A stretch of DNA of 64,000 nucleotides from Candidatus Gorgyraea atricola (lineage in GTDB: Bacteria > Omnitrophota > Gorgyraeia > Gorgyraeales > Gorgyraeaceae), in contig JAVCCW010000018.1 in assembly GCA_030765235.1 (NCBI GenBank), forward strand, positions 25,465-89,464, read 5' to 3'. Below, one piece after another: positions 1 through 64,000 of the stretch. The translations under genes were made by a program, and so were the position numbers. The notes under the pieces are model-generated. The model was not told where the DNA came from, did not search any database, and was given only the letters and a program-made list of their open reading frames with translations. Each line of letters opens with the position of its first letter. Within the stretch, counting starts at the first letter, position 1.

Positions 1-497
1 TCTTCATTGATATAACGATGTCTTGAGAATATCCTCTTTGTATACGCGTCTACCACAAATACTGGTTTTTTGCCCGCGTACAAAAGGATGCTGTCAGCTG
101 TCTCAGGACCTATACCATTTATACTTAAAAGCTCATTTCTCAGGACGCGCGTATTCTGCCTTAACATCTTTTCCAGGCTATTCTTATGCGCGCTATCCAG
201 AAACGTTAAAAAATTCTTTAGTCTATCGGCTTTTATATTATAGTAACCCGCCGGCCTTATTAAACCAGCAAGTCTTTTCTTAGGGGTCCGGGAAAGCTGT
301 TTTAAATCTAATGCCTTTGCTTTCTTTAGATTCGCGATCGCCTTTTCAACATTGGCCCAAGACGTATTTTGCGTTAGTATGGCGCCTACTATTATCTCTA
401 ATCTTGTATCAGCGGGCCACCATTTCCTTGGCCCGAATCTTTGGTATAGTAAATCGTAGATCCTTAATAGTGACTTTTTATGCCTTGTCCTTTTCAA
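1..497 (-). CDS. Endonuclease III-like HhH-GPD DNA glycosylase; 3' end runs off the window start; probable TTG start overlapping the upstream stop (TTGA)
   Basis: Manual minus-strand translation is open from 497 to position 1: ...KKSLLRIYDLLYQRFGPRKWWPADTRLEIIVGAILTQNTSWANVEKA...LLSINGIGPETADSILLYAGKKPVFVVDAYTKRIFSRH. This has a helix-hairpin-helix GIGxxTA motif and a catalytic Asp (VVDAY). There is no in-frame ATG, so the ORF track missed it. Confidence 0.7.
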   Translation of the reverse strand, partial: MKRTRHKKSLLRIYDLLYQRFGPRKWWPADTRLEIIVGAILTQNTSWANVEKAIANLKKAKALDLKQLSRTPKKRLAGLIRPAGYYNIKADRLKNFLTFLDSAHKNSLEKMLRQNTRVLRNELLSINGIGPETADSILLYAGKKPVFVVDAYTKRIFSRHRYINE

Positions 498-1225
498 TAT
501 TCAGAGCGCTTTTTTATTTCAGAAACGATCTCTATCAGTTCATTATAGTATTTCGAGTTTCTTGTAACAGGCCGCTTTACATACTTTTCTTTCTGAGAAT
601 GTTCTTTAAAAGATGATACGCTTAAGGAGGAAAGATTCCCAGATTCCTTTATCTCGAATGTAGCGACGAGATTATGGTCTATTGCCGCTACTGCGTCAGC
701 CCACAGTTCTTTTAGCATAGAAAGCGCTAAGGGTTTTTTCGCCAATATAGTGCCTGCTGTCCTGTTCGAAGAGATCACTGAAAAACCATTCTCCTGCAAG
801 GCCAGAGCGGCATACGTAAACACTCTTTTAGACTCACTATGTATATTAAGGCTAAAGGTGTCTCCTTTTTCGCTGACTGCCGGTCTGACAGTATAGTCAC
901 GCCTTTCCTGAAAAGGCCTTTTTACAAGTAATATGCTGTCCCCTTCGCGGATCTGGTAATCATCCACTGTCCTTAGTACCTCCGCGGCTGAAACGGTCGG
1001 CCGCACTTCAATGATGTGCGCCTCCGCGATTTTTTCACCGCCCCTGTGCACGATAAATCCATTGCCCATCACTATGCCTGCATCCTGACCGCGCCTTATT
1101 ATAAAAAATTCACCATCAGGATCCACAGTGATTATCTCGGAAACCACCTCTACCTCTTCGCAGAACGCAGGGAAGCTACCCAAAAAACTACACAAGAATA
1201 AAATCAATAAAATTTTTCTCATCAC
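494..1225 (-). CDS. hypothetical secreted protein (N-terminal signal peptide)
   Basis: ORF of 243 aa with a hydrophobic N-terminus, MMRKILLILFLCSFLGSFPAFCEE. I recognise no motif. Confidence 0.55.
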   Translation of the reverse strand: MMRKILLILFLCSFLGSFPAFCEEVEVVSEIITVDPDGEFFIIRRGQDAGIVMGNGFIVHRGGEKIAEAHIIEVRPTVSAAEVLRTVDDYQIREGDSILLVKRPFQERRDYTVRPAVSEKGDTFSLNIHSESKRVFTYAALALQENGFSVISSNRTAGTILAKKPLALSMLKELWADAVAAIDHNLVATFEIKESGNLSSLSVSSFKEHSQKEKYVKRPVTRNSKYYNELIEIVSEIKKRSEY

Positions 1226-1294
1226 AGTCTTATTTTAATACAGATTCGGAACAAACTCAAGAAAAATCTTCAGAAATCTTTAGGAGTTGGGAAA

Positions 1295-1687
1295 TTAGTG
1301 GAGGGAATACTTGCAGGCCTTGTCAAATGTTGCCTTAAAATCAAACCTTCTCCTGAAATCCCTTTTCGAATCCTTCTCAGTCTTGCCAAGCATGCCAGCA
1401 TCTATCATATTAAAGACTATCTCGCCAAAGTCATCAGTCCTTTTTATGCCCCAGCGCTCAAATACCAGCCTTGTCATCGGGCCAAACTGATCAAGGGCAT
1501 AATCCTTTATTCCCTCAAGCAGCTCTATGCCGCTTACATGGCCTTTTCTTTTGAGTTTTTTTGTTGTGAAGTTTAGCGCGGACATGACAAAGGAATACGC
1601 CTCAGGGTCATAGCGCTTGTCCTTGTCCAGGACATTAAGCAGGGCCATTACTTTATTTATGCTTTGCTTACTTTTCCTCTCAGCCAT
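1295..1687 (-). CDS. conserved hypothetical protein, 130 aa; possibly the Planctomycetes/Verrucomicrobia-restricted 'Minf_1886-like' family
   Basis: Clean ORF with a Lys/Arg-rich N-terminus; the family assignment is from memory only. Confidence 0.45.
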   Translation of the reverse strand: MAERKSKQSINKVMALLNVLDKDKRYDPEAYSFVMSALNFTTKKLKRKGHVSGIELLEGIKDYALDQFGPMTRLVFERWGIKRTDDFGEIVFNMIDAGMLGKTEKDSKRDFRRRFDFKATFDKACKYSLH

Positions 1688-1737
1688 AGTGATAAAAAGT
1701 ATACACGGTGGGGTCTAATTTGTCAAGGAAGCTAGGG

Positions 1738-2034
1738 TTAGATAGCTACTGGCGGGCCGAAAAATCTTGCGCCCACGGAATATCTCTCAGAGTGCGGCTG
1801 GCTGGAGATCCAGGCGATCTCCCCTGCTGCCTTTATGAATTGGTTTGTTTGGGGATGCTGAAACTCGAAGACAAGATTTGTAGCAACAGGGAAAAATTCA
1901 TCTGATGCAAATCCGATACCGCTTTTGCTTATATCCCGGCAGACAGAATTACCGAATCTTTGCGAACCCTTTTGCTGGTAGCGCAATGCCGCTGATAATA
2001 CTGTTCGATTAAATGATCTTCTTTCCTGTGCCAT
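1738..2034 (-). CDS. PilZ domain protein (c-di-GMP binding)
   Basis: RRSFNR (RxxxR) and DISKSGIGF (DxSxxG) motifs. Confidence 0.75.
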   Translation of the reverse strand: MAQERRSFNRTVLSAALRYQQKGSQRFGNSVCRDISKSGIGFASDEFFPVATNLVFEFQHPQTNQFIKAAGEIAWISSQPHSERYSVGARFFGPPVAI

Positions 2035-2041
2035 AGCTCTA

Positions 2042-2392
2042 TTATTCCTGTAAGACCTTTTCCACGATAAAGTTTATTCTCTCAGCGTCTTTTCTATTTA
2101 TGGTTGTAAATTCAACACCTGTATCAAAAGCCTTGGTTTTGTCTTCCTTGTTCGAGACTATCCACACGATCGTACCATCACACTCTATTACAGGCTGGGC
2201 ATCGAGAAGATCCAATTGTATCTCAACAGGCGCGAATATCCCCAGGTCCTTGGGAAGCATTGCGCATATGCCGCCTATACCGATGTTTTCAGTGATGGCG
2301 GATACACTATCAGGGTGATCCTTCTTTTTTACAGTGATCTTGCACGGGTATTTTGCCCTGGGAAACTTTCTTCTATTGATTCCACTCCACAT
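2042..2392 (-). CDS. PilZ domain protein (second, in tandem)
   Basis: RRKFPR and NIGIGGI motifs; 116 aa. Confidence 0.7.
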   Translation of the reverse strand: MWSGINRRKFPRAKYPCKITVKKKDHPDSVSAITENIGIGGICAMLPKDLGIFAPVEIQLDLLDAQPVIECDGTIVWIVSNKEDKTKAFDTGVEFTTINRKDAERINFIVEKVLQE

Positions 2393-2465
2393 AAGGCCTC
2401 CTTAATTCATACTTATTATAACCTAAAATTCCACACAATTCAAGCATTTTTCAATCTTTTTACCT

Positions 2466-2504
2466 AAAGTAGACAAAACAGACAGTGACTGTTTTGTCTA
2501 CTTT
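2466..2504. repeat. Palindrome family F copy 1 (AAAGTAGACAAAACAG-n-CTGTTTTGTCTACTTT)
   Basis: Near-perfect 39-bp palindrome; the same element recurs at 19451 and 56341. Confidence 0.85.
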
Positions 2505-2547
2505 TCTGTTTGCCATGGGGGTTCAAAGGTGTTATAATCAAAATGAT

Positions 2548-3360
2548 ATGTACTTGGACTTCTATGGATTAAAAGAAAAACCGTTTAGCGTAACATCAGA
2601 TCCTAATTTCCTCTATCTCAGCAGGAAGCACCAGGAGGCTATCTCGCACATGCAATACGGGATCGAGGAGCGCATGGGTTTTCTGGAGATCACTGGAGAG
2701 ATAGGCACAGGAAAAACTACCCTGTGTAAAGGTCTTCTGAATACACTTGATGAGCACACCAAGACCGCCTTTATACTCAATTCCAATCTTTCAGAGATCC
2801 AGCTCCTGCAGGCGATCGTTCAGGATTTCGGGATCCAGCTAAAGAATAAGCAAAAGATCACCATGCTCAACGAGCTCAATAGATTCCTGCTCGAGCAGCT
2901 AAAGATGAAGAATAACGCTGTACTCATAATAGATGAGGCGCAGAATCTAAAGCCAGCTATGCTTGAACAGATCCGGCTTCTCTCAAACCTTGAGACTGAA
3001 AAAGAAAAACTGCTTCAGATCATTCTGGTAGGCCAGCCTGAGTTAAAAGAAAAACTTGCCTCCAGGGAATTGGCACAGCTGCGACAAAGAATAGCCATCA
3101 GGTATCATATCTCTCCTCTTGGCAGAGACGAGGTCGAAGGATATATAAATCACAGGCTGAAGGTGGCTGGCTCCGAGAGCAATGATTTCTTTAAAGATAA
3201 GGCGATGGATGAGATCTTTAAGTTTTCCAGGGGCGTGCCTAGATTGATAAACATACTATGTGATAAAACTCTTTTAGCAGGATATGTAAGAGAGAAAAAA
3301 GCCATAGACAGCGCTATGGTAAAAAAATCCGCGAAGGAAATTGAGGGCATATTCGAGTGA
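2548..3360 (+). CDS. ExeA/GspA-like AAA+ ATPase (general secretion pathway protein A / MshM family)
   Basis: MYLDFYGLKEKPF N-terminus, Walker A GEIGTGKTTL and Walker B LIIDEAQNL. I moved the start to the ATG at 2548, downstream of the palindrome. Confidence 0.85.
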   Translation: MYLDFYGLKEKPFSVTSDPNFLYLSRKHQEAISHMQYGIEERMGFLEITGEIGTGKTTLCKGLLNTLDEHTKTAFILNSNLSEIQLLQAIVQDFGIQLKNKQKITMLNELNRFLLEQLKMKNNAVLIIDEAQNLKPAMLEQIRLLSNLETEKEKLLQIILVGQPELKEKLASRELAQLRQRIAIRYHISPLGRDEVEGYINHRLKVAGSESNDFFKDKAMDEIFKFSRGVPRLINILCDKTLLAGYVREKKAIDSAMVKKSAKEIEGIFE

Positions 3361-3824
3361 GCATAATAAACGATGCTATTAAAAAGGCAAGAAAAGAATC
3401 AGGCCTGAAAGGTGTGGGCGAGGTAGTCAACCTTTCAGAAATAAGCCCTTCTGCGCCAAAGACCTCTGAAGTAAAGTGGATAGCGATCGTGGTGATTTCC
3501 CTAACAATCATCGCCTCTCTCTTTGGCTCTATGTTTTTATATAATCACATAACAAAGATAGATGAACCTGTCACCTATTCTATTACAGAAAGAAGCGAAC
3601 CTATTGCCCTGTCCAGAAAGGCCAAGCCAAGCTATAGTGAATTTCAAGAGACAATAGAGCTAAACGGCATTGTCTACGAAACTCTGGACCGCTGGGCCAT
3701 CATAAACGACAAAATCGTCCGCGAAGGCGACCTCCTCCCAAATGGCAAACTAATCCTCATCCAAAAAGACTACGTAAAAATCCAAAAAAATAACGGCGAA
3801 GAACTAGTCCTGAATCTAAGATAG
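3357..3824 (+). CDS. GspB/ExeB-like membrane protein (partner of ExeA)
   Basis: ATGA overlap with exeA, a single TM helix, and C-terminal ...IELNGIVYETLDRWAIINDKIVREGDLLPNGKLILIQKDYVKIQ, which resembles the GspB C-terminal domain. Confidence 0.6.
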   Translation: MSIINDAIKKARKESGLKGVGEVVNLSEISPSAPKTSEVKWIAIVVISLTIIASLFGSMFLYNHITKIDEPVTYSITERSEPIALSRKAKPSYSEFQETIELNGIVYETLDRWAIINDKIVREGDLLPNGKLILIQKDYVKIQKNNGEELVLNLR

Positions 3825-3876
3825 TAAAAGTAGGGTGTACCCAAACAGGACGTCTACTATTTCCCTCTATTTCCCT

Positions 3877-5205
3877 TTATAAGCTCCAACCGGCTTCCGA
3901 GTTTTTCTCTGGTTTTTCTTGAAAATCTAAGTTTTCCAAATTCTTCATTTCCTGTATAACATTAAGTACTTCCTTGGCTTCCAAGGTTTCTTCAAAAATT
4001 ATAGCTTTCCGCCTTCGATTTGAAACTTTCTGCGACAGATATCCTTTGACTTTCTCTGTGACTAGGTTACTTTTTACATTTTTAAAAAGAGAGATAGCTT
4101 TTAGGGCTCTAAGATTCCCCGCCTCATGGAGTTTTTTAAGCTTTTCAACAGCCTCTAGCTGCAACTGTTCTTCATTGGAATTTTTTAATAGCTCAATTTC
4201 TTTAATTAAAATATATGCCAAGATAGATTTTGCCTTATCTCCTGTATAATATTTTTCAATATCGCGTAACGCTAACTCTGTTTTTTTTGTTCCTGTGTAT
4301 TTTTTCAAAAAGTATTTATTTATAAAATTATAAATCTTTCTAGGTTTTGTTTGTTTTAGAAAATTAGGGTCTATTTCTGATACTATTAAAGTTGCGTGTA
4401 ATAATCTATAGAGAGATTTTCGCAAGATATCTCTTATAATTACCGAATCCAAATCATACTTTATAAAAAAACTGTGAATATTCATACTATCAATCAATTC
4501 TTTAGCTCTGTAAGAGGCCTCTTTTCTTAAAGTTAGAACGTCTATTTTTTTTCTCCTTATCTGTGTACCATATATAGCCACGCCATAATCAAAACGCAAA
4601 GCAGCCAAATATTCTATTTCATGCGTCAAAGGGTCGAATCCTAAGAATTTAAACTCACAGTCTATAGGGGTATAGTTTTTTTCTGGAAAAACTAAGATTG
4701 GAGACTGAGAATTAATAAAAGCTGTCATGTGTTCTACTTTTTTTTGATAATCAACCATTTCCCGAGCATTTATCCTCAGTCCTATTTTAAAATCAACATC
4801 GCTTGGTTCAGGCGAGTAAATAGAGCTTCCAAAAATAATGATGTGTTCTAATCTATCTTTTAAATCAAAATGAGAAAGCACGTACTCAACGTATTCAATT
4901 ATTGTCCTTTCTTCTCCAGATTGCGTTTTAATAAAAGCTTTTTGTGACATCTTGATTCTTTTTACGATTTCACGTTGTAACTGTGGTTTGAGTAGAGGGA
5001 AATATGCATTCCCTTCTTCTAAATATTTTTTAATCGTATATTTCGAAGGGAAAAGTTTAGCTAATCTGCCTCCCCCTTCTTCCATGGGAACCCTAAGAGC
5101 ATTCTTTGATGCTGTATAGGAATAAGTGGTGCTAGTTAATAAGAACGAACTGCATGTTACAATAATCAGCACTCTCAAATTATACCCTTTTTTAAACCTT
5201 ACCAT
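3877..5205 (-). CDS. AT-rich gene: signal-peptide protein with a Pol-beta-type nucleotidyltransferase motif and a long helical C-terminal region
   Basis: 442 aa with a hydrophobic N-terminus (RVLIIVTCSSFLLTSTT). IIFGSSIYSPEPSDVDFKIGL matches hG[GS]-x9-13-DhD. GC is clearly lower than in neighbouring genes. Confidence 0.6.
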   Translation of the reverse strand: MVRFKKGYNLRVLIIVTCSSFLLTSTTYSYTASKNALRVPMEEGGGRLAKLFPSKYTIKKYLEEGNAYFPLLKPQLQREIVKRIKMSQKAFIKTQSGEERTIIEYVEYVLSHFDLKDRLEHIIIFGSSIYSPEPSDVDFKIGLRINAREMVDYQKKVEHMTAFINSQSPILVFPEKNYTPIDCEFKFLGFDPLTHEIEYLAALRFDYGVAIYGTQIRRKKIDVLTLRKEASYRAKELIDSMNIHSFFIKYDLDSVIIRDILRKSLYRLLHATLIVSEIDPNFLKQTKPRKIYNFINKYFLKKYTGTKKTELALRDIEKYYTGDKAKSILAYILIKEIELLKNSNEEQLQLEAVEKLKKLHEAGNLRALKAISLFKNVKSNLVTEKVKGYLSQKVSNRRRKAIIFEETLEAKEVLNVIQEMKNLENLDFQEKPEKNSEAGWSL

Positions 5206-5352
5206 AATTCACCCATAAAAATAGCCTCTGCCTGTCTTATAAGGCTATATTGCTCCTATCGTTATTGTAATGTAATTATACCATATAAATAGGGGTTTGG
5301 GAAGGGAATTTTAGGGGGCAGGTGAATTTGAAAATGTAGCCTTTTATGGATA

Positions 5353-5563
5353 AGTGTGGCGCGGGGTGTCCTGTGAGTGGGAGGATCCACACCGGGCCGT
5401 GCCCCGTACCGATAGGTATGGGGCGGAGGGGCCCGCCCCGTTCCAAATTCTAGTCGATAATCGATTCATTGTTTGTAACTAATTGCGGGCAATTCTGATT
5501 GATTATTTGATGATATTTGAGAATTTGGAACGGGGCCCGCTCACAGGACACCCCGTGCCACAC
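5353..5563. repeat. GC-rich long inverted repeat (MITE-like): ~45-bp arms (GTGTGGCGCGGGGTGTCCTGTGAG...CCCCGTTCCAAATTC), the left arm interrupted by a ~50-bp insert
   Basis: Arms are reverse-complementary over about 45 bp; the CCCCGTTCCAAA arm motif also forms hairpins at 56297 and 60195. Confidence 0.55.
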
Positions 5564-5581
5564 AATACGGGTTAAAGAGTT

Positions 5582-6304
5582 CTAATCCGTCTCTTCGATT
5601 GTGGTAAGGGCTTCTTTGGCTGAGGATTGTTCTGCGGTTTTTTTGTTGGGGCCGGAACCTATGCCGTAGCGTTTGCCTTGTATAAGGGCTTCTACAATGA
5701 AATGCTTCTTGTGGTCCGGGCCTATTTCTGAGATGATCTTATAGGAAGGTGTAGCCTTAAATCTCTTTAACGCGATCTGCTGGAGCGCGGACTTGTAATC
5801 CTTCGAACCTTTTCCCTCTCTTACAAGCTGGATCTCTGAATAAAAGACCTTTTTTATAAATTTAGAAGCTGGTTTTATGTCCCCGTCCAGGTAAATAGCG
5901 CCTATTAATGCTTCTAATGCGCACAAAATATTCGATGTGTGCTTTCTTCCGCCAGAGGCCTCTTCTCCTTTTCCCAGGAGAATAAAATCGCCTAAGTGAA
6001 GATGCTTTGCTATGCGGCCAAGCGTGGAGCCGCTTACCAGCTGAGACTTATAGCGCGTGAGAACCCCTTCATCCTGGTCAGGAAAATCCTCGTAAAGCAG
6101 CCTGCTCATGACTATGCCCAGCACAGAGTCGCCTAAAAACTCGAGTCTTTCATTATCCTCTAATTTTAATTTAGATTTTTCGTTCGCAAAAGATTTATGG
6201 GTCAGGGCCTGGTTCAAAAGCTCTTTATTTCTAAAGCGGTAACCAATGGATCGTTCCAGGTCTTTAAGTTTTTTCAAGCGGGTCTTGTCTTTTTTTAGAA
6301 TCAT
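5582..6304 (-). CDS. rnc: Ribonuclease III
   Basis: ERLEFLGDSVL signature and a C-terminal dsRBD. Confidence 0.95.
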   Translation of the reverse strand: MILKKDKTRLKKLKDLERSIGYRFRNKELLNQALTHKSFANEKSKLKLEDNERLEFLGDSVLGIVMSRLLYEDFPDQDEGVLTRYKSQLVSGSTLGRIAKHLHLGDFILLGKGEEASGGRKHTSNILCALEALIGAIYLDGDIKPASKFIKKVFYSEIQLVREGKGSKDYKSALQQIALKRFKATPSYKIISEIGPDHKKHFIVEALIQGKRYGIGSGPNKKTAEQSSAKEALTTIEETD

Positions 6305-6333
6305 ATAGATTCCCGCTTTCGCGGGAATGACAA

Positions 6334-7425
6334 TTACAGCAGGCTCTTGATGGAATTTAGTATAACTGACTTAGGTATGTTTTCCTTTACCACAGTCTTT
6401 CCTATATTTACAGGAAGTACGAATCTATTTTTTCCGTGGATGAATTTTTTATCATGTTCCTGCGCCTTAAATATAGCTTTTATATCCAGGCCCTTTAGGG
6501 TAACTGGCAAGCCTATCTTTTTTATCAGGTTCTTTATCCGCAGAAAGCTTCCCTCATCCAATAGCCCCAATTCCCTAGCTATATGCGACGCGGCAATAGT
6601 GCCAAGCGCTATTGCCTGGCCATGGCTATATGATTTACCATAATGCGCGGCTGTTTCAATAGCATGGCCTATTGTGTGGCCGAGATTGAGTATTACGCGT
6701 ATGCCTTTATTATCATGTTCGTCCTTTTCCACCACGCGAGCCTTTATTAAACTACACGTGTAGATTATGTATTCCAGTGACTTTTTGTCACGACCCAATA
6801 CCTTTTTGTAATTTTTTTCAAGAAAACTGAATAGCTGCGGTGATTTGATGATACCATATTTAACGACCTCTCCTAATCCGGATATCAGATCTTTTTTAGG
6901 TAGAGTCTTTAATAAAGCTGCGTCACTAAAAACAAGTCGCGGCTGGTAAAACGCACCTGCAAGATTCTTGCCTACGCTTAGATCTATGGCTACCTTGCCC
7001 CCTATTGCAGAATCTACTTGAGCAAGGAGCGTTGTCGGGACCTGAATGTAAGGAATGCCGCGCCTATAAATACTCGCGACAAAACCTGCCAGGTCTCCTA
7101 TCACGCCACCGCCTAAAGCAACAATAAACATCCTGCGACTGGAGCCATCGAATTTAGAAAGCCTGTTAAGGAGACTGATACAATATTTCTCTGATTTGGA
7201 TTTTTCGCTGTCTGGCACAACCGAGAATCTGACGTTAAAACCAGATAAAGAAAGAGATGCTTGTATCTTTTTACCTAAAAGCCTTTTTATAACAGGATTG
7301 GTAATTATTACAGCATCAGTGCCGATCTTTAATCTCTTCAGGTGTTTGCCAAGATCAGCGATTTCATTGCGAGAAACCTTTATGTCATAGCTTCTTTTAC
7401 CGAGATTTACGCGTATTTTTTTCAT
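6334..7425 (-). CDS. aroB: 3-dehydroquinate synthase
   Basis: GGGVIGDLAGFVA...VPTTLLAQVDSAIGGK. Confidence 0.93.
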   Translation of the reverse strand: MKKIRVNLGKRSYDIKVSRNEIADLGKHLKRLKIGTDAVIITNPVIKRLLGKKIQASLSLSGFNVRFSVVPDSEKSKSEKYCISLLNRLSKFDGSSRRMFIVALGGGVIGDLAGFVASIYRRGIPYIQVPTTLLAQVDSAIGGKVAIDLSVGKNLAGAFYQPRLVFSDAALLKTLPKKDLISGLGEVVKYGIIKSPQLFSFLEKNYKKVLGRDKKSLEYIIYTCSLIKARVVEKDEHDNKGIRVILNLGHTIGHAIETAAHYGKSYSHGQAIALGTIAASHIARELGLLDEGSFLRIKNLIKKIGLPVTLKGLDIKAIFKAQEHDKKFIHGKNRFVLPVNIGKTVVKENIPKSVILNSIKSLL

Positions 7426-8039
7426 GTCTCCACACCCAATAATCGGGCCAGGAACATAACAATAGGCCAGATCACCCCACCTATTATGCCCAGCCAGAGC
7501 ATTCCGAATATAATCATGAATCCATACGGTTCGAGCTTTGCGTATTTAATAGCCATATCTCTTGGCAAAAGCCCCATGGCAACCCTGGAACCATCCAGCG
7601 GAGGTATGGGTAATAGATTAAATACCGCAAGTACCAGATTTATAAGTATGACAGAGTTTAGGATCGATATAAATAAAGGGCTTCCTGCCAGAGTCAAATT
7701 CGAGATCTTTAGTATAAAAGATAGGACGATCGCAAACAGCATATTTGCCGCGGGTCCTGCCAGACCTACCCATACCATGTCTTTTTTAGGGTTGTTTAAT
7801 CTATGGAAATCAACAGGAACTGGTTTTGCCCAGCCAAACACAATAGGCGCATGAGTTGCTAGAAGTACTAGAGGAAGAAAAATCGTGCCTATGGGGTCTA
7901 TGTGGGCCACAGGATTGAGCGTGAGCCTGCCTGCATTCTTTGCAGTAGAATCGCCTAATTTCCATGCGACCCAGCCATGCGCGTACTCGTGGATTATTAC
8001 AGCAAGAAAGAATATCGAGAGTGTTATTAAAAATCTCAT
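7422..8039 (-). CDS. Site-2 protease family (peptidase M50) zinc metalloprotease
   Basis: HEYAHG HExxH motif, LLPIPPLDG, several TM helices. Confidence 0.85.
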   Translation of the reverse strand: MRFLITLSIFFLAVIIHEYAHGWVAWKLGDSTAKNAGRLTLNPVAHIDPIGTIFLPLVLLATHAPIVFGWAKPVPVDFHRLNNPKKDMVWVGLAGPAANMLFAIVLSFILKISNLTLAGSPLFISILNSVILINLVLAVFNLLPIPPLDGSRVAMGLLPRDMAIKYAKLEPYGFMIIFGMLWLGIIGGVIWPIVMFLARLLGVET

Positions 8040-8737
8040 TGGCTCTGCGTTGAGAATGTCAGGTTGCCTTTTGGCTCAGGCGCCTTACGCTCTAGTATAA
8101 TACCTTTAGAGAAAGTTCCCTTTATCCCTCGACTGCGTCCTTCGACGCGCTTCTCTTGCTCAGGACGACCCTGAGTTTGTCGAATGGGTCGCTCGGGACT
8201 CGCTTCTTTTTTTACCTCTCCTACCTCAGGTTTTACTAGTTCCAGATTGAACATGACTTGACTGGCATGTATCCAGCCTGTTGTTTTCTCAGGCGGCTTT
8301 ACCTCATACCAATCATCCTTTTCCGATACGATCTGAAGTTCCTGCGGCTTCGAGGCCTGGCCGAGTATGGAATACTTTGTTCCAGGGCCTGCCCTGAGAT
8401 TTACGCGCGTGGCATTAACTTCGCCCTTCGACAAGCTCAGGACTTCGCCCACTCCTTTTTTATCGATGATATCCACATAATCATTTTTGATATAAAGATG
8501 CGCTGTTTCTGGCAGCACGACCTTGAACCAACTATAACGCTTATCAATGATCTTAACAGGGTCACCCTTTTTTAATTTACCCAGGATCTCATAATTCACA
8601 TTATCCCCTGCCCTTACATTGGCCCCATCGCTCTTTGCAAAGCCTATCTTAGACAATGCCTCTTCCTCAAGCGAGAAAGAAACCCCACATGCAAACAATA
8701 CAACGCAAAATGTTACAGCAAGTATCTTCATAGCCAC
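8036..8737 (-). CDS. secreted protein with two SH3b-like domains
   Basis: Signal peptide; repeated ANVRAGPxxxYxILGxL...GDxV blocks. Confidence 0.6.
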   Translation of the reverse strand: MAMKILAVTFCVVLFACGVSFSLEEEALSKIGFAKSDGANVRAGDNVNYEILGKLKKGDPVKIIDKRYSWFKVVLPETAHLYIKNDYVDIIDKKGVGEVLSLSKGEVNATRVNLRAGPGTKYSILGQASKPQELQIVSEKDDWYEVKPPEKTTGWIHASQVMFNLELVKPEVGEVKKEASPERPIRQTQGRPEQEKRVEGRSRGIKGTFSKGIILERKAPEPKGNLTFSTQSQ

Positions 8738-8742
8738 TCCTT

Positions 8743-9039
8743 TTATTTTTTGTCTTTCTTGTCTTCTTTCTTTCCTTTTGCCTCGGGTTCTTTCTTGGCG
8801 CCTGCGCCTGGTGCTGGAACTGCGCCTTCAGCAGCTACCTGGCCTTCCTCGGGCTTTTCTTCCGCCTTTTCCTTCTTTATCTTGGTCCTTACTATCTTTA
8901 GTTTAGGTAAACCAAAGATAGAGTCCTCATCTTTTATGATGCCTTTTTCTTTTAGCGCAAAGAACTTTTCGAACCTCTTTAAGACTGTCCTGTGTCTTTT
9001 CCCTGCCTTAGAAGTCTTTAAACTTGGATGCTGTGACAT
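8743..9039 (-). CDS. small basic protein (resembles a PVC-restricted small basic protein family); Lys/Glu-rich tail
   Basis: MSQHPSLKTSKAGKRHRTVLKRFEKF...; start taken at the internal Met. Confidence 0.55.
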   Translation of the reverse strand: MSQHPSLKTSKAGKRHRTVLKRFEKFFALKEKGIIKDEDSIFGLPKLKIVRTKIKKEKAEEKPEEGQVAAEGAVPAPGAGAKKEPEAKGKKEDKKDKK

Positions 9040-9611
9040 TATTCCCCCTTTTTGACATAACAATCTTTGTATGTCTCTTTTAGCTTCTTTTCCAGTTGCT
9101 CCGCGTGTTTTTTCTCACTGAAACCGCCTATGTAAAGCTGATAATAATCTCCTGATTTCTTAATATCAGCCTTGTACCCTTGTATTCGCAGTTTTTCTCG
9201 TCCCTGCTCCGCAGCGCCCCTCGCCTTAAAAGCCGCCAACTGAAGAATATATTTATCTTCTACCTGAGGCTTAGGGCTAGGCGTCTTTTGACTGATAGCT
9301 GATAGCTGAGAGCTGAGGGCTATCTTTCTTGTCCCTTGTCCCTTGCCTGCCCCGTACGAAATCTTTGATTTTCGTATGGGGTCTCTTGTCCCTGCCGTAT
9401 CTCGCCTTCCCTTCTCAACTCCCAACGAGAAACATATTATGCATGCCATCGCAAGTCCTATCGCGACAAATATCACATGCTCATAAGAAAGTGTCAGGCT
9501 TTTTTTTAAATTAGGCAGCAGGATCTTTGTCTTTTTCCTTATCTTCCTGTCAGATATCTGCGACTGGCCAAATAAGTCCCTCTCTTGCCTATCTTGAGAT
9601 CTCGCGCTCAT
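9039..9611 (-). CDS. SPOR domain membrane protein (cell-division associated)
   Basis: TM helix then C-terminal YILQLAAFKARGAAEQ...YYQLYIGGF SPOR-like motif. It contains an in-frame heptamer repeat segment. Confidence 0.7.
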   Translation of the reverse strand: MSARSQDRQERDLFGQSQISDRKIRKKTKILLPNLKKSLTLSYEHVIFVAIGLAMACIICFSLGVEKGRRDTAGTRDPIRKSKISYGAGKGQGTRKIALSSQLSAISQKTPSPKPQVEDKYILQLAAFKARGAAEQGREKLRIQGYKADIKKSGDYYQLYIGGFSEKKHAEQLEKKLKETYKDCYVKKGE

Positions 9612-9870
9612 ATGTCTTTATGTGTTTTTCGATCTTTTTTACAATGTCCTTCTGGTTCGTATATGAATAAGCCTCCGTAGAAGCTGTTTTATGACTCATC
9701 AGTATTTTTTCTTTAGCCAATTTTTTCAGCGCCTTTCGTACCTTATCGGGATCACATCCTATCCACACAGAGATACCCTTTGCTGTATCAATGCACTGGG
9801 GATTCTCATTGAAGAAAAGAAGCGTCTTTTTTGTAATCTCATTTTTGAATAAGGCGCTTAAATTTTTCAT
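9589..9870 (-). CDS. hypothetical protein, 93 aa
   Basis: ORF only; overlaps downstream gene by 23 nt. Confidence 0.4.
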   Translation of the reverse strand: MKNLSALFKNEITKKTLLFFNENPQCIDTAKGISVWIGCDPDKVRKALKKLAKEKILMSHKTASTEAYSYTNQKDIVKKIEKHIKTYEREISR

Positions 9871-9873
9871 AGC

Positions 9874-11352
9874 CTAAAGGAGTTTCTTGAAGTCAGATTT
9901 TTTTGATAATGATATAAAGGCTCTTACTGCATCAGGATCAAACTGGGTATTTTTATTTTTTTCAAGTTCTTTTATGGCCTGTAACATGCCTTTCTTCCTG
10001 GACACCATTGCCTCAAAGGCATCCGCGACTGCCATGATCCTTGCGCCTACAGGAATATCCTTACCCTTTAATCCTTCAGGATATCCTGTGCCGTCATATC
10101 TCTCATGATGATACATTATCGTGGGCATGGCAGGCTTTAAGAACTCCAGGGGCCTTAGTATCTTCAGACTTTCAAGATGTTGTTTCTTTACTATACTGAA
10201 TTCCTTTCTCGAGAGCCCGCCGCGTTTTCTCAGTATCTCATCTGGTATGCTGAATTTCCCTGTATCTGGCAGGAGCGCCGCATATCGCAGGTTAGTGATC
10301 TCTTCCCTGGAGAGTCTCATTTCTTCCGCAAGCGCCAGCACTATTTTTACAAACTTTTCAGAATGCGTGTACGTGTGCGGGGATTTCGCGTCCAAAAGCG
10401 CTGCGAGAGACTTAATACTGCCATAGGCCATCTTTTTCTGCTCTTCATACATCTGGGCATTTCTAATAGCTATCACTGCCTGTTCCGCTAAAGTAAGCAG
10501 TATCTCCATATCAAATTTAGTAAAAGGTGTGTTGTTGGTCTTGTTCTTTGCGCAGATGATGCCGATTATGTCTTCCTCAACAAGAGGAACGCATACGCAG
10601 TCGCGCGACAAATCAGCCTTGCCTGTCTTGGCCACCTTACCTATTGCGCCAGAGCCTATTTTTATTTTTCTATATTTTTTACGCATGCTGCCTGTATTGA
10701 ACTTCAGATCTATGACCGCCTTTGGCGTCAGGTAGTTTTTTGAAGCATCCAAAAGCATTATTGAGCAATATTTAGATCTCATCACCTGAAGCGTGAGCCT
10801 CGCTATCCTTTCTATTAATTCATGCATATCAAGAGTTGATGTAAGAAGCCTGTGTACGGTATGTATGGTGGATAGTGCTATGGCCCTCGGCCTTATTGTA
10901 TCGTAAAGCTTTCTGAGCTCCCCTTCTTTCTGGAAATCCTTGAGGGCAAGGCCTATGAAGAGTTTCATAACAGCGAGTTCTTTTTTGTCAGGCTCCCGTC
11001 GCAGATTTAGGACAACAACAAACCCGTAGATATTCTGTCCCTGCATTATAGGGATAGAAAGGCAGGGCTTGCCTCGCGAACCCTTAAAGACCTTTATCTC
11101 TTTTAAGAGACCAGGCTTTATGTCTTTCAGGCTATTTGGAATTTTTTTCCTGTATCGTTTTTTGGTTTCAAGAGGCGCGTATTCAGAATCAAAGAAGAGA
11201 CAGTCTACTTTCCTGCCCACTATGTCAGAAAACGCCTCTTTAAACAGCTGTATAGCGCTAGAGCCGCAGAATCTTAAGAGAAATTCCTTTTTTTCTTTTC
11301 CGTTAGACTCGTTCATAAGGGTCGAATAATTTTTTATACTCGTCCAGGGCAA
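9874..11352 (-). CDS. GAF domain + HD-GYP phosphodiesterase (c-di-GMP hydrolase family)
   Basis: HHERYDGTGYPEGLKG HD-GYP signature with HD upstream. Confidence 0.85.
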   Translation of the reverse strand: MPWTSIKNYSTLMNESNGKEKKEFLLRFCGSSAIQLFKEAFSDIVGRKVDCLFFDSEYAPLETKKRYRKKIPNSLKDIKPGLLKEIKVFKGSRGKPCLSIPIMQGQNIYGFVVVLNLRREPDKKELAVMKLFIGLALKDFQKEGELRKLYDTIRPRAIALSTIHTVHRLLTSTLDMHELIERIARLTLQVMRSKYCSIMLLDASKNYLTPKAVIDLKFNTGSMRKKYRKIKIGSGAIGKVAKTGKADLSRDCVCVPLVEEDIIGIICAKNKTNNTPFTKFDMEILLTLAEQAVIAIRNAQMYEEQKKMAYGSIKSLAALLDAKSPHTYTHSEKFVKIVLALAEEMRLSREEITNLRYAALLPDTGKFSIPDEILRKRGGLSRKEFSIVKKQHLESLKILRPLEFLKPAMPTIMYHHERYDGTGYPEGLKGKDIPVGARIMAVADAFEAMVSRKKGMLQAIKELEKNKNTQFDPDAVRAFISLSKKSDFKKLL

Positions 11353-12457
11353 ACCTGTCAGTCATCCCGGCCAGATAGTCACATACGACCCTGTAAAGGC
11401 CATACTTTTTTATCTTTTTCTGATCAGAAACAGGGAGCTGCTCTGGTTTTTCAATATAGACATTAAACAGCTCTGTAATAAAGCGCTTGGCCTTATTAGA
11501 CATGCGCACGACCCGCACGTTCTTATATAGATTATCGCTTAAAAACGCGCGCAACGCCAGTCTTTTTTTCTGCATATCCCTGGAGAATGCTATCAGTTTC
11601 TCAGTGCGTGCCCTGACGTCAGACACACTTTTGATCCCGGTATCCTTAATATTTTTTTCTGAATTTTCCACCAGGTCTTTTATGTGCATATTTATAAGAG
11701 CCCTGATCGTCTGGTATCTTTGGATATTATCAGACATATCGTAGCATTTCTTTTTTATGCAAGAGGCGGCGTTTTTCCATAATTCTAACTTGGAGAGCTC
11801 CTTCTCTTCTATAAGACCTGAGGCTATGCCATCGTCTATATCGTGATTATCATAAGCGATCTCGTCAGCGACATCAACGACCTGGGTCTCCAGCGTCGCT
11901 GATTTTTCAGGCTCTAACTCTGCGAGCCTCTCTGCCCTGTCAAAAAGCGTAGTATGTTTATTTATGCCCTCCCTTACTTCCCATGACAGGTTAAGCCCAG
12001 GAAAATCCGGATACCTCTGCTCCAGTTCATCCACCACACGCAGTCCCTGGAGATTATGATCAAATCCGCCATTATCTTTCATCAAAAGGCTCAGAGTATC
12101 TTCTCCCGCGTGACCAAAAGGTGGGTGGCCGATGTCATGCGCAAGGGCAATGGCCTCGACAAGATCTTCGTTCAAGGCCAATTCTCTGGCGATCGAACGC
12201 GCGATCTGGCTCACTTCCAGTGTATGCGTAAGCCTTGTCCTGTAATAATCTCCTTCATGGTTTACAAAGACCTGCGTCTTATATTCAAGCTTGCGGAAGG
12301 CAATAGAATGTACGATCCTGTCTCTGTCCCTCTGATAGCAGGACCTGTACGGCGGCTTTTTTTCAGAGTGCTTTCTTCCCTTTGTGTTCTTGCTCTGCAT
12401 TGCATAAGGAGCAAGAATTACCTTTTCCCGTTGTTCTATGTCCTTGCGTGTCAGCAT
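11303..12457 (-). CDS. dgt: dGTP triphosphohydrolase-like HD phosphohydrolase
   Basis: RDRDRIVHS...RTRLTHTLEVSQIAR...HDIGHPPFGH. Confidence 0.9.
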   Translation of the reverse strand: MLTRKDIEQREKVILAPYAMQSKNTKGRKHSEKKPPYRSCYQRDRDRIVHSIAFRKLEYKTQVFVNHEGDYYRTRLTHTLEVSQIARSIARELALNEDLVEAIALAHDIGHPPFGHAGEDTLSLLMKDNGGFDHNLQGLRVVDELEQRYPDFPGLNLSWEVREGINKHTTLFDRAERLAELEPEKSATLETQVVDVADEIAYDNHDIDDGIASGLIEEKELSKLELWKNAASCIKKKCYDMSDNIQRYQTIRALINMHIKDLVENSEKNIKDTGIKSVSDVRARTEKLIAFSRDMQKKRLALRAFLSDNLYKNVRVVRMSNKAKRFITELFNVYIEKPEQLPVSDQKKIKKYGLYRVVCDYLAGMTDRFALDEYKKLFDPYERV

Positions 12458-12459
12458 GA

Positions 12460-12918
12460 TTATTTAAGTAATTTGTGCAGTTCTTTCAGTGACTGCGGCA
12501 GTACCTTTGTGTTTGCGATAATGGGCATGAAGTTTGTATCGCCATCCCAGCGCGGCACAATATGAATATGGATATGACCCCTATAGCCCGCGCCCCCGAC
12601 TTTGCCAGTATTGATACCTATATTAAAACCATGGGGTTTTAGCTTCTTTTCAAGCAAACGCTGCATGTCTTTTACCAGCTTCATCGTGTCCAGAAGCTCC
12701 GCGTCACTCAGTCCCTTTATGTCTTTTACGTGCCTGTAAGGACTTACCATTACATGTCCATTATTATAGGGATATATATTTAATATAGCAAATGAGTGCT
12801 TGGATCTTTTTACAACATAATCATCTTTATCCGGCCTGGACTTCAGACAAAATATGCAGCCTTTCTTTTTCTTAGCCTTCACAAACTCACTCCTCCACGG
12901 CGCCCATAATTTGTCCAT
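12460..12918 (-). CDS. HIT family hydrolase
   Basis: GHIHIHIVPRW histidine triad; N-terminal CxxC. Confidence 0.85.
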   Translation of the reverse strand: MDKLWAPWRSEFVKAKKKKGCIFCLKSRPDKDDYVVKRSKHSFAILNIYPYNNGHVMVSPYRHVKDIKGLSDAELLDTMKLVKDMQRLLEKKLKPHGFNIGINTGKVGGAGYRGHIHIHIVPRWDGDTNFMPIIANTKVLPQSLKELHKLLK

Positions 12919-12933
12919 GTCTACTCCTCTATG

Positions 12934-13055
12934 GATGTTACGAAGGTTACGGAAGGTTTCGGAATGTTACGTAAGGTTGCATTAAAAGCCTTGAAATCCA
13001 TAGCTTTTGTAACCTTCCGCAACCTTCTCTAACATTCCGTAACATTATGTAACCT
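12934..13055. repeat. Hairpin repeat family E (GTTACG-based imperfect tandem units forming a long inverted repeat)
   Basis: gttacgaaggttacggaaggtttcggaatgttacgtaaggttgc ... gtaaccttccgcaaccttctctaacattccgtaacattatgtaacc. Confidence 0.65.
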
Positions 13056-13059
13056 CCAT

Positions 13060-13548
13060 TTACAGTCTATGTATGTTAGCCTCTATCTTTCCATTGTCTA
13101 TCTCAATAATTCCGTACGATCTATATGGGGCGCAGACAGTTTCTGTGGGGCTGCCGGGATTAAAAAATAAAACACCGTCTATGTATTCATTGGCAGGTTG
13201 GTGTGAATGGCCAAAGACTATAATGTCAGGCTTTTTCGCAAGAAACTCCTCTTTCATAATATCCTTGAGTTTTTCAGGATGACCATAACCATGCATCAGA
13301 CATATCTTTTTACCAGCTACCTTGAGGATCTTTTTATCCCCTAAAGAAAAGAGCGTTTTTGTATGGTCCATGTTTCCAGATACAGCCTCTACCTTTGCTA
13401 TCTGTTTGAGTGGTTCCAGTATGCTTATGTCTATCAGGTCGCCCGCATGAAGTATGAGATCGCATCCTTTAAGCGCTGCAAGAAGATCATCCGGTAATCT
13501 ATCAGCTGCAACAGGTACATGCGTGTCAGATATAACGCCTATTCTCAT
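13060..13548 (-). CDS. YfcE/MJ0936-type metallophosphoesterase
   Basis: MRIGVISDTHV...GDLID...GHSH motifs; start moved to the internal Met. Confidence 0.85.
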   Translation of the reverse strand: MRIGVISDTHVPVAADRLPDDLLAALKGCDLILHAGDLIDISILEPLKQIAKVEAVSGNMDHTKTLFSLGDKKILKVAGKKICLMHGYGHPEKLKDIMKEEFLAKKPDIIVFGHSHQPANEYIDGVLFFNPGSPTETVCAPYRSYGIIEIDNGKIEANIHRL

Positions 13549-13566
13549 ATAGTAAGCACCTCCTGA

Positions 13567-13648
13567 AAATCCCAAATCCAAAACCGTGTTTGGGATTTGG
13601 AAATTGGGATTTATTTGGGATTTGGTAGTATTGGGATTTGGGATTTTT
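13567..13648. repeat. Hairpin repeat family A copy 1 (GGGATTT/AAATCCC degenerate heptamer arrays around a CATGTTTGGGATT-like centre)
   Basis: aaatcccaaatcc...gtgtttgggatttggaaattgggatttatttgggatttggtagtattgggatttgggattttt. Confidence 0.75.
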
Positions 13649-13660
13649 CATGTGTGTCAG

Positions 13661-15280
13661 TTACCCCACCTGCGGCTTCTCGTACAGTTCCATCAATACA
13701 TTAAGGTCTTCCATGTTCCAAACCCAAAGCTTTGCATCTTTTGCCATGAGATACGCATTTTCATTTATGCCAGCGAGTGAAATAAGGATATTTCTATTTA
13801 TCCTGTTTGCGCGAGATTTGGTTTTAGTGTTTTTTATGATCTCTGTTATCTCGGTCTCTGTTACGTGTTCTTTTTTAATAGTGCACAGCCATTTGAACCT
13901 GTTGTTCGCGGCAAGGATATTTATATTGCCAGGCACTTCAGTACTGGAACGCTCTACATCAGTAAACGATAGAAATTTATGTTTCTTCCCATTTAGCTGT
14001 ATTACATCATTCTTGAACAGCCTAAAAAGATCTACGACCCTGGATGAAAGTTCTTTTTCGAATTCCTGTAAAAACATGCTTATCTTGGTCCTTATATCTT
14101 TTTTGAAATAACCCTCTTCCAGGAGTTCATCCAGGCTAAAAGATAAGATCCTTTTTAGATAGACAGACTGGAGCCAGAAAGAGAAAAGCCTGTCTTTAAA
14201 TCTGTAAAACGAACCATTACGTACGATTATATCCATGTCAGCCAGCCTGCTTAATATTTTGGAGGCATCTCGCGCCTGCAGTCTGGATGAGGCAGCCATG
14301 TCAGCCTGTTTTTTATTTCCCGACGAAAGCGCGATGAGTAAGGCCGCGGTCTTTGACAGCAATTTACCGTCGGAGATCCTAAAGAAGAGGTTGGAAAACA
14401 GCTGGTTTATTACACCTGTTTTTTTAAACACGCTTTCTGTCAGCGCAAACTCTATAAGCTCAGTGTAACTATCAGGAGAGATCTTTCTGGAAAAAACACC
14501 TTTTTCCATCTCGTCACACAGCACCTGCATATAAAAAGGTTTATTTCCTGTAAAGGTGGCAACGAAATCCATGTACACCTGAGGCAGTGTTACACCGCGC
14601 ATCTTATCCTGCAGAAAAGAGCGCGACATATTCATATCAAAAGGCGAGAGGATCATCTTTTCAAAGTTTCCAAAAAGGAGAGCCAGTTTTTCGCTGAATA
14701 TACGCTGAGAGATCGTTGCCTTAGAACTGAGCAAAAGATACATGGTGTCTTTCTGCAGCATGATCTTTTTGGCAAGCGTGGCATAAGGGTGCTTCAAATC
14801 AAAGTTACCAAGATTATGAAACTCGTCCAGTATAAGGAGGCATCTTTTTTTGCTTTCCTCTGATATCATGGCTGTAATGTCCAGCATAAAGGAATGTCCT
14901 TCGTCGAGCCTACCCTTATCTATGTCCTGGAGTACCCTTATGCATGTCTCAGCTGTCTTCGGGTGAGTCCTTTTTAAATCCTCTATCAAGAGCACTGTGT
15001 CATGAGGCGCTGTTAGCGTAGGATCTGATCGCATTAGCTGGAAAAGAGCTGATTTTATGAATCTCTTGGCGCAGAATTCAAACGGCTCTATCTTTATCTC
15101 GAGGTATATTGGGATAATACTCTCCTTTTTTATTTGCTCTGAAGATAAGATATCTTTTATAAGAGAGGTCTTTCCTATGGAGGGTTCGCCTATAATGGCT
15201 ATATTCTGCCTGTAGCCTTCGGAAAAAGAATTCACGCGACGTATGATAGCCTCGATTATGTCTGGTCTATTGTAAGACAT
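13661..15280 (-). CDS. P-loop ATPase, 539 aa, resembling the archaeal-type/STAND-like ATPase family with an extended C-terminal domain
   Basis: Walker A GEPSIGKTSL and Walker B LLILDEFHNL. The long C-terminal region is uncharacterised; I recall this architecture as Arch_ATPase plus DUF234-like. Confidence 0.65.
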   Translation of the reverse strand: MSYNRPDIIEAIIRRVNSFSEGYRQNIAIIGEPSIGKTSLIKDILSSEQIKKESIIPIYLEIKIEPFEFCAKRFIKSALFQLMRSDPTLTAPHDTVLLIEDLKRTHPKTAETCIRVLQDIDKGRLDEGHSFMLDITAMISEESKKRCLLILDEFHNLGNFDLKHPYATLAKKIMLQKDTMYLLLSSKATISQRIFSEKLALLFGNFEKMILSPFDMNMSRSFLQDKMRGVTLPQVYMDFVATFTGNKPFYMQVLCDEMEKGVFSRKISPDSYTELIEFALTESVFKKTGVINQLFSNLFFRISDGKLLSKTAALLIALSSGNKKQADMAASSRLQARDASKILSRLADMDIIVRNGSFYRFKDRLFSFWLQSVYLKRILSFSLDELLEEGYFKKDIRTKISMFLQEFEKELSSRVVDLFRLFKNDVIQLNGKKHKFLSFTDVERSSTEVPGNINILAANNRFKWLCTIKKEHVTETEITEIIKNTKTKSRANRINRNILISLAGINENAYLMAKDAKLWVWNMEDLNVLMELYEKPQVG

Positions 15281-15283
15281 GTT

Positions 15284-15583
15284 CTATTCCCTCTCGAATT
15301 CAATAAACTTACAGCTCTTGGTGTCAACAAATAAGACCTTTGCTTTTTTTGTCAATGCAAGGCTCAGGCCCATCAGGTTAAAACAGTTCTTGCCTGTGAC
15401 CTCTTTTTTTATGGTATAGCAATGCTCAGGGTTATGCGCGTTGCGCGCAGCCTGAAAATCTGACGAGCAATTTATCCTGACCTTTACCTTTTCCTTGCAG
15501 TCCGAACACTCGACCAATGCATAAAAGGCGTTCTTTGGACTTTTCGGAAGCAAGTTTTTAACAAATTTCTTAATAGTCTTCAT
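15284..15583 (-). CDS. small Cys-rich hypothetical protein, 99 aa, probably co-transcribed with the ATPase
   Basis: 4-nt gap to the ATPase; CSDC...C...C...C pattern suggests a zinc-binding fold. Confidence 0.5.
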   Translation of the reverse strand: MKTIKKFVKNLLPKSPKNAFYALVECSDCKEKVKVRINCSSDFQAARNAHNPEHCYTIKKEVTGKNCFNLMGLSLALTKKAKVLFVDTKSCKFIEFERE

Positions 15584-15672
15584 TATAATTAAGGACCCTC
15601 GACGCGCTTAATAATGTTCCTATTCGTCACATTATTAAACTTGCTCGGGATCAAATTCGCCTTCGGCGGATT

Positions 15673-15746
15673 TGGAGCGGGTAAGGGGAATCGAACCCCT
15701 GCTGCGAGCTTGGGAAGCTCGTGTTCTACCATTGAACTACACCCGC
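15673..15746 (-). tRNA. tRNA-Gly (anticodon CCC)
   Basis: Reverse complement GCGGGTGTAGTTCAATGGTAGAACACGAGCTTCCCAAGCTCGCAGCAGGGGTTCGATTCCCCTTACCCGCTCCA: 7-bp acceptor stem, anticodon loop TTCCCAA, GGTTCGATTCC T-arm, encoded CCA. Confidence 0.9.
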
Positions 15747-15782
15747 CTACGTTCAAATAGAGCTATTCTTCGCAGTATACTT

Positions 15783-15881
15783 CGGCGGGCAAGCCCGCCT
15801 GCACATACGATTTACCACCCGTAGCATGCTGCGAAGATTAACCGCATGTGAGCGAAGGGTGGCGGGCAAGCCCGCCACCCT
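15783..15881. repeat. GC-rich palindromes (GGCGGGCAAGCCCGCC, twice) within a larger inverted repeat, upstream of the tRNA
   Basis: cggcgggcaagcccgcctg and ggtggcgggcaagcccgccacc, flanked by cttcgcag/ctgcgaag arms. Confidence 0.55.
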
Positions 15882-16786
15882 TAAGTCGTAGTTAATTTTA
15901 AAAATTTGTTATGTCTCGATTTTATGTCTTTTTTATTTAACTTTAAGAATCTATTGACGCTGAAATCCTCGACAGTGAATGATGCCATTGTAGCGCCATA
16001 TGCAAGAGCGCCTCTTACAGTTTTCGTATCTATCTTGTTCATTTTTGCTATATAGCCCATGAATCCCCCGGCAAATGTATCTCCTGCCCCAGTAGGGTCA
16101 CATACATCTTCTATCGGGTATGCCGGGATCAAAAGCGCTGAGGCATTCTTACAGAACAATGCCGCGCCATACTCGCCCCTTTTTATTATCGCGAATCTTG
16201 GACCGAGCGAAAGCAGGTACTTTCCTGCCTTTATAATGTTTGACTCGCCAGAAAGAAGCCTGGCCTCAGTGTCATTTAAAAATATAGCTGATGTCTTGCG
16301 TATGGTTTTCTTTAATGTCTTACCTTTGCTCTGGATCCAATGATTCATGGAATCGCAGCCTGTAAATCGTTGATCCTTTAGCGATTTCAAGATAAATAAC
16401 TGGAGGTCAGGATCTATATTGGCCAGAAATACATAAGGACTTTTTTTATACTCATCAGGTATCACAGGCTTAAAATCCGCGAATACATTTAGCTGTGTAT
16501 CTATTGTCTTTGCGCAATTTAAATCATCCACATACGAGCCTTCCCATCGAAATGTCCTGCCCTTTTTTGTTTCCAGGCCTGACAGATCCACGCCGAATGA
16601 TCTTATAAGCTTCTTATGCTTAAGGGGAAAATCTTTTCCTACAGTAGCAACAAGATTCACGCCACTAAAAAAACTGGCGCTTACTGAAAAATAGGTAGCT
16701 GAACCACCGAGCACCTCTTTTGACCTGGCTTGAGGCGTAGTAATGGTATCAAGCGCTACAGAGCCTATTACAAGTATTTTGCTCAT
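15881..16786 (-). CDS. PfkB-family carbohydrate kinase; probable D-glycero-beta-D-manno-heptose-7-phosphate kinase (HldE/RfaE domain I as a separate gene)
   Basis: MSKILVIGSVALD, GGSA and C-terminal DTTGAGDTF. Same operon as gmhA and the hldE adenylyltransferase domain. Start shares 1 nt with the thiC stop. Confidence 0.75.
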   Translation of the reverse strand: MSKILVIGSVALDTITTPQARSKEVLGGSATYFSVSASFFSGVNLVATVGKDFPLKHKKLIRSFGVDLSGLETKKGRTFRWEGSYVDDLNCAKTIDTQLNVFADFKPVIPDEYKKSPYVFLANIDPDLQLFILKSLKDQRFTGCDSMNHWIQSKGKTLKKTIRKTSAIFLNDTEARLLSGESNIIKAGKYLLSLGPRFAIIKRGEYGAALFCKNASALLIPAYPIEDVCDPTGAGDTFAGGFMGYIAKMNKIDTKTVRGALAYGATMASFTVEDFSVNRFLKLNKKDIKSRHNKFLKLTTT

Positions 16787-18042
16787 TAAAAATATTTCTC
16801 CATTGTTTTCATGGAACAATAGTTACTGCACATCGTGCACACGTCTTTATTCTTTGGCATGGATGATTTCCTGTAACGGGTCGATTTTACAGGGTCTATG
16901 GATTTCTTTATCTGGGCCTTCCAGTTTCTTGTTGAGCGGTGTTTTGACATTTCTCTATCCCAGTTCAATGCACCTGGTACCCTCTTTGCTATATCAGCTG
17001 CGTGCGCGGCGATCCTGGAGGCTATGACCCCGTCTTTTATGTCATTTTCATCAGGTATCCTCAAATGTTCTGATGGCGTGACATAACAAAGAAAATCCGC
17101 GCCGTAAAATGCGGCAAGCGCGCCTCCGATAGCGCCTACTATATGGTCATAACCTGGCGCAATATCTGTTACAAGCGGGCCCAGCACGTAAAATGGCGCG
17201 TTATTGCACAGCTTTTTCTCTATGACTACATTTGACTCTATCTGATCTATTGGTACATGGCCAGGGCCTTCAATGATCACCTGGACATTGTTTTGCCTGG
17301 CCTTTTCCGCGAGCTCGCCAAGCGTAATAAGTTCCTGTATCTGAGGTCTGTCAGTCGCATCCACTATCGACCCTGGCCTCATGCCATCGCCAAGACTCAG
17401 TGTTATGTCGTATTTCTTTGCTATCCTGATTATCTCGTCAAAATATTCATAGAGAGGATTTTCTTTTTTATTCAGCATCATCCATTCGACCAGGATAGAG
17501 CCGCCTCTTGACACAACGCTGATCAGTCTTTTCTGTTTCTTCAGGCGGCTTACCGCGCTCCGCGTTACGCCACAGTGAACTGTAAAAAAATCCACGCCAT
17601 CAGCTGCCTGTTCTTCAAAGGTCTCGAGAATATCCTCTTTTGACATGCGCGAGACAGCGCCTCTTTTTTTATGCGCCTTTATAGCTGCTTCATATATAGG
17701 TACAGTACCTACTGGTACGCTTGAAGCCTTTATGATCGCTTTCCGGATCTTTCTTAGATTTCCACCTGTACTCAGGTCCATGACTGCGTCCGCGCCATAC
17801 TCTATCGCAATACGCACTTTTTTTACTTCCCTCTTTATATCTGCGTCATCCTGCGATGTGCCGAGGTTTGCGTTTATCTTTGTACGCAGGCCTTCGCCAA
17901 CAGCGCACGGGGCTATTTTTCTCTTTGAATTTTTAATGAGGGCAATACGGCCCTGCCTGATGCGTTTCCTCAATTCATCAAGGCCCATACTCTCGTTTTT
18001 AGAGACTTGTTTTATTAGATCTTTTTTCGATATTGTAGGCAT
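16786..18042 (-). CDS. thiC: Phosphomethylpyrimidine synthase ThiC
   Basis: GLRTKINANLGTS and C-terminal CTMCSNYCS. The start could instead be the internal Met at 17988, which would avoid overlap. Confidence 0.92.
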   Translation of the reverse strand: MPTISKKDLIKQVSKNESMGLDELRKRIRQGRIALIKNSKRKIAPCAVGEGLRTKINANLGTSQDDADIKREVKKVRIAIEYGADAVMDLSTGGNLRKIRKAIIKASSVPVGTVPIYEAAIKAHKKRGAVSRMSKEDILETFEEQAADGVDFFTVHCGVTRSAVSRLKKQKRLISVVSRGGSILVEWMMLNKKENPLYEYFDEIIRIAKKYDITLSLGDGMRPGSIVDATDRPQIQELITLGELAEKARQNNVQVIIEGPGHVPIDQIESNVVIEKKLCNNAPFYVLGPLVTDIAPGYDHIVGAIGGALAAFYGADFLCYVTPSEHLRIPDENDIKDGVIASRIAAHAADIAKRVPGALNWDREMSKHRSTRNWKAQIKKSIDPVKSTRYRKSSMPKNKDVCTMCSNYCSMKTMEKYF

Positions 18043-18415
18043 CGAATCTTAGCTTTCTGTATTTGCGGCTTGTGTCCTGGTCCAGGATCTTGCAGCACTC
18101 TTCCATGACCCTGAGGGACTCTTTCACGCGTTGAATATTAGACATAAATATGTCCTGGATGTCTGTACCTTTTTGCTTTTCAAAATCCTCGAATTTCACC
18201 GGATCCTTCTTTGTGTCTCTTGCCTTAACGAGTTGCCTGAGTGCCAATCTCTTTGAAGAGAGCATCGCCTCTGTTGCAGAGTGACGCATGGCCTTCAAGG
18301 ATCTCGAGATCTTTTTATCTGCCACTACAAATCTCGCTATATCCTCGCATACCCTCAGACCTTCCCGTGTCCTGTTTAGATTTGCATCGATGATCTTTAA
18401 AAGTTCTTGATTCAT
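17999..18415 (-). CDS. hypothetical protein, 139 aa (start at the Met that makes an ATGA overlap with the upstream gene)
   Basis: [29 protein letters not shown]...; conserved-looking but I cannot assign a family. Confidence 0.45.
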
Positions 18416-18885
18416 GAGGATCTTATTTTTTTGATCAACTTCCTTGTGGAAAACCCTTTTATATAGGGCAGGCTTTTTACGAGGCCACCTAAGGATTGAA
18501 CAAAATCTCCTCCTACGATATCTTTTGCCTTCCAGTCCCCGCCTTTTACCAAAATCTTTGGCTTTATTGCCTTTATCAGATTTAATGGCGTGAGGCTGTT
18601 GAATATTACAATAAAATCCACACATGCAAGCGCTGAAAGCACCTTTGCCCTGTTTTTCTGAGCATTTACGGGTCTTTTTCTGCCTTTTAGCTTTCTTACA
18701 GAACTGTCGCTATTCAGTCCCACCACCAGGATGTCTCCTAAGGACCTTGCCTTTTGCAAATAAGCAACATGTCCCACATGCAGGATATCAAAGCATCCGT
18801 TGGTAAAAACAATTCTTTTTTTACCTTTAGATTTTTTTAACGCCTTTATTACTTCAGGCAGGTTTTTTATTTTATTACAAAGCAT
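18412..18885 (-). CDS. hldE: D-beta-D-heptose 1-phosphate adenylyltransferase (HldE/RfaE domain II, cytidylyltransferase fold)
   Basis: [14 protein letters not shown] HxGH motif; 157 aa. Confidence 0.85.
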
Positions 18886-19440
18886 CTTCTATTATCTCGC
18901 AGACAATGTGTCCGATTATGCTATGGGACTCCTGGATACGCGGAGTACTGTTTGAAGGCACGTTCACAGAGACATCAGCTATCTCTACAAGCGCTCCTTT
19001 TGATTTTCCTATGAGCACAGCTGTTTTCATATTCATCTTCGAGGCCTTTTCTATCGCGCGTATTACATTTTTTGATTTGCCGCTGGTCGATATACCCAGG
19101 GCCATGTCTCCTTCTTTTCCAAGTGCCTCTACCTGTCTTTCGAATATAGCTTCAAAACCATAGTCGTTTCCAAGCGCAGTCAGTGTAGAGACGTTGGTGC
19201 TTAAGGCTATTGCTGGCAGGGCCTCTCTCTCTTTGCGAAACCTGCCCACCAGCTCTGCTGTAATGTGAATACTGTCAGCGGCGCTGCCGCCATTGCCAAA
19301 TATAAGGATCTTGTTGCCCGACTTTACTGTAGCAAGCATCATCCTGGCAAGCGCCTCTATGTTACTGACCTGCGTCTTAATGAGCGCGTTCTTGACCTCA
19401 ATATCCTCTTTTATTAACTCTATTATCTTCTTTTTCATAT
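18875..19440 (-). CDS. gmhA: Phosphoheptose isomerase (SIS domain)
   Basis: [20 protein letters not shown]...; start placed at the Met just downstream of palindrome F. Confidence 0.88.
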
Positions 19441-19450
19441 CAAACCTCCT

Positions 19451-19490
19451 AAAGTAGACAAAACAGACAGTGTCTGTTTTGTCTACTTTA
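19451..19490. repeat. Palindrome family F copy 2
   Basis: aaagtagacaaaacagacagtgtctgttttgtctacttta. Confidence 0.85.
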
Positions 19491-20519
19491 GCCAAAGAAG
19501 ATCTTGGCGATGTTGTATAGTTCCATGTCAACAGTCTTTAGCTTGGCTACAGCAGCTTCTAATGAAACGCCCTTTACCTGGTTGCCTTGTAATGCAGCCA
19601 TCTTGCCATAATCCTTTTTTAGCACCAGCTCCATTGCTTTTATGCCGAAACGTGTGCCAAGCACTCTGTCAAAGGCAGTGGGCGTACCACCCCTTTGTAA
19701 GTGGCCAAGCACTGTGACTCTTGTTTCAAAACCTGTATTTTTCTCTATTGCTTCACCTAATGCATGGCCTATGCCGCCCAGGCGTATATGGCCAAACGCA
19801 TCTAACTTTTCCTCTTGCTTGACAAGTTTACCCTGCTTAAACTTCGCGCCTTCTGCCACTACAACAATGCTGAAGCTCTTGCCCCTAGCGTGGCGCTTCT
19901 TTAAAAGAGCGCATACCTCATCCATATCTATTGGAAGCTCTGGTATCAAAATAATATCAGCGCCTCCTGCTAATCCAGACTCTACAGCAATCCAGCCTGC
20001 GTGCCTGCCCATTACCTCGACTACCATGATCCTGTTATGTGACTCGGCTGTAGTGTGCAGCCTGTCAATGGCCTCAGTGGCAATATTTATTGCAGTATCA
20101 AACCCAAACGTTACATCTGTGCCTGAAAGATCATTGTCAATGGTCTTTGGCGCGCCAACTACACTCAGCCCTTCTTTGTGTAACTTTGATGCTACGCCAA
20201 GCGTATCCTCGCCGCCAATGACTATTAGCGCCTCCAGCCCCATTTTTTTAAAATTCGCTTTTACCTTTTCTACATCCCCTTGTTTTTTATAAGGATTTGT
20301 CCTTGAGGTGCCAAGTATTGTGCCGCCTTTTGGCAATATCCCAGAAACAGACTTAAGGTCTAATTTTTCAGTATTGTTTTCTACTAATCCTTTCCATCCA
20401 TTCTTTATACCTATTACTTCATACCCTTCTTTGAGCGCAAGCCTCACAACTGCCCTGATCACTGAATTTAACCCAGGACAATCCCCTCCTCCTGTTAATA
20501 CACCAACCCTCTTTGTCAT
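19488..20519 (-). CDS. pfkA: 6-phosphofructokinase
   Basis: MTKRVGVLTGGGDCPGLN...GGEDTLG...MGRHAGW. Confidence 0.9.
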   Translation of the reverse strand: MTKRVGVLTGGGDCPGLNSVIRAVVRLALKEGYEVIGIKNGWKGLVENNTEKLDLKSVSGILPKGGTILGTSRTNPYKKQGDVEKVKANFKKMGLEALIVIGGEDTLGVASKLHKEGLSVVGAPKTIDNDLSGTDVTFGFDTAINIATEAIDRLHTTAESHNRIMVVEVMGRHAGWIAVESGLAGGADIILIPELPIDMDEVCALLKKRHARGKSFSIVVVAEGAKFKQGKLVKQEEKLDAFGHIRLGGIGHALGEAIEKNTGFETRVTVLGHLQRGGTPTAFDRVLGTRFGIKAMELVLKKDYGKMAALQGNQVKGVSLEAAVAKLKTVDMELYNIAKIFFG

Positions 20520-20540
20520 TTCAACCTCCGTATAGCAATT

Positions 20541-20665
20541 AAATCCCAAATCCCAATAATACCAATACTACCAAATAAATCCCAATTTCAAAATCCCAAA
20601 CATGGTTTTGGATTTGGGATTTTGGATTTATTTGGGATTTGGTAGTATTTGGATTTTGGATTTTT
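20541..20665. repeat. Hairpin repeat family A copy 2 (about 125 bp, long inverted repeat)
   Basis: aaatcccaaatcccaataataccaatactaccaaataaatccc...catggttttggatttgggattttggatttatttgggatttggtagtatttgg. Confidence 0.8.
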
Positions 20666-20693
20666 CCATTGTTTGGTTATTTCGCGTTCCCCA

Positions 20694-21305
20694 TCAATAT
20701 TTAATTTCGCCTTTAAAACCGCTTTCAGCAGCGTCCTGTGTTTCTTGTTTTGATTGTTTTTTATCTTTTCGCTTATCTCGCTGCGCTATCTTTGAGACAT
20801 GGACCTTTATCGTAACCTTTTCTTCCAGGCCAAGCATCTCCTGCAGCCGTATGCGAATAGCGCCCTGTACCTTCTCAGTAGTCTCTGGTATGTTCACATC
20901 AGAATAAAGCACGACCCTTGCGGTTACGAGGACTCCATTACGGCCTACAGATATGTTTGATCTTATATCTCTTATCTCAGGTATCCTGTGCGTAAGTTTC
21001 TTTACGTAGTCTTCTATTGCTGACAAAGAGAGCGTCACCTGTCCATCCGGGTTCTCAAAGGCAATGGCCTTGTTTTTACGCAATTTTCCTATGGATAGCT
21101 GCGCGATCGATATATTGACGAGTATCAATGCCGCGCCTGTCAATGCCATGCCCATTCTTAGATTTTCTGTCTGCGAGAGGTATTCGATCGCACTCAGCAC
21201 TGAATCAAGAGAAGCGGTTCGAAGAGACAGCGCTATAAGCACTCCTCCTATGATAGAAAAAAACAGTGTATAAATAAAGATTGCGAGGATATTAAAAATT
21301 CTCAT
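20694..21305 (-). CDS. Asp23/AmaP-like membrane-anchored protein (alkaline shock family); tentative
   Basis: N-terminal TM helices then a soluble domain; Lys/Glu-rich tail. Confidence 0.45.
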   Translation of the reverse strand: MRIFNILAIFIYTLFFSIIGGVLIALSLRTASLDSVLSAIEYLSQTENLRMGMALTGAALILVNISIAQLSIGKLRKNKAIAFENPDGQVTLSLSAIEDYVKKLTHRIPEIRDIRSNISVGRNGVLVTARVVLYSDVNIPETTEKVQGAIRIRLQEMLGLEEKVTIKVHVSKIAQRDKRKDKKQSKQETQDAAESGFKGEIKY

Positions 21306-21321
21306 GGTTTACCTCCGCGGG

Positions 21322-22668
21322 TTATCCGCCAAATTTTAATTTCTCTACGTAATCTGTTGCAAAATCTCCCCGTAAAAACAGCGCGTCATTCATTACATGC
21401 TTATGGAACGGGATGGTGGTCTTTGTCGGCGAGATTAAAAATTCGTCCAGCGAACGCCTCATTACCTTTATCGCCTCTTGTCTATTTTTGCCATAGGTGA
21501 TGATCTTGGCTATCATAGAATCGTAATAAGGCGGTATGGTATAGCCTGAATATACGTGCGAATCTACTCTCACGCCAGGGCCGCCTGCTGGCAAAAATAT
21601 CTCTATCTTGCCAGGACACGGCATAAAATCTTTCTCGCTGTCCTCGGCATTTATCCTGCATTCTATGGCAACACCTTTCACCTTTACATCGTCCTGCTTG
21701 TAAGCGAGTTTCATGCCAGAAGCGATCTTTATCTGTTCTTTTACTATATCTATGCCTGTTACCATTTCTGTTACCGGGTGCTCGACCTGGATCCTTGTAT
21801 TCACTTCCAGAAAATAAAAATTCTCGTATCTGTCAAGCAGGAATTCTACTGTGCCGGCATTCAGGTAATTACATGCCTTTGCCGCTTTAATGGCCATGTC
21901 ACCTATCTTTTTCCTTAATTTAGAATCCATGGCTGGCGAAGGCGATTCTTCTATTAGTTTTTGATGCCGCCTCTGTATAGTGCAATCTCTTTCCCCGAGA
22001 TGTATCGTATGGCCGTGCCTGTCAGCCAGGATCTGGACCTCAACGTGCCTGGGTCTTTCTATATACTTTTCTAAATATACGTCTGGATTCCCGAATGCTG
22101 CCTCTGCCTCTTGTTGGGCAGTCATGAGCGCGCTCACGAGCCGCACATCATTATGACAAACTCTCATGCCTTTGCCGCCGCCTCCTGCAGAGGCCTTGAT
22201 TATAACCGGGTATTTCAACCTCTTGGCTATTTTTATAGCATCTTCTTTTGTTTTTATAATATCTTTACTGCCTGGTATGACAGGTATACCTATCTTTTGC
22301 ATGGTCTGGCGCGCAGTCATTTTATCGCCGAGAAGCCGCATATTTTCAGGCGTAGGGCCAATAAAGGTAATGTCACATGAGTCGCATATCTCAGCAAAGT
22401 GCGCGTTTTCAGCTAGAAAGCCATAGCCTGGATGTATTGCATCAACATCTGTGATCTCAGCAGCGCTTATGATAGCAGGGATATTCAGATAGCTTTCTGT
22501 GGGCGATGTAGAGCCTATACACACAGCCTCATCCGCTAATCTTGTATGCAGAGATTCCGTGTCAGCTTCTGAATAGACAGCTACTGTGCGAATGTCCATT
22601 TCCTTGCATGCGCGGATCACTCTTATCGCTATTTCACCCCGATTGGCTATTAATATCTTAGAAAACAT
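21322..22668 (-). CDS. accC: Acetyl-CoA carboxylase, biotin carboxylase subunit
   Basis: MFSKILIANRGEIAIRVIRAC...; ATP-grasp motifs; start moved to the internal Met. Confidence 0.95.
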   Translation of the reverse strand: MFSKILIANRGEIAIRVIRACKEMDIRTVAVYSEADTESLHTRLADEAVCIGSTSPTESYLNIPAIISAAEITDVDAIHPGYGFLAENAHFAEICDSCDITFIGPTPENMRLLGDKMTARQTMQKIGIPVIPGSKDIIKTKEDAIKIAKRLKYPVIIKASAGGGGKGMRVCHNDVRLVSALMTAQQEAEAAFGNPDVYLEKYIERPRHVEVQILADRHGHTIHLGERDCTIQRRHQKLIEESPSPAMDSKLRKKIGDMAIKAAKACNYLNAGTVEFLLDRYENFYFLEVNTRIQVEHPVTEMVTGIDIVKEQIKIASGMKLAYKQDDVKVKGVAIECRINAEDSEKDFMPCPGKIEIFLPAGGPGVRVDSHVYSGYTIPPYYDSMIAKIITYGKNRQEAIKVMRRSLDEFLISPTKTTIPFHKHVMNDALFLRGDFATDYVEKLKFGG

Positions 22669-22674
22669 AGGCAG

Positions 22675-22752
22675 AAATCCCAATACTACCAATAATACCA
22701 ATACTACCAAATAAATCCAAAATCCCAAATCCCAAAACATGTTTGGGATTTT
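22675..22752. repeat. Hairpin repeat family A copy 3
   Basis: aaatcccaatactaccaataataccaatactaccaaataaatccaaaatcccaaatcccaaaacatgtttgggattttt. Confidence 0.8.
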
Positions 22753-22755
22753 TCA

Positions 22756-23208
22756 TTATGTCGGTTCCACCATGAACAGCGCTTGTCCGTATTCAACTGG
22801 TTCAGCATTTTCTACCAGCACTTCGACTACTTCACCCTTTACCTCTGACTTTATTTCATTCATCAGCTTCATCGCTTCTATAATGCATACTACCTCGCCA
22901 ACAGCCACGACCTTGCCTATTTCCACGTAGGGCTTTGCATCAGGCGAGGACGATCTGTAAAAGGTGCCTACCATGGGTGTCTTTATGGCTGTGAGTTTCC
23001 TGGCTAATTCTTCTTTTGCTGCCGCGCCTTGATCTGGCCTGATAGTCTGCACTGTCCTTGCTGCGCTCGGATCTTCAGTGATCGCCTCAAAGTTTCCGGA
23101 AGGCGATTTCCTAAGTTTTATCCTCGTGCCTTCCCGTTCGATCTCCAGCTCGGAAAGCCCATTCTCATTCATTAAGTTGATCAACTCTTTGATCTCTTTT
23201 AGGTTCAT
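22756..23208 (-). CDS. accB: Biotin carboxyl carrier protein
   Basis: EAMKLMNEI biotinyl-lysine motif. Confidence 0.9.
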   Translation of the reverse strand: MNLKEIKELINLMNENGLSELEIEREGTRIKLRKSPSGNFEAITEDPSAARTVQTIRPDQGAAAKEELARKLTAIKTPMVGTFYRSSSPDAKPYVEIGKVVAVGEVVCIIEAMKLMNEIKSEVKGEVVEVLVENAEPVEYGQALFMVEPT

Positions 23209-23258
23209 GATTGACCTCTGTTTTTGTCACACTAAAGTGTGACCTACAATGTGAATGA

Positions 23259-23819
23259 TTACGCCCGGCCTAAGTATTTTTTTGTCCTGGTATCTACGAG
23301 GATAGTCTCCCCTTCATTTATAAAAAGCGGTACAAGAACAGTCATGCCAGTCTCTGTTTTTGCGGGCTTTGTCCCTGCCCTGGATGTATCGCCTCTTATC
23401 CCCGGCTCAGTGGATACTATTTTTAATTCAATAGAAGTAGGCAGTTCCAATGACAGGACATTTCCTTTGTGGACCAGCGCGGTTACCTCCAGATTTTCCT
23501 TTAGATAATTTACTGCGTCGCCAAGCTGGTCGCTATGAAGAGACATCTGATCATATGTCTCATGGTCCATGAACTCGTATATATCTTTTGACTGGTAAAG
23601 GAACTGTAAGTTCTTTTTCTCTATGTAGGCGAGCTCGAATTTTTCATTGGGCCTGAATGTCCTGTCTATAACAGCTCCTGTCTTTATATTCTTTAATTTT
23701 ACACGCATGAATGCCCCGCCTTTTCCAGGCTTCACGTGTTTACCGTCTACGATAAAATAGAGTATCCCTCCCATTTCTATGCTCAGTCCGTTTTTTATCT
23801 GATTAAGTGATATACTCAT
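23259..23819 (-). CDS. efp: Elongation factor P
   Basis: KPGKGGAFMRVKLKN. Confidence 0.95.
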   Translation of the reverse strand: MSISLNQIKNGLSIEMGGILYFIVDGKHVKPGKGGAFMRVKLKNIKTGAVIDRTFRPNEKFELAYIEKKNLQFLYQSKDIYEFMDHETYDQMSLHSDQLGDAVNYLKENLEVTALVHKGNVLSLELPTSIELKIVSTEPGIRGDTSRAGTKPAKTETGMTVLVPLFINEGETILVDTRTKKYLGRA

Positions 23820-24724
23820 AACCCCTTTTTACAATCTGATGTTAATACCTTGCACCCATTTTTAGTAACCAGTACGACATCCTCTATTCTGATGCCTCCC
23901 CAGCCAGTCATGTAGATCCCAGGCTCCACTGTTATGACCATATTTTCCTTTAATGTTATATTGCTGTTCTTAGAAATACTCGGGCCTTCATGTGTCTCCA
24001 GGCCTATGCCATGACCCAGGCCATGGATAAAATATCTACCCAGGCCTTTCTTTGATATATATTGCCTAGATATATTATCTATATAGTTAGCCTTGATGCC
24101 TGGCCTGATCTTTTCAATGGCCCTTTTCTGCGCTGCCAGAACAATATTATAAATACGCAGACACTTGCGGTCAATTCTACCTAAAAAAACCGTTCTTGTC
24201 AAGTCGGAATTATATCCGTAATTCATTGCGCCCAAATCTATTACGACCATTTCTCCTTCTTTGATTTTCTTGGACGAAGGGACTGCGTGCGGCATAGAAG
24301 CATTTCTCCCAGACGCGATTATTATATCAAAATCAGCCCTTTTCTTCCCCTTCTTTATTATGTATTGCTCTACTTTATCTTTGACTGATCTCTCGCTGAT
24401 GCCTGGCACTATGCATCTTATCGCGTAGTTCATTATGTCGCAGCCATCCTTGCATGCCTTTTTAATATGCCTTAACTCGTCGCTGTCTTTGAGTATCCTG
24501 AGCGATTCCACGATGCCTTTTTTTGAGCGAATCCTTTTTAGATGCGCGGGGATGGCCCCATTTTTAACGAGGTAGGTTTTTTTATGAGATACGAAAAAGA
24601 CAACACCCCTATCTCTTGTGCCAGTAAGGTAGGTTATGTTTTGCCTTTTTTTAATCCGTAATGAGTCGAGAGAGTTTGATTCCAGCAGCCTTATTAACTT
24701 GCGCCGCCTGTTTATATAATTCAT
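23816..24724 (-). CDS. pepP: Xaa-Pro aminopeptidase (M24 family)
   Basis: HGLGHGIGLETHE; start placed at MNYINRRRKLI. Confidence 0.85.
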   Translation of the reverse strand: MNYINRRRKLIRLLESNSLDSLRIKKRQNITYLTGTRDRGVVFFVSHKKTYLVKNGAIPAHLKRIRSKKGIVESLRILKDSDELRHIKKACKDGCDIMNYAIRCIVPGISERSVKDKVEQYIIKKGKKRADFDIIIASGRNASMPHAVPSSKKIKEGEMVVIDLGAMNYGYNSDLTRTVFLGRIDRKCLRIYNIVLAAQKRAIEKIRPGIKANYIDNISRQYISKKGLGRYFIHGLGHGIGLETHEGPSISKNSNITLKENMVITVEPGIYMTGWGGIRIEDVVLVTKNGCKVLTSDCKKGL

Positions 24725-24734
24725 AGATAAATAT

Positions 24735-24795
24735 CCAATGCCCAATTACCAATGACCAATAAATTCCCAATTACCAATTTCCAATTGGTCATTGT
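24735..24795. repeat. Hairpin repeat family D (CCAATTA/TGGTAAT heptamer-like units)
   Basis: ccaatgcccaattaccaatgaccaataaattcccaattaccaatttccaattggtcattg. Confidence 0.7.
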
Positions 24796-24803
24796 ACTGC
24801 GTG

Positions 24804-25244
24804 TTATTTCTTCTTTGCTAATTTAATCGCTGCCTCAAGGCCATACAGGTAACTATCCATGCCAAAGCCTGATATCTGGCCTTTTACCACAGAGGCAGTA
24901 AGTGAGATATGCCTAAAATCCTCTCTTGCGTATATATTTGAAAGGTGTACCTCTATAGCTGGGATCCCGGTAGCCAATATTGCGTCTCGGATCGCAATGC
25001 TCGTATACGTATAGGCCGCGGGATTAATAAGCAGTACCTTGTATTTCTTCTTGGCTTTGCCTATCTTATCAACGATCTCGCCCTCGTGATTTGACTGGAA
25101 GATGTCCAGACTCACGCCCTTTTTCTTGGCAATCAAGCGAAGTTTTTTATTGATCTCTTCTATCGTGACCACGCCGTAAATACCCGGCTCTCTCTTGCCC
25201 AATAGATTCAGATTCGGACCATGGATAACTAATATTTTTGTCAT
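24804..25244 (-). CDS. aroQ: 3-dehydroquinate dehydratase, type II
   Basis: MTKILVIHGPNLNLLGKREPGIYG. Confidence 0.95.
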   Translation of the reverse strand: MTKILVIHGPNLNLLGKREPGIYGVVTIEEINKKLRLIAKKKGVSLDIFQSNHEGEIVDKIGKAKKKYKVLLINPAAYTYTSIAIRDAILATGIPAIEVHLSNIYAREDFRHISLTASVVKGQISGFGMDSYLYGLEAAIKLAKKK

Positions 25245-26215
25245 TGCAACCTCCCTACTTGTTGCTCTTTTACCTCTATTGGATATAGTAAGTTTAATAA
25301 ACCCCCGATGATGCTATATATGATGATCACGCCCAGCCATAAAATAGACACGGCAAAGGCAGCATCTGTACCAATATCCCCTTTCAAAAAATAGACAAAG
25401 GCCCCTTCCCTGACACCCAGCCCGTTCAAAGAAGGCAGCATGCTGATGGCCCAGACAAGAGGCACGATAAGAAACAACTTGACCAGAGGGACATTGCCGC
25501 CTAAAAATAACACAAAAAAATAGACACTCAATATGGCCCCTGCCTGGCCCAAAAAGGATATCAGAAGCGCCTTTGTCAGTATCTTTGGTGAACTCTTGTA
25601 GAGACTGATGGCATCGCGTAATTTTGAGATATGTGCCATTATCTTAGTCACTATGCCTGGCTTTGCGGATCCGGTGTTATCTGCCCCGGCTTTTTTATTC
25701 AATAAAATGCCGACCACTACTATCGCTATGCCTGACATGCCGATGACAGCCCAAAAGATCCTGTCGTTTTTAAATTTATCCCCCATAAAAATAATGCCGG
25801 TCAATGTGATGAATAATAGCGCGACGACCCCGCACAGCCTGTCAGCCAGCACTGCCGCATATGAACCTACTTTATTATGCGTCTTTTTAGAGGCATAATA
25901 TGCCTTTACTATGTCTCCACCTACAGCTGTCGGCAGGAAATTATTGAAGAAATACCCTATGTACGTCAGATAGAGAAAATCTTTCATGGACAGGAATATC
26001 TTTTGGCCTGTCATCAAGATCTTAAGCCTGTAGGCCAGAATCGGTGAAAGAGGTATACTGACACATAGCGCTAGTATCAGAAACATCTTGTTTGATCTTT
26101 TTATGATGTCTAAAATATTGCCTATATCGCCCCGCATCATCCACAATAGTCCTGCCAAAAGTCCAAAACTTATCAAAAATCTTATGAAAAACGATATTTT
26201 ACTTTTATTTATCAT
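25241..26215 (-). CDS. UPF0104/LPG-synthase-TM-like flippase-like membrane protein
   Basis: Polytopic membrane protein, 324 aa. Confidence 0.55.
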   Translation of the reverse strand: MINKSKISFFIRFLISFGLLAGLLWMMRGDIGNILDIIKRSNKMFLILALCVSIPLSPILAYRLKILMTGQKIFLSMKDFLYLTYIGYFFNNFLPTAVGGDIVKAYYASKKTHNKVGSYAAVLADRLCGVVALLFITLTGIIFMGDKFKNDRIFWAVIGMSGIAIVVVGILLNKKAGADNTGSAKPGIVTKIMAHISKLRDAISLYKSSPKILTKALLISFLGQAGAILSVYFFVLFLGGNVPLVKLFLIVPLVWAISMLPSLNGLGVREGAFVYFLKGDIGTDAAFAVSILWLGVIIIYSIIGGLLNLLYPIEVKEQQVGRLQ

Positions 26216-26232
26216 AATAACTTCCTCTTCCT

Positions 26233-26264
26233 CTTGTAGGCCAGGTTTAAACCTGGCCTACAAG
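26233..26264. repeat. Palindrome family G copy 1 (TGTAGGCCAGGTTTAAACCTGGCCTACA)
   Basis: Perfect palindrome centred on GTTTAAAC. Confidence 0.85.
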
Positions 26265-26270
26265 AGGGGG

Positions 26271-27077
26271 TTACCACAATAGTAATCCCCCGTAGCCCAC
26301 AACAGATGTATAATCGCCAGAGATATCCCCGCTTGTCTGATACTTTACGAGTCCGGCCTTTTCAGCGCCTAGATTTTTACATACGCTTATAAGAGTGCAT
26401 GTCGGCGCAACTCCGCACATCGATATGTTAAGCTCTTTTACGACCTGAAAGAGCCTCTCCTCATCGAGCGCCAGTATGGCATTTATGGCGAGCCTGTCTT
26501 TTTCCTCCGCGCTATCTCTTGATTCATAGTGCGTAAAATCCGTACTCGCTATAAAAATAGCGGATCTCCCTATCTTTTTAAATCCTTCTGCTATTTCCTT
26601 TCCTATCTGCTGATATTGTGCGAGATCCCCCTGAGAGATAGTTATGGGCACTATTTTTATGTCCTTTTTCAGATACTGCAAAAAAGGCACCTCTACTTCT
26701 ATGGAATGCTCATTTAAATGCGAAGCGCTGTCCTCTTTTAGAAGCGTACTTCCTTTTAATATAGACTCTGCGATCTCAGTATCTATCTTTGCCTCTCCCA
26801 AGGGGGTTTCCCATGTACCCTTGGTCATTATAGCAAATGGCTTTCCTGATCCAGTGTGGTTTGTCCCTAATATTATGGCTGTCTTTTTTAGCTCTACCTT
26901 TGATATCACAGCTCCCGCTACAGAACCAGAATAGATATAACCTGCGTGAGGCAGAATGGCACCTTTTATTTCCTGTTTTTCCGCCTCAAGATCTATCATC
27001 CCGGAAAGCATCTTATTTAGAGCTACTGTTGTCTGCGGATAGAACTGACCAGCTACGATAGGTTTTCTTCGCGTCAC
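26271..27077 (-). CDS. AmmeMemoRadiSam system protein B (MEMO1-like)
   Basis: VAGQFYP...AILPHAGYIYSG. Confidence 0.85.
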   Translation of the reverse strand: MTRRKPIVAGQFYPQTTVALNKMLSGMIDLEAEKQEIKGAILPHAGYIYSGSVAGAVISKVELKKTAIILGTNHTGSGKPFAIMTKGTWETPLGEAKIDTEIAESILKGSTLLKEDSASHLNEHSIEVEVPFLQYLKKDIKIVPITISQGDLAQYQQIGKEIAEGFKKIGRSAIFIASTDFTHYESRDSAEEKDRLAINAILALDEERLFQVVKELNISMCGVAPTCTLISVCKNLGAEKAGLVKYQTSGDISGDYTSVVGYGGLLLW

Positions 27078-29671
27078 TTTCCCTCCAATATTAGAATGGC
27101 GTACCTATCCAGGGTCAAAAATCTTTTTGCCACTCTCTTAATGTCCTCTTTTGTGACGATATCTATGTTTTTGTTGTAGTTCTTGTAATTATCATAGCCC
27201 AGCCCGTAAAGTTCATCCAGAGAAACCCCGAAGATAAAACTCGCGTTAGTCTGCATTTCTATCTGGCGCATTGCCTTTAGATGATTTTTAGACTTCTGTA
27301 TATCCTGTTCGGTGGCACCTTTTTTTACAAAACGAGCTGTTTCCCTGAGCATGATCTCCTTGACCTTATCGATATTTTTCTTTGAGGTAAGTGTATATAA
27401 AACTATATACCCCGGGTCTATGCCCAGGACATGAAACGCGCCAGTCGCATAAGAAAGTCCTTGTTTCCCTCTGATGCTTTTAAAGAGAATTCCTGACTGG
27501 CCGGAAAACATGTTCACCATGATCTCAAGGGCGAATCTATCTCTATTATAAATATCTGCGCCGCGGAAACCTACAAGCACTAAGGATTGCTCCTTGTCTG
27601 TCTCAACGAGCTGAGTCCTTTTTCTTCTTATTGGCGACTCTTTCTCAGGAGACCGAATTCTGCTGGTTCCAGACGTGATAGCTGAAAAGTATTGTTTTAC
27701 CAGTCCTTCTATCTCGCTAGTATTACAATCACCTGATATCCCGAGGACCATATTGTCTGCGGAAGTAATACCTCTATGAAGATCTACAAGGTCTTGCCTT
27801 TCTAACCTGGTTACGCTATCAATAGTACCTATAGCCTGGAAACCATAGGGGTGCGTCTTAAAAAGAAGCTTCTTTAATAATCTGTGGCCATGGTTAAAGA
27901 CTTGATTGTCCTGCATTTCTATTGCGGAAATAAGTTCTGTCTTTTCTCTTTTTAACTCATTTTCCGGAAAAGAAGGATTCATGCACAGCTCTGAGGTAAG
28001 GCTCAGCGCATCTTCAACGTGTTCCCTCAGGCATTTTACCAGGATACCTACGCTATTATTGCCAGAATACGCGCTGACAGCCATGCCCCTTGACTCATAA
28101 AATTTTACTATTTCCTCTCGAGGCATAGACGTGGTCCCGTCTATAAACATAGTGCTCGCGAGCCCTGAGACGCCATTATTCCCCTCTGTCTCGACCCTCA
28201 CACCAGCCTTAAAAAGCAGAGAAATAGCTACTATTGGCAGTGTATGATCCTCGGAGATCAGAACAGGTAATTTATTTTCAAGGGTTATTTTCTTTATCTG
28301 CCTCTGTGTCTTCTGCAAACTATCTTCGGATTCAGATGCAAGCGCGTTCCCAGAGCCACTTATAATAGCTATAGTCATATTGTCCTTGGTCAAATACCTT
28401 TTAGCTGTCTGCTGTATTTCTTCCCGTGTTACTGCCTTGATACGCTCTATATAGAATTCAAAAAACTTAGGGTTCCCGGTAAGAAGTTCTGCTATGGCAA
28501 AGTCATTTGCCTGAGATTCTATGGTCTCTTTTTGGTAGATATATCCTGCGAGAAAATTATTCTTTGCCTTTAGAAGATCCTCGTCGCTCACGCCATTTTC
28601 TTTTACATCGTTTATGACCTTTAGTATCTCATCTATGGCATTTTCTGTTGCTTCTTCTTTTAGCACACTTGATACAACAAAAAGGCCTGGGTCTTTTGGC
28701 GTGTAATTATATGCGGTAATGGCAAGTACCAGCGACTGTTTTATCCTTAATTCCTCATTCAAGATCGAGCCCTCGCCATCTCCAAGAATAAAAGATAAAA
28801 GATCCATGGCATGCAGGTCATTATCCAGGAGTGATGTGGAATGAAACGCGATATTTAGATACGCCCCATCAATATCCAGGGACTCTTCGGAAATATTCTG
28901 CGCTATTTGCTGGGGCTCTTCAGGAAGGACAGTGGATCTATTTTTGCCTCTTGGGATGCCTCCAAAAAGATGCTCTATCTCCTTCAAAGTCTCTTCCTTT
29001 TCAATGTCACCGACAACTGCTATCACGATGTTCTCAGGCGTATAGTTGGTATTGAAAAAGTCGATGAGGTCATCTCTTCCTAACCTTCTAAAATTCTCCT
29101 TATAACCGATGACAGGTATTTTATAAGGATGGGTGATATATGCGCTGGAAAAGGTCAGCCTGGAGACCCGACGGCCAGGGTCATCCTTGCCAAGGTCCAT
29201 CTCCCTTTCTATAACAGCCATTTCTTTCTTTAATTCCTTTTTGTCAAAGCTAGGTACGGTCAACATCTCTTTTAGTATGTCCAGGGCAATGTCTTTGTGT
29301 TCCTTGAGGATGGTTATCCTGTAGCCCGTATAGTCATAGGAGGTAAAGCCATCTATACTTCCTCCATATTGATGTAATGTATTCTCTATAGTGCCAGTGG
29401 GATATTTGGCAGTGCCCTTGAAAAGCATATGCTCTGTCAAATGGCTTATACCACTGCCAAGGTATTCTCCTTCCCAAGCTGAGCCAACGTCCACAAAAAC
29501 AGAAAAGACCACAATAGGATTTCTGTGGTCTTCTTTAATAATGACCCTTAACCCGTTCTCAAGGGCCTTGGTGTCCTGGGCGCATACGCGAGACGCGCTA
29601 AAAATAAAAAATGCCAAGGTGATTATTTTGGCAATGCTTACCCTGTTACAAATATTTGATGAGTGTCGCAT
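27074..29671 (-). CDS. Peptidase M16 (insulinase/pitrilysin) family zinc protease, tandem-domain, secreted
   Basis: HLTEHMLFKGT HxxEH motif; 860-870 aa; signal peptide; the start could also be at 29692. Confidence 0.85.
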   Translation of the reverse strand: MRHSSNICNRVSIAKIITLAFFIFSASRVCAQDTKALENGLRVIIKEDHRNPIVVFSVFVDVGSAWEGEYLGSGISHLTEHMLFKGTAKYPTGTIENTLHQYGGSIDGFTSYDYTGYRITILKEHKDIALDILKEMLTVPSFDKKELKKEMAVIEREMDLGKDDPGRRVSRLTFSSAYITHPYKIPVIGYKENFRRLGRDDLIDFFNTNYTPENIVIAVVGDIEKEETLKEIEHLFGGIPRGKNRSTVLPEEPQQIAQNISEESLDIDGAYLNIAFHSTSLLDNDLHAMDLLSFILGDGEGSILNEELRIKQSLVLAITAYNYTPKDPGLFVVSSVLKEEATENAIDEILKVINDVKENGVSDEDLLKAKNNFLAGYIYQKETIESQANDFAIAELLTGNPKFFEFYIERIKAVTREEIQQTAKRYLTKDNMTIAIISGSGNALASESEDSLQKTQRQIKKITLENKLPVLISEDHTLPIVAISLLFKAGVRVETEGNNGVSGLASTMFIDGTTSMPREEIVKFYESRGMAVSAYSGNNSVGILVKCLREHVEDALSLTSELCMNPSFPENELKREKTELISAIEMQDNQVFNHGHRLLKKLLFKTHPYGFQAIGTIDSVTRLERQDLVDLHRGITSADNMVLGISGDCNTSEIEGLVKQYFSAITSGTSRIRSPEKESPIRRKRTQLVETDKEQSLVLVGFRGADIYNRDRFALEIMVNMFSGQSGILFKSIRGKQGLSYATGAFHVLGIDPGYIVLYTLTSKKNIDKVKEIMLRETARFVKKGATEQDIQKSKNHLKAMRQIEMQTNASFIFGVSLDELYGLGYDNYKNYNKNIDIVTKEDIKRVAKRFLTLDRYAILILEGK

Positions 29672-29714
29672 GAACCTTCCTTTGCCTCTCATTATAGCTA
29701 TTATGTAACAGGGC

Positions 29715-29894
29715 CTATCTTGGTCTTTGTGATGTCTTGGCTGCTCTTAGTCTTTTCCTCTTTTTCTCGCTTGGTTTTTCGTAATGTTTACGCGCCTTTA
29801 GCTGTTTTAGAATGCCTTCGCGCTCTATCTTCTTCTTGAAACGCCTGAGCGCCCTTTCCAAGGGTTCACCTTGCCCTACCTCTATTCTCGACAT
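29715..29894 (-). CDS. rpsU: 30S ribosomal protein S21
   Basis: Manual translation MSRIEVGQGEPLERALRRFKKKIEREGILKQLKARKHYEKPSEKKRKRLRAAKTSQRPR; under 60 aa, so absent from the ORF track. Confidence 0.85.
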   Translation of the reverse strand: MSRIEVGQGEPLERALRRFKKKIEREGILKQLKARKHYEKPSEKKRKRLRAAKTSQRPR

Positions 29895-29980
29895 TTATCC
29901 TCACCTCTTTTCCAAGTTTTAGCCTGTATTCTATCCAAAAACCCCTACCCTGTCAAGGACATTCCCTAAACAAGTCTTAT

Positions 29981-30016
29981 CTTCTGTAGGCCAGGTTTAA
30001 ACCTGGCCTACAGAAG
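29981..30016. repeat. Palindrome family G copy 2
   Basis: ttctgtaggccaggtttaaacctggcctacagaagg. Confidence 0.85.
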
Positions 30017-30026
30017 GAGGATAAGC

Positions 30027-30173
30027 TTATTTTTCAGGGTCTTTCATCTCTTTTTTAAATGCCTTTATGCCTTTTCCCAGATTTCTGGCGATCTCTGGAA
30101 GCTTTGCTGCCCCGAAGATTAAAAGGCATATTACGAGAATTACGATAAGTTCCGGCATGCCTATACCAAACAT
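30027..30173 (-). CDS. tatA: Twin-arginine translocase subunit TatA/E
   Basis: Manual translation [48 protein letters not shown], 48 aa. Confidence 0.85.
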
Positions 30174-30186
30174 AATGACCTCCGTC

Positions 30187-31299
30187 TTATTTAATCTTGC
30201 TTAGTATCTTTTCTATATCCACGTACTCTTCCACTAATCTCTCAGCTGTCTTTGTCTTTTCTTTGTCATCTGGTCGTATCTTTATGGCGAGATCATGTAT
30301 TTCGGCAGCTGTGGCATAAGTATGTTTCTTGCTCATGAGAACTGGTATCTTTGCCTCTTCTATAAGCGTTGTGATCTTCTTATCAGGCACTATCCCACCT
30401 GTAAGCACTATGCCTGCGATAGAGACGTTCCTTTTTGGCCTTTTCAGGAGGTGCGCGCTGAGTAACGTCATCAGTATGTCCTCTCTGTCACCAGGCGTTA
30501 TTAGAAGTGAGCCATTTTCAATATAATCCAGTGCCGCGTGCGGCTGCATCGCGCCTACCAGGATATTTTGGACTTTATTGTGCATGCCGACCTTTTTTGA
30601 AATGAGCTTAATGCCTGTCTCTTCCATGATATGCTTTATCGTGGGTCTGGACAATGAGGATGTGTATGGTATAACACCCAGCACATCGATCCCTCTTTTT
30701 CCAAGGCCAATCTTTACTATTCTTTTTACCTTTTTATACTTAGACGGTAGAACCTTGTTTACGATAACACCTATGACATCAACGCCTTCCTTTTCAAATA
30801 AGGCCATGTTTAGCTCTATCTCATCAATCGGCCTTCCTATCCCGCCTGCTGTTACAAGTATCACCTTTGCGCCTAAAAGATTTGCCACCCTTGCGTTCGA
30901 GAGGTCAAAGACAGAACCTACGCCAGCATGACCTGTGCCTTCGATGACAACAAGCTCTTTTTTCTTTGATACGCGTTCGAATGAGTCGATTATGTTGCTG
31001 ACCAGTTTTTCATGGCCGCCTTTTTTTATATATTTTTCCGTAAAGCCCTTTTCAATGGCTATGGGGCTCATGTCTTTTAAGCGACATTTTGTGCCGCACA
31101 CCTTTTCGATCAGCACAGAATCTTCGTCAGCCTTAAACCCGTCTTCAATAACATATCTCTGACCAACAGGTTTTATAAAACCAACACTCCTGAATCTTTT
31201 CTTAAACGCGTTTATAAGTCCCAGGGATATCGTGGTCTTACCGTCATTCTGCTTTGTAGCGGCTATAAATATCTTACCTTTTGTCATTTCTTCTCCCAC
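30187..31299 (-). CDS. P-loop NTPase (CobQ/MinD-like) with C-terminal DRTGG domain (phosphotransacetylase N-terminal-domain-like)
   Basis: [10 protein letters not shown]-loop; ITPGDREDI. Confidence 0.6.
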
Positions 31300-32570
31300 C
31301 TCAATAGCTCTATTACTTTTGCCAGGGTACTGCCTTCGTCTATTTCTTTTCTTACGCGATTTTCCATTTCAAGGACATTCATGGCCCTATTTGCTATTTC
31401 CAATGCCTTTTGTGCCGGGATTACGACCACGCCATCGTCATCGCCTACTATATAATCTTCACTAAAGACCTTTGTGTCGCTGATGTTAACAGGTATGCCA
31501 ATTTCTCCAAAACCTTTTGGCTCTCCGGCAGATGGCGAAGCGAGCTTACTAAACGCGGGAAAGCCAAGTTTTCTTATCTCTCCTACATCCCTTATCGCTC
31601 CGTCAATAACAACACCTGCTATTTTTTTCTGCATAGCGCCATGCGTTGCCAGCTCCCCCCATACAGCAGGTCCGACTCCACCAGCATCGATCACAATGAC
31701 CTGGCCAGGCTCTGCAATGTCAATGGCCTCGACTGTCTTTGCCCAGTCACCAGGATATGTCCTGACTGTAAGAGCTCTTCCGAACATCTTTACGTCTGGC
31801 GTAATTGCTTTTAAAAACTTTAGGTCTCCTGTGCGGTGCATCGCATCTGAAATATTTGCAGTCGAGACCTTAGCCAGGACCTTTTCTATATCTTTTTCAG
31901 AGACTCGCTTGAATAATTCTGTTTTGACCTTTTTCATTGTCTGTAGTGATTTTTTTATATCAGCTGTGGCCTTTTTTGCGTTTTTAGATTTATTGATAGC
32001 TCCTCCGACTACGACTATAGACGCGCCTGATTTTACTGCTAAAGGTGCTGTTTCAGAATTTATGCCACCCGCAACAGCTATTTGCGTATTTATCTTTTTT
32101 GAGATCTTCTTAAGCTGACTAAACGGGTCTTTTGCCTTCATCTGGTCATCAATGGCGCAGTGGATCCCGATGTAGTCTACGCCGAGCGCCTCTATCTCTT
32201 TTGCTCTTTTTTCAGGGTCTTTTATTGCAATCAGGTCTGCCTGGATCTTTGCGCCATAATTATGCGCTGCCTCAACGCATTCTTTTATGGTCGAGTCGCT
32301 GGCAGCGCCGAGCACACATACTATGTTCGCGCCTGCCTTTGCCGCGATCTCCACTTCTGTGCGGCCAGCATCCATTATCTTCATGTCAGCCACTATGATC
32401 TTTTTCGGAAATTTCTCGCGCAGCTTGCGGACAGCATTTAATCCTTCGCTCTTTATCAGAGGCGTGCCTGCCTCTATCCAATCTACGCCACCTGCTACAG
32501 CCTCTTCAGCGCATTTCATGGCGCGGGAAAGATTAACAAAATCTAATGCGACCTGTAATATCGGTTTCAT
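31284..32570 (-). CDS. Fusion protein: 3-hexulose-6-phosphate synthase (OMPDC family) + RraA/MenG-like aldolase domain
   Basis: N-terminal ILQVALDFVNL...IEAGTPLIK...VADMKIMDAG; C-terminal GQVIVIDAGGVGPAVWGELATHGA...VIDGAIRD. Confidence 0.8.
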   Translation of the reverse strand: MKPILQVALDFVNLSRAMKCAEEAVAGGVDWIEAGTPLIKSEGLNAVRKLREKFPKKIIVADMKIMDAGRTEVEIAAKAGANIVCVLGAASDSTIKECVEAAHNYGAKIQADLIAIKDPEKRAKEIEALGVDYIGIHCAIDDQMKAKDPFSQLKKISKKINTQIAVAGGINSETAPLAVKSGASIVVVGGAINKSKNAKKATADIKKSLQTMKKVKTELFKRVSEKDIEKVLAKVSTANISDAMHRTGDLKFLKAITPDVKMFGRALTVRTYPGDWAKTVEAIDIAEPGQVIVIDAGGVGPAVWGELATHGAMQKKIAGVVIDGAIRDVGEIRKLGFPAFSKLASPSAGEPKGFGEIGIPVNISDTKVFSEDYIVGDDDGVVVIPAQKALEIANRAMNVLEMENRVRKEIDEGSTLAKVIELLRWEKK

Positions 32571-32585
32571 TTATTCTCCTAGGAA

Positions 32586-32632
32586 GGAGGCGAAACCTCC
32601 GCACATCAATGATGTGCGGAGGTTTCGCCTCC
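32586..32632. repeat. 47-bp perfect palindrome (GGAGGCGAAACCTCCGCACATCAATGATGTGCGGAGGTTTCGCCTCC)
   Basis: Nested hairpin; sits between the HPS fusion start and the yjbQ stop. Confidence 0.85.
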
Positions 32633-32637
32633 TTCGT

Positions 32638-33057
32638 CTATTCACCCATTATTTGAACCAATAATTCACGCGAACGTGGTCTATTGTCAAAATCTATGAA
32701 TATGATCTGTTGCCACGTGCCAAGCTGCATCTGGCCATTGACAAAAGGAACTGAGATACTGGGACCTAGAAACGATGCCCTTACGTGCGCATAGCCATTT
32801 CCATCATGCCATCTCACGTTGTGTTCGTAGTGGCTGGATTTCGGCGCTATTTTTTCAAAATAATCTTTAAGGTCTTGCACTAACCCTGGTTCGTATTCCA
32901 CTGTAGTAAGTCCGCCTGTTGAACCAGACACAAATACAGTAACAATGCCAGAGCCTAATTTGGACTTAGATAGGGCACTGGCCACTTGAGCAGTTATGTC
33001 AATAATATCCGTGTCACCTTTAGTGCTAAGTTTTATCTTTTTAGTAACGACTGACAT
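32638..33057 (-). CDS. YjbQ/UPF0047 family (secondary thiamine-phosphate synthase enzyme family)
   Basis: 139 aa with the family-typical length and HVRASFLGPS motif. Confidence 0.8.
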   Translation of the reverse strand: MSVVTKKIKLSTKGDTDIIDITAQVASALSKSKLGSGIVTVFVSGSTGGLTTVEYEPGLVQDLKDYFEKIAPKSSHYEHNVRWHDGNGYAHVRASFLGPSISVPFVNGQMQLGTWQQIIFIDFDNRPRSRELLVQIMGE

Positions 33058-33070
33058 GTTTTACCCTGTC

Positions 33071-33108
33071 TGACCTCGTAGGTCGGATTTAAATCCGACC
33101 TACGAGGT
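33071..33108. repeat. Palindrome (CCTCGTAGGTCGGATTTAAATCCGACCTACGAGG)
   Basis: Perfect palindrome centred on ATTTAAAT; the same theme as family G. Confidence 0.8.
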
Positions 33109-33116
33109 CTAATAAT

Positions 33117-33911
33117 TTATTTCTTCCTATATGCGTTGAGGAATGAGTCGCAGTAGAGCTGCTTTTCCATGAGTAGCTCTGCTGTTATCGCAGCGTCTAC
33201 TAGTTCTTTGTCTGTGGCGTCCATGATAGCTGCGTCAAGGCCGTTGGCTATTGCCATTGCTAGAAATGTCCTGTTAATGATGCTTTTACATTGAGAAGGC
33301 GCGCCCTGTGAAACATTGGAAAGGCCAAGTATGGTCTTTGGCGCGGGATCTGCGAGCATCTTTGACTCTCGTATAGTCCTTAGCACCTCTTTTGCATGCA
33401 CCTGCGCAACGTTTACAGGGAGTATCACAGCATCCAGGTATAGATCTGACAGGTTAATGCCATGCTCCATGGCAGATGCTACGATCTTCATGCCGAGCTC
33501 GAGCCTGCCTTCGGTATCCTTTGGTATGCCTGCTTTGTCCATGGTCAAGCCTATGACTGAGGCATTGTATTTTTTTGCTAGAGTAAACAGCGAATCCATT
33601 TTATCCTGGTTGGCGTTTACGGAATTTATTATGGGTTTTGATTTACATGCTGATAGACCGGCTTCCATTACATCTTTTTTTGTTGTATCAATCGCAAGTG
33701 GCGCATCGCTGACTTCGGTAATGGTTTTTACAAGCCACTCCATTGCCTCTTTTGGGTTGTCTGATGATGGGCCAACATTTACATCAAGCGCGCTTGCGCC
33801 AGCTGAAGTCTGCTTTTTCGCAAGGTCCTGTATTACAGATTTATCTTTTTTCTGTATTGCCTGCGCCACATCCTTAAACATCCCGTTGATTCGCTCACCG
33901 ATAATAAACAT
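33117..33911 (-). CDS. acsE: Methyltetrahydrofolate:corrinoid/iron-sulfur protein methyltransferase (pterin-binding)
   Basis: MFIIGERINGMFK...; Wood-Ljungdahl context with acsD, cooC and RACo. Confidence 0.85.
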   Translation of the reverse strand: MFIIGERINGMFKDVAQAIQKKDKSVIQDLAKKQTSAGASALDVNVGPSSDNPKEAMEWLVKTITEVSDAPLAIDTTKKDVMEAGLSACKSKPIINSVNANQDKMDSLFTLAKKYNASVIGLTMDKAGIPKDTEGRLELGMKIVASAMEHGINLSDLYLDAVILPVNVAQVHAKEVLRTIRESKMLADPAPKTILGLSNVSQGAPSQCKSIINRTFLAMAIANGLDAAIMDATDKELVDAAITAELLMEKQLYCDSFLNAYRKK

Positions 33912-33925
33912 GTTAAGCTCCTGTG

Positions 33926-34010
33926 TTCTGTGTAATGTGTAAGGTGTAAGGTGTAATGTAACCGGGATAGCTTGGTACATTACACATTAAACATTACACC
34001 TTACACAAGT
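33926..34010. repeat. Hairpin repeat family C (GGTGTAA heptamer units, inverted)
   Basis: tgtgtaatgtgtaaggtgtaaggtgtaatgta...tacattacacattaaacattacaccttacaca. Confidence 0.75.
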
Positions 34011-34947
34011 CCTGTATGATCTTTTTAGTCTCCTCAACCGCCCGAGGATGGTTCATGACAAGGATGTCTGAACCTGCATTGAGATACGCTACAGCAGTGG
34101 CTGTCTCATACAATGCACCCCTGTCTTTGCTAGGTCCCCAGTCTTTCGCAGCCTCGTCGCCAGTCTTTGCCTCTTTAGTACGCCAGACCTCTTGCCCCAC
34201 AAAATTTATGAGAGGCATTGAAAGCATCTTGTCGCCTGATAGACCAGCAAGCCGCGTCCTTTCCATTATTGAATAAGTGTATTCCAGGCCATAGCCCAGC
34301 GCGCCTGTTGCGTGATGAATCACTATTTTATCCTGCGGGAATTGCATATCGCAGATAAGTATGTTCAGCTGCTTTGCAATATTTATGTCAATCGGTGCCT
34401 CAGAAATAATAGCATGACCTCCGCTCAAGCACGCTGCGGTCAGGGTCTTGTAATTTTCCTGTGTCGCAATACCAAAAAGACAGTTTTTGCCTTTTGCAAC
34501 ATCTGTGCAATGTACCATTACGTCGCTATCCTTTTGTGCAGTCCCGCTGCCTATTACAATAAGCGGCACATCCACAGCCTTTAAGATGTTTTCCAGTGTC
34601 TTGCCGGCATCTTGCCCAGAGGCGTTTTTCGTATCCGGGTGCGCGCTTGCAAGGCGAAGACATATCAAATCTGCTGAGAATTTCTCTACACAGAGCTTTG
34701 CCCATGCAACTGGATCCTTTAACGCAGCGCCGAAATTAGCCTTTAAGTCCTCTGGCCACTCAGGCGGCTCCATATCCCACACCTCCATTGCCACCTTAGG
34801 GGAATTCGGACATTTATCCTCACCTTTTATGAAAAATATACCCGTCTCCCCACCAACAGTAACCCTTGTCCCTTGTCCCTTGTCACTTGTCACTCCCAGC
34901 GCAACCTCACTTATTGTGTCCTGCCATTTTTCAATTACCCTGTCCAT
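33994..34947 (-). CDS. acsD: Corrinoid iron-sulfur protein small subunit (AcsD/CdhD)
   Basis: TIM-barrel protein of about 317 aa; N-terminus carries the in-frame heptamer-encoded segment TSDKGQGTRV. Confidence 0.8.
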   Translation of the reverse strand: MDRVIEKWQDTISEVALGVTSDKGQGTRVTVGGETGIFFIKGEDKCPNSPKVAMEVWDMEPPEWPEDLKANFGAALKDPVAWAKLCVEKFSADLICLRLASAHPDTKNASGQDAGKTLENILKAVDVPLIVIGSGTAQKDSDVMVHCTDVAKGKNCLFGIATQENYKTLTAACLSGGHAIISEAPIDINIAKQLNILICDMQFPQDKIVIHHATGALGYGLEYTYSIMERTRLAGLSGDKMLSMPLINFVGQEVWRTKEAKTGDEAAKDWGPSKDRGALYETATAVAYLNAGSDILVMNHPRAVEETKKIIQDLCKV

Positions 34948-35657
34948 ACTGTCTCCTTAAGTTCAAATTCTATTGTCTCTGGTATTTTTTCACCTGTCTC
35001 ACTTATTTTTTGTATCTCTTCCTGAAAAGGAATATGACATTCTACAGTTAAGCCAGAATTATTTATTAGTTCCTGACTTTTCTTCTCAATAGTCCCTTTT
35101 GACTTATTTATAATGAGCGAGGCGCTTTTTACCTTTAGGCCAGCCTTTTTTGCAGTTTCGAATGCGTTTATAGCTGATCGTACACCAACTGCGGTTGTGT
35201 CGCTGACCAATAAAAGCTTATCTACGCGATCTGCTGTACGCCGGCTAAGGTGTTCCATGCCAGCTTCGTTGTCTATCACGATATATTTATAATTCTTACC
35301 GAGTTTTGACAGGTATTCTCTCAGGATATTGTTTATGGCGCAATAACAGCCAGGCCCTTCTGGTCTTCCCATAACAAGAAGGTCTATGCCTTCTCCTTCT
35401 GTAATTATCTCCTCCAGCCTCATGTTGAAAAGATCACTTTTGGAAAAACTTGCTGAAGAAGATTTTTTTGCCTCTTCGCGTATATCTGAAATGGTCTCGT
35501 TATATTCAAGTCCTAACGCTACATTGAGATTGGCATTCGGGTCAGCGTCAATTGCCAGTATTGGCCTATCTATTTTCAGAAGGCGCCTGATTAGTAACGC
35601 GCTAACTGTAGTCTTGCCAACCCCGCCTTTTCCAGCAATAGCTATTATGTATGGCAT
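34935..35657 (-). CDS. cooC: CO dehydrogenase maturation ATPase CooC/AcsF
   Basis: IAIAGKGGVGKTTVSA...AIDADPNANL. Confidence 0.9.
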   Translation of the reverse strand: MPYIIAIAGKGGVGKTTVSALLIRRLLKIDRPILAIDADPNANLNVALGLEYNETISDIREEAKKSSSASFSKSDLFNMRLEEIITEGEGIDLLVMGRPEGPGCYCAINNILREYLSKLGKNYKYIVIDNEAGMEHLSRRTADRVDKLLLVSDTTAVGVRSAINAFETAKKAGLKVKSASLIINKSKGTIEKKSQELINNSGLTVECHIPFQEEIQKISETGEKIPETIEFELKETVWTG

Positions 35658-35668
35658 TTGATATATTT

Positions 35669-35800
35669 TGTTGTGTGTTGTGAGGGTGAGTTATGGGTTG
35701 TGGGTCGAGTTGTGGGTTGTGAGTAGTGAGTTAAAACCCACAACTCATCCACACAACCCGACTCACAACTCACAACACACCCCCACCCTCACAACTCACA
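35669..35800. repeat. Hairpin repeat family B copy 1 (GGTTGTG/CACAACC heptamer-like units)
   Basis: ttgtgtgttgtgagggtgagttatgggttgtgggtcgagttgtgggttgtgag...cccacaactcatccacacaacccgactcacaactcacaacacacccccaccctcacaactcaca. Confidence 0.8.
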
Positions 35801-37706
35801 GCAGCCACTTTTTCACCGACGGGAACAGCTCTATGTCCGTGTGCGGCAAAAATAGCGCTGCGCTGTAATTATTCATAAAAGATGAATTCACGCTTAAGTC
35901 AAGGTATGTCATTTTATCAGCGATCAAATGAGCCTTATCCATTGCCTCGCTTGAAAGGATCGCCATCTTTGCCCCTGTTATCGAAGTATTGCCCAGAAAT
36001 TCAAATTTTGACTCTGGAAAATCTGGCAAGAGCCCAATGTTTATGGCTGAGCGTATGTCCAGTGCTGTACCAAGGCCGCCTGCAATAAATACGTGCTTTA
36101 AGTCAGACTTTTTATAGCCTGATTCTTTTAAAAGTACCTCGATGCCAGTATAGATGGCACCTTTTGAATGGATGATATTTTTGATATCGTTCTCATCGAT
36201 AATTATCTTGCCCGTGAGGACTACGGCCTTTACGCCATTCACCTCTTTTACCTTGCAGATCTTGTTGTCATTGATCCTGCCAGAGCGATCAATGATCCCG
36301 TGTTTTAGAAGCGCGCTAAGACAGCTTATTATTCCAGAACCACATATGCCTTTTGCAGGCGCATTGCCTATGGTCTTTACGCAGAGTTTGTTTTTCTTTA
36401 TGGATACATCTTCGATCGCGCCTTTCATTGCCCTGATACCTGAGGACAGGCCGCCGCCTTCAAAGCATGGGCCAGCAGATGTGGAACATGCCATGTAGTA
36501 TTCTTTGTTGCCCACAACCACTTCACCGTTTGTGCCCAGGTCAATAAAAAGCGACAGGTCTTTACTGCTATCCATGCCAGATGCCAAGACACCACTTATA
36601 ATGTCTCCGCCCACATAACTGCCTATTGAAGGCAGGCACGATAAAAGGCCGCGTGGATTTATTTTTATACCTGCTTCCGCGGCACGGATAACTGGCATAA
36701 AGTTTACAGCTGGTATATAGGGGTCTTTTCTTATGTATTCAGGATCTATCTTTAAGAGAAGATGCGTCATTGTTGTATTGCCTGCGCACATTACTGCTGT
36801 GATGTCATCGAGTGTTAGGCCGCGCTCCTTTGCCAGGTTATATACGAGCATGTTTACAGTATCTATTACTGCGTGGTGGAGTTTTTCAAGGCCTCGCCCT
36901 TCTTTTGCGTATACAATTCTTGAGATTACATCTTCGCCAAAATCGACCTGTGGGTTATAGCTTGCCTTTGCAGCCAGGACTTGTTGGGATTTTAGATCAA
37001 TGAGGTACGCGACTATGGTAGTGGTGCCGATATCAAGCGCTACGCCGAGATTTTTCGCTGAGCGACTGCCTGGCTCAACAAGCACTATTTCTGTGGTGCC
37101 GTTTCTGTTGCCAAGGGTTACTGTGACTTCCCAGTTACTTTCTCTTAGTAGTCGCGGGAGTTTTTTTATGTTTGCGAGTCCCATCTGCATGACAGGGATA
37201 TTTTTATCCTTTCGTATCTCTCTGAATAAGCGCTCTACATCGCCGCAATTATCATCAATGGAGGGTGGCGGGAGCTTTAGAGATAGTTTTGTGGAAAGCG
37301 GGCCATGCTTGAATACCTTTGCCCTTGTCTTGTGGTGCTCTTCTTCTATTTTTTCAGCTGGCGTATATAGGCCTGCGAGCCGCTTTGTCTTTGTCTCTTC
37401 TGTAAGCACCTCTATGTCGCCTAATCTTGATTCCTCAGGGATCAGGACTTCCAGATCAGACTGGGGTATGGTCCTGCAGGCAAGCACATAGCCTTTCTTG
37501 CGTTCTTTCTCGGAAATTCTACCGCTATATTCAGTATCATACTTACCTTTTTTAACAATAACCTTGCACCTACCGCACACACCCTCTCCCCCACAGCTAT
37601 TATATATATGTATCCCAGCTTTAATAGATGCAGTAAGTAGATCCGTGCCCTTATCTACACTAATAGCCTTCTTCTCAGGCAGAAATGTAATCTTAATATC
37701 CTTCAT
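35796..37706 (-). CDS. Reductive activator of corrinoid protein (RACo/AcsV): N-terminal 2Fe-2S ferredoxin + ASKHA ATPase
   Basis: CGGEGVCGRCK ferredoxin motif; 636 aa. Confidence 0.85.
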   Translation of the reverse strand: MKDIKITFLPEKKAISVDKGTDLLTASIKAGIHIYNSCGGEGVCGRCKVIVKKGKYDTEYSGRISEKERKKGYVLACRTIPQSDLEVLIPEESRLGDIEVLTEETKTKRLAGLYTPAEKIEEEHHKTRAKVFKHGPLSTKLSLKLPPPSIDDNCGDVERLFREIRKDKNIPVMQMGLANIKKLPRLLRESNWEVTVTLGNRNGTTEIVLVEPGSRSAKNLGVALDIGTTTIVAYLIDLKSQQVLAAKASYNPQVDFGEDVISRIVYAKEGRGLEKLHHAVIDTVNMLVYNLAKERGLTLDDITAVMCAGNTTMTHLLLKIDPEYIRKDPYIPAVNFMPVIRAAEAGIKINPRGLLSCLPSIGSYVGGDIISGVLASGMDSSKDLSLFIDLGTNGEVVVGNKEYYMACSTSAGPCFEGGGLSSGIRAMKGAIEDVSIKKNKLCVKTIGNAPAKGICGSGIISCLSALLKHGIIDRSGRINDNKICKVKEVNGVKAVVLTGKIIIDENDIKNIIHSKGAIYTGIEVLLKESGYKKSDLKHVFIAGGLGTALDIRSAINIGLLPDFPESKFEFLGNTSITGAKMAILSSEAMDKAHLIADKMTYLDLSVNSSFMNNYSAALFLPHTDIELFPSVKKWLL

Positions 37707-37764
37707 AATAGCTATGATTTTAACACGCGGGTTGGGCGATGGTCAAGGGAAATGAGGTTGGCGT

Positions 37765-37989
37765 AAAAGCTAAAAGCAGACCTGTGCGCTCAGGTGAAAA
37801 TTTCCCCCTTGCGGGGTCGTCTTTTATTTTGCATTTTGGTGGGGCCGAAAAAACTTACCCGACACCATAGGTGTCGGGGTCGAACAGTTTTCGACCTTTT
37901 TGTCTCATAAAATGTGACGGAATAAACCACCAAAACACAAAATAAAAGACTAAATTTTCAATTCGCTCCCAGGTCTGCTTTTAGCTTTT
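37765..37989. mobile_element. MITE-like element copy 1 (225 bp) with perfect 20-bp terminal inverted repeats AAAAGCTAAAAGCAGACCTG
   Basis: aaaagctaaaagcagacctg...caggtctgcttttagctttt; the interior holds several hairpins and no ORF. Confidence 0.75.
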
Positions 37990-38072
37990 AAGATTCCCTG
38001 TTTAAAAAATCTGTGCTTGCAATCTGATTAAATCTAACCTGGTTAGAAATGTCAAGAAATCTTAAAAATTTT

Positions 38073-38435
38073 TTAATTTTTAAAAAGCAAAGAGACTAAA
38101 GATGATAATGAAAATAGTGTTATCGCCGTACTGAAAGTCAAATGCCACGATATGTTTAAATTCTTGCTATTTTGTGTCGAAGTATCGCTGATTTGTTTTT
38201 GTTCAACATGATAAGCTTGCGCTGTGCCGCTACCACTAGAATTAACACGAATATCATTATCTTTCCATATACTTTTTGGGCCTGTCATGCTTTGAGATGT
38301 TTGGATTGTAATCATCAATTTTGAGATAGAAAATCGAAGATAGAGTAGAGAGAGAACAACAAATATAGCCATAATTACTGTAATTATTTTTCGATTTTTC
38401 ACATTTTTCTCCTTTTTTATTTTCTCAGCTAACAA
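38073..38435 (-). CDS. AT-rich hypothetical small membrane protein, 120 aa
   Basis: Two hydrophobic segments; low GC; sits between the two MITE copies. Confidence 0.45.
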   Translation of the reverse strand: MLAEKIKKEKNVKNRKIITVIMAIFVVLSLLYLRFSISKLMITIQTSQSMTGPKSIWKDNDIRVNSSGSGTAQAYHVEQKQISDTSTQNSKNLNISWHLTFSTAITLFSLSSLVSLLFKN

Positions 38436-38578
38436 TTAATAGGCGAATCTACTATTCTTTGCTATTAGTAGCAGCTTAGAACGTCTTATTCTATAGCCGA
38501 GCATACTGTCTATCGCGACTTATATAGTATTATGTTACCACTTAAAGCAAGAGAAGACAATTGTTTAAATTGCACGAT

Positions 38579-38850
38579 AAAAGCTAAAAGGAAGACCTGG
38601 TAGCGAATTTGAAAATTTAGTCTTTTATGTAGCATTTTGGCGGTTTCTATGGCTCATTATATGAGCCCAAAAGGCCGAAAACTGTTCGACACCCACACCT
38701 ATGGTGTGGGTGAAGTTTTTTCGGTCCCGCCAAAATGCGGAATAAAAGACGACCTGTTTCCGAGCGGAGTCCCGCCCTTTCGTAGAAAGGGCGGGGCGAA
38801 GCGAGGAGGGAAATTTTCATCTGAGCGAACAGGTCTTCCTTTTAGCTTTT
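38579..38850. mobile_element. MITE-like element copy 2 (272 bp), inverted orientation, diverged, with a ~50-bp internal insertion
   Basis: aaaagctaaaaggaagacctg...caggtcttccttttagctttt; the interior is homologous to copy 1 (shared ccgaaaaaactt...caccataggtg...cgaacagttttcg). Flanked by cacgat/atcgtg. Confidence 0.75.
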
Positions 38851-38892
38851 ATCGTGTATGGCGCTACATTTTAGTGTAGGATTAGACAGAAA

Positions 38893-38921
38893 AAGGCCTC
38901 GCGAGTGGGCGAGGCCTTTTG
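38893..38921 (-). terminator. Rho-independent terminator-like hairpin downstream of the lipoprotein gene
   Basis: ggcctcgcgagtgggcgaggcc followed by a T-run on the minus strand. Confidence 0.6.
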
Positions 38922-38953
38922 GATTCCCGCTTGCGCGGGAATGACATTTCTGG

Positions 38954-39256
38954 TTACTTCTGCTTGACCTTTAGCTCCGTGCCGCAGGTTGGGCAATATT
39001 GGACGCCTGAGGTATGGTCTGATCCGCATTCAGGGCAGAATTTTGTGTCCATTGCATCGCCTATTAAGGCGCCGCCTGCTGCTCCTGCTGCTCCGCCTAT
39101 TAGAGCGCCTTCAGCAGTATGGCCTGACTGGTGGCCTATGATCGCGCCTGCTCCTGCTCCGATCAAGGTGCCCATGCCAGCGCCCTTTTGCGTACCTGTG
39201 CAACCAACAACAAAGGCCAACATAATTACTAATGCTACTACAGTGTATTTTTTCAT
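38954..39256 (-). CDS. Lipoprotein with glycine-zipper segment and C-terminal zinc-ribbon (CPECG...CPTCG)
   Basis: Lipobox LAFVVGC; GAGAGAIIG...GGAAGAAGGALIG; C-terminal CxxC-x13-CxxC. Confidence 0.65.
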   Translation of the reverse strand: MKKYTVVALVIMLAFVVGCTGTQKGAGMGTLIGAGAGAIIGHQSGHTAEGALIGGAAGAAGGALIGDAMDTKFCPECGSDHTSGVQYCPTCGTELKVKQK

Positions 39257-39312
39257 ATCTACATCCTCCCTCTATTTCAATTATAGCATTGTATCCAATA
39301 AAAACAAGAGCG

Positions 39313-39855
39313 CTACTTAATTAATCTGATCCTAGTTGGTGGCCAGTAGATCAGGAAGGCCTTGCCCTTGACATATTTTTTCGGCAAAAATCCCCAGTAC
39401 CTCGAGTCCCTGCTCGAGATGCTATTATCTCCGAGCACATAATAGTCATTGTCTGGTATTTCTAAAACCTGATCTTTTTCGCCGTAATCGCCCCTATTGT
39501 AATAATACCTCTCCTTTATGATAGAGCTCGCGTCAACAGCCTTATTACCAATAAGAATCGTGCCATTTGATATTTCTAGACTCTCCCCAGGTAGCCCCAC
39601 AAGCCTCTTTATAAAATCCTTTTTCTTGTCCTCAGGCGAGACAAACACGATCACATCGCCCCTCTCTGGTTTTTTGAATTTGTATATAAATTTACTCACC
39701 ATGATCCTATCGCCTTCCATTAAAGTAGGCCTCATAGAACCAGTGGGTATCTTAAATGCCTGCACAATAAATGTCCTGATTATAAGCGCCAATATTACAG
39801 CTATAATTATCGGCTCGACCCACTCCTTCATGAAATAACGTAGTTTGGGATTCAT
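39313..39855 (-). CDS. lepB: Signal peptidase I
   Basis: IPTGSMRPTL with catalytic Ser; GDNS box. Confidence 0.9.
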   Translation of the reverse strand: MNPKLRYFMKEWVEPIIIAVILALIIRTFIVQAFKIPTGSMRPTLMEGDRIMVSKFIYKFKKPERGDVIVFVSPEDKKKDFIKRLVGLPGESLEISNGTILIGNKAVDASSIIKERYYYNRGDYGEKDQVLEIPDNDYYVLGDNSISSRDSRYWGFLPKKYVKGKAFLIYWPPTRIRLIK

Positions 39856-39871
39856 ATAGTCTCCAGTCTCG

Positions 39872-39920
39872 AGCCGAGGTCCAGCCTCGGCTTTTGAAAA
39901 AGCCGAGGCTGGACCTCGGC
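39872..39920. repeat. Palindrome family H copy 1 (CCGAGGTCCAGCCTCGGCTTTTGAAAAAGCCGAGGCTGGACCTCGG, nested hairpins)
   Basis: Perfect palindrome directly downstream of the lepA stop. Confidence 0.85.
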
Positions 39921-39924
39921 AATA

Positions 39925-41718
39925 TTATATCTTAAGCGCTGCCAGAAATGCCTCTTGTGGTATTTGTATTCTGCCGAATTGCTTCATTCGTTTTTTTCCT
40001 GCTTTTTGCTTCTCCCAGAGTTTTCGTTTTCTGGTAATGTCCCCGCCGTAGCATTTGCTGGTTACGTTTTTTCCTACAGGCGCCACCCTTGACCGCGCAA
40101 GGATCTTACTGCCTATGGCAGCCTGTATGATCACCTCAAAGAGCTGGCGAGGGATCAGTTCTTTTAACTTCTCAGCAAGGGCCCTGCCTTTAAACTGCGC
40201 CTTTTCTCTGTGCGCAATAGAGGAAAGCGCCTCGCATATCTGACTATTTATCAATATATCAAGCTTGACCAGATCACTTGACCTGTAGCCTATTACTTCA
40301 TAGTCCAGGGAACCATAGCCTTTTGTCATTGACTTTATCTTGTCATAAAAATCCACTATGAGCTCAGCCAATGGCATTTCAAAGACGAGTTTTATCTTAT
40401 CGTGAGAAATATACTCTGTGGATTTATACTCACCTCTTTTTGTCTTACAAAAATCAATGACTATGCTCAGGCTTTCCTGCGGTATCATGATGTATGTCCT
40501 TGCGTATGGCTCAAATGTCTCAAGTATATCCTGCGGATCAGGGAGCCTGCTTGGATTATCCACCTCGATTAATTTCTGCTTATTATCCTTGATCTTATAT
40601 ACGACGCTTGGTGTTGTAAGTACGAGATCGAGATCGTATTCTCTCTCAAGGCGTTCCTGCACTATCTCCATGTGAAGAAGCCCTAAGAAACCGCACCTGA
40701 ACCCAAATCCAAGTGACTGCGAGCTCTCAGCTTCGTAAATAAAAGAGGAGTCGCTCAGCTTTAATTTATCAACAGCTTTTTTCAATGCGTCAAAGTCCTT
40801 TGCGTTCACAGGATAGATCCCGCAAAAGACCATTGACTTTAACTGTTTGTAACCTGGCAATGTCTCTTTCGCAGGATGGCTTGCATCTGTGACTGTGTCA
40901 CCATTGGTTACCTCTTTGGCCTCTTTGATCTGGCAAGTAACATACCCTACCTCTCCGCAGGAAAGCGACTCAACAGGTTCCATTTTTGGACGAAATATAC
41001 CAAGTTCCTGCACCTCGTATTTCTTACCTGAGGACATCATGGTTACGTGCATACCTTTTTGCAATGCTCCGTTTACCACCCTTACGTAAATGATAACGCC
41101 TCTATAGACATCGTACTTTGAATCAAATATCAATGCCTGGAGCAGTTCTTTTTTCTTCCCCCCTGGAGGAGGTACGTCTTTTACTATGCGCTCGAGTATT
41201 TCTTCTGTGCCTATGCCTTCCTTTGCGCTTGCCATTATAACTGTATCTTCCTCTAATTTCAATATGCTCTTCATCTCCTCTTTTACTCTGTCTGGCTCAG
41301 CGTTCTGAAGGTCGATTTTATTTATAACAGGTATGATCTTTAACTCCTTATCAAGCGCCTGCTGAAGATTCGCTACTGTCTGGGCCTCTACGCCTTGCGC
41401 AGCGTCCACCAGAAGCAACGCGCCTTCGCATGCTGACAGGGACTTTGAGACTTCGTAGCTAAAATCCACGTGGCCAGGCGTATCAATGAGGTTTAATTCG
41501 TATACATTACCATCCTTGGCCTTATAGGACATGCGCACAGCACTAGCCTTGATCGTGATCCCGCGCTCCCTCTCCAGATCCATGTCGTCGAGGATCTGCG
41601 CCCTGAACTGCCGCTCATCCACTGTATGCGTGAACTGCAGCAGCCGGTCCGCAAGCGTAGACTTACCATGATCTATATGCGCAATTATGCAAAAATTTCT
41701 GATTTTAGATATATTCAT
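39925..41718 (-). CDS. lepA: Translation elongation factor 4
   Basis: IRNFCIIAHIDHGKSTLADR...; 597 aa. Confidence 0.95.
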   Translation of the reverse strand: MNISKIRNFCIIAHIDHGKSTLADRLLQFTHTVDERQFRAQILDDMDLERERGITIKASAVRMSYKAKDGNVYELNLIDTPGHVDFSYEVSKSLSACEGALLLVDAAQGVEAQTVANLQQALDKELKIIPVINKIDLQNAEPDRVKEEMKSILKLEEDTVIMASAKEGIGTEEILERIVKDVPPPGGKKKELLQALIFDSKYDVYRGVIIYVRVVNGALQKGMHVTMMSSGKKYEVQELGIFRPKMEPVESLSCGEVGYVTCQIKEAKEVTNGDTVTDASHPAKETLPGYKQLKSMVFCGIYPVNAKDFDALKKAVDKLKLSDSSFIYEAESSQSLGFGFRCGFLGLLHMEIVQERLEREYDLDLVLTTPSVVYKIKDNKQKLIEVDNPSRLPDPQDILETFEPYARTYIMIPQESLSIVIDFCKTKRGEYKSTEYISHDKIKLVFEMPLAELIVDFYDKIKSMTKGYGSLDYEVIGYRSSDLVKLDILINSQICEALSSIAHREKAQFKGRALAEKLKELIPRQLFEVIIQAAIGSKILARSRVAPVGKNVTSKCYGGDITRKRKLWEKQKAGKKRMKQFGRIQIPQEAFLAALKI

Positions 41719-41722
41719 AATA

Positions 41723-41766
41723 CCGAGGTCCAGCCTCGGCTTTTGAAAAAGCCGAGGCTGGACCTC
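41723..41766. repeat. Palindrome family H copy 2
   Basis: ccgaggtccagcctcggcttttgaaaaagccgaggctggacctc. Confidence 0.85.
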
Positions 41767-43171
41767 AAACTTGCGCTGCGATTTTTTTGCCGAATTCCAG
41801 GTAATCCTTGGCCATCTTGTTGCTTGGCGCTTCTGCGTAGATCCTGAGAATAGGCTCTGTTCCAGAAAGTCTCAGCATAAGCCAGCTGTCATCCTCCACG
41901 ATAAATTTGTAACCATCACATGTCTTTGTCTCTTTTACAGGCCTTTCCAGGATTTTTTTGAGAGGCGTGGTTTTTAAGAATTCCATCAGTTTTTTCTTTT
42001 TGTCGTCGGGATAATCCATGATATCTATCCTTGTATAACAAAAACTTCCGTATTCCTTTTCCACATCAGCCAGTATTTCCAGTATGCCTTTTTTCCTGTG
42101 TGCCATCATTTCGATAAGCAATATCCCTAAAAGCATCCCGTCTCTCTCAGGTATGTAACCCTTGACCCCTATTCCTCCTGATTCTTCTCCTCCTATAAGG
42201 ATATCTTCATCGAGCATAAGCCTGCATATATACTTAAAACCCACAGGTGTCTCGTATAGTTTCAGATTATATTTTTTTGCAATGCGTTCTATAAGAGTGG
42301 TGTTGGAAACTGTCTTGACTACTCCGCCGCTCCATTTTTTATCCTCTACAAAATGAAGTAAGAGCAGCGCCATTATCTGGCCGGCATTCATGTATCCGCC
42401 TTTTGGCACAACTGCCGCGATCCTGTCCGCGTCGCCGTCATTTACTATCGCGATATCAAACTTGCCTTTTTTCATTTCCTTAAACACTGCCTCTAAATTT
42501 TTAGGGATAGGTTCAGGGTTTATGCCGCCGAAAAGTGGGTCACGGCCTGTTCTCATCTGAGTGACCTGAATGCCTGTATCTTTCAGGATTTCCTTTATAT
42601 AACCATCCCCGACCCCATGCATGCAGTCTACCAGGACATTGAGCTTTGCTTTCTTCAGGGCCTTCCCATCTATATAAGATTTTACAAATTTCATATAGTC
42701 TGGTTTTAGATCCACCATCTTCACTGCCCCTGAAGCAACAGCCTCTTTTAAAGGTGTGCTTTTTATCTCGTTCTTCCCAAGAAAAGATTCAACAGATTTA
42801 GTTATGCCCTCGTCCGCGGTGCTTGCGTAATGCGCCTTTATTTTTATACCGTTATAAGAAGGTGGGTTGTGGCTGGCGGTGATCATCACTCCACCTGCTA
42901 ATTTTTTATTTTTTATCGCAAGGCTTACAAATGGTGTAGGAACTGCCTTGTCTGAAAGCAACACCTTTATGCCATTAGCTGCGAGCACACATGCGACCAG
43001 CTCAGCATATTTCTCGGACAGAAACCTCCAGTCATAGCCTATGACCATTGTTGCGCCATTACCCTTGAAATGATCTGCGATGGCCTGCGAGACTATCTCT
43101 ACATTCTCAAAAGTAAAATCCTCTGATATTATCGCTCTCCATCCATCGGTGCCAAACTTAATCGCCATCAC
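41765..43171 (-). CDS. Phosphoglucomutase/phosphomannomutase family protein
   Basis: TASHNPPSYNGIKI active-site Ser loop. Confidence 0.88.
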   Translation of the reverse strand: MMAIKFGTDGWRAIISEDFTFENVEIVSQAIADHFKGNGATMVIGYDWRFLSEKYAELVACVLAANGIKVLLSDKAVPTPFVSLAIKNKKLAGGVMITASHNPPSYNGIKIKAHYASTADEGITKSVESFLGKNEIKSTPLKEAVASGAVKMVDLKPDYMKFVKSYIDGKALKKAKLNVLVDCMHGVGDGYIKEILKDTGIQVTQMRTGRDPLFGGINPEPIPKNLEAVFKEMKKGKFDIAIVNDGDADRIAAVVPKGGYMNAGQIMALLLLHFVEDKKWSGGVVKTVSNTTLIERIAKKYNLKLYETPVGFKYICRLMLDEDILIGGEESGGIGVKGYIPERDGMLLGILLIEMMAHRKKGILEILADVEKEYGSFCYTRIDIMDYPDDKKKKLMEFLKTTPLKKILERPVKETKTCDGYKFIVEDDSWLMLRLSGTEPILRIYAEAPSNKMAKDYLEFGKKIAAQV

Positions 43172-43881
43172 TTTCCTCCGTGTAATTTTCTCACTGCCTC
43201 TTTAGCATCTTTTGCTCCAAAGAAATAAGAGCCGGCTACAATCACATTTGCACCAGCGTCTAAAACTAACTTAACATTTTTATCATTTATCCCACCGTCG
43301 ACCTCTATATCTCCAGCATATAGTTTTCGAGCCTGTTTTATTTTTGGTATTACTGAATCAATAAATTTCTGCCCTCCGAACCCAGGATGAACTGACATTA
43401 GAAGAATCATGTCGACTTCACCCAGTACGCCTTCTATGCAGAAGGACGAATCAGGATTAAGCGACAACCCTGCCTTTTTGCCAAGAGACTTTATCTCGCT
43501 CAGGACCTTTTTAACACGCACTTCATCTATCTTATCCACAGACCTCGAAGTCTCCACCCTTGTCGCTTGTTGCTTGTCGCTTGTCCCTAACGTATAAGTC
43601 TCCGCATGCACAGTGATGATATCGCTTCCGGCATCTGCAAATGCCTTCAAAAGCTTATGCGGCTGGTCGATCATGAGATGAACATCTAGAGGCAATTTAG
43701 TACATCTCTTCACTGCCTCTACAATAAGCGGCCCTATAGTAATGTTAGGCACGAAACGCCCGTCCATTACATCAACGTGTATCAAGTCTGCTCCGGCATC
43801 TTCGATCCTTTTTATCTCATCGCTCAGCCTTGCAAAATCAGCCGACAATATGCTCGGCGCTACCAATATCTTTTTCATCAT
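43168..43881 (-). CDS. rpe: Ribulose-phosphate 3-epimerase (with an inserted heptamer-repeat-encoded loop)
   Basis: LVAPSILSADFARL...HVDVMDGRFVPN. The extra segment LGTSDKQQATRVETS is encoded by (CTTGTCN)x4 at 43551-43580. Confidence 0.9.
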   Translation of the reverse strand: MMKKILVAPSILSADFARLSDEIKRIEDAGADLIHVDVMDGRFVPNITIGPLIVEAVKRCTKLPLDVHLMIDQPHKLLKAFADAGSDIITVHAETYTLGTSDKQQATRVETSRSVDKIDEVRVKKVLSEIKSLGKKAGLSLNPDSSFCIEGVLGEVDMILLMSVHPGFGGQKFIDSVIPKIKQARKLYAGDIEVDGGINDKNVKLVLDAGANVIVAGSYFFGAKDAKEAVRKLHGGK

Positions 43882-45149
43882 AGCTCCTTCAATTCCCCTT
43901 CAAGACCTTTTCTCTCTTTATCATCTATAGGGCCGACAACTGCCAGATTCAACCCCTCATTATTGAATATATCCTTTGCAACCCGCAATAGATCCGCAGA
44001 CGATATCGCGGTTACCTTCCTGATGATATCGTCTTTATCAGGAAGTTTGTCCAGCGCCGTTACATTATCTCCCAGCCAGAGCATACGCTCCATCGTGTCT
44101 TCAAGGGCAAGCAGCAACTGCACCTTAAAAAATTCCTTGGCCCTTTTTAATTCATTGGCGCTGACGCCGCTGGTCTTGATCTTCCTCAATTCCTTTATTA
44201 TAAGTCCGAGCGCTTTCTTGAGCTTGGTATGCTCTATGCCTGCATTTACAATAAATCCGCCTGTCTCATAATGCCGCTTTACCTCTGTGCCTATCTCATA
44301 AGCAAGCCCTTTTTGCTCTCTTACTTTTTCAAATAATCTTGACGACATGTTTGCGCCCAGGATTATATGCAGGAGGCTCAAGACGAACTTATCTTTATGC
44401 GTCCTTCCGAATGCATGCAGGCCCATTGAGATGCGCGTCTGCGCTGTTTGTTTATAAAATATCTTTAGCTGCGGAGCAGTCTGTTTATTTTTGAAGCTGA
44501 CAACAGGACTCGAGGTCTTTTTTGGATCCAAAGGGAATAGTTTTTCTATTTTTTTAACCGGCGGTATTTCTTTTAAATTGCCGCATAAGACCAGGACAAT
44601 ATTTTTTGAAATATACTCTTCATTTTTGTAGTCTACCAGGTCCTGCCGTGTAATGGAATTTACAGATTTGATACTTCCTGCTATAGGGAGGCCCAGAGGA
44701 TGCGAAGGCCACATGATCTCATATAGCGTGTCATGTACCTGGTGATGAGGCAGGTCACGGTACATCTTGATCTCTTCTGTTATAACGCCGCGCTCTCGCT
44801 CGATATCCTGTTTACGCATAGAGGCATTTAGAGCCATATCAGACAATACGTTCAAGGCTATATCTGCGTGCTGGCTGCTCACTTTCGTAAGATAGCATGT
44901 CACTTCTTCAGAAGTAAAACCATTTAACGAGCCGCCGCGTCCTTCTATTTCTTCTTTTATCTGGCGCGAGCCTCTTGTGGGCGTCCCTTTAAACACTATG
45001 TGCTCCAGAAAATGAGATATGCCGCATAGTGATTTTTTTTCATTCCGAGAACCCGCACCAATCCACAGCCCTATCACTGCTGATTCCATGTGGCTCATGT
45101 GATGCAGTACTACACGAAGACCGTTTTTAAGAATGATTTTTTTGTGCAT
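43878..45149 (-). CDS. Peptidase M16 family zinc protease
   Basis: HFLEHIVFKGT. Confidence 0.85.
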   Translation of the reverse strand: MHKKIILKNGLRVVLHHMSHMESAVIGLWIGAGSRNEKKSLCGISHFLEHIVFKGTPTRGSRQIKEEIEGRGGSLNGFTSEEVTCYLTKVSSQHADIALNVLSDMALNASMRKQDIERERGVITEEIKMYRDLPHHQVHDTLYEIMWPSHPLGLPIAGSIKSVNSITRQDLVDYKNEEYISKNIVLVLCGNLKEIPPVKKIEKLFPLDPKKTSSPVVSFKNKQTAPQLKIFYKQTAQTRISMGLHAFGRTHKDKFVLSLLHIILGANMSSRLFEKVREQKGLAYEIGTEVKRHYETGGFIVNAGIEHTKLKKALGLIIKELRKIKTSGVSANELKRAKEFFKVQLLLALEDTMERMLWLGDNVTALDKLPDKDDIIRKVTAISSADLLRVAKDIFNNEGLNLAVVGPIDDKERKGLEGELKEL

Positions 45150-45552
45150 GTAACTCCAGGTATGTTTGTAAAATTAGCTGCGCTGCGATCTTGTCTATAG
45201 AGCGTTTTCGTTTTTTTCTCGAGACATCCGCCTCTAAGAGTATACGCTCGCCCTGCGCAGTGGTAAGCCTTTCGTCTACCACCTCAATACCTACCTCTAT
45301 ATCCTTTTTCATCAGAGAAATAAAATCTTCCATGGACCGGGCACTTGGGCCTTTTGAACCATCCATGTTAAGGGGCATGCCAACAATGATCTTGCCAACA
45401 TCGTGTTGTTTTATCAGCTCTTTGATCTTAGTCAGGGTTTCTTTGTCGTCTGCCCTTTTTATTGTCTCTAATCCCTGCGCAATAAGGTTTAGCGCGTCGC
45501 TCAGCGCAACACCTATCCGCTTTTCCCCTACATCCAGCGCAAGTATCCTCAT
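45127..45552 (-). CDS. ruvX: Holliday junction resolvase-like RuvX/YqgF
   Basis: MRILALDVGEKRIGVALSD. Confidence 0.9.
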   Translation of the reverse strand: MRILALDVGEKRIGVALSDALNLIAQGLETIKRADDKETLTKIKELIKQHDVGKIIVGMPLNMDGSKGPSARSMEDFISLMKKDIEVGIEVVDERLTTAQGERILLEADVSRKKRKRSIDKIAAQLILQTYLELHAQKNHS

Positions 45553-46598
45553 CTGAGCTTTTTAACCAGGGCCTTTACTCTTTGGGCATCATCCTTGTTA
45601 CACACGAGCGTGCCTGATTTGGTCTGCACTATTATGAGGTTATCCACCCCTATTACACCTATTTTATGACCCCGCTCGCCTATTATAGTCGAATTCTTAA
45701 CATCTATAAGCGCTCCTGCAGAAAGCACTATGTTGCCACTGGCATCCCTATCGTATATCTCCTCCACACTGGACCAGGAACCTATGTCTACCCAATCAAA
45801 ATCCCCTTTTACGCAGCATATCTTCTGTGACCTGTTTCTCGCGCTCGGCTCCATTACGCCATAGTCTATGGACATGGGCTTGAGCCTTGCGTATTCGCTC
45901 GCTAGTTTTATAGCATAACCCTTTTTGCCTTTAAATGCTACAGCGTCTTTTAGACTGTAATATAAATTAGGCATAAATCTCTTTAGCGCTGCCAGGATCG
46001 AATCCACTTTCCATACGAATATGCCGCTATTCCACAAAAAATTCGCTTTTTTGTAAAATTTCTCCGCCCTTTTCTTCTGTGGCTTTTCAATGAATCCCTT
46101 TACTACATAATGGCCCCGGATCTTTCTGCCAGTCTTTATATAACCATACCCGATGGACGGATATTTTGGTTTTATACCTATAGTGGCAAGATGCGAATTC
46201 GAACAGGCTAATTTTTCAGCAGACAAGAGATTCTTATGGAATGATTTTGAATTCTTTATTATGTGATCTGCCGGCAGGACTACCATTGACGCGTTGCCAA
46301 ATCTTCTTTCGATTATAAGCGCTGCCAGGCATATGGCCGCGGCAGTATCTTTTCCTTCAGGCTCCAGGATCACATTATCCTTTTTTAATGTCGAGATATA
46401 GGGCCTGAGCACAGTATATTGTTTCTTTGTAGTAATAAGTAATATATTTTCTATTGGCAGGTACTGGCACAGCCTCTTTATAGTCTCCTGGATCATCACG
46501 TTCCTGGTACCAAAGCTAAGCATGTGCTTTGCCTTGCCGCGAGTGCTCTTCGGCCACAACCTCTCGCCCTTACCCCCAGCCATTATTACAGCATACAT
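45549..46598 (-). CDS. Mannose-1-phosphate guanylyltransferase
   Basis: MYAVIMAGGKGERLWP... Confidence 0.85.
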   Translation of the reverse strand: MYAVIMAGGKGERLWPKSTRGKAKHMLSFGTRNVMIQETIKRLCQYLPIENILLITTKKQYTVLRPYISTLKKDNVILEPEGKDTAAAICLAALIIERRFGNASMVVLPADHIIKNSKSFHKNLLSAEKLACSNSHLATIGIKPKYPSIGYGYIKTGRKIRGHYVVKGFIEKPQKKRAEKFYKKANFLWNSGIFVWKVDSILAALKRFMPNLYYSLKDAVAFKGKKGYAIKLASEYARLKPMSIDYGVMEPSARNRSQKICCVKGDFDWVDIGSWSSVEEIYDRDASGNIVLSAGALIDVKNSTIIGERGHKIGVIGVDNLIIVQTKSGTLVCNKDDAQRVKALVKKLR

Positions 46599-47377
46599 GT
46601 AAGCCTCCTAACAAAACTACCTACTTTTTTTATCAAATCTTTTTTGCCTATATTCTTCTCGATCACCTTTATGATAGCGCTCCCGACTATTACGCCATCA
46701 GCTATTTTTGATATTGATTTTACCTGGTCGGGCCTGGAAATGCCAAAGCCCACGCATACAGGCTTCCTGGTCACTCTCTTTATTGCCCTGAGGCTGGCTG
46801 AGAGCTCTTTTGGTAATTCTCTTCTCGCGCCTGTTGTGCCTGTAAGCGAGACATAATAGATAAAGCCGGTTGAGGCGTCTGCGATTTTTTTGAGTCGCTC
46901 TCTTGAGCTTGTGGGTGCTGCAAGATGTATTATTGACAGGTTTTTCTTTTTTGCAATGCGGCGCAGTTCCTGTGACTCTTCAGGCGGCAGGTCTGGGATT
47001 ATTACGCCGTCGACCCCGCATGATTTTGCCTTTTGCACAAACTTTTCCAGGCCATAGTGGTGTATAAGATTATAGTAAGTTAAAAATGCTATTGGAATCT
47101 GCGTTTGTAATCGGACATTTCTAACCAGGTTAGAAACAGAGTTTATGGTTGCTTTGCGCTTTATGGCGCGTTCGGATGAGCGCTGGATAGTAGGGCCATC
47201 TGCAAGCGGATCTGAAAATGGCACGCCTAATTCGATTATATCAGCGCCATTTTTCTCCAATTCAAATATGAGCTTCTTTGTAATAGCCAGCGATGGATCG
47301 CCAGCCATTATAAAGGCCGCAAATGCCTTCTTGCGTTTTTTCTTTAGTTCTTTGAATTTCTTATCTATACGATTCAT
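46586..47377 (-). CDS. trpA: Tryptophan synthase alpha chain
   Basis: FIMAGDPSL...ELGVPFSDPLADGP. Confidence 0.92.
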   Translation of the reverse strand: MNRIDKKFKELKKKRKKAFAAFIMAGDPSLAITKKLIFELEKNGADIIELGVPFSDPLADGPTIQRSSERAIKRKATINSVSNLVRNVRLQTQIPIAFLTYYNLIHHYGLEKFVQKAKSCGVDGVIIPDLPPEESQELRRIAKKKNLSIIHLAAPTSSRERLKKIADASTGFIYYVSLTGTTGARRELPKELSASLRAIKRVTRKPVCVGFGISRPDQVKSISKIADGVIVGSAIIKVIEKNIGKKDLIKKVGSFVRRLTCML

Positions 47378-47391
47378 AATTCTCACAACGT

Positions 47392-47435
47392 CCCTACATT
47401 TGTAGACCAGGTTTAAACCTGGTCTACAAATGTAG
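47392..47435. repeat. Palindrome family G copy 3 (compensatory variant TGTAGACCAGGTTTAAACCTGGTCTACA)
   Basis: cctacatttgtagaccaggtttaaacctggtctacaaatgtagg. Confidence 0.85.
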
Positions 47436-48605
47436 GCCCTTGCCTTTAATGATATCTATATCCTTGTCGCCTCTACCGGATAGGCAGATGGCTATGATTT
47501 TATTTTTGTTCAGCTTCGGCGCTAGTTTTTTTACTGCATAGTATATGGCATGGCTTGGCTCAAGGGCTGGGATAATGCCTTCTGTCTCAGATAACATTCT
47601 AAAGCCTTCTAAACCTTCTTTATCATTTACAGCCACATACTGGGCGCGGCCAATGTCTTTGTAATACGAATGCTCCGGGCCTACGCCTGGGTAGTCCAGG
47701 CCTGCGGAGATCGAATGCGCGACTTTTACCTGGCCGTCTTTATCCTGTAACAAATAGCTCTTACTTCCATGCAAAACCCCGGGTTTACCTTTACAGAGTG
47801 CTGCACCGTGTTTGCCGCTTGCTAAACCTAAGCCGCCTGCTTCTACGCCGATAAATTTCACCCTTGTCTTAAAAAACGTGTGGAAAAATCCTATGGAATT
47901 GCTTCCTCCGCCAACGCATGCCACCATGTAATCTGGAAGTCGGCCTTCATATTTTAAGATCTGTTTCTTTGTCTCTTTGCCAATAACTGCCTGAAAATCA
48001 CGAACCATTGCAGGATATGGGTGTGGGCCTACTACAGAGCCTATTATATAATGAGTTGTACGAACATTTGTAACCCAGTCTCTTATTGCTTCATTGGTCG
48101 CGTCTTTAAGAGTCTTGCTTCCTGAATAAACAGGTATTACCTTTGTGCCAAGAAGCTTCATTTTTAATACATTCAACGCTTGACGCTCTATGTCCTCTAT
48201 GCCCATATATACTTCGCAAGGAAGCCCAAACATAGCTGCAGCAGTAGCTGTGGCAACACCATGCTGGCCAGCGCCTGTCTCAGCTATAATGCGCGACTTG
48301 CCCATCTTTACAGCCAAAAGCACCTGGCCAAGCGTATTATTTATCTTATGCGCGCCTGTATGCAGCAGATCCTCGCGTTTAAGATAGATTCTTGTGCCTG
48401 TTTTTCTGGACAGGTTCTTGGCAAAATAAAGCGGCGTGGGCCGACCTGCATAGACCTCCAGCAATTCACCTAATTCACGCTTAAACTTAGCATCTTTAAG
48501 AGCCTTTTTATATTCCCTCTCCAGCTCCTCAAGCGCTACCATAAGCGTCTCAGGCACAAACTTCCCACCAAATCCCCTGAATTTACCATTCTTATCAGGT
48601 AGCAT
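47424..48605 (-). CDS. trpB: Tryptophan synthase beta chain
   Basis: [12 protein letters not shown]-lysine motif. Confidence 0.95.
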
Positions 48606-48699
48606 ACATTTCTCCCTTATATAGCTTATAAATTATATATTATAAAAGGTGAGGTGTCAAGTCCTGTCATTCCCGCGAAAGCGGGAATCCACATAAAAA

Positions 48700-48727
48700 A
48701 ATCCCGTCCGCCAATGGCGGACGGGAT
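48700..48727 (-). terminator. Rho-independent terminator-like hairpin after the 48758..49936 gene
   Basis: cccgtccgccaatggcggacggg followed by a U-run on the minus strand. Confidence 0.6.
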
Positions 48728-48757
48728 TGTAATCTGCTAAAATCTAACCTGGTTAGA

Positions 48758-49936
48758 TTAGCCTTTTTCCAACGCATTCCTTATTGCAATAGCCTGTGAT
48801 TCGTCTAATACGCCCAACTCCACGCCTTTTTGAATAACCTTCTCAAGGTCACTCCATGTCTTCGCATCTTTTATAAGACTAAAGAACACCTTAGTATTAA
48901 TTGACTTTTCGAGCCCAGAAAGTTTTTCTTTAATAAGGGCTTCAGCTTTACCTTCCTCAAAAAGTTCCTCATCATTAGTAGCTATTGCAAGAGCATAACC
49001 CTCGTTTATTACCTTGTCTTTTATTTTTTGTCTTGCTGATGCAGGCAGGCCTATTAGACCTGCTTCTGTTATAGTTATTACTCGAGTGTTTGAGAATTGA
49101 TTGAATCTCTCCTTTAAGATAGGCTTGGTTACGGCAGGTACGCCGCTATCTTGTGCCGTTTCTCCGAGTTTTGCAAGCTCTGAGCCTGCTGGCTGAGGTT
49201 TCGCTGCAGTGACTACCCTTGACGTGTCGGATAAATCATCAAAGATGCTGCCGATATCAACATTAGCGGATTTTAATATGTCTTCTGCCTTTGTTCGCAC
49301 TATACTTCCGCTCTTAAAAGCAAATATAGCTTCAAGAGCTAGTGGATTTTTCAGCAGATCCAGTCTGTTGGTGTTTTTCAGTACCTCCTCGACAACTGAA
49401 ACATTGCTAACTATCCGCTTCATCTGAGTCTTTTCTTCATCACTGGTTCTACCTATTAAATCAAATGAATTAAGGCCTATATTCGCCTCTCTCGAGCCAT
49501 CTTTTCTAGTCAAAGGTTTTATCTGTGTCCCGAACGCCGCGTCAATAGCCTTCATTTGATTCTTATTCATGGGTTGAAGAATTTTATAGTTACCTGTGCT
49601 GGTGCGTTCAATTAAACCCAACATTATCATGTCGTTTAATTCATTGGTCAGCATAGTATTGCCGATGTCCCATTTCTTATTACCGGTTTTTCTTCGACCA
49701 TACTCACGTCTCATTTGTCTAAATTTATCTGTTGTAAATGTCTGTCCTTGCAGAAACTCAGCTTCTTCGATCAAGGTATCGATTCCAGCAAGAGCAGATT
49801 TTTTAGTCTCTCCGTCAACTATTTCTATTCCATCATCTGTTACGCTTTTCTTCTTTAATGCATACCCTGAATCAGCTATTAGAAAGGTGCTTACCAGCAT
49901 TAAAATAGCTGAAATTGTAAATATTTTTCTAAACAT
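48758..49936 (-). CDS. AT-rich hypothetical secreted protein, 392 aa
   Basis: Signal peptide MFRKIFTISAILMLVSTFLIA; no recognised motif. Confidence 0.5.
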   Translation of the reverse strand: MFRKIFTISAILMLVSTFLIADSGYALKKKSVTDDGIEIVDGETKKSALAGIDTLIEEAEFLQGQTFTTDKFRQMRREYGRRKTGNKKWDIGNTMLTNELNDMIMLGLIERTSTGNYKILQPMNKNQMKAIDAAFGTQIKPLTRKDGSREANIGLNSFDLIGRTSDEEKTQMKRIVSNVSVVEEVLKNTNRLDLLKNPLALEAIFAFKSGSIVRTKAEDILKSANVDIGSIFDDLSDTSRVVTAAKPQPAGSELAKLGETAQDSGVPAVTKPILKERFNQFSNTRVITITEAGLIGLPASARQKIKDKVINEGYALAIATNDEELFEEGKAEALIKEKLSGLEKSINTKVFFSLIKDAKTWSDLEKVIQKGVELGVLDESQAIAIRNALEKG

Positions 49937-49958
49937 ATTCCCCTCCTTTTTTATTTGC

Positions 49959-51419
49959 CTATTCCATCTTTAAGGTCCATCGGTAGTGTTCATCATCTGT
50001 TTCTGTGGTAACCTTTGGACTTATTACAATATATGAATAGCCTTTATCAGCTAGTAACTTAGTTAGAGTTGGCGTATGAAAACCACCTGCTACAAGTGCT
50101 GCTAGATCTACACCTTCGTTCTTTAAGTGTTCTTCTGTCATTTTTACAAAGATCTTGTCTCTTTTAAATGCTATGCCATAAAACTCCTCTAGATTCGAAA
50201 GGTTATCGCTGATTATAAAGTAATTTTCAGGTATGGTTAAAGAAAGGTTTAGCTCCTGAGATTTTTCCTTTAAGAAATTAGACCAGAATTTAGGGTCAAA
50301 ATCTTTCTTATTTTCTGTGAAATATTTATATTCCTCAGGCACAACTTTTATCCTCAGGAGATTTTTCATTATTGCTAAAGCATTAGAAACCCTTATGAGC
50401 TTTTTCTGATCATAGGTTTCAGCTAATGTATCCTGCAAGACATCCTCGAGCAAAGGCTCTTCTTTAAATAGCTCATTAACATTCAGGTCCCTTGTGGCTT
50501 CTATATATTCATTATACATATTCATTTCTTCAGCTGAGGCACTACCATCACGTACTTTTACAAGGTCGATCTTCTTTTCTAATTCACTAGCTTTTATGAG
50601 GTTCTGAAAATTCGGGAATGTGTATAGAGGTATCTCGTTCTCTTCAGCCTGATTATAAAGGAATTCATAGTATGCCAGAAGATCTATTGTTTCTGCATCA
50701 TATTCTTTCTTTTTGCTGTCCAGGGCTACAAGACCTTCATTGTAGATCTTTGGCTTTATAACATCAGAGACAGTAATTAATTTACTGACATATTCACTAG
50801 CTAAGTCTTTAAATTCATCTATCTTCCATAATGCATCAGCATGCGTATCGTACAGGGCTTCATCCTCCAAGGCTAATACCTTTGTTTGATAGTCAGTGGC
50901 TAAATCCAGGTAGTTTATACAAGTAAAATATCCATTTTTTACAAGGCGATCTGCAACCTCTATTCTTTCTTCTAAAGGCAGTCTATCTCGTAAATATTTA
51001 TAACCTCTTTCATCAAATTGACCCTCTGGCAATATTACGTTAAGGTTTACATCTTCTATAAGAGACTCAAGGATTTTTGCAGCATTAATCTGGCCCTCGT
51101 AGTTTGCATGTGCATCCTGGACATGGATAATCAGCTTGCCATTAGTGCCTTTGTGGGTCTCGATTATGCTTCCGTATTGGTCAGGGATAAATATGTCTTC
51201 CGGGTCGAGTGCGTCAGTTAATAGGTCTTCAAAGGGGAGTTCTTCGAGCTCTTCAAGTGCTTCTGTTGTTTCTTCAACTGGTTCTGGGGCCTGGGTTGTC
51301 TTTCCTGTAGCGCCTTTGCGCTTATCCCAGATGCTTGCAGCATAACTAGGGCAAGACATTACGATAGCGTTTACAAAAAGGAGCAAAAAAATAAGAGCTA
51401 TTTTTCCGGTATTCTTCAT
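49959..51419 (-). CDS. AT-rich hypothetical secreted protein, 486 aa; possibly TraB/GumN/Tiki-like (tentative)
   Basis: Signal peptide; acidic low-complexity linker; HVQDAH near the N-terminus and AGGFHT near the C-terminus resemble the GxxH pairs of the TraB/GumN family. Confidence 0.45.
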   Translation of the reverse strand: MKNTGKIALIFLLLFVNAIVMSCPSYAASIWDKRKGATGKTTQAPEPVEETTEALEELEELPFEDLLTDALDPEDIFIPDQYGSIIETHKGTNGKLIIHVQDAHANYEGQINAAKILESLIEDVNLNVILPEGQFDERGYKYLRDRLPLEERIEVADRLVKNGYFTCINYLDLATDYQTKVLALEDEALYDTHADALWKIDEFKDLASEYVSKLITVSDVIKPKIYNEGLVALDSKKKEYDAETIDLLAYYEFLYNQAEENEIPLYTFPNFQNLIKASELEKKIDLVKVRDGSASAEEMNMYNEYIEATRDLNVNELFKEEPLLEDVLQDTLAETYDQKKLIRVSNALAIMKNLLRIKVVPEEYKYFTENKKDFDPKFWSNFLKEKSQELNLSLTIPENYFIISDNLSNLEEFYGIAFKRDKIFVKMTEEHLKNEGVDLAALVAGGFHTPTLTKLLADKGYSYIVISPKVTTETDDEHYRWTLKME

Positions 51420-51501
51420 TTATAGCCTCCTGTACCTTTTCTTAAAGCTTTTATAATCAATATAATTATATCATCTTGATCGAATTCTGTCAAACATTTT
51501 T

Positions 51502-53559
51502 TTAATTATTTTTCCCCGTACCACTCGCTTCGCTCGGGTACGGGGCATACGCGTGAATGGCATCTTCTATTATTACCTCACACTCAGGAATAGACTTTAA
51601 AAACGCTTGGCCATAGGATTTATTGATGATGCGGCTGTCAAGTATGGCTATTATGCCTGTATCCTGCTTGCTCCTTATGAGCCGGCCAAAGCCCTGTTTG
51701 AATTTAAGCACTGCTTCAGGCAGATTGTATTCCAGGAACGCGTCACCTCCTCTTCTCTGTATCTCCTCTGTCCTTGCCTCTATTACTGGGTGGTCAGGCA
51801 CTGAAAAAGGCAGCTTTGTTATGATTACATTTGAAAGTGCCTTGCCCTGCACATCTATGCCCTGCCAGAAGCTGTCCACGCCAAAGAGCACTGAACCTCT
51901 TTCTTCCTTGAATCTTGAAAGCATCTTGCTCCTACCAAGGCCTGCGCCCTGTTTCAGGACATTAAAGCCCTTTTCATCTAAATAATCTATCAGCTCTTCA
52001 TGCACTATGTTCATAAGCGAATAGCTTGTAAACAAGACAAAGGCATTGCCATTGGTAAGATCAAGGAATCTCTTAATCCTATCTGCTAAGGCCTCGGAAT
52101 ATTCTGTGATCCTACTAGGCAAAGGCATGTTTTTGGCAATGTACATACGGACCTGGTTCTTGTAATCAAAAGATGAGCCAAGTTTAAGGTCTTTGGACTC
52201 GCTTATGCCTAGTCTCTTTTTAAGATAGCTAAAAGGCGCAACGCCATTTCCTACAGAAAGGGTTGCGCTTGTTAAGATTATAGGTATGGGGCTTGAGAGA
52301 AGCCTTTCCTTTAATATAGCGCCTACATCTATAGGTGCTGCATTAATCGAGATCTTCTTCTTTGAACACTCTAGCCAGTAAACCCCATTCGAAAAGGCCT
52401 TATTGTCTAAATCAGCTTCTTTTCGAACGGGGCACGCATAGTTCTCCAAGTCCTGGCTCAGGATAATATCCAAGGAGGTATTTAAATCATTTATCTTTTT
52501 AATAAATGCGCTTATCTCAATCTCATCCTCTTTATTCCTTGCATTGCGCTTAGCATCTATGAGCGACTCTACTAACTTGGAAAGCGGCAGGGAAATTTCA
52601 TTAGCCACAAAATTTGGTTTTCTTATCCTGAGTGAATCTGATTCGCCGTTTAATTTTCTTGCCTCGAAATACTCTTTTACATCTTTAAAAAACGCGTCTG
52701 AGCGCTTTCTAATAATCTCTATCCACTCCATAGAGTCCTGATTACCTACAGTAAGAAGAAATCCTTTTTGCTTCCTGGCATTGAATAAAAGATCCATTAG
52801 ATACTTTATGCCAGAGCTACTGACACTCGCGCCAAGATGCTCTGTTGCCACGCCTTCAATGGAATGGGCCTCGTCAAACACCAGGACTTCGCTCTGAGGA
52901 AGTATGGCCTTTTCTTCGTCTTCAATAGCCATGTTCGAAAAAAATAGATGGTGGTTTACGATCAGGATGCGGGCATCGCGCATCCGCTCTCTTGCTTTTT
53001 GAAAAAAACATTGTTTGTGGTGAGGGCATTTTTTGCCAAGACAGTTTTCTGTATTAGCTGAGACCATGTCCCACACCTTAGGATCTGGCTTCTCGTCCAA
53101 GTCATATAGCGACCCATCCTCTGTCCTGTATGACCATGCCGCTATCTTTGCAAAGTGCTTCATCTCGTACTCGTCATTAAACAGGTCTTTTTGTTTCAGG
53201 TCTGACCTGCGAAGCCTGCGCAGGCAAAGATAATTCCTGCGGCCTTTAACAAGCGCGGCCTTAAACTCCATGCCCAAGGCCTTTTCAAGAAATGGTATGT
53301 CTTTGTGGATGATTTGTTCCTGCAGGCTTATTGTATTTGTGGAGATTATAGCTGTGGAGTCTGTTGCAAGTACGTGCCTTGCGACTGGCACAAGATACGC
53401 AAAGCTCTTGCCAACGCCTGTGCCTGCCTCGACAACGAGTGTCTGCGAGCGCAGTATAGCATCAGCAATAGCGCCTGCCATCTCTATCTGCTCAGGCCGC
53501 TCCTCATAGCTCTCGAGAGCCCTCGCAATAGGTCCATCTTGCCCAAACACATCTCTCAT
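51502..53559 (-). CDS. DinG/Rad3-family ATP-dependent DNA helicase (Fe-S domain)
   Basis: AGTGVGKSFAYL Walker A; DEAH box VFDEAHS; Cys cluster CLGKKCPHHKQCF. Confidence 0.88.
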   Translation of the reverse strand: MRDVFGQDGPIARALESYEERPEQIEMAGAIADAILRSQTLVVEAGTGVGKSFAYLVPVARHVLATDSTAIISTNTISLQEQIIHKDIPFLEKALGMEFKAALVKGRRNYLCLRRLRRSDLKQKDLFNDEYEMKHFAKIAAWSYRTEDGSLYDLDEKPDPKVWDMVSANTENCLGKKCPHHKQCFFQKARERMRDARILIVNHHLFFSNMAIEDEEKAILPQSEVLVFDEAHSIEGVATEHLGASVSSSGIKYLMDLLFNARKQKGFLLTVGNQDSMEWIEIIRKRSDAFFKDVKEYFEARKLNGESDSLRIRKPNFVANEISLPLSKLVESLIDAKRNARNKEDEIEISAFIKKINDLNTSLDIILSQDLENYACPVRKEADLDNKAFSNGVYWLECSKKKISINAAPIDVGAILKERLLSSPIPIILTSATLSVGNGVAPFSYLKKRLGISESKDLKLGSSFDYKNQVRMYIAKNMPLPSRITEYSEALADRIKRFLDLTNGNAFVLFTSYSLMNIVHEELIDYLDEKGFNVLKQGAGLGRSKMLSRFKEERGSVLFGVDSFWQGIDVQGKALSNVIITKLPFSVPDHPVIEARTEEIQRRGGDAFLEYNLPEAVLKFKQGFGRLIRSKQDTGIIAILDSRIINKSYGQAFLKSIPECEVIIEDAIHAYAPYPSEASGTGKNN

Positions 53560-53583
53560 GTCGCTTCAGCCCCTCCTCTGTCA

Positions 53584-53645
53584 GACCTGGCAAGGCTGGA
53601 CCTCGGCTTTTTTAAAAGCCGAGGTCCAGCCTTGCCAGGTCTGCT
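53584..53645. repeat. Palindrome family H copy 3 (variant centre TTTTTTAAAA, longer arms)
   Basis: ctggcaaggctggacctcggcttttttaaaagccgaggtccagccttgccag. Confidence 0.85.
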
Positions 53646-54266
53646 TTAGCGTTTCTTAAATAAGGATATACGTTTTTCTTCCCCTTTTATCAGGCGGGAT
53701 ATGTTTGGACGGTGTTTATAGGTGATCAGGAGACATAAGAGGCTCGTGAAAATCACTATCTCGGTTGCTTCTCCGAATACGAGCGCGAATATGGGTATTG
53801 ATATGGACGCTATAATGGATGCCGCAGATACAAAACCTGTTAAAGAAAAAGCAATGCCCCACACCAGAAAACCAAGCCAGAATATCTTTGGTATCAGACC
53901 GACTACGACACCCGCGCTTGTTGCAACGCCTTTGCCCCCTTTAAATCTCAAAAATATTGTCCAGCTATGGCCAGCTATCGCGGCTAAACCTGCTAAGATC
54001 CTGTATAGTTCAGGCCGCGCTACTGGCGCAAGATGCATGAAAAAACTGGCGATGTATGTCGCGCACAAAAATCCCTTAAAGATATCCAGCGCAAGCGCGA
54101 TAAAGCCAGGCACTTTCCCAACTACTCTAAAGACATTTGTCGCGCCTACATTGCCGCTTCCATATTCCCTTATGTCCACACCTTTAAATAAACGTCCAAA
54201 TATGTAGGCTGTGGGAATTGAACCAATAAGATAACTAGCTATGAGTCCGACTAACAATATAATCAC
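53646..54266 (-). CDS. plsY: Glycerol-3-phosphate acyltransferase PlsY
   Basis: GSGNVGATNVFR. Confidence 0.92.
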   Translation of the reverse strand: MIILLVGLIASYLIGSIPTAYIFGRLFKGVDIREYGSGNVGATNVFRVVGKVPGFIALALDIFKGFLCATYIASFFMHLAPVARPELYRILAGLAAIAGHSWTIFLRFKGGKGVATSAGVVVGLIPKIFWLGFLVWGIAFSLTGFVSAASIIASISIPIFALVFGEATEIVIFTSLLCLLITYKHRPNISRLIKGEEKRISLFKKR

Positions 54267-54817
54267 AGTTTTGCGCCTTCGAGTTCTTTTGAGCCGCGCC
54301 AGATATAGTCTATTCCGGAAAGGATTGTAAAAAATACTGCGGGATAGATAAAAAATTTATTGTATTTAAATGTTATGAGGATCGCCAATATCGCTATCAT
54401 CTGAAAAAAGGTAGTTATCTTTCCAAGCCAGCTGGGCTTTATCTTGATCTCGCCTTTTAAGAAATACATGATCATAGAACCTATGACAATGATTATGTCG
54501 CGAGTCAATACCACAAGCACTGCCCAAGCAGGTATGCGAAAATCCTGCGGTATACTTTTGACTATGGACAATGATATAAAAGCGCTCGCGATCAATAGTT
54601 TATCAGCTATGGGATCAAGTATTATGCCTAATTCTGTAATTTGGCCGCGGCTTCGCGCAATACCACCATCAATGGCGTCTGAAAAGGCTGCGAGAGCGAA
54701 TATAGCGAGCGCCACAAATCTCAGATGCGGCATGGCATCGCCATAATACAAGACACTGGCTATAAAAAATGGGATTATGAGAATGCGGAATATAGTTATT
54801 TTATTGGCAAGATTCAT
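54263..54817 (-). CDS. pgsA: CDP-diacylglycerol--glycerol-3-phosphate 3-phosphatidyltransferase
   Basis: DAIDGGIAR...GIILDPIADK CDP-alcohol phosphatidyltransferase motif. Confidence 0.88.
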   Translation of the reverse strand: MNLANKITIFRILIIPFFIASVLYYGDAMPHLRFVALAIFALAAFSDAIDGGIARSRGQITELGIILDPIADKLLIASAFISLSIVKSIPQDFRIPAWAVLVVLTRDIIIVIGSMIMYFLKGEIKIKPSWLGKITTFFQMIAILAILITFKYNKFFIYPAVFFTILSGIDYIWRGSKELEGAKL

Positions 54818-54823
54818 AAGATA

Positions 54824-54939
54824 AATCCCAAATTCAAATACTACCAAATCCCAAATAAATCCAAAATCCCAAAGCATGTTTGGGATTTAGAAATTGGGAT
54901 TTATTTGGTAGTATTGGTATTATTGGGATTTGGGATTTT
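54824..54939. repeat. Hairpin repeat family A copy 4
   Basis: aaatcccaaattcaaatactaccaaatcccaaataaatccaaaatcccaaagcatgtttgggatttagaaattgggatttatttggtagtattggtattattgggatttgggatttt. Confidence 0.8.
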
Positions 54940-56275
54940 ACTGACATAGCTCCTTAAGATATTTTGGTATGCCTGAGGCCTCTTTTGGTCCCACCAGCAC
55001 CTTCCAGCCTGACGCGTCTTCGAGTTTTCCGCTCAAGATAGAGGCATATCCCGGGATGATAATATTTTTATGCGAGACTGCTTTTTCAGTCTCGAATTTT
55101 TTCATTGTCTCGGCTATCACCTCAGGCGTGAATTTCTCAGCTGCCCATGCTGTCAATACGCTCATACCCTCTGAATCTGTCACAAGTAAATAAGACGGGA
55201 TCTTACTTGCCTCGATCTCAGGCGAAACAGTATAAAAGGTAAGCGAAAAATTGGTCGTCACCATGACAGGTGAATTTTCATTGACCTGACCAAAGGCATA
55301 GAGTTTCGGTTCGACTGTAACCGGCTTTTGCGGGTCAGTGTAGATATTTTGGCGAAGCGTAATAATAGGAAGCAACACCTCTTTATCCAGAGAATCAAGC
55401 ACTATTAAGCCCGCGTATTTTGCTATCAGCGTACATGCCTCTTGTACTAATTTATATTTATCGCTTTGTTTTATAACTCTTACTAGAGGGTAACCAAAGA
55501 CCCTGTGGCTTTTCTTCAGGCTCAACCTTCTGATGTGCGTAAAATCATTCAAGGTTTGATTTAATATATCAGAGTCTGGGTCAAGCATTAACTCCTGCAC
55601 TCCTAATGATGCTGCTTCCTGGGAAAGTTTGTCAAGCTCTTCCAATCCCTTTGCTTTTAATGTAAGCGCTGCTTTGTGGGTCTTTGCGATCTGACACATG
55701 TCTTTTAAATTCGCGCTGGTCGCGGCGTATATAAGGGGTTTTCTGTCAGCGCATTTTTTCAGGGCCTGTTCTATTGTCTTTGGATCATCGCTTGCCAGGA
55801 CCAGGGGCTTTTTTGAATTCGCGATTATTTTATCCAGGGCGTTTGCAAATTTTTCAGGAGAAGCGCTTTTATTGACCAGGGCTATCATATCAATAACAAT
55901 ATGCTGGCCAATTCGCTCAAAGCCCATTTCTTCTATAGCCTTGACTCTTTGCAAGAGATCTGAGTCAGATAGCGTATCTTCGACACTGATTGCTATGGGA
56001 GTTTGGTGATAAAAGGTCTTCTCGTGCCTGAAAAGCACTGTCTCGCCGCCTGTTTCAACCTTAGCATCTCCAGAACCCAGCGATATAGTTGCAATAGGCG
56101 GCTTTGACGCAGCATCAAGCGCAGCTTTTGCTTCCTCTGTCACATCAGGACAATCATCCAGTGACGCCTTTTTCATAGCCAGCTTCATTGCAAAAGCAAG
56201 ACAAGTAGGCGAACCACATTTCTTGCAGTTTGTTTTTGGTAGCAACTTATATATATCTAAACCCGATAAAGCCAT
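54938..56275 (-). CDS. acsC: Corrinoid iron-sulfur protein large subunit (AcsC/CdhE)
   Basis: MALSGLDIYKLLPKTNCKKCGSPTCLAFAMKLA with a GGAGAG ribosome-binding site upstream; C-terminal B12-binding domain. Confidence 0.88.
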   Translation of the reverse strand: MALSGLDIYKLLPKTNCKKCGSPTCLAFAMKLAMKKASLDDCPDVTEEAKAALDAASKPPIATISLGSGDAKVETGGETVLFRHEKTFYHQTPIAISVEDTLSDSDLLQRVKAIEEMGFERIGQHIVIDMIALVNKSASPEKFANALDKIIANSKKPLVLASDDPKTIEQALKKCADRKPLIYAATSANLKDMCQIAKTHKAALTLKAKGLEELDKLSQEAASLGVQELMLDPDSDILNQTLNDFTHIRRLSLKKSHRVFGYPLVRVIKQSDKYKLVQEACTLIAKYAGLIVLDSLDKEVLLPIITLRQNIYTDPQKPVTVEPKLYAFGQVNENSPVMVTTNFSLTFYTVSPEIEASKIPSYLLVTDSEGMSVLTAWAAEKFTPEVIAETMKKFETEKAVSHKNIIIPGYASILSGKLEDASGWKVLVGPKEASGIPKYLKELCQ

Positions 56276-56296
56276 TAATCTCTCCTTCCGCGTGCC

Positions 56297-56383
56297 CCGT
56301 TCCAAAATCTCTGATTTTGGAACGGGGCGTAGTTCCGCGTCTAAAGTAGACAAAACAGTCAGTGACTGTTTTGTCTACTTTAG
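56297..56383. repeat. Two adjacent hairpins between acsB and acsC: a CCCCGTTCCAAA hairpin and palindrome family F copy 3
   Basis: gtgccccgttccaaaatctctgattttggaacggggc followed by ctaaagtagacaaaacagtcagtgactgttttgtctactttag. Confidence 0.8.
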
Positions 56384-56406
56384 CTTCCGCGTAAGTTCCG
56401 CGATTC

Positions 56407-58584
56407 TCACATTACCGCTTCCATTGTTAGTGCCGGATGACCGACCTTTTCCAGATGCGGCAATAACTTTTCCATGTCTGTAGCAACGGTCTCGTCAGCT
56501 ATTTTATTTATAAAATCTGGATCACCCAACTCTTCGCATCTCTTTTTTAATTTATCAGATAGAACCTCTTTTAATTCCTTAGGCATCCATACGACTCTTT
56601 TGAGCCCGCCTTCCGCTGAAATGAATTTCTTGCTGGCAATGTACAGTCTTCCAACACCCATGAAACCAGGTGTTTGCTGGCCTCCGCCTATAGTTCCCGC
56701 CAATGTAGAAAATCCCATACCAGCTGGCGTCGGGCCTGCGTATTCTCTATTTACCACCATAAAACCATTTGCCTCAGGCAATATCGCGATTATACATTCA
56801 AAGCACCCGCAGCTTGTCTCTGGCGAATCCATGATAGAATAACCGCAGAATCTATCCAGGCTGCGATTAGATTTTTGCGCAACAGCTTCATTTACACCTG
56901 TCCACTCACCTTTAACAGGGTCAAGACACTGGCCTTTTTTAATAGGTTGATTTGGCCCTGCAGGATTCAGCTCATTAGATGCCTTTGCGTCCAACCAGTT
57001 ATAAGCGCCGCAAAGGCCCAGCCTCTCAGGCTTTATTATGCATACATGATTTGGCGCAAAACTCTGACAAAGCGTACATGTCCAGAATAGATCTACGCTC
57101 TCATCTGTCATGCCAGCGACACGCGCATCCCTTTCATCATAGGCCTTTTGTGCCCCTTCTATATTTTTTTCAATATCTTCCTGCTTTGTATATACGGTGA
57201 CCTGTACTTTATCAGCTATTGCGCTAAACACATCATGAAACCTTGCATGCAGAATCACGCCAAAATGTTTTAGCTTAAGGCCTTTGTTTTTGGCATCTTT
57301 CGAGATCCTTATCCAGCACATGTCTCTCTGGCCCATATGAAAAATACCCATGGCCTCGTTCAAGAAACTATGTATCTGTCTCTCGAGTATTGGCTCAAAA
57401 TCCTTTTGCATCTTTCTGCCTGCTACCTCGACAACAATACCAAGAGGTATGGCCTTGCCTTCTTTGATATCATCGATTTCTGGTCCAATGACCTCGATCT
57501 TCCCATCCTCTACTTTAGCCGCATCTACCATTTTGACAAACTCGAATGCATCGGAGTATTTTCCGCCGAACTGCGCATACATCTGCTCGCGCCGAACTCT
57601 CTCGCCCTCGAATGCCGGAGAATAAGAAACTGGTATGGGGATCTCTGAGACCTTTAGTTTTATGCCTCGAAGTTCAATGGCCGCGGGTACTATTTTTTTA
57701 TGATCCAATTCTCTTATCACATGTTCGTATGTGCAGATACCTGTTGGCCTGATCTCAGGTATATTTGTATCAGCTATTATTGGAAAACCCATGTTTATGG
57801 CGCCTGCGCCTGTTGCGTATTTTACATCATCCAACTCATCCAAGACCATTCCAAACGCAAATACTCTGTCTTTACAATATTTTAGGCATTTCAGTGCCTC
57901 GCCTTTTCTGTGGCCGCCAAATGTAAGCGCGCCGCGAATAGCCCAGTTTAAAGGATATATGGCGCTCAGGGTATCTCTGCCGTAAGGCACTATATAGGTA
58001 TCCCAGCCCATTTCTACTTTTTCTTCTAGTAACTGGTCGATTATACTCCTACCGTTGACATTGCTGCCGACAAAGGTCATTATGCTGCGTTTTTGTAGCT
58101 CGCGTACAATATAAACAGCTGTCTTATTGTCTGGCGCAGCGCCTAAGATCGCTGCAAATCCAGGCATCCTGCCATCCACAAGCTGAATGCCAAGCGTACG
58201 CAGGATCGTATCTGAGAAAAATCCATTGCAGTCCTTTTGCGGTTCCTGATTATACAGGTAGCGCAATGCCATTATGATCTCTTCGCATAGTAACGCAGCT
58301 ATACCTGAATCCAGAGTATCTCCTAAATATGGCAGCCATATCTTCTGCGTGGGCTCATCGTGAAGCAGTGTCTTTGAAAAATCCAGGACCTCTTTGGCGC
58401 CGCTCAAGGTCTGCACTTCTTTTCCAAGCAGCGCGTATGCCATAGGAAAATAAAAAGCTGTCTCTGGAAACTTGACCTCACATGACTCGCCCTTCTCTTT
58501 TATAGCCTTTAATAGAAAATCTTCTGCTTCTTTATAAATTTTCTGCGCGCCTCTAATAGCAGCCGATGCAATGATCTTCGACAT
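56407..58584 (-). CDS. acsB: Acetyl-CoA synthase catalytic subunit (AcsB/CdhC, A-cluster)
   Basis: 725 aa; CGCFEC A-cluster motif. Confidence 0.92.
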   Translation of the reverse strand: MSKIIASAAIRGAQKIYKEAEDFLLKAIKEKGESCEVKFPETAFYFPMAYALLGKEVQTLSGAKEVLDFSKTLLHDEPTQKIWLPYLGDTLDSGIAALLCEEIIMALRYLYNQEPQKDCNGFFSDTILRTLGIQLVDGRMPGFAAILGAAPDNKTAVYIVRELQKRSIMTFVGSNVNGRSIIDQLLEEKVEMGWDTYIVPYGRDTLSAIYPLNWAIRGALTFGGHRKGEALKCLKYCKDRVFAFGMVLDELDDVKYATGAGAINMGFPIIADTNIPEIRPTGICTYEHVIRELDHKKIVPAAIELRGIKLKVSEIPIPVSYSPAFEGERVRREQMYAQFGGKYSDAFEFVKMVDAAKVEDGKIEVIGPEIDDIKEGKAIPLGIVVEVAGRKMQKDFEPILERQIHSFLNEAMGIFHMGQRDMCWIRISKDAKNKGLKLKHFGVILHARFHDVFSAIADKVQVTVYTKQEDIEKNIEGAQKAYDERDARVAGMTDESVDLFWTCTLCQSFAPNHVCIIKPERLGLCGAYNWLDAKASNELNPAGPNQPIKKGQCLDPVKGEWTGVNEAVAQKSNRSLDRFCGYSIMDSPETSCGCFECIIAILPEANGFMVVNREYAGPTPAGMGFSTLAGTIGGGQQTPGFMGVGRLYIASKKFISAEGGLKRVVWMPKELKEVLSDKLKKRCEELGDPDFINKIADETVATDMEKLLPHLEKVGHPALTMEAVM

Positions 58585-58596
58585 ATCTCCTCCTGA

Positions 58597-59886
58597 TTAT
58601 AATGTCATTGTTGTTTCTTTGAATTCCTTTTGCTTAAAGCCCTGCTTTGAGTTCTTTACAATATTGACTATCTTGCCATAATTAAAATGGTCTTCGAGGA
58701 TCGTATCTTTTATTGCGCTTACATCTACTTTATTCTTGATCAAGGTACCCAGGATACCGATTGTTTCAACTGCGTTTAGCGTTATGGCGCCTACAATAAT
58801 GCCGTTACGCAAAACTATTTTCTTGTAGATCTTTCTATTCTCGTCTTTTTTTATCAGTTCTTCGTATATATCTTTCTTGGGCTTTGTGATCCCTATTGAG
58901 ATCACAGGCAGGCCAAAAAACTCCAAAGAATTCATGGCAAGAGAACCTTCATAAGATTCTTTCTCACCTGTCATATTTAAACCAGCGATCCTGCCTTGTT
59001 CGCAGGCAGCTGGCCAGATCGCGTTTATCGAGTTCTCTTCTAGAGCAATGTCATGCGCCTCAGCAACATCACCGGCTGCAAAGATATCTTTGTTATCCGT
59101 CTTTAAAAATCCGTCCGCTAATATCCCCCAGTTTGTCTTTATTCCCGCGTCTTTTGCTATAGCTATATTTGGGCTGACCCCTTTACCTATAATAACCAGC
59201 TCGCAGGGATATTCAGATCTATTGTCGATGATCAAATTTTTAACAGAATCGCTTCCTTTGATCTCGGTTGCAGCGCTTCCAGTCTTGATCTTTATGCCTT
59301 TTTCTTCTATATGTGCCTGCATTATGTCAGCAGAACCTTTGTCTATTATTTGGGAAAGGATCTGAGGCGACCGCACAAATACTGTGACCTCTTTACCTCT
59401 ATTCTTAAGCGCGTATGCAGCTCGCAGACCCACAAGACCGCCACCCAGTACTGCGACCTGCTTGACCCTGCCCAGCATGGATTGCATTTCCAAGGCATGC
59501 TCTATAGTCCTTAAAGGAAATACACCTTTTTTGTCAACGCCTTTTACGCTTTCCATCTTTGCGGACGCGCCTGTTGCAATAAGAAGCTTGTCGAATTTTA
59601 TCTTTTCTTTGTTCGCGAGAGTGATCTCTTTTTTGTCAGTGTCTATTTTTTCTGCCCTGACCCCTAAAACGGTATCGACCTTGTTTTCCTTGAAGAAATT
59701 TTCAGACCGGTACCATATTTTTTTCTCGTCAATAGTCCCTGCCAGAAAATATGAGATCAGGCATCTGGAGTAAAGAGGTGTTTTTTCGTCAGATAAAACT
59801 ACTATCTTGGATTTTTTATCCTTTGAGCGAATGGCCTCTATCGCGTTTATGCCAGCAGCGCTGGAGCCAATGATCACGTATTGCAT
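58597..59886 (-). CDS. FAD-dependent pyridine nucleotide-disulfide oxidoreductase (CODH-associated)
   Basis: VIIGSSAAGINA and VAVLGGGLVGLRAA dinucleotide-binding motifs. Confidence 0.8.
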   Translation of the reverse strand: MQYVIIGSSAAGINAIEAIRSKDKKSKIVVLSDEKTPLYSRCLISYFLAGTIDEKKIWYRSENFFKENKVDTVLGVRAEKIDTDKKEITLANKEKIKFDKLLIATGASAKMESVKGVDKKGVFPLRTIEHALEMQSMLGRVKQVAVLGGGLVGLRAAYALKNRGKEVTVFVRSPQILSQIIDKGSADIMQAHIEEKGIKIKTGSAATEIKGSDSVKNLIIDNRSEYPCELVIIGKGVSPNIAIAKDAGIKTNWGILADGFLKTDNKDIFAAGDVAEAHDIALEENSINAIWPAACEQGRIAGLNMTGEKESYEGSLAMNSLEFFGLPVISIGITKPKKDIYEELIKKDENRKIYKKIVLRNGIIVGAITLNAVETIGILGTLIKNKVDVSAIKDTILEDHFNYGKIVNIVKNSKQGFKQKEFKETTMTL

Positions 59887-60395
59887 AATTTTTTCTTAAA
59901 CTCCTTTTCTGTGCCTAAGAATAACGCGGCTGTCTGGCATGCCTCTACGCATGCGGGTATATCCCTATCAGGACAAAGGTCGCACTTTACAATGATCTTA
60001 TCTTGTTTCTGCCTTGAAAGTGCGCCAAATGGACAGCTCATTATGCACATCCAGCAGCCCACGCATTTTTCTTCATCATGTTTTGTCTGACCGGTCTTCT
60101 TGTCTTTATACATCGCACTAGACATGCACGCTGCTACGCACGGCGCGTCCTCGCAGTGATGACAGCCTGTTGAAATAACTATACCCCATTCCAAATTGCC
60201 AGCTTCTGTAATTTTAGGAAATTTGGAACGGGGCACGTCTCCCTCGATTGATTCAGCCTTGCGCCTTTTTATTGGCAGCGGCCTTTCTTTTATTGCCTCA
60301 TCAAGCTTTTTGGATTTAGAATGCTCCACTGCGCATGCAATCTCGCATGCCCTGCAGCCTATGCATTTTTTAATATCACAATATATTTTTTTCAT
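59874..60395 (-). CDS. cooF: 4Fe-4S ferredoxin, CooF-like
   Basis: Several CxxCxxCxxxC(P) motifs. Confidence 0.85.
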   Translation of the reverse strand: MKKIYCDIKKCIGCRACEIACAVEHSKSKKLDEAIKERPLPIKRRKAESIEGDVPRSKFPKITEAGNLEWGIVISTGCHHCEDAPCVAACMSSAMYKDKKTGQTKHDEEKCVGCWMCIMSCPFGALSRQKQDKIIVKCDLCPDRDIPACVEACQTAALFLGTEKEFKKKLCNT

Positions 60396-60399
60396 AACC

Positions 60400-62316
60400 T
60401 TATGCCGCAGTAGCGTACATCCTGGGTTTCAACTTTAATGCCTTGCGTTTTCTATCTATGTGCTCTATCATCATATGCGCTGCCTTTATGGGATCCTCCT
60501 CAAAAGCGAATTTACCACCAACGACTTCTTCAATCTCATTGCATATATAATTAGTGACATTTTTACTTCCTAATACAGGTTGAGCACCTCCAAAAATTGT
60601 AAAAACACCTGAAGCAACAAAATACATACCTATGGATATGGCCTTCTGGCTCATCCATTCAGGCGCAGCGCCTGCTGCAGGCAGATCAGAAATATCTTCG
60701 CCCAGCCCACCTTCCTTTACAACTTCGGCTGCAGCTATCAGGATACGCGAATTATCCACGCAAGAGCCCACGTGAAGAACAGGAGGAATACCCACTGCCT
60801 CGCAGACCTCTCTTAGGCCAGGGCCTGCCATTTCCATTGCTGCTTCGGGCGTCATAAGGCCTGCCTTTGCGCATGCGATAGCTGAGCAGCCAGTCTGCAA
60901 TACTATGACGTCGTTTTTGATCAACTCCTTAACCATTTCGATATGGGCCCAATCATGTTTTATCTTTGGATTATTGCATCCAACCACTCCTCCTATGCCG
61001 CGAATCCTTCCAGATATTATTGCATCGTTTAATGGCCTGTAAGTGCTCCTAAAACGGCCGCCCAATATCTGCTTAACCTGTTCTGCTGTAAACCCAGCCA
61101 CTAAGTCCATTATCTCTTTTGGGATATTCACTCTATTCTTATCTCGCTTTTTATAATTGTCGACTGCTCGCTTTATTATGCTTTTTGCTACCTCGTAGGC
61201 CTTTTCTTCCTTGAATTCAATGTGAGTTACTCCTGGAAATTTCAACTTAGGCGAGGTAGTGACGATCTCTGTATGAAAACACTGCGCCAGGTCTGTCAAT
61301 GCAGGCATAATACACTGTACATCCACCATCATGACTTCTACCGACCCTGTAAGGATCGCTAACTCCTGCTGGAGAAAATTCCCGGCAGTGTGTACACCGT
61401 GGCGCATCAGTATTTCATTGGCAGTGCAGCACATACCCACTAGATTGATTCCTTTTGCGCCTTGTTTTTTTGCCAGTTCCAATAATTCTGGATCTTTGCA
61501 CGCCTTAACAGCCATTTCTGAAAGCGTAGGCTCATGGCCATGTACTACAACATTGACCTCATCCTCTTTTAAGACCCCAAGATTTACCTTGCTCCTTATG
61601 GGTTGGGGGCTGCCTAGCATTATGTCCTGTAACTCAGTAGCTATCATTGAGCCGCCCCAGCCGTCGCCCAATGAACACCGCATGCCATGTGTGATTATGT
61701 TTTTATAATCATTGTCCACACCCATGTGAACTCTGTGCAGTGATTCGACTATTTCTCTGTCTATTCCCCGAGGCATAATGCCCAACTTTCTCCACAGCTC
61801 CACCCTTTTCTTGGGCGCCCTTGAAACAAATTTCAGCTCGCCATGCTGCTGCCCAAATTCAGAAAGCGCCTTTTCAGCAATCTCTTTGGCTATTTCGATA
61901 TCTGACTTTCCATCTACAGAGATCTCGTATATCCTGGCAATCTCTATGAGTTTTATTTTGTCTGAAATGCCATAATCGTGCGTTTTTCCTTCGCCAACAA
62001 GGGCTAGCGTATGGGCCACATCCCTGCCATGGTCTGAATGCGCTGCTGCGCCAACTGCTATGTGGTTGAGCAGGTTTCTTGCAACTATTGTGTCAGCATT
62101 AGCGCCGCATACGCCGACCTGCGCGCCTTCGCCAAACGGGTCTATTCTGCACGGACCCATCCTGCAATTCGTGCAACACACGCCCAGCTCGCCAAAGCCG
62201 CATTGCGGCTGCATCGCCTCCAGCCTGTCCCACGCAAGCTGTACTGAATCTTTCTCTGCCTGTTTTAGAATATGTTGAGACGCTTTATCTGCAGACCTCT
62301 CTGAATACTTCGTCAT
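60400..62316 (-). CDS. cooS: Anaerobic carbon monoxide dehydrogenase catalytic subunit
   Basis: CGFGELGVCCTNCRMGPCRI; 638 aa. Confidence 0.93.
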   Translation of the reverse strand: MTKYSERSADKASQHILKQAEKDSVQLAWDRLEAMQPQCGFGELGVCCTNCRMGPCRIDPFGEGAQVGVCGANADTIVARNLLNHIAVGAAAHSDHGRDVAHTLALVGEGKTHDYGISDKIKLIEIARIYEISVDGKSDIEIAKEIAEKALSEFGQQHGELKFVSRAPKKRVELWRKLGIMPRGIDREIVESLHRVHMGVDNDYKNIITHGMRCSLGDGWGGSMIATELQDIMLGSPQPIRSKVNLGVLKEDEVNVVVHGHEPTLSEMAVKACKDPELLELAKKQGAKGINLVGMCCTANEILMRHGVHTAGNFLQQELAILTGSVEVMMVDVQCIMPALTDLAQCFHTEIVTTSPKLKFPGVTHIEFKEEKAYEVAKSIIKRAVDNYKKRDKNRVNIPKEIMDLVAGFTAEQVKQILGGRFRSTYRPLNDAIISGRIRGIGGVVGCNNPKIKHDWAHIEMVKELIKNDVIVLQTGCSAIACAKAGLMTPEAAMEMAGPGLREVCEAVGIPPVLHVGSCVDNSRILIAAAEVVKEGGLGEDISDLPAAGAAPEWMSQKAISIGMYFVASGVFTIFGGAQPVLGSKNVTNYICNEIEEVVGGKFAFEEDPIKAAHMMIEHIDRKRKALKLKPRMYATAA

Positions 62317-62325
62317 CTTGCCTCC

Positions 62326-63192
62326 TTATAATCCAGCTGCATCCAATACTAAAGGTACTTTCTTATCCCAGCCAATAGGCATGATGTGAATACCATGGCA
62401 CATGGGTTTTAGTTCTTTTATTAGCCGTGCTGCTATCTCTATTGATTTAGCGCTTCTATCCTGCGCCTTGTCCATCTCCTGAATGAGATCGTCAGGCACA
62501 AACACGCCGCTCACATTTTTATTCATGAATTTTGCCATGCCTGCTGATTTTAAAAGCACAATGCCTGCAATAATCGTGGTTTTTAAATGCTTTGACGCGT
62601 CTAAAAATTTCTTGAACAGTTCTATATCGTAAATCGCCTGGGTCTGGAAAAACTGCGCGCCAGCTTCGATCTTCTTCTCCATCTTTATAACTTCTGGCTC
62701 TATAGGATCTGCGCCTGGATTCACAACCGCGCCTGTGCAGAATTTTGGAGCGCCCTTTAATTCCTTTCCTGCCATGTCTTTTCCTGACTCGAGCGTCCTG
62801 ATCGCATCTAAAAGCTGCACTGAATCCATGTCAAACACAGGCTTTGCATCAGGATGATCACCTAATGCAGGATGATCACCTGTTAGCGCCAACACATTCT
62901 CTATGCCCAGGACCGCTGCTGAGAGAAGATCAGACTGAAGAGCAAGCCGGTTCCTATCCCTACATGTCATCTGAAATACTGGCTCTAAGCCTTGCTCGAT
63001 CAAAAGCTTGCATATAGCCAAAGACCCCACGCGCATCACTGAGCTCTGTAGATCAGTGACATTTATCGCATCCACTTTACCTTTAATAAGCTCTGCGTCT
63101 TTTAACACCTCTTCAATATCCGTACCCTTAGGTGGCCCTATCTCAGAGGTAATTATGAACTTCTCTGTCTTGATTCTTTCGCATAAAGACAT
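62326..63192 (-). CDS. metF: Methylenetetrahydrofolate reductase
   Basis: TIM-barrel MTHFR, 288 aa. Confidence 0.8.
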   Translation of the reverse strand: MSLCERIKTEKFIITSEIGPPKGTDIEEVLKDAELIKGKVDAINVTDLQSSVMRVGSLAICKLLIEQGLEPVFQMTCRDRNRLALQSDLLSAAVLGIENVLALTGDHPALGDHPDAKPVFDMDSVQLLDAIRTLESGKDMAGKELKGAPKFCTGAVVNPGADPIEPEVIKMEKKIEAGAQFFQTQAIYDIELFKKFLDASKHLKTTIIAGIVLLKSAGMAKFMNKNVSGVFVPDDLIQEMDKAQDRSAKSIEIAARLIKELKPMCHGIHIMPIGWDKKVPLVLDAAGL

Positions 63193-63204
63193 GTTGCTCC
63201 TTTT

Positions 63205-63320
63205 GGTTGTGAGGGTGAGTTATGTGTTATGAGTCGGGTTGTGGGGGTGGGTTGTGAGGCGCTAACTCACTACCCACAACTCACAACTCGACCCACAACC
63301 CATAACCCACCCACACCCTC
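63205..63320. repeat. Hairpin repeat family B copy 2
   Basis: ggttgtgagggtgagttatgtgttatgagtcgggttgtgggggtgggttgtgagg...cccacaactcacaactcgacccacaacccataacccacccacaccctc. Confidence 0.8.
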
Positions 63321-63321
63321 A

Positions 63322-64000
63322 TTACTTCTGCAACTTAGTCGTTTCCAGCAGATTCTTCATAAGTATGGCTACGGTTAAAGGGCCTACGCCGCCTGGAACA
63401 GGCGTGATATACGCGGCTCTTTCCTGCGCCTTATCAAATTCCACGTCTCCAACCAACTTGCCTTCTACTCGATTTATGCCTACATCAATAACAATCGCGC
63501 CTTCTTTTATCCACTCGCCCTTTATGAGCCCTGCTTTGCCCACTGCAACTATCAGAATCTCTGCCTTTTTTACAAATTCGGGTAAGTTTCCTCTTTCGCC
63601 TGTAGCAATATGACACACAGTAGTAGTCGCAAATTTATTTAGCAGCATGAGCGCCAGCGGTTTTCCGACTATCTCGCTATGCCCTACTACAACAACCTCT
63701 TTTCCGTAAAGCTTCAATCCTTCGATCGAATTTAATATCTCCATACACGCTGCAGCTGTGCACGGCAAGACCTTTGCGTTGCCAAACACGATCTCGCCCA
63801 TGTTCTGCGGGTGCACTGCCTCTACATCTTTTAAAGGCGCTATGTGCTTGGATATTGACTTGGCATCTATGTGAGAAGGAAGCGGCATCTGAATAATTAT
63901 GCCATTAACCGCAGCATCTTTATTTAATTTCTCAATGGTCTTTATAAGGTCTGCCTGCGAGACATCTGAGGCGAGTTTTTCAATATGATAATCTATGCCG
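63322..64000 (-). CDS. folD: Bifunctional methylene-THF dehydrogenase/methenyl-THF cyclohydrolase; 5' end beyond window end
   Basis: Reading frame stays open upstream of the annotated Met (...NKDAAVNGIIIQMPLPSHID...), so the true N-terminus lies beyond position 64000. Confidence 0.88.
   Translation of the reverse strand, partial: GIDYHIEKLASDVSQADLIKTIEKLNKDAAVNGIIIQMPLPSHIDAKSISKHIAPLKDVEAVHPQNMGEIVFGNAKVLPCTAAACMEILNSIEGLKLYGKEVVVVGHSEIVGKPLALMLLNKFATTTVCHIATGERGNLPEFVKKAEILIVAVGKAGLIKGEWIKEGAIVIDVGINRVEGKLVGDVEFDKAQERAAYITPVPGGVGPLTVAILMKNLLETTKLQK

Follow-up and report, generated by a model that had tools for sequence, protein, structure and literature searches.

An AT-rich insertion next to rnc in an Omnitrophota genome carries a gene for a putatively exported, nucleotidyltransferase-like protein behind a shared promoter and leader module

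The Omnitrophota are abundant, uncultured bacteria, suspected to live on other cells and thought to be predatory or host-dependent nanobacteria. To our knowledge, almost nothing is known about the products they secrete. In Candidatus Gorgyraea atricola, an AT-rich gene encoding a 442-aa protein (ORF442) and a GC-rich inverted repeat are located between rnc and a gspB-like gene, within the 64-kb stretch of DNA analysed here (the window). This raises the question how both elements came to be at this junction and what the protein, which combines a signal-peptide-like N-terminus with a nucleotidyltransferase (NTase)-like motif, might do.

Related Omnitrophota have rnc and the gspB-like gene arranged tail to tail with only 15-130 bp in between, as seen in about 28 loci. 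Since these syntenic relatives contain neither ORF442 nor the repeat at this site, the two represent a lineage-specific insertion of about 1.75 kb into the convergent junction. It comprises the following main parts:

3825..5581, no strand: extent of the insertion, from comparison of the conserved tail-to-tail pair rnc/gspB-like gene in about 28 loci
3877..5205, minus strand: coding sequence for the 442-aa protein with its leader, NTase-like alpha/beta domain and helical domain, from the ATG-started reading frame, its relatives and its GC content
5321..5353, minus strand: terminal remnant (about 30 nt) of a MITE-family member, from alignment and a direct repeat
5354..5563, no strand: GC-rich composite inverted repeat of 210 nt, from arm pairing and folding energy

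ORF442 exhibits the lowest GC and GC3 values among the 53 window genes. Compared to the other 52 window ORFs of at least 150 aa, its GC content is 0.325 instead of 0.435 (z = -5.2) and its GC3 0.284 instead of 0.45 (z = -4.2). The sequence-only reading of this DNA had noted a GC content markedly below that of neighbouring genes and proposed horizontal acquisition; the low GC content holds, and horizontal or lineage-specific acquisition is supported, as ORF442 is a strong compositional outlier and is missing from the syntenic relatives, both being features of a horizontally acquired islet. The relatives of ORF442 and other genes carrying the same leader are AT-rich compared to their neighbours, too (three other genomic contexts). 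Identical copies (100%) of ORF442 were found on three metagenome contigs (L001-L003). A spurious reading frame was ruled out by the relatives with their conserved motifs.

ORF442 is the only gene in the island. No ORF with an integrase or transposase domain was detected within 3825-5581, no direct repeats flank the insertion, and the sole tRNA of the window is located at 15673-15746. A terminator scan resulted in a single match (3972-3986, plus strand), which is no better than chance. In the closest relative, locus L004 (rnc 96% identical), a different MITE and the same promoter were found, after which the contig ends.

The inverted repeat consists of outer arms at 5354-5381 and 5536-5563 (28 nt, 93% complementary) and inner arms at 5435-5451 and 5520-5536 (17 nt, 100% complementary), with an AT-rich centre at 5452-5519. 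Arms of about 45 bp had been described before. This holds for the right arm with its 44 contiguous nucleotides but not for the left one, which is split by a self-folding GC-rich hairpin insert of 53 nt (5382-5434). The fold reaches -142.8 kcal/mol on the plus strand (z = -12.4) and -112.2 kcal/mol on the minus strand (z = -10.7), and none of 200 shuffled sequences was as stable. Within the window and the fetched loci, only one copy of the exact 210-nt element was found, and apart from the same-strain L001 no other fetched locus contains its arms; no target-site duplication is recognisable. Its inner-arm motif GCCCCGTTCCAAA recurs, however, as small hairpins at 56294-56328 and 60218-60234, and full copies of the MITE family from which the adjoining remnant derives lie at 37768-37990 and 38573-38856 of the window and directly after rnc in L004. 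The repeat appears to be a nested MITE/REP-like element, in line with the MITE-like nature suggested earlier. Contrary to what had been assumed, it delimits the island on the rnc side only; nothing comparable is present at 3825-3876. An integron attC site was rejected for this element, which is too long and on the wrong side of a cassette having its own promoter.

The extreme stability of the fold might alternatively indicate a functional structured RNA, either an antisense ncRNA on the plus strand or a double-stranded stem in the rnc 3' UTR that is cut by RNase III for autoregulation and for insulation from the downstream promoter. RNase III requires more than 20 bp of perfect duplex, which the element, beginning 18 nt past the rnc stop codon, offers. 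Furthermore, the plus strand folds 30 kcal/mol better than the minus strand, and both mismatches of the outer stem are G-U pairs on the plus strand, although two out of two such pairs are not significant. Such an RNA is rather unlikely, however, given that the element is missing after rnc in the about 28 relatives, that the closest one has a different MITE, and that unrelated families of palindromic repeats abound in the genome. Neither the repeat nor the 5' UTR of ORF442 matched an Rfam family, with only chance-level matches in 5150-5650, and in the whole window nothing but one tRNA reached the gathering score.

Besides the MITE/REP-like element, the insertion contains what appears to be a self-contained expression unit, the upstream part of which is shared with other genes:

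5191..5320, minus strand: whole DNA module, comprising an upstream box CCCTTCCCAAA, promoter, 5' UTR and the first five codons (nhmmer E = 7.7e-32)
5275..5303, minus strand: sigma-70-type promoter with -35 TTCCCA (5303-5298), a 17-nt spacer and extended -10 TGgTATAAT (hexamer 5280-5275)
5206..5268, minus strand: predicted 5' UTR with a ATAGGAGCAATAT box, 8-bp hairpin, U-run and Shine-Dalgarno (SD) sequence, from alignment
5086..5205, minus strand: leader, codons 1-40 (MVRFKKGYNLR, hydrophobic core, ...ALRVP), from an alignment of eight proteins, two fragments and hydropathy

With the nhmmer profile, this module of about 130 nt was detected only once in the window; elsewhere it is located ahead of eight distinct genes (E = 1e-18 to 1e-33), three of them in tandem in locus L161. 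The promoter is the best match in 3700-5700 (10/12 with TG) and is conserved ahead of the eight genes as well as in L004. In the 5' UTR, the hairpin (5248-5241 with 5228-5221) is followed by the U-run (5220-5217) and the SD sequence GGGTGA (5214-5209). It is 95% paired in eight sequences with loops of 4 to 16 nt, and these sequences exhibit one-sided changes only and no double compensatory ones; the single-sequence fold of the 5' UTR gives z = -1.4. The hairpin may have a regulatory role. A small upstream ORF (MGELW) is not conserved.

Besides the ORF442 family, the module precedes unrelated AT-rich genes, whose products include a TPR protein, one resembling methyltransferases and others of unknown type. 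A scan of metagenomes with the 5' UTR pattern resulted in 120 loci, nearly all of them chance or unrelated matches; L107 and L161 were the only new true copies. Scans of viral contigs gave 76 promoter matches at chance level, whereas the specific 3' portion of the 5' UTR did not occur there, so that no phage link is indicated. The alignments reveal a promoter/5' UTR/leader module that is common to the ORF442 family and to unrelated, putatively exported proteins of the Omnitrophota. Because such different passengers share one module, it is suggested that these genes are co-regulated and co-exported and that they were moved or rebuilt by recombination at the module.

The extent of the leader depends on the translation start. 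Public gene callers place it at M41, resulting in a protein of 402 aa (database entry P0001). The homologues P0002, P0003 and P0007 can be aligned with ORF442 from residue 1, and an SD sequence (GGGTGR-ATTATG) is conserved ahead of the ATG at 5205, while nothing comparable precedes M41. For these reasons translation most likely starts at the ATG at 5205. If M41 were the true start, the leader would be untranslated and the product a cytoplasmic ANT/MNT-like nucleotidyltransferase, e.g. a modifier of small molecules or antibiotics, which would agree with the database entry and with the nearest structural matches being cytoplasmic resistance enzymes and antitoxins. Together with the alignments and the SD sequence, the conservation of the leader at the protein level, its ten examples differing by synonymous and conservative changes, makes this very unlikely.

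The leader consensus of about 40 aa, found on ten different proteins (eight aligned, two fragments), reads M+xFKKGYNL+, followed by a hydrophobic core and an LRxP box about 10 residues past the core, of which L37, R38 and P40 are invariant among the aligned leaders. The n-region of the ORF442 protein is positively charged (R3, K5, K6, R11; +4) and its core (V12-L23(T27), 12-16 residues) is the only hydrophobic or transmembrane segment according to hydropathy. The signal-peptide-like N-terminus recognised in the sequence-only reading is thereby corroborated, being conserved from residue 1 in homologues and common to other proteins. Leader conservation and hydropathy together indicate that the ORF442 product is probably routed across the inner membrane via the Sec pathway. 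A Tat signal was rejected, as the leader lacks a twin-arginine motif (S/T-R-R-x-F-L-K), and so was a lipoprotein signal, since the window protein has neither a lipobox ([LVI][ASTVI][GAS]C) nor a Cys after the h-region. LYSC is present in a few other leaders. A class III prepilin signal was discarded, too: position +5 is V, I or L and not E in all ten leaders, and no N_methyl/TIGR02532 match was obtained in Pfam and NCBIfam.

No clear A-x-A signal peptidase site follows the core, and AlphaFold (AF2) draws residues 8-36 as a single long helix. Both observations would fit an uncleaved type II membrane anchor that holds an enzyme facing the periplasm. LicD and fukutin are NTase-fold phosphotransferases using an activated donor such as CDP-alcohol, and an enzyme of this kind modifying an envelope polymer would be freed from the problem of nucleotide supply. 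The gene of relative P0007 lies beside a glycosyltransferase gene and a pseudopilin gene, but neighbourhoods differ between the relatives. Furthermore, a strongly hydrophobic core of 12-16 residues is short for a stable transmembrane helix, and neither LicD nor any other Pfam family matched. A membrane-anchored enzyme is rather improbable on this evidence; export through the membrane remains the reading we prefer.

What would be exported is a member of a very rare family, as judged from the databases searched. Among 1.84 billion representative proteins only seven relatives were found (25-36% identity, E = 1e-54 to 5e-25). Single-sequence and profile searches of Pfam, NCBIfam, PADLOC, PHROG and PDB revealed nothing significant for the 442-aa protein. 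In word-indexed searches of 5.8 billion proteins, which say little on family size, ORF442 retrieved the identical protein only, the family alignment P0007 only and the leader alignment two short fragments only. Two domains follow the leader:

4546..4923, minus strand: NTase-like alpha/beta domain, residues about 95-220, from motif conservation, AF2, sub-threshold PF18765 matches and Foldseek
3922..4539, minus strand: all-helical domain, residues 223-428

The first domain contains IIFGSSIYSPEPSDVDFKI at residues 123-141, including the hG[GS] motif as F125-G126-S127 (G126-S127 codons at 4825-4830) and the metal-binding motif [DE]h[DE]h as D136-V-D138-F (D136-x-D138 codons at 4792-4800). Both are separated by 8 residues, one below the usual 9-13. 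For the third carboxylate, D182 or E184 of beta3 could serve, as could D191 (GEG in five relatives); none of the three is invariant. The G-S...D-x-[DE] signature is kept in six out of seven family members, the window protein among them, and PF18765 (Polbeta) matches at the motif position in three relatives (E = 5e-5, 0.0095 and 0.13), all below threshold with 23.7, 16.5 and 12.9 bits compared to a cut-off of 26.9. The window protein itself matches neither PF18765 nor PF01909 nor any other Pfam family, even at E <= 10.

The AF2 model (pLDDT 71, pTM 0.64; a single-sequence prediction with pLDDT 41 was unusable) exhibits the canonical NTase order alpha1-beta1-(GS)-alpha2-beta2(DxD)-alpha3-beta3-alpha4-beta4. 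Its top matches in a Foldseek search of the PDB were AAD(9), ANT(3'')(9), ANT(4'), AadA, MntA, CCA-adding enzymes and GrpB, with a marginal best E-value of 2.9e-3, and matches in BFVD include NTases, too. Alignment by hhalign with kanamycin NTase placed G-S...D-x-E on the motif only (E = 0.038), and AadA was misaligned (E = 0.36); neither is significant. The Pol-beta signature proposed earlier is thus upheld by motif conservation, the sub-threshold family matches and the structural neighbours. The model and the motif make an NTase fold probable at these marginal statistics. About 290 aa of helical, Lys-rich sequence had been described behind the signature; the helical part is shorter (about 220 aa, residues 223-428), as residues 142-222 belong to the alpha/beta domain, and Lys accounts for 11.5% of the protein. 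The final 100 residues or so of the helical domain form HEAT/ARM-like repeats.

P0007 has lost G-S and D-x-D but kept the remaining family signature, and therefore catalysis is not universal in the family. It might be that ORF442, too, is an exported non-catalytic scaffold or adaptor, with the NTase-like domain degenerated to a binding module and the HEAT/ARM-like repeats making protein-protein contacts. The strongest structural matches overall, which are helical-repeat proteins, point in this direction, as do the pure TPR protein behind another copy of the leader and the missing conservation of the third carboxylate. We consider a scaffold unlikely, since retention of both motifs by six of seven members at only 25-36% identity argues for selection on the catalytic motif.

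A further possibility, raised in part by the sequence-only reading, was a cGAS/DncV-like or SMODS cyclic-nucleotide synthase, or an MNT-type toxin-antitoxin component, of a defence island. The G-S...D-x-D signature in an AT-rich, horizontally acquired context would suit such a function, and one relative exhibits weak PADLOC matches (PbeC 4.6e-4, PDC-S09 8e-4). The window protein, however, has no PADLOC or CD-NTase match, and no effector gene, HEPN partner or other second gene is present in the island. The Rx4-6H motif is absent, the only R...H element being YRLLH (Rx2H), which is not invariant. Foldseek retrieves ANT, MntA and CCA enzymes and not CD-NTases, and a secretion leader is ill-suited to intracellular signalling. 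This possibility is largely refuted and extremely improbable.

According to the account we favour, the insertion at 3825-5581 would combine the nested MITE/REP-like palindrome with one self-contained expression unit, consisting of an extended -10 promoter, a 5' UTR of about 63 nt with a hairpin and U-run just before the SD sequence, and the AT-rich gene. The product, translated from the ATG at 5205, would be sent by its leader through the inner membrane by Sec. The mature protein would carry a Pol-beta-superfamily NTase-like alpha/beta domain (G126-S127, D136-x-D138) followed by the helical domain, and would attach a nucleotidyl or NDP-linked group to some target beyond the producer's own cytoplasm, whether in the envelope or within a host or prey cell. 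ORF442 would thereby be one of a pool of AT-rich accessory genes of the Omnitrophota that place unrelated passenger domains behind the same module. The insertion, its deviating composition, the family with its motif and the shared module are shown, whereas export, catalytic activity and target are proposed, and the effector or toxin function put forward in the sequence-only reading is conjectural. It counts against the account that an NTP-dependent enzyme outside the cytoplasm would find no evident source of nucleotides except within another cell, and we give the whole of it about an even chance. In a bolder version, AT-rich effector genes of the Omnitrophota would form a mobile pool, in which the module serves as co-regulation signal, as secretion 'zip code' of a lineage-specific pathway (possibly the T2SS/T4P-like machinery of the phylum) and as recombination handle for plugging in new passenger domains, with LRxP as sorting or processing box and ORF442 as a DrrA-like NTase effector acting on or in another cell. 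We regard this version as improbable.

The 130-nt profile and the 40-aa leader provide a sequence handle to list exported, probably co-regulated accessory proteins throughout the phylum. Its NTase-like member is a candidate secreted nucleotidylating enzyme which, with about 400 aa, can be expressed and assayed. If the module were a dedicated sorting signal with LRxP as processing site, a new class of secretion signals would be defined for the PVC group. Otherwise, the locus remains a clear-cut case of a single-gene insertion with nested MITEs at a conserved convergent junction.

Among known enzymes, the aminoglycoside nucleotidyltransferases ANT(9)/AAD(9), ANT(3'')(9)/AadA and ANT(4') give the best structural matches to ORF442 (Foldseek matches 6sxj, 7uy4, 6un8, 1kny and 4cs6) and share its predicted layout of two domains, in which a Pol-beta-type NTase domain bearing hG[GS] and D-x-[DE] comes first and a helical domain second. 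In contrast to them, ORF442 has an export leader, an N-terminal helical extension of about 45 residues and a much longer helical-repeat tail, and it exhibits no significant sequence similarity to ANTs and no sequence match in the PDB. The spacing from G-S to D is 8 residues instead of the 10 in AadA and kanamycin NTase. With MNT/MntA it shares the only Pfam family touched at all, PF18765, sub-threshold in three relatives, and MntA chains (7ae9_E, 6m6u_A, 7bxo) are among the Foldseek matches; unlike MNT it is three times larger, has a leader and lacks a HEPN partner and Rx4-6H; the relatives stay below the gathering score, and the window protein has no match. The Legionella effector DrrA/SidM has a GS-ATase/kanamycin-NTase-like fold with a G-x11-[DE]-x-[DE] motif and, exported by a bacterium living on other cells, nucleotidylates a host protein with ATP of the target cell. 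It travels by type IV secretion, lacks a leader of the Sec type and is absent from the Foldseek list; the resemblance would be a functional analogy only.

In Omnitrophota, class III (prepilin-type) signal peptides of T2SS/T4P substrates are reported to be abundant in the vicinity of giant genes (bioRxiv 10.1101/2023.11.21.568195). The leader resembles them in that its N-terminus is short and basic and ends in K-G, after which [YL]-[NS]-L and hydrophobic residues follow (compare [KR]G-F-[TS]-L-[IL]-E). Moreover, ORF442 adjoins exeA/gspB-like genes and P0007 a pseudopilin gene. Different from class III substrates, all ten leaders lack the glutamate at +5 and the passengers are large enzymes and not pilins. 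The inverted repeat shares terminal inverted repeats, intergenic location, hairpin potential and GC-rich nested hairpins with MITEs and REP-like palindromes, and differs from MITEs in being single-copy in the searched data and in lacking a recognisable target-site duplication.

The Vlp/Vsp lipoprotein genes of Mycoplasma have a near-identical promoter, 5' UTR and signal-peptide segment, while their mature parts differ. The same organisation is known from the 'upstream homology box' (UHB) of the Erp/OspE-F-related surface proteins of Borrelia, which are accessory and recombining (PMC10016077, PMC12018966). Like both, the module described here joins a shared promoter, 5' UTR and leader to differing mature proteins. 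Unlike the Erp and Vlp proteins, the window protein is no lipoprotein, and no phage or plasmid carrier was found in the viral-contig scans. In contrast to Erp/UHB and Vlp/Vsp, the Omnitrophota module is conserved across different organisms and environments, and its hairpin/U-run and the invariant LRxP box are specific to it.

The open reading frame ORF442 and the quoted nucleotidyltransferase (NTase)-like segment of its product, IIFGSSIYSPEPSDVDFKI (residues 123-141 of 442), were found on the minus strand with an ATG start; the observation of the sequence-only reading is confirmed, and its interpretation is borne out in part. The low GC content claimed relative to the neighbours applies, too. 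GC amounts to 0.325 and third-position GC (GC3) to 0.284, compared to means of 0.435 and 0.45 for the other 52 ORFs. Among the 53 window ORFs of 150 aa or more, to which the ranking was restricted (a sliding GC profile was also computed), ORF442 is a strong compositional outlier with the lowest GC (z = -5.2) and the lowest GC3 (z = -4.2).

The minus strand holds 51 of these 53 ORFs and cumulative GC skew declines steadily across the first 12 kb of the window, both of which fit one replichore whose genes strongly favour one strand. A terminator-like hairpin with a T-run is located at 3972-3986 on the plus strand, within the 3' end of ORF442 and 150 nt past the stop codon of the gspB-like gene. 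It could terminate a convergent exeA-gspB transcript; such terminator-like matches are not above chance frequency here.

Scanning the RNase III protein against one genome per species yielded about 30 Candidatus Omnitrophota MAGs/SAGs (69-96% identity), to which the window's neighbouring proteins were compared by tblastn.

3877-5205, minus strand: ORF442, ATG start, 442 codons
5582-6304, minus strand: rnc, with the Pfam domains RNase III and dsrm

The gene order aroB - rnc -> <- gspB-like (155 aa) - exeA-like - pilZ - pilZ - 130-aa protein is constant across the relatives, where rnc and the gspB-like gene stand tail to tail with a gap of only about 15-130 bp. Since their stop codons are separated by 1757 bp (3825-5581) in the window, ORF442 and the adjoining repeat have been inserted into a junction of convergent genes that is otherwise conserved. 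The gene is thus not syntenically conserved between rnc and exeA, and together with its composition this supports horizontal or lineage-specific acquisition. An identical gene in the same setting was detected on three metagenome contigs (L001-L003). In the closest other species (L004, rnc 96% identical), rnc is followed by a different element of about 250 nt, then by the same promoter sequence, and then by the contig end. Neither an integrase or transposase gene nor a tRNA gene is present in the island, a single-gene insertion with its own promoter.

Part of the gap between ORF442 and the rnc stop codon is filled by a composite GC-rich inverted repeat.

5354-5381 and 5536-5563: outer arms, 28 nt, 93% complementary
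5435-5451 and 5520-5536: inner arms, 17 nt, 100% complementary

As the arms 5520-5536 and 5536-5563 adjoin, the right arm comprises 44 contiguous nt; the left arm is split by a 53-nt GC-rich insert with its own hairpin. A 236-nt RNA folds with -142.8 kcal/mol on the plus strand (z = -12.4) and -112.2 on the minus strand (z = -10.7), and no shuffled sequence equalled either energy. The repeat is real and far beyond chance. It was said to bound the gene, but lies on one side of it only. Possibly, albeit unsupported, it acts as a functional RNA, either as a plus-strand transcript or as a substrate of RNase III within the 3' UTR of rnc. Its proposed MITE-like nature is supported by its surroundings: the roughly 30 nt between repeat and promoter (5321-5353) match the end of a MITE-like family of about 220-280 nt, with full copies at 37768-37990, at 38573-38856 and directly after rnc in L004, which differ through inserted GC-rich hairpin modules. 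Furthermore, the inner-arm motif GCCCCGTTCCAAA forms small hairpins at 56294-56328 and 60218-60234. As a whole, the 210-nt repeat was seen in only one other place among the loci searched, the same-strain contig L001. Most simply, it is read as a nested MITE/REP-type element, inserted next to the gene or into an older MITE at that site. Such a repeat is ordinary for this genome. The window abounds in unrelated intergenic palindrome families.

The MITE-like copies at 37768-37990 and 38573-38856 are mutually inverted, have their own terminal inverted repeats (AAAAGCTAAAAGCAGACCTG...) and bracket an AT-rich segment with an ORF at 38073-38435 (minus strand), whose 120-aa product has a single hydrophobic segment. 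This has the appearance of another small composite insertion. Further intergenic elements comprise a 44-nt perfect palindrome family CTAAAGTAGACAAAACAGnCAGTGnCTGTTTTGTCTACTTTAG, at least three more short GC-rich, REP- or terminator-like families (e.g. TGTAGGCCAGGTTTAAACCTGGCCTACA, CCGAGGTCCAGCCTCGGCTTTTGAAAAAGCCGAGGCTGGACCTC), and repeats of 70-90 nt built from GGGATTT/AAATCCC units (AAATCCCAAATCC...GGGATTTGG) at four sites in both orientations. In addition, two mutually inverted regions of about 120 nt consist of imperfect repeats.

2464-2507, 19449-19492 and 56341-56384; also L084 at about 2060-2105: palindrome CTAAAGTAGACAAAACAGnCAGTGnCTGTTTTGTCTACTTTAG
26235-26273, 29985-30023, 33077-33115 and 47401-47439: further palindromes
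39874-39917, 41723-41766 and 53590-53633: further palindromes
6308-6335, 38922-38949 and 48665-48694: further palindromes
13567-13649, 20553-20666, 22689-22760 and 54826-54939: GGGATTT/AAATCCC elements
35677-35799 and 63206-63329: imperfect GTTGTGAG/ACTCACAAC repeats

In locus L084 the CTAAAGTAGACAAAACAGnCAGTGnCTGTTTTGTCTACTTTAG palindrome immediately precedes the promoter of the gene for P0007, a homologue of the window protein; its presence there suggests that the L084 organism is a close relative.

The interest of the locus is lifted by a feature absent from the original finding, a promoter/5'UTR/leader module. The DNA upstream of the relatives of ORF442 is nearly identical, though the encoded proteins have only about a third of their residues in common.

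Upstream box CCCTTCCCAAA, part of the shared module
5303-5298 (-35, TTCCCA) and 5280-5275 (TATAAT), minus strand: extended -10 promoter TATGGTATAATTA, the top promoter match in the region
Box ATAGGAGCAATAT, conserved in the module
5248-5241 pairing with 5228-5221, minus strand: 8-bp hairpin with U-run
SD GGGTGR, then ATTATG, conserved in the module

A metagenome scan with an 18-nt UTR piece gave mostly chance matches and two new true copies (L107, L161), and nhmmer with a 130-nt module profile detected eight distinct genes (E = 1e-18 to 1e-33).

Window 5191-5320, minus strand: single match in the window
L161 4763-4881, 6928-7047 and 9172-9296: three genes in tandem, a copy before each
L107 267-390: one copy
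L084 2087-2216: one copy
L086 212-338: one copy
L087 9888-10015: one copy

Against about 28 rnc loci the profile gave no match save the truncated L004 promoter, and scans of viral contigs turned up no copy of the module. The protein parts behind the leader (passengers) are NTase-like, TPR, methyltransferase-like or of unknown type and unrelated to one another; the module is thus common at DNA level to unrelated genes. L107, from the same sample as L002, encodes a 216-aa protein of unknown type. Of the L161 genes, one encodes a 565-aa protein in which a methyltransferase domain scores below threshold, another a TPR protein of 680 aa, and the third is truncated by the contig end. The leader-bearing genes are each AT-rich compared to their neighbours (GC3 0.23-0.31 versus about 0.4-0.55 in L161 and L084), with a weaker contrast in L087. 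The 5' hairpin is 95% paired over eight sequences, in which its loop ranges from 4 to 16 nt; as changes were one-sided (wobble) only, covariation gives no proof of it, and Rfam gave no match. Hairpin and U-run may form an attenuator or an mRNA-stabilising stem.

In L161 an imperfect GC-rich palindrome of about 240 nt (6660-6900), unrelated in sequence, lies between two leader-bearing genes, placed relative to the module as the inverted repeat is in the window.

The window protein had no match in Pfam, NCBIfam, PADLOC, PHROGs or PDB sequences. Phmmer, run exhaustively against 1.84 billion representative proteins, returned only eight hits: the identical protein, called from M41 (402 aa), six relatives (25-36% identity in the alignment, E = 1e-54 to 5e-25), and P0008 (211 aa), which shares the first 43 residues only. 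The family is new and very rare. Alignments of P0002, P0003 and P0007 start at residue 1; in P0004, P0005 and P0006 a core of about 330 residues is set within larger proteins, with HATPase_c in P0004 and a HAD hydrolase in P0005. The relatives show no conserved operon: the P0007 gene is flanked by a glycosyltransferase and a PilZ gene, with a pseudopilin gene nearby, and the P0003 gene by genes for an AAA_14/DUF4143 ATPase and for a GH2 enzyme.

The signal-peptide-like N-terminus proposed earlier is indeed present and common to relatives and unrelated leader proteins. It consists of a basic n-region (MVRFKKGYNLR) and a hydrophobic core of 12-16 residues, with an ALRVP box about 10 residues on. 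The consensus M[RK][RK][IF][GK]KG[YL][NS]L[KR] - hydrophobic core - LR[VLK]P, in which L37, R38 and P40 are invariant, also applies to the L107 protein, the L161 genes, P0008, P0009 and P0010. The leader was rejected as a prepilin signal, as it lacks E at +5 and gave no N_methyl match, as a Tat signal and, for the window protein, as a lipoprotein signal. Alternatively, the protein might be cytoplasmic, with its start at M41, or a membrane-anchored periplasmic enzyme. According to the export reading, the leader would direct the protein into Sec-dependent export and be processed at the LRxP box or ahead of it. P0004, P0005 and P0006 share a C-terminal module of about 240 residues (about 520-763, 830-1063 and 440-674, respectively) without a Pfam match, starting LLRVP[IVL]E and ending ...[IV][TIV]AA. 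As the LRVP box also follows the leader in short proteins, Omnitrophota proteins may carry it as a marker of module boundaries or of processing sites.

Of the Pol-beta NTase signature claimed for the protein, the motif stood, while proof of the fold did not follow from marginal E-values. [FT]-G-S and D-x-[DE] (G126, S127, D136 and D138 in the window protein) are kept in six of seven aligned members; P0007 has lost both. On cores of about 130 residues, PF18765 (Polbeta NTase) matched P0004 (E = 5e-5, 23.7 bits), P0005 (0.0095) and P0006 (0.13) at the same position, all below the cut-off of 26.9 bits, and not the window protein. Hhalign with kanamycin NTase aligned the right motif at E = 0.038 only, and failed with AadA. 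The AlphaFold model from seven aligned sequences (pLDDT 71, pTM 0.64; block means 77-93 over residues 60-170) has the element order of the canonical minimal NTase topology (H102-112, E119-125, G-S, H127-130, E136-144 with D-x-D, H153-167, E181-190, H192-204, E209-212), with residues 223-428 helical. Foldseek top matches in the PDB were almost all NTase-fold, led by the spectinomycin adenylyltransferase AAD(9) (E = 2.9e-3, probability 1.0), followed by ANT(3'')(9), ANT(4'), AadA, MntA antitoxins, CCA-adding enzymes and GrpB; no match reached E < 1e-3 and rmsd was large. The ANT alignments extend over about 300 columns and cover both domains, and several annotated nucleotidyltransferases were among the matches in a viral structure library. 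The protein therefore probably has an ANT-like two-domain fold, and the family fits best into the Pol-beta NTase superfamily, as a variant; no curated model proves its membership. Catalytic competence is plausible; the third catalytic carboxylate is ambiguous, and a non-catalytic scaffold is the rival here. A defence NTase is another; given the lacking PADLOC match and the single-gene island, neither the cyclic-nucleotide synthase suggested earlier nor a toxin-antitoxin role finds support.

The mature protein would then be an ANT-like nucleotidyltransferase whose helical domain binds the acceptor, and its site of action would be outside the producer's cytoplasm. Because the periplasm lacks NTPs, the most coherent scenarios would be that it acts on or within another cell, or that it acts on the envelope with an activated NDP/CDP donor. 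No description of a leader of this type was found in two recent Omnitrophota genome papers, which report T2SS-like loci, pilZ genes and class III signal peptides as abundant in the phylum. Action on another cell fits the predatory or host-dependent lifestyle proposed for this phylum, as well as the SAM- and NTP-type enzymes among the passengers.

Follow-up and report, generated by a model that had tools for sequence, protein, structure and literature searches.

The window, by which I mean the whole stretch of 64,000 nucleotides of Candidatus Gorgyraea atricola that was analysed, has a G+C content of 43% and carries nearly all of its genes on the minus strand. Three minus-strand genes are considered here: a gene for a 190-aa SPOR-domain protein (positions 9039-9611; ORF with Pfam SPOR, PF05036, at residues 120-187), acsD (CdhD), which encodes the 317-aa small subunit of the corrinoid iron-sulfur protein (33994-34947; ORF with Pfam CdhD, PF03599), and rpe, which encodes a ribulose-phosphate 3-epimerase of about 236-237 aa (43168-43881; ORF with Pfam Ribul_P_3_epim, PF00834). 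The SPOR protein is a cell-envelope protein, and rpe and acsD are core metabolism genes inside conserved operons. Close homologues of all three proteins were found in Omnitrophota MAGs or metagenomes only. The three reading frames are full length when set against homologues and PDB chains, and from these intact frames I infer that translation would run through the repeats described below.

Each of the three genes contains a tandem array of about four copies of one 7-nt unit, NGACAAG on the coding strand. TRF assigned 2.6-4.4 units to the arrays, with a periodicity of 90-100% over stretches of 28-31 nt. On the coding strand, the rpe array (43557-43587, minus strand) reads GGGACAAG CGACAAG CAACAAG CGACAAG GGT and encodes TSDKQQATRV at residues 100-109, and the acsD array (34863-34893, minus strand) reads GTGACAAG TGACAAG GGACAAG GGACAAG GGT and encodes TSDKGQGTRV at residues 20-29. 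The SPOR array is in two parts, both read on the minus strand: a right-hand part, GGCAAG GGACAAG GGACAAG (9328-9349), encodes GKGQGTR and was reported by TRF on the plus strand as (CTTGTCC)2.6 plus a degenerate unit, and a left-hand remnant, GGGACAAG AGAC (9381-9396), encodes GTRD. The original prediction had placed heptamer arrays in these three genes; they are present, a few bases away from where it put them, and the translations it quoted are correct. Its central point, that one 7-nt unit recurs in frame in three unrelated genes, was borne out by a search for CTTGTCNCTTGTC allowing at most one mismatch: 8 matches were found in the window, all in the three loci and all on the plus strand, against 0.34 expected from shuffled sequence, and none of 100 shuffles reached 8.

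The arrays could be followed into a sister species (about 90% protein identity) and a third species (81%), where they are kept at orthologous sites. A common 3' end, GACAAG running into GGT, was seen for rpe in all three species, for acsD in the window and the sister species, and for the SPOR gene in the 81% species. The arrays have neither terminal inverted repeats nor clear target-site duplications, nor an enzyme associated with them; no NGACAAG array had an inverted partner array nearby, none was intergenic anywhere in the 64-kb window, and an Rfam search returned a single tRNA, with nothing at the arrays. CsrA-type GGA motifs were considered as well and dropped, since the sister species has AGACAAG.

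The peptides encoded by the arrays follow from simple arithmetic. Whatever its sequence, a 7-nt unit in three copies specifies a single cyclic heptapeptide, irrespective of frame; for NGACAAG, three units (21 nt) give G-Q-G-T-R-D-K. The DKGQGTR-like peptides that had been pointed out in the three genes are thus truly similar, yet their similarity is not an independent observation: the three proteins carry similar peptides because the DNA unit is shared, and this consequence adds no extra evidence. The sense unit is also free of T, and it yields neither stop codons nor any residue whose codon has U at position 2 (F, L, I, M, V); because of this, an array can survive in any frame within a loop.

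The rpe array is an addition to its protein. Close Rpe orthologues that have no array, such as that of P0006, are 229 aa long and thus exactly 7 residues, or 3 units, shorter, which upheld the claim of a lineage-specific insertion in this enzyme. Solved Rpe structures align with residues 1-94 and 124-233 and leave about 22 residues extra. An AlphaFold2 model (mean pLDDT 87) gave a TIM barrel matching Rpe crystal structures with TM scores of 0.8-0.9, in which residues 96-119 are predicted as a coil between beta4 and alpha4, with pLDDT below 50 at residues 100-110. Across Omnitrophota, a KGxSKxxDKID block in Rpe is conserved, and the stretch between HAEAY and this block is hypervariable. The assertion that Rpe normally has no such loop consequently splits in two: it holds for the stretch before KGxSKxxDKID, which is variable and repeat-derived, but not for the KGxSKxxDKID segment itself, which is common to all Omnitrophota.

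The same loop has taken up other repeats elsewhere. Among 120 Omnitrophota sequences, many other repeat-derived peptides were found there, including other 7-residue periodicities in other lineages (e.g. SENRKQRTENRKG and EDRRQKSEVRRQRSEDRRG) and, in one further Omnitrophota genome (L529), a palindrome-encoded YVGAGLKPAPR (DNA TAGGGGCGGGTTTGAAACCTGCCCCTA). Given this variety of repeat-derived peptides, the beta4-alpha4 loop of Rpe is a recurrent insertion hotspot across Omnitrophota. A candidate target-site duplication at rpe was rejected: the 8-nt sequence GGAGACTT flanks the array of the window on both sides, and this was treated as chance because the relatives have GGGACTT or GGGAGTT on one side only.

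The acsD array has a different history, in that it sits where orthologues carry an ancestral TKDxGGTR beta-hairpin loop. The motif GATK(D/E)xGGTRxxxIKIGGE is shared here by most orthologues, down to 58% identity; the Moorella thermoacetica protein (4DJD_D) reads GATKDQGGTR, and that of Carboxydothermus (2H9A_B) has a short TGDK. In an AF2 model of AcsD, residues 18-28 are predicted to lie at the tip of a beta hairpin, in the loop that connects strands 14-17 and 29-32. The loop is missing in many Omnitrophota, including P0122 at 88% identity. Heptamer-array DNA for it was found in the window and the sister species only, the latter reading GGGACAAG AGACAAG AGACAAG AGACAAG GGT, and in L013, an AcsD orthologue with the ancestral loop, the loop DNA is non-periodic. 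By these comparisons the AcsD loop peptide is ancestral and dispensable and its heptameric DNA is lineage-specific. The expectation that all segments would be lineage-specific was therefore right for the Rpe array and for SPOR and wrong for the AcsD peptide, given the orthologues at 58% identity and Moorella 4DJD_D; for that peptide, the refuting observation which the original prediction had itself named was in fact made.

The likeness between the array peptide T-S/R-D-K-G-Q-G-T-R and the ancestral T-K-D-K-G-G-T-R cannot be coincidence. Either an existing array would have converted DNA that was already similar to it, or the loop DNA would have been homogenised in situ; of these, conversion of already similar DNA seems most likely. 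AcsD is favoured as the recipient because the Rpe array reaches more distant relatives than the AcsD array, though the ancestral AcsD loop could alternatively have been the source of the unit, through slippage in situ. In the acsD array of the window, T occupies N positions only where no TGA results, and this placement is consistent with frame-constrained spread.

In the SPOR gene, the array is one of three in-frame repeat elements within a linker (residues 74-107) that joins the membrane helix to the SPOR domain and is hypervariable, without conserved sequence, among 22 homologues; the translation around the repeats reads ...GAGKGQGTRKIALSSQLSAIS... Here the NGACAAG array is split by a 32-nt near-perfect palindrome, CCCCGTACGAAATC TTTG ATTTTCGTATGGGG (9350-9381, minus strand), and followed by a second array of about four CTATCAG units on the coding strand (CTGATAG on the plus strand; 9292-9324), the frame being kept throughout. 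A direct repeat resembling GGCAGG(G)ACAAG flanks the palindrome, which is missing in the sister species; apart from a contig of the same species, neither the window nor 261 loci contained a further copy of it. The CTATCAG array, which was identified by TRF and by DNA comparison, encodes LSSQLSAIS and is confined to the species of the window, being missing in both the sister and the 81% species. TRF gave it 3.6-4.3 copies with 91-94% matches; as a 14-mer it was a weaker case than the shared unit, since it matched only twice where 0.58 matches were expected, a count that 11 of 100 shuffles also reached. The SPOR arrays of the relatives read GAGACAAG AGACAAG AGACAAG AAACAAG in the sister species and GGACAAG AGACAAG TGACAAG GGT in the 81% species. 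Taken over the three proteins, the idea that the repeats are tolerated in loops and linkers agreed with the predicted models, a coil with pLDDT below 50 in Rpe and a hairpin loop in AcsD, and with the hypervariable linker of SPOR.

The arrays were stable over all samples that could be compared. A contig from another sample (L258) was 99.96% identical to the window over 2503 nt, all repeats of the SPOR gene included, and the sister species had identical arrays in 3-4 independent assemblies; because of this identity across independent assemblies and samples, the arrays are not assembly artefacts. The rpe array has four units in each of the three species, reading GAGACAAG AGACAAG AGACAAG GGACAAG GGT in the sister species (L008) and four perfect GGACAAG units followed by GGT in the third (L005). 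Between species, the N (seventh) position differs in 3-4 of 4 units and the GACAAG core at 0-1 of 24 positions; nucleotide divergence over the whole genes is 12-20%, and synonymous third positions diverge by 23-34%. Within the rpe arrays, N is homogeneous (C,C,C in the window, A,A,A in the sister species and G,G,G,G in the third species), and the AGACAAG variant occurs in all three genes of the sister species. This is concerted evolution, and it may come from conversion within arrays, from conversion between loci or from selection on the core. Arrays of about 30 nt have approximately the minimal length for RecA pairing.

The window as a whole is rich in related structures. Period 7 was found in 20 of its 58 TRF rows, in at least six unit families. 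The intergenic period-7 arrays come in inverted pairs, each folding into a long hairpin. They form dispersed families (D1, D2, D6 and D10) and represent insertions when compared with the sister species, in which the flanking genes abut or overlap. One such hairpin, of inverted GTTGTGA and ACTCACA arrays at 35670-35800, belongs to a dispersed family with a copy at 63206-63315 and is missing in the sister species, where the flanking genes overlap; another, of TGTGTAA and ACATTAC arrays at the 3' end of acsD (33929-34007), is likewise missing there; a third, of inverted AAATCCC and TTTGGGA-type arrays at 20541-20664, has copies at 13567-13649, 22675-22760 and 54823-54939. REP-like palindromes (D3, D4, D5 and D17) are also dispersed, several of them specific to the window. 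In an indel census against the sister species, a neighbouring SH3-domain gene showed three in-frame repeat-derived inserts.

Arrays of this unit are not restricted to the lineage. Among the matches listed from species genomes and metagenomes, (GACAAGN)3-4 arrays occurred in many phyla, many of them in frame in conserved enzymes; their perfect cores were forced by the search pattern. In GatA an array lies at one shared site in two Saccharibacteria genomes, and in LigA at one shared site in two metagenome contigs. LysA of another Omnitrophota genome has one in frame, as do HisS, AsnB, PNPase, ValS, AroA (twice), TrmD, Fmt and GlyRS. My conclusion from this is that heptamer arrays lying in frame form a general class which has been little noticed. 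GACAAG itself is not claimed to be special outside the Gorgyraea lineage: in viral contigs it gave 60 matches, against 34, 53 and more than 120 for composition-matched heptamers, which were thus similar or commoner. Because GACAAG is not globally over-represented, part of the shared-unit signal could reflect selection for T-free, loop-compatible units. A literature search found no paper on heptanucleotide repeats in Omnitrophota, and a search with the repeat sequence matched primer lists only.

All this is probably best accounted for by a dispersed heptamer-array family that became fixed, in frame, in tolerant loops and linkers of housekeeping proteins. The three segments would be copies of one family, each of about four NGACAAG units and then GGT, and the family would be part of the very rich load of dispersed repeats in this Omnitrophota lineage. 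Its product is always hydrophilic and flexible, so that an insertion survives where a surface loop can lengthen by a multiple of three bases. The outcome differs by gene: a net gain of 7 residues in Rpe, an insertion in a disordered linker in SPOR, and in AcsD the exchange of an ancestral loop for nearly the same peptide. After fixation, the arrays would have shown no phase variation, kept four units and evolved in concert, probably through pairing out of register or gene conversion of short patches, within single arrays and possibly also from one array to another. They are best read as selfish-DNA-like insertions and not as on/off switches.

The switch is nonetheless what the original prediction had raised with its suggestion of a contingency locus, by which changes in heptanucleotide copy number would shift the frame and so switch SPOR, AcsD and Rpe. 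Phase-variable contingency loci, as known from Haemophilus, Neisseria and similar bacteria, have tracts that are long and perfect enough for hypermutability and lie in dispensable genes, usually surface or restriction-modification genes. The arrays resemble them in one of four respects, being intragenic with a unit whose length is not a multiple of three, so that the frame shifts whenever a unit is gained or lost, and the acsD tract does lie near the 5' end, at codons 20-29. They differ in the other three, namely tract length, copy-number polymorphism and gene dispensability: the tracts are imperfect and have 2.6-4.4 units, the copy number is the same in a second sample, in 3-4 sister assemblies and in three species, and rpe and acsD are core metabolic genes in conserved operons. 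The suggestion was not supported; I regard it as extremely improbable. Scarcely better placed, and very unlikely as a general account, is the view that the segments are old functional loops of which the DNA periodicity is incidental. The AcsD motif T-K-D-x-G-G-T-R, present in orthologues to 58% identity and in Moorella 4DJD_D, and the KGxSKxxDKID insert common to Omnitrophota Rpe do speak for it; yet 90-100% periodicity over 28-31 nt is not expected of ordinary coding sequence, in many orthologues the array part of the Rpe loop is missing or swapped for unrelated repeats, no sequence is conserved in the SPOR linker, and the AcsD loop DNA of L013 is non-periodic. This reading is refuted for Rpe and SPOR and true for the AcsD peptide only.

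Two further accounts concern the unit itself. The arrays might have been born independently as microsatellites, by slippage from local proto-repeats, with convergent selection for a T-free, hydrophilic unit that is open in all frames. Here the ancestral peptide T-K-D-K-G-G-T-R would be encodable by ACAAAGGACAAGGGAGGAACAAGG, which differs from a perfect array by two substitutions and one codon; arrays of many other heptamers are about as common elsewhere, and in other lineages the Rpe loop contains different peptides with a 7-residue period. Against such independent births stand three unrelated genes with one unit, about four copies and the GGT continuation in 2-3 cases; there are some 300 rotation classes of T-free heptamers, and chance agreement at three loci would therefore be improbable. 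In addition, the ancestral AcsD loop DNA of L013 is not heptameric, and the AGACAAG variant is found at all three loci of the sister species, which leaves this account unlikely. Less likely still is a nucleic-acid element acting in cis, with GACAAG every 7 nt serving, in DNA or mRNA, as a signal for binding or processing and the peptide as a by-product. The core is nearly invariant (0-1 of 24) across all three codon positions, synonymous ones included, as the spacer changes in 3-4 of 4 units, and at orthologous sites the arrays have outlasted a protein divergence of 10-20%. However, the sample is small, with about 8 synonymous core sites per array and P of about 0.09 for a single pair, and repeat homogeneity is explicable by concerted evolution alone. 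Neither a partner protein nor a partner RNA was identified, Rfam found nothing at the arrays, and no inverted partner array lies close by. In a large collection the unit showed no enrichment relative to control heptamers, and arrays have been lost or replaced without obvious consequence in the close relatives P0006 and P0122. A joint reading would combine several of these threads: (NGACAAG)4-GGT would be a nucleotide-level element, either a gene-converting or mobile mini-element or a cis DNA/RNA signal whose 6-nt core is fixed and whose spacer is free, and in Omnitrophota and CPR the loops of essential enzymes would routinely be remodelled as intergenic repeats are captured in frame at hotspots. 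I hold this combination to be rather unlikely as well. The Rpe beta4-alpha4 loop, the GatA site of the two Saccharibacteria genomes and the LigA site of the two metagenome contigs are examples of such hotspots.

Known repeat systems offer partial parallels for the favoured family of in-frame arrays. Mazel and colleagues reportedly described, in 1990, cyanobacterial STRR, short tandemly repeated repetitive heptanucleotides. These are mainly intergenic in heterocystous cyanobacteria and have units such as CCCCAGT, TTGGTCA and CAACAGT. In structure they are probably the closest analogue, with tandem 7-nt units, several unit types per genome and dispersal to many loci; the repeats here differ in belonging to Omnitrophota, in having other units, in that three arrays are translated, and in that the intergenic arrays occur as inverted, hairpin-forming pairs. 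Small dispersed repeats (SDR) of 20-30 nt, which Elhai and colleagues are said to have reported in 2008 from cyanobacteria, inside genes and inside other repeats, are similar in being very short elements in such places, as is the palindrome within the SPOR array; SDRs are not tandem heptamers.

The closest functional analogue would be the Rickettsia palindromic elements (RPEs), which, in the part of the literature that PMC10969869 summarises, occupy in-frame positions compatible with the fold in metabolic genes that are unrelated to each other and are selfish repeats (Ogata et al. 2000, as summarised in PMC10969869), palindromic and about 100-150 bp long. By that account the arrays resemble RPEs as a dispersed family in frame in unrelated metabolic or housekeeping genes, with a conserved peptide in surface loops and with insertions kept in related species. 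Intergenic repeats occur in the same genome as well, those of the window belonging to other families. They differ from RPEs as described there in being direct tandem 7-mers of about 30 nt without dyad symmetry, not palindromes of 100-150 bp, and in their host, a free-living or epibiotic member of the Omnitrophota and not an obligate intracellular alphaproteobacterium. On the same description, the true palindromic in-frame inserts found here (9350-9381, and that of L529) would be closer to RPEs than the arrays are.

If this reading is right, the arrays would provide, beside Rickettsia, a second and mechanistically different example of repeats built into essential proteins, in this case selfish or slippage-derived tandem 7-mers. 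They would also illustrate a simple rule for harmlessness, by which a T-free 7-nt unit gives one and the same hydrophilic heptapeptide whichever frame is read. Those who annotate Omnitrophota and CPR genomes or use them in phylogenomics may take the loops as a practical warning, since they create false similarity between unrelated proteins, noise in alignments and chimeric contigs. Finally, a frozen core combined with concerted change of the spacer may make these arrays a small, tractable system for the concerted evolution of repeats under reading-frame constraint.

Inverted period-7 arrays were found to form hairpins between genes at 35670-35800, 33929-34007 and 24735-24786, and another intergenic hairpin, at 12937-13053, consisted of inverted arrays of period 10. 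The sister species, a close Omnitrophota relative, lacked these hairpins and its flanking genes abut or overlap; they are therefore recent insertions or deletions, placed exactly at gene junctions. Period-7 hairpins also recurred within the window, with copies at 13567-13649, 20541-20666, 22675-22760 and 54823-54939, and at 35677-35716 and 63206-63245, copies showing 67-90% identity across 40-83 nt. These hairpins are dispersed multi-copy families and not local expansions that arose independently. The sister species carried an intergenic (AAACCCT)~7.6 array (locus L001, 20817-20866); when rotated, this unit matches that of plant-type telomeres, a likeness that is probably coincidental.

The intergenic spacers of the window also contained REP-like perfect palindromes of 4 families: D3 (4 copies; 26235-26273, 29985-30023, 33077-33115 and 47401-47439), D4 (3 copies; 2464-2507, 19449-19492 and 56341-56384), D5 (3 copies; 39874-39917, 41723-41766 and 53590-53633) and D17 (2 copies; 6308-6335 and 38922-38949). 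The sister species lacked one of the D4 copies (2460-2511) and one of the D3 copies (26227-26272). Searching the whole window against Rfam gave no match besides a tRNA gene on the minus strand (15676-15746).

Inside coding sequence, the SH3-domain gene (8036-8737, minus strand) held three in-frame inserts specific to the window (8417-8440, 8167-8188 and 8134-8154), two of which are one element in inverted copies (CTGAGCTTGTCGAAGGG / CCCATTCGACAAACTCAGGG), encoding LSLSKGE and PIRQTQG. At 8746-8774, (GACAAGAAA)~3 codes for the lysine-rich C-terminal tail of the ORF at 8743-9063; its period is 9, yet it has the GACAAG core of the heptamer arrays. In other candidate phyla, (NGACAAG)3-5 was found in frame at identical sites of one enzyme in different genomes, the cases being GatA of Saccharibacteria (L029 and L117), LigA (L179 and L191), AroA, with two arrays (L194), and LysA of Omnitrophota (L037). 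In a 913-nt contig (L259; ENA contig k141_227891, protein P0246), a PyrK-like gene (5' half) ran into the array-bearing SPOR gene (3' half), with the junction falling exactly on a (TCAGCTN)n array; the contig is either a chimeric assembly at this repeat or evidence for that array in a second gene.

The loop of Rpe that holds the heptamer array in the window contained, in another Omnitrophota (L529 3001-3726, protein P0041) and likewise in proteins P0035, P0082, P0085, P0098, P0107 and P0111, the in-frame palindrome TAGGGGCGGGTTTGAAACCTGCCCCTA, which encodes YVGAGLKPAPR and shares its architecture with the D3 family of the window. The peptide motif PSTSLGAG / RSLGEGG / LRLCSGQA was common to the variable loops of AcsD (P0140), SPOR (P0251) and Rpe (P0028 and P0061) of other Omnitrophota, and its presence in all three protein families suggests another dispersed repeat that inserted in frame into these genes.

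Follow-up and report, generated by a model that had tools for sequence, protein, structure and literature searches.

Tandem heptamer arrays, about 90% of them intergenic, have been described in Xanthomonas campestris and X. citri (GGGAATC) and in Nostoc (GGGGA(C/T)T) (Rehm et al. 2015, PMC4692102). Most of these arrays separate co-directional genes and lie near the upstream ORF, and 70–75 Xanthomonas loci carry two convergent arrays, for which a stem-loop is possible (PMC4692102). The unit GGGAATC folds into a G-quadruplex (G4) in vitro (PMC4692102). Broader heptamer analogues are the cyanobacterial STRR and the TAACTGA repeats of Beggiatoaceae (PMC4679880). RAYT transposases mobilise REPINs, which are hairpin-forming REP doublets (Bertels and Rainey 2011, PMC3116915); a REPIN arm is a REP, itself a short palindrome that usually carries a GTAG or CGTC tag (PMC3733652). 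Bacterial MITEs include Correia/NEMIS, ERIC, RUP, RPE and YPAL (Delihas 2008, PMC2229807).

Nine elements of 60–140 nt were located in the window, a 64,000-nt stretch from the genome of an uncultivated Candidatus Omnitrophota bacterium along which all positions are counted. Every element occupies an intercistronic gap between co-directional minus-strand genes, with flanking genes verified by Pfam, as an earlier note on this DNA had described for each site and for the operons it named; the span given there (12934–54939) held apart from element B2, which lies beyond its end. Inverted heptamer arrays in such a setting are already known from Xanthomonas (PMC4692102). Element E (12931–13059) lies just past the metallophosphoesterase stop at the metallophosphoesterase/HIT junction and is a hairpin with inverted termini (ATGGAGGTTAC...GTAACATCCAT) and arms of ~10-nt units (GTTACGGAAG). 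Family A, with inverted ends AAATCCC...GGGATTT, comprises the full-length hairpins A1 (20541–20668, about 128 nt; asp23-like/pfkA) and A2 (54820–54940; acsC/pgsA), in opposite orientations, and the one-armed copies A3 (13566–13651; AAA ATPase/metallophosphoesterase) and A4 (22675–22756; accB/accC). In the sense RNA of A3 one arm is long and A/C-rich and its partner is short. Element D (24735–24792; dehydroquinase/M24 peptidase) is one-armed with CCAATTA units; it had been counted as an independent family and is, as judged from a BLAST link to an A-like site in locus L058, a diverged relative of family A. The remaining hairpins are C (33917–34010; acsD/acsE; TGTGTAA/GGTGTAA units) and the two family B copies, B1 (35665–35803; RACo/cooC; GTTGTGR units) and B2 (63200–63320; folD/metF). 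No element matched a curated RNA family in Rfam 15 at the gathering score. A tRNA-Gly (15676–15746) was the sole Rfam 15 match within the window.

Minimum free energies (MFE) were compared with 200 dinucleotide shuffles on both strands. Six elements folded well beyond their shuffles (z -4.2 to -9.5; 0/200 shuffles as good): E (-50.5 kcal/mol; sense-strand z -6.6, opposite-strand z -7.6), A1 (-47 and -49 kcal/mol; z -5.2), A2 (-46 and -49.6 kcal/mol; z -6.8 and -7.2), B1 (-76.9 kcal/mol; z -7.6 and -9.5), B2 (-68.9 kcal/mol; z -7.1 and -6.8) and C (-31.6 and -35.9 kcal/mol; z -4.3 and -4.4). No significant long hairpin was found on either strand of A3 (z -2.5 and -1.5), A4 (z -1.6 and -2.0) or D (z -1.9 and -2.4), so that the description of each family as a long inverted repeat applies to the six hairpins and not to these one-armed elements, which are remnants.

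Tandem Repeats Finder (TRF) returned 15 separate period-7 arrays, none overlapping another, for the window and 3 for a shuffled sequence of matched composition; heptamer arrays were also found within coding regions. A 7-nt unit, proposed for all five families, was recovered for A to D: families A, B and D had period 7 with just 66–75% matches and 10–17% indels (D with periods 7/14/25), and C was cleaner (91% and 83% matches). Element E departed from it, with period 10, 4.3 copies and 81% matches. Sub-units of 9–11 nt also occur within family A (GGTAGTATT, AAATAAATCC). The arms are not plain tandem arrays, and unit variants follow an order that is fixed per family and kept between copies. A1 and A2 differ by one 7-nt gap, and each arm of B1 is one unit longer than in B2; variation between copies otherwise consists mostly of substitutions and of indels of sizes other than 7. 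The C-rich arms of A1, B1 and C contain 0, 2 and 1 G, respectively, and have a self-fold MFE of 0.0 kcal/mol. Of three canonical G4 motifs in the window, only one (63318, minus strand) falls inside any of the nine elements, in B2.

The main property of these elements, missing from the earlier note, is that they are dispersed and recently inserted. A family A pattern matched the window 6 times against 0.00 expected, including 13607–13632 inside A3, and had no match in 42 comparison loci (38 of them accC loci of GTDB genomes). In a metagenome scan the same pattern was found in at least 120 contigs; among the matches listed, 75 matched A1 by BLAST and 38 were full-length copies with 79–95% identity to A1 and unrelated flanks. 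Conservation in the alignment rose at both borders from ~0.3–0.5 outside to 0.9 or more inside, the loop was hypervariable in both length and sequence, and numerous contigs terminated within a copy. Both orientations relative to genes were found (17:9). A1 matched A2 at 87.7% identity when A2 was reverse-complemented and at 76% when it was not; for B1 and B2 the corresponding values were 72.9% and 67.4%. Family A is present at different sites in at least two other Omnitrophota species, and copies in L094 (AccC 87% identical, syntenic with the window) and L098 occupy junctions that are empty in the window. An ordered sequence of ~120 nt with sharp borders thus turns up at loci without relation to one another, in either orientation, and is not confined to one species.

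A consistent target-site duplication was absent from the 38 full-length family A copies (mean best 7-mer match 4.71 vs 4.37 for the null), of which only the copy in L060 had a 7/7 flank match. Comparison of filled with empty sites suggests duplication of ACAGGA(G/C) at C and of (A/G)TGGCT / ATGCCA at B1. Covariation across copies, a further check proposed in the earlier note, gave no compensatory signal in 37 aligned family A copies (80.5% of cells paired vs 80.8% in shuffles; covariation score 0.068 vs 0.073). On this alignment the structure appears to be under no local selection, with copies decaying without compensatory changes.

Five junctions were compared in 14–27 relatives each, and in related genomes they were tight or overlapping (mostly 2–46 nt) with the elements absent. 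In close relatives the gaps spanned 2–35 nt, or the genes overlapped by 4–13 nt. The E junction measured 2–38 nt in 14 relatives, the A3 junction 5–13 nt in 13/15 relatives (23 nt in L033 and 63 nt in L022) and the A1 junction 19–46 nt in the ten relatives with a full-length asp23 match. At the A4 junction most relatives had 2–15 nt, and the nearest (L005; AccC 98% identical) reads TGAtaATG and lacks the element. In the 90%-identical relatives L171–L174 the genes overlap at RACo/cooC (13 nt, extending to L175), acsD/acsE (10 nt) and dehydroquinase/M24 (4 nt; AAAAAATGAATTAC in L171 and L174). Conversely, M24/EFP carries a 125-nt heptamer hairpin in L171 and L173 and these genes overlap in the window; at acsD/acsE, L175–L177 carry a different hairpin with GGTTACG units. 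Gains are reciprocal between lineages, and the elements are insertions and not conserved structures.

A shared design extends across the clade. Seventy long hairpins were found in 1.24 Mb of related loci, the best TRF period being 7 in 31 and 14 in 8, and ~13/17 periodic hairpin families showed a 7/14-nt period with unrelated units (among those of the long hairpins are AGGTGTT, AGAAACC, AGTTTAC, AAAGTAA, GTACSGC, TCGTCCC, AATGACA). The 7-nt periodicity is not universal: E and L133 have 10-nt units, and L010 and L080 have 8-nt units. The period-7 enrichment of the window was likewise not accompanied by a general excess in close Omnitrophota relatives (TRF). Each species carries its own families, and other species have different hairpins at the same junctions. 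The recurrence of one design in ~13 families of unrelated sequence supports, and does not prove, a common origin or constraint; a common generating mechanism for the heptamer families, as proposed in the earlier note, may be inferred.

Among described systems, the inverted GGGAATC arrays of Xanthomonas are the nearest analogue. Arrays in Xanthomonas and Nostoc resemble the elements here in having 7-nt tandem units with stop codons in the units and in varying in length and sequence among close relatives. Those genomes, however, have one dominant, near-perfect unit, whereas Omnitrophota have many unrelated units per genome, in degenerate fixed order, and the sharply bordered 120-nt hairpin is copied entire; dispersal of whole elements over loci and species, as seen here, is not reported for the Xanthomonas and Nostoc arrays (PMC4692102).

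Likeness to REPINs lies in ~100-nt extragenic hairpins in several families per genome, with conserved arms, a variable spacer or loop, single arms resembling decayed remnants, no obvious target duplication and assemblies that break at the repeats. As in REPINs, the hairpin is the replicated unit, multi-copy and extragenic (six hairpins in the window; 38 full-length family A copies among the matches listed). REP arms, in contrast, are self-folding imperfect palindromes of 20–40 nt without 7-nt periodicity, whereas the arms here are strand-biased and unable to self-pair (0–2 G in the C-rich arm); compensatory changes, frequent in REPINs, are lacking in family A. No GTAG/CGTC tag was present at the element ends, and no transposase domain was found among the 30 window ORFs scanned, nor any transposase or RAYT in the window and short contigs examined; REPINs go with a single-copy RAYT (Y1 transposase) gene that the repeats flank. 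A different repeat in the window, P2 (GTAGGCCAGG...CCTGGCCTAC), carries a GTAG/CGTC-type tag. The elements share with MITEs a length under 200 bp, A+T-richness, terminal inverted repeats, multiple copies, a non-coding nature, intergenic position, lineage-specific families, expected co-transcription, long imperfect stem-loops and occasional in-frame ORF fusions with neighbours. Typical MITEs have short terminal inverted repeats, TA at the termini and a target duplication, whereas here the whole element is one inverted repeat of short tandem units and the TA/duplication signature was not seen; no parent IS with the same termini was seen in the 64 kb and short contigs. The earlier statement that the pattern resembles neither classic REP/BIME elements nor CRISPR is therefore apt for the arms and too strong for behaviour, the dispersed recent insertions being like those of MITEs and REPINs. 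For CRISPR it holds: those arrays have identical repeats of 24–48 nt and unique spacers, and here contiguous 7–10-nt units form two inverted arrays with no spacers. Intrinsic terminators (a short GC-rich stem and a U run) were also rejected, the stems here being 40–60 bp and AU-rich or without a U tail. Terminator prediction flagged only the family A tip (sense strand at A2, antisense at A4) and left B, C and E unflagged. The evident terminators of the genome are different, GC-rich perfect palindromes.

We consider it probable (roughly 0.7) that the elements are lineage-specific, non-coding, non-autonomous, MITE/REPIN-like mobile DNA inserted at short or overlapping junctions of housekeeping operons. 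The closest relatives have no element at the occupied junctions, and one-armed copies exist. The arms would have arisen, and would still change, by replication slippage of ~7-nt units, a tendency that the genome background shows; the second arm would be made by a fold-back or inverted-duplication step, and copies would be spread by a trans-acting enzyme recognising the folded single strand. Because family A lacks a general target duplication, the most favoured conjecture is an IS200/RAYT-type HUH/Y1 transposase. Regular mismatches, with 6-bp helices broken at every seventh base, would keep the palindrome imperfect and therefore tolerable. The exact placement would be explained if the only insertions to survive were those keeping the upstream stop codon and the downstream SD/ATG. 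Since the elements lie inside operons, co-transcription into long RNA hairpins is expected; the encoded RNase III could cut these as a side effect, not as the reason for their existence. Several observations count against mobility, including the failure to find a transposase or RAYT in the window and short contigs, or a consistent target duplication in the 38 full-length family A copies. C and E are single-copy in all sequence examined, and C takes its outer stem from native coding sequence. Family A is 80–95% conserved between species whose proteins are 57–87% identical, and conservation beyond that of the proteins implies constraint or horizontal spread. An ATG is found at the transcription-upstream end in 17/28 family A copies vs 5/28 at the mirror position (Fisher p = 0.002), an asymmetry not expected of neutral selfish insertion.

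The outer stem of C fits better with local genesis than with insertion of a ready-made element, namely with replication slippage that lengthens a short heptamer seed native to the junction, commonly formed by the final codons and stop of the upstream gene, and a template switch (fold-back synthesis) that copies the array in inverted form. The outer 16 nt of its sense 5' arm (33994–34009) are the native last acsD codons and stop, leaving an inserted portion of ~70 nt. This native end (TTGTGTAAGGTGTAA, DLCKV*; homologues end ELCKM, DLCKVK or DLCKN) comprises two heptamer units of the C array and pairs with the 3' arm, which hints at local seeding of family C. Similarly, the RACo stop sits in the first B1 unit, GCTGTGA, directly ahead of GTTGTGA units. 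The unit-sized differences between B1 and B2 and between A1 and A2, the families peculiar to each species, the period-7 excess in the window and the arrays in coding regions also fit. For most other families, however, the upstream gene end is unlike the unit, family B has two copies at unrelated junctions, and family A shares non-periodic unit order, arm-to-arm mismatches and borders at 75 or more loci, which rules out independent origin. Genesis without transposition is accordingly an unlikely account of the whole, and may explain the birth of new families, not their spread. Less likely again are functional intercistronic RNA modules (sites of RNase III processing, barriers to 3'-exonucleases or relays of translational coupling) through which the relative expression of neighbouring cistrons would be set. 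Such modules would suit the position of every element between a stop codon and an SD/ATG inside a co-directional operon, the high computed stability as RNA, the canonical RNase III encoded at 5582–6304 and the precedent of NEMIS/Correia hairpins as RNase III targets (PMC2229807). The ATG asymmetry of family A would fit too, as would an ORF that in each of A3, A4 and D spans from the upstream stop to the downstream start: in A4 it has 32 codons, starts at the accB stop (TAATG) and reaches 8 nt into accC (the 32-aa ORF is annotated by a gene caller in L169), and in D it has 23 codons and runs through the element to a terminal ATGA that shares bases with the M24 start codon. Yet the closest relatives run the same operons with overlapping genes and no element, family A stands in both orientations without compensatory covariation, its ATG-led mini-ORF ends at variable points (24–49 codons), so no conserved peptide is indicated, Rfam gave no match, and likeness to intrinsic terminators is confined to the family A tip and differs from the terminators of the genome.

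A G4/i-motif regulatory repeat, as proposed for Xanthomonas GGGAATC (PMC4692102), would explain the 7-nt period as G3N4 spacing, and G3 runs do lie ~7 nt apart in families A (GGGATTT) and B (GGGTTGT), with a canonical motif on the sense strand of B2. That motif occurs in only 1/9 elements, however, the G-rich arm is engaged with its complement in a hairpin of far greater stability, and many families of this design lack G runs (AAAGTAA, AATGACA, AGTTTAC, CACAGAT, TGTGTAA) and show largely the same genomic behaviour, which counts against this explanation and makes it very improbable.

We tentatively raise a further proposal that we hold to be possible, though doubtful: a previously undescribed class of mobile hairpins in Omnitrophota, born locally from a 7-nt seed where a gene ends, stop codon included, by slippage and then fold-back copying, and afterwards spread by an enzyme that reads the helix interrupted at every seventh base and not its sequence. 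If this were true, a structure-reading enzyme would explain why one design is found across many unrelated sequences, and the ATG kept at the transcription-upstream end might represent a relay ORF that re-couples translation on the two sides of the insertion.

The gene names assigned in the earlier note were borne out by Pfam for RACo, the cooC-type ATPase, acsE (pterin-binding), folD and metF, for acsD and acsC (two CdhD-family subunits), and for accB, accC, pfkA, the Asp23-like protein, pgsA, the metallophosphoesterase, the HIT protein, the dehydroquinase and the M24 peptidase. The window has a G+C content of 43% and almost every gene lies on the minus strand. All nine hairpin-repeat elements placed between these genes were recovered by Tandem Repeats Finder (TRF) and an inverted-repeat search, and each sequence was inspected: family A copies A1 (asp23|pfkA), A2 (acsC|pgsA), A3 (ATPase|phosphoesterase) and A4 (accB|accC), family B copies B1 (RACo|cooC) and B2 (folD|metF), and families C (acsD|acsE), D (dehydroquinase|M24 peptidase) and E (metallophosphoesterase|HIT). 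The repeat load of the 64 kb window is four family A copies and two B copies, with several palindrome families. Relatives were sampled with the window AccC protein as query, one genome per species; most of the 38 loci obtained come from MAGs or SAGs that bear the label Candidatus Omnitrophota (AccC identity to the window 98% for one locus, 83-89% for about twenty and ~70% for another group). For the acs cluster, the closest genomes were located through AcsD homologues.

The AU-rich family A escaped a sliding RNAfold scan ranked on raw energy, and a self-BLAST hairpin finder was used instead. The long hairpins claimed for all nine elements were found in six (E, A1, C, B1, A2 and B2), each folding into one long imperfect hairpin (MFE -31 to -77 kcal/mol; z -4.2 to -9.5 against dinucleotide shuffles, none of which was equally stable); A3, A4 and D each consist of a single long arm with the stub of a second, and their folding was not significant (z -1.5 to -2.5). 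Folded stems are ~6-bp helices split by single mismatches that correspond to the variable position of each unit. Strand bias in the arms is strong, and the C-rich arm of A1, with zero G, is thereby unable to self-pair. Sense and antisense strands of the six hairpins fold with about equal stability, so that DNA-level and RNA-level hairpins are not separable by G-U strand asymmetry. A 7-nt unit, proposed for every family, was correct for B and C, mixed with 9-11-nt variants in A and D, and incorrect for E, in which the unit is 10 nt. The predicted enrichment of period 7 was present in the window (15 arrays after removal of overlaps, against 3 in a composition-matched shuffle), the bulk of the excess being due to the hairpin elements themselves.

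The hairpin finder was run on 1.24 Mb of sequence (window, relatives and metagenome contigs) and returned 70 long imperfect hairpins. Period 7 was the best TRF fit in 31 of these, period 14 in 8, period 9 or 11 in 17 (mostly family A sub-periods), period 8 in 2, period 10 in 2, and periods 13 and 12 in one each; 8 had none. Units outside family A were AGGTGTT, AGAAACC, AGTTTAC, AAAGTAA, GTACSGC, TCGTCCC, AATGACA, CACAGAT and GGTTACT, and by our own count the period is 7 or 14 in ~13 families, 8 in two and 10 in two. Across close Omnitrophota relatives overall there was no general period-7 excess (13 arrays versus 7 shuffled) and 8-mers were commoner, so the periodicity belongs to these elements and not to the DNA of the clade generally. 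Two metagenome contigs from other organisms, met by chance, carry perfect (CCCAATC)/(GGGGATT) runs resembling the Nostoc STRR unit (L118, 1-80 and 2216-2299) and a GGGTTAG-unit hairpin with an AT-rich loop (L138, 1723-1848 and 2365-2554); neither contains family A, and the design is therefore not limited to Omnitrophota.

A1 lies 34 kb from A2 and aligns with the A2 reverse complement at 87.7% identity across ~130 positions, the agreement extending to sites at which the two hairpin arms mismatch each other; a 7-nt gap is the largest difference. B1 and the reverse complement of B2 are 72.9% identical. The family A arm pattern had 6 matches in the window, with none expected, and 0 in 42 loci totalling 536,807 nt, of which 38 were accC loci from GTDB genomes. 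A metagenome scan with the same pattern found at least 120 contigs, of which at least 75 match A1 by BLAST and at least 38 carry a full-length copy, 79-95% identical and set in unrelated flanks. Conservation across copies climbs from background to ≥90% precisely at AAATCCC and drops after GGATTT, and the loop varies in sequence and length from copy to copy. Both orientations relative to flanking genes occur (17:9). Numerous contigs start or stop within a family A copy, and some short contigs hold as many as six A-like sites; viral contigs scanned for family A gave five chance matches and no true copy. Locus L094, syntenic with window positions 15881-23819 (AccC 87% and PfkA 86% identical), has a family A copy directly upstream of tRNA-Gly(CCC), where the site is vacant in the window, and holds another hairpin family at asp23|pfkA. 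In locus L098, family A copies flank both sides of the homologue of window gene 60400-62316, whose junctions in the window measure 4 and 9 nt. Family A is thus common to several Omnitrophota species, at different sites in each. No additional copies of B, C or E were found among the comparison loci fetched.

The junctions occupied in the window are short or overlapping in relatives. The accB|accC junction is TGAtaATG in the 98%-identical relative and 2-15 nt in most others; spacers are 19-46 nt at asp23|pfkA (in the ten relatives whose asp23 match is full-length), 5-13 nt at ATPase|phosphoesterase (13 of 15 relatives), 2-25 nt at phosphoesterase|HIT (13 of 14, with 38 nt in L033) and 14-45 nt at dehydroquinase|M24 (relatives with a measurable junction). 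Loci L171-L174, in which AcsD is 90% identical and gene order matches the window over ~20 kb, have overlaps of 13 nt at RACo/cooC, 10 nt at acsD/acsE and 4 nt at dehydroquinase/M24. Insertion gains are reciprocal: L171 and L173 carry a 125-nt hairpin of AAACCCT/AAATCCT units at M24|EFP, a junction with a 4-nt gene overlap in the window. At acsD|acsE, L175-L177 (AcsD 88%) hold a 111-nt hairpin of GGTTACG-type units, and L180 and L181 a palindrome with a GTAG tag; other relatives have their own inserts at asp23|pfkA (283, 183, 151 and 111 nt) and elsewhere. Since the inserts differ by lineage, these junctions have been repeatedly hit by different elements. Exact-protein look-ups with asp23, accB and acsD returned no strain-level empty sites, only the same population with identical elements.

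In the sense direction, an element begins at or a few bases past the upstream stop codon and finishes ahead of the downstream SD/ATG. The acsD gene end at the family C locus is TGTGTAAGGTGTAA. Window AcsD has the C-terminus DLCKV, and homologues end in ELCKM, DLCKVK or DLCKN; DLCKV is therefore the native C-terminus, and the outer 16 nt of the family C 5' arm (TTGTGTAAGGTGTAA), comprising two ready heptamer units paired with the 3' arm, are native coding DNA. At B1, RACo ends in KKWLL* (KKWLT* in relatives), with the stop within GCTGTGA immediately before the GTTGTGA units. Comparison of filled and empty sites suggests short target duplications at both loci: ACAGGA(G/C) flanks family C on both sides, both copies having a C absent from relatives, and B1 has GTGGCT upstream and ATGCCA downstream of the element, the empty site being ATGGCT. 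A target duplication searched over all offsets in 38 family A copies gave no general signal.

Of 28 oriented family A copies, 17 have an ATG, typically ATGA(A/G/C)AAATCC, ≤12 nt from their transcription-upstream end, but only 5 have the mirror CAT at their downstream end (Fisher p = 0.002). This ATG was found whichever way the element had inserted (copies L046-L162 and the window), and B2, D and E likewise begin with ATG. The ORF from the family A ATG always spans the first arm (MKNPKSKYYQIPNKSKIPNPK) and stops variably, after 24-49 codons; a conserved small-protein gene was rejected on these variable end points. In the one-armed A3, A4 and D, an ORF links the upstream stop to the downstream start: the D ORF terminates in ATGA on the M24 start codon, and the A4 ORF begins in TAATG on the accB stop. 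Candidate explanations for the upstream asymmetry are selection for relay ORFs, target preference, and post-insertion inversion of the palindrome interior. Derivation of the ATG from a duplicated start codon was rejected; it fits B1, A3 and A4 loosely and fails for copies with a normal downstream SD/ATG. Gene calling is affected at several sites: the longest accC ORF (21322-22740) gains 24 codons of hairpin-arm sequence (MFWDLGFW...), a 32-aa ORF inside A4 is annotated in a public gene call (L169, 972-1070), and similar false N-terminal extensions occur in pgsA, acsE, pfkA and the M24 peptidase.

No consensus structure emerged when 37 family A copies were analysed with RNAalifold, as the repeats permit register shifts. 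For the covariation check, a consensus fold was imposed on the 37 copies and 3' partners were shuffled among sequences as the null. Paired cells (80.5% versus 80.8% shuffled) and covariation score (0.068 versus 0.073) showed nothing beyond the shuffles. Pairing in family A is inherited from a master sequence and then erodes, with no sign of locus-by-locus upkeep. Compensatory changes are reported to be common in REPINs (PMC3116915), unlike in family A.

Rfam at gathering score identified no family in the window except a tRNA. Intrinsic terminators were rejected, only the family A tip being flagged; terminator-like sites of this genome are GC-rich perfect palindromes with T runs, e.g. GAGGTCCAGCCTCGGCTTTT/AAAAGCCGAGGCTGGACCTC. 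The exclusion of CRISPR in the earlier note stands. Strict REPs (PMC3733652) were also rejected: the arms are unable to fold on themselves and lack a GTAG/CGTC tag. B2 contains a canonical G-quadruplex motif, but it is the only element that does, and numerous families have no G runs, making a G-quadruplex role unlikely as a common explanation. The elements most likely represent small non-autonomous mobile elements, given their dispersed sharp-ended copies, lineage-specific families, presence or absence in close relatives, uncompensated decay and one-armed remnants. Such behaviour is that of MITEs (PMC2229807) and REPINs (PMC3116915), and the nearest architecture is that of Xanthomonas, in which inverted GGGAATC heptamer arrays occupy 70-75 loci and likewise separate co-directional genes, close to the ORF upstream (PMC4692102). 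Unlike these three, the present elements combine whole-element dispersal with arms of fixed-order degenerate 7-nt units, and many unrelated families share one design. The pattern described in the earlier note is thus real and more general than noted, and its nature differs: the elements are most likely miniature mobile repeats, with a hairpin design that is not known to have been reported from this phylum. A literature search on Omnitrophota hairpins and repeats found nothing relevant.

The 7-nt unit may have originated by slippage. Heptamer slippage is unusually frequent in some bacteria and has been tentatively tied to the polymerase, according to work cited in PMC4692102. At the C locus, the native acsD gene end acts as the first two units. 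As to mobility, family A lacks a general target duplication, which suggests a transposase that acts on single strands and recognises hairpins, but the two orientations argue against strict strand specificity of such an enzyme. Co-transcription of the elements with flanking genes is expected, and an RNase III gene is encoded in the window, so mRNA-processing effects are plausible by analogy with NEMIS; any such effect would probably be secondary, since the elements are absent from the nearest relatives.

Other palindromes were recorded in the window. A near-perfect palindrome of 39-43 nt, AAAGTAGACAAAACAGnCAGTGnCTGTTTTGTCTACTTT, has three intergenic copies (2466-2504, 19449-19491 and 56341-56383), two of which differ centrally by a compensated pair (GACA/TGTC versus GTCA/TGAC). 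The GTAG-tagged perfect palindrome family (T)GTAGGCCAGGTTTAAACCTGGCCTAC(A), at 26230-26267, 29981-30016, 47393-47436 and 33072-33109, looks like a true REP. In its variants GTAGACCAGG...CCTGGTCTAC and GTAGGTCGGA...TCCGACCTAC, two-arm changes preserve perfect symmetry, and its members fill junctions that are tight or overlapping in L171 (e.g. Memo|LPG synthase). A bidirectional-terminator-like palindrome, GAGGTCCAGCCTCGGCTTTTnAAAAGCCGAGGCTGGACCTC, lies at operon ends (39873-39920, 41725-41766 and 53582-53643) and also in L171 (12210-12246) and L175 (4805-4843); unlike the heptamer hairpins, its sequence is kept across related species.

A gene-poor region of ~1.6 kb (37707-39320) contains two similar inverted-repeat pairs (37764-37990 and 38573-38856) sharing TAAAAGCTAAAAG...GTCTTTTAT motifs, together with terminator-like hairpins; it has no Rfam match, and its small ORFs have no Pfam domain. 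The equivalent position in L171 holds three other genes (a Gly-zipper protein, a HATPase and a 1057-aa protein). Ahead of the RNase III gene, a 376-nt gap (5206-5581) contains a canonical G4 motif at 5292 and a GC-rich 28-nt inverted repeat (5354-5381/5536-5563; 93% complementary, arms 154 nt apart). Adjoining tRNA-Gly(CCC) (15673-15746, minus strand; region 15584-15880) are a highly stable structure (-68 kcal/mol over a 140-nt segment; inverted repeat 15746-15858) and a perfect GC-rich palindrome (15855-15882).

Heptamer arrays were also present within genes. (GACAAGS)n occurs on the coding strand of three unrelated ORFs (34863-34891, 43559-43585, and 9328-9345 with 9292-9321), giving the similar peptides VTSDKGQGTRV (AcsD), GTSDKQQATRV (ORF 43168-43881) and GKGQGTRK (ORF 9039-9611). 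In the last, (CTATCAG)x4 follows, encoding SSQLSAIS; on the plus strand, (CTGATAG)n is cyclic TAGCTGA, one base off the Beggiatoaceae TAACTGA repeat. The AcsD stretch is an indel hotspot, homologues having 0, 6, 8 or 16 extra residues.

If this reading is true, an uncultivated phylum represented only by metagenomes bears a dense load of miniature hairpin repeats. Contigs often end inside the elements, so binning and annotation pipelines lose sequence and call spurious N-terminal extensions; being species-specific and polymorphic, the families may serve as strain markers for these organisms. The elements split Wood-Ljungdahl and fatty-acid synthesis operons that in the nearest relatives have overlapping genes and are translationally coupled, and would represent natural experiments on tolerated intercistronic structure. 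The 7-nt period in more than 12 unrelated families, with a stem start that in one case is native coding DNA, would offer a handle on the birth of mobile-repeat families.
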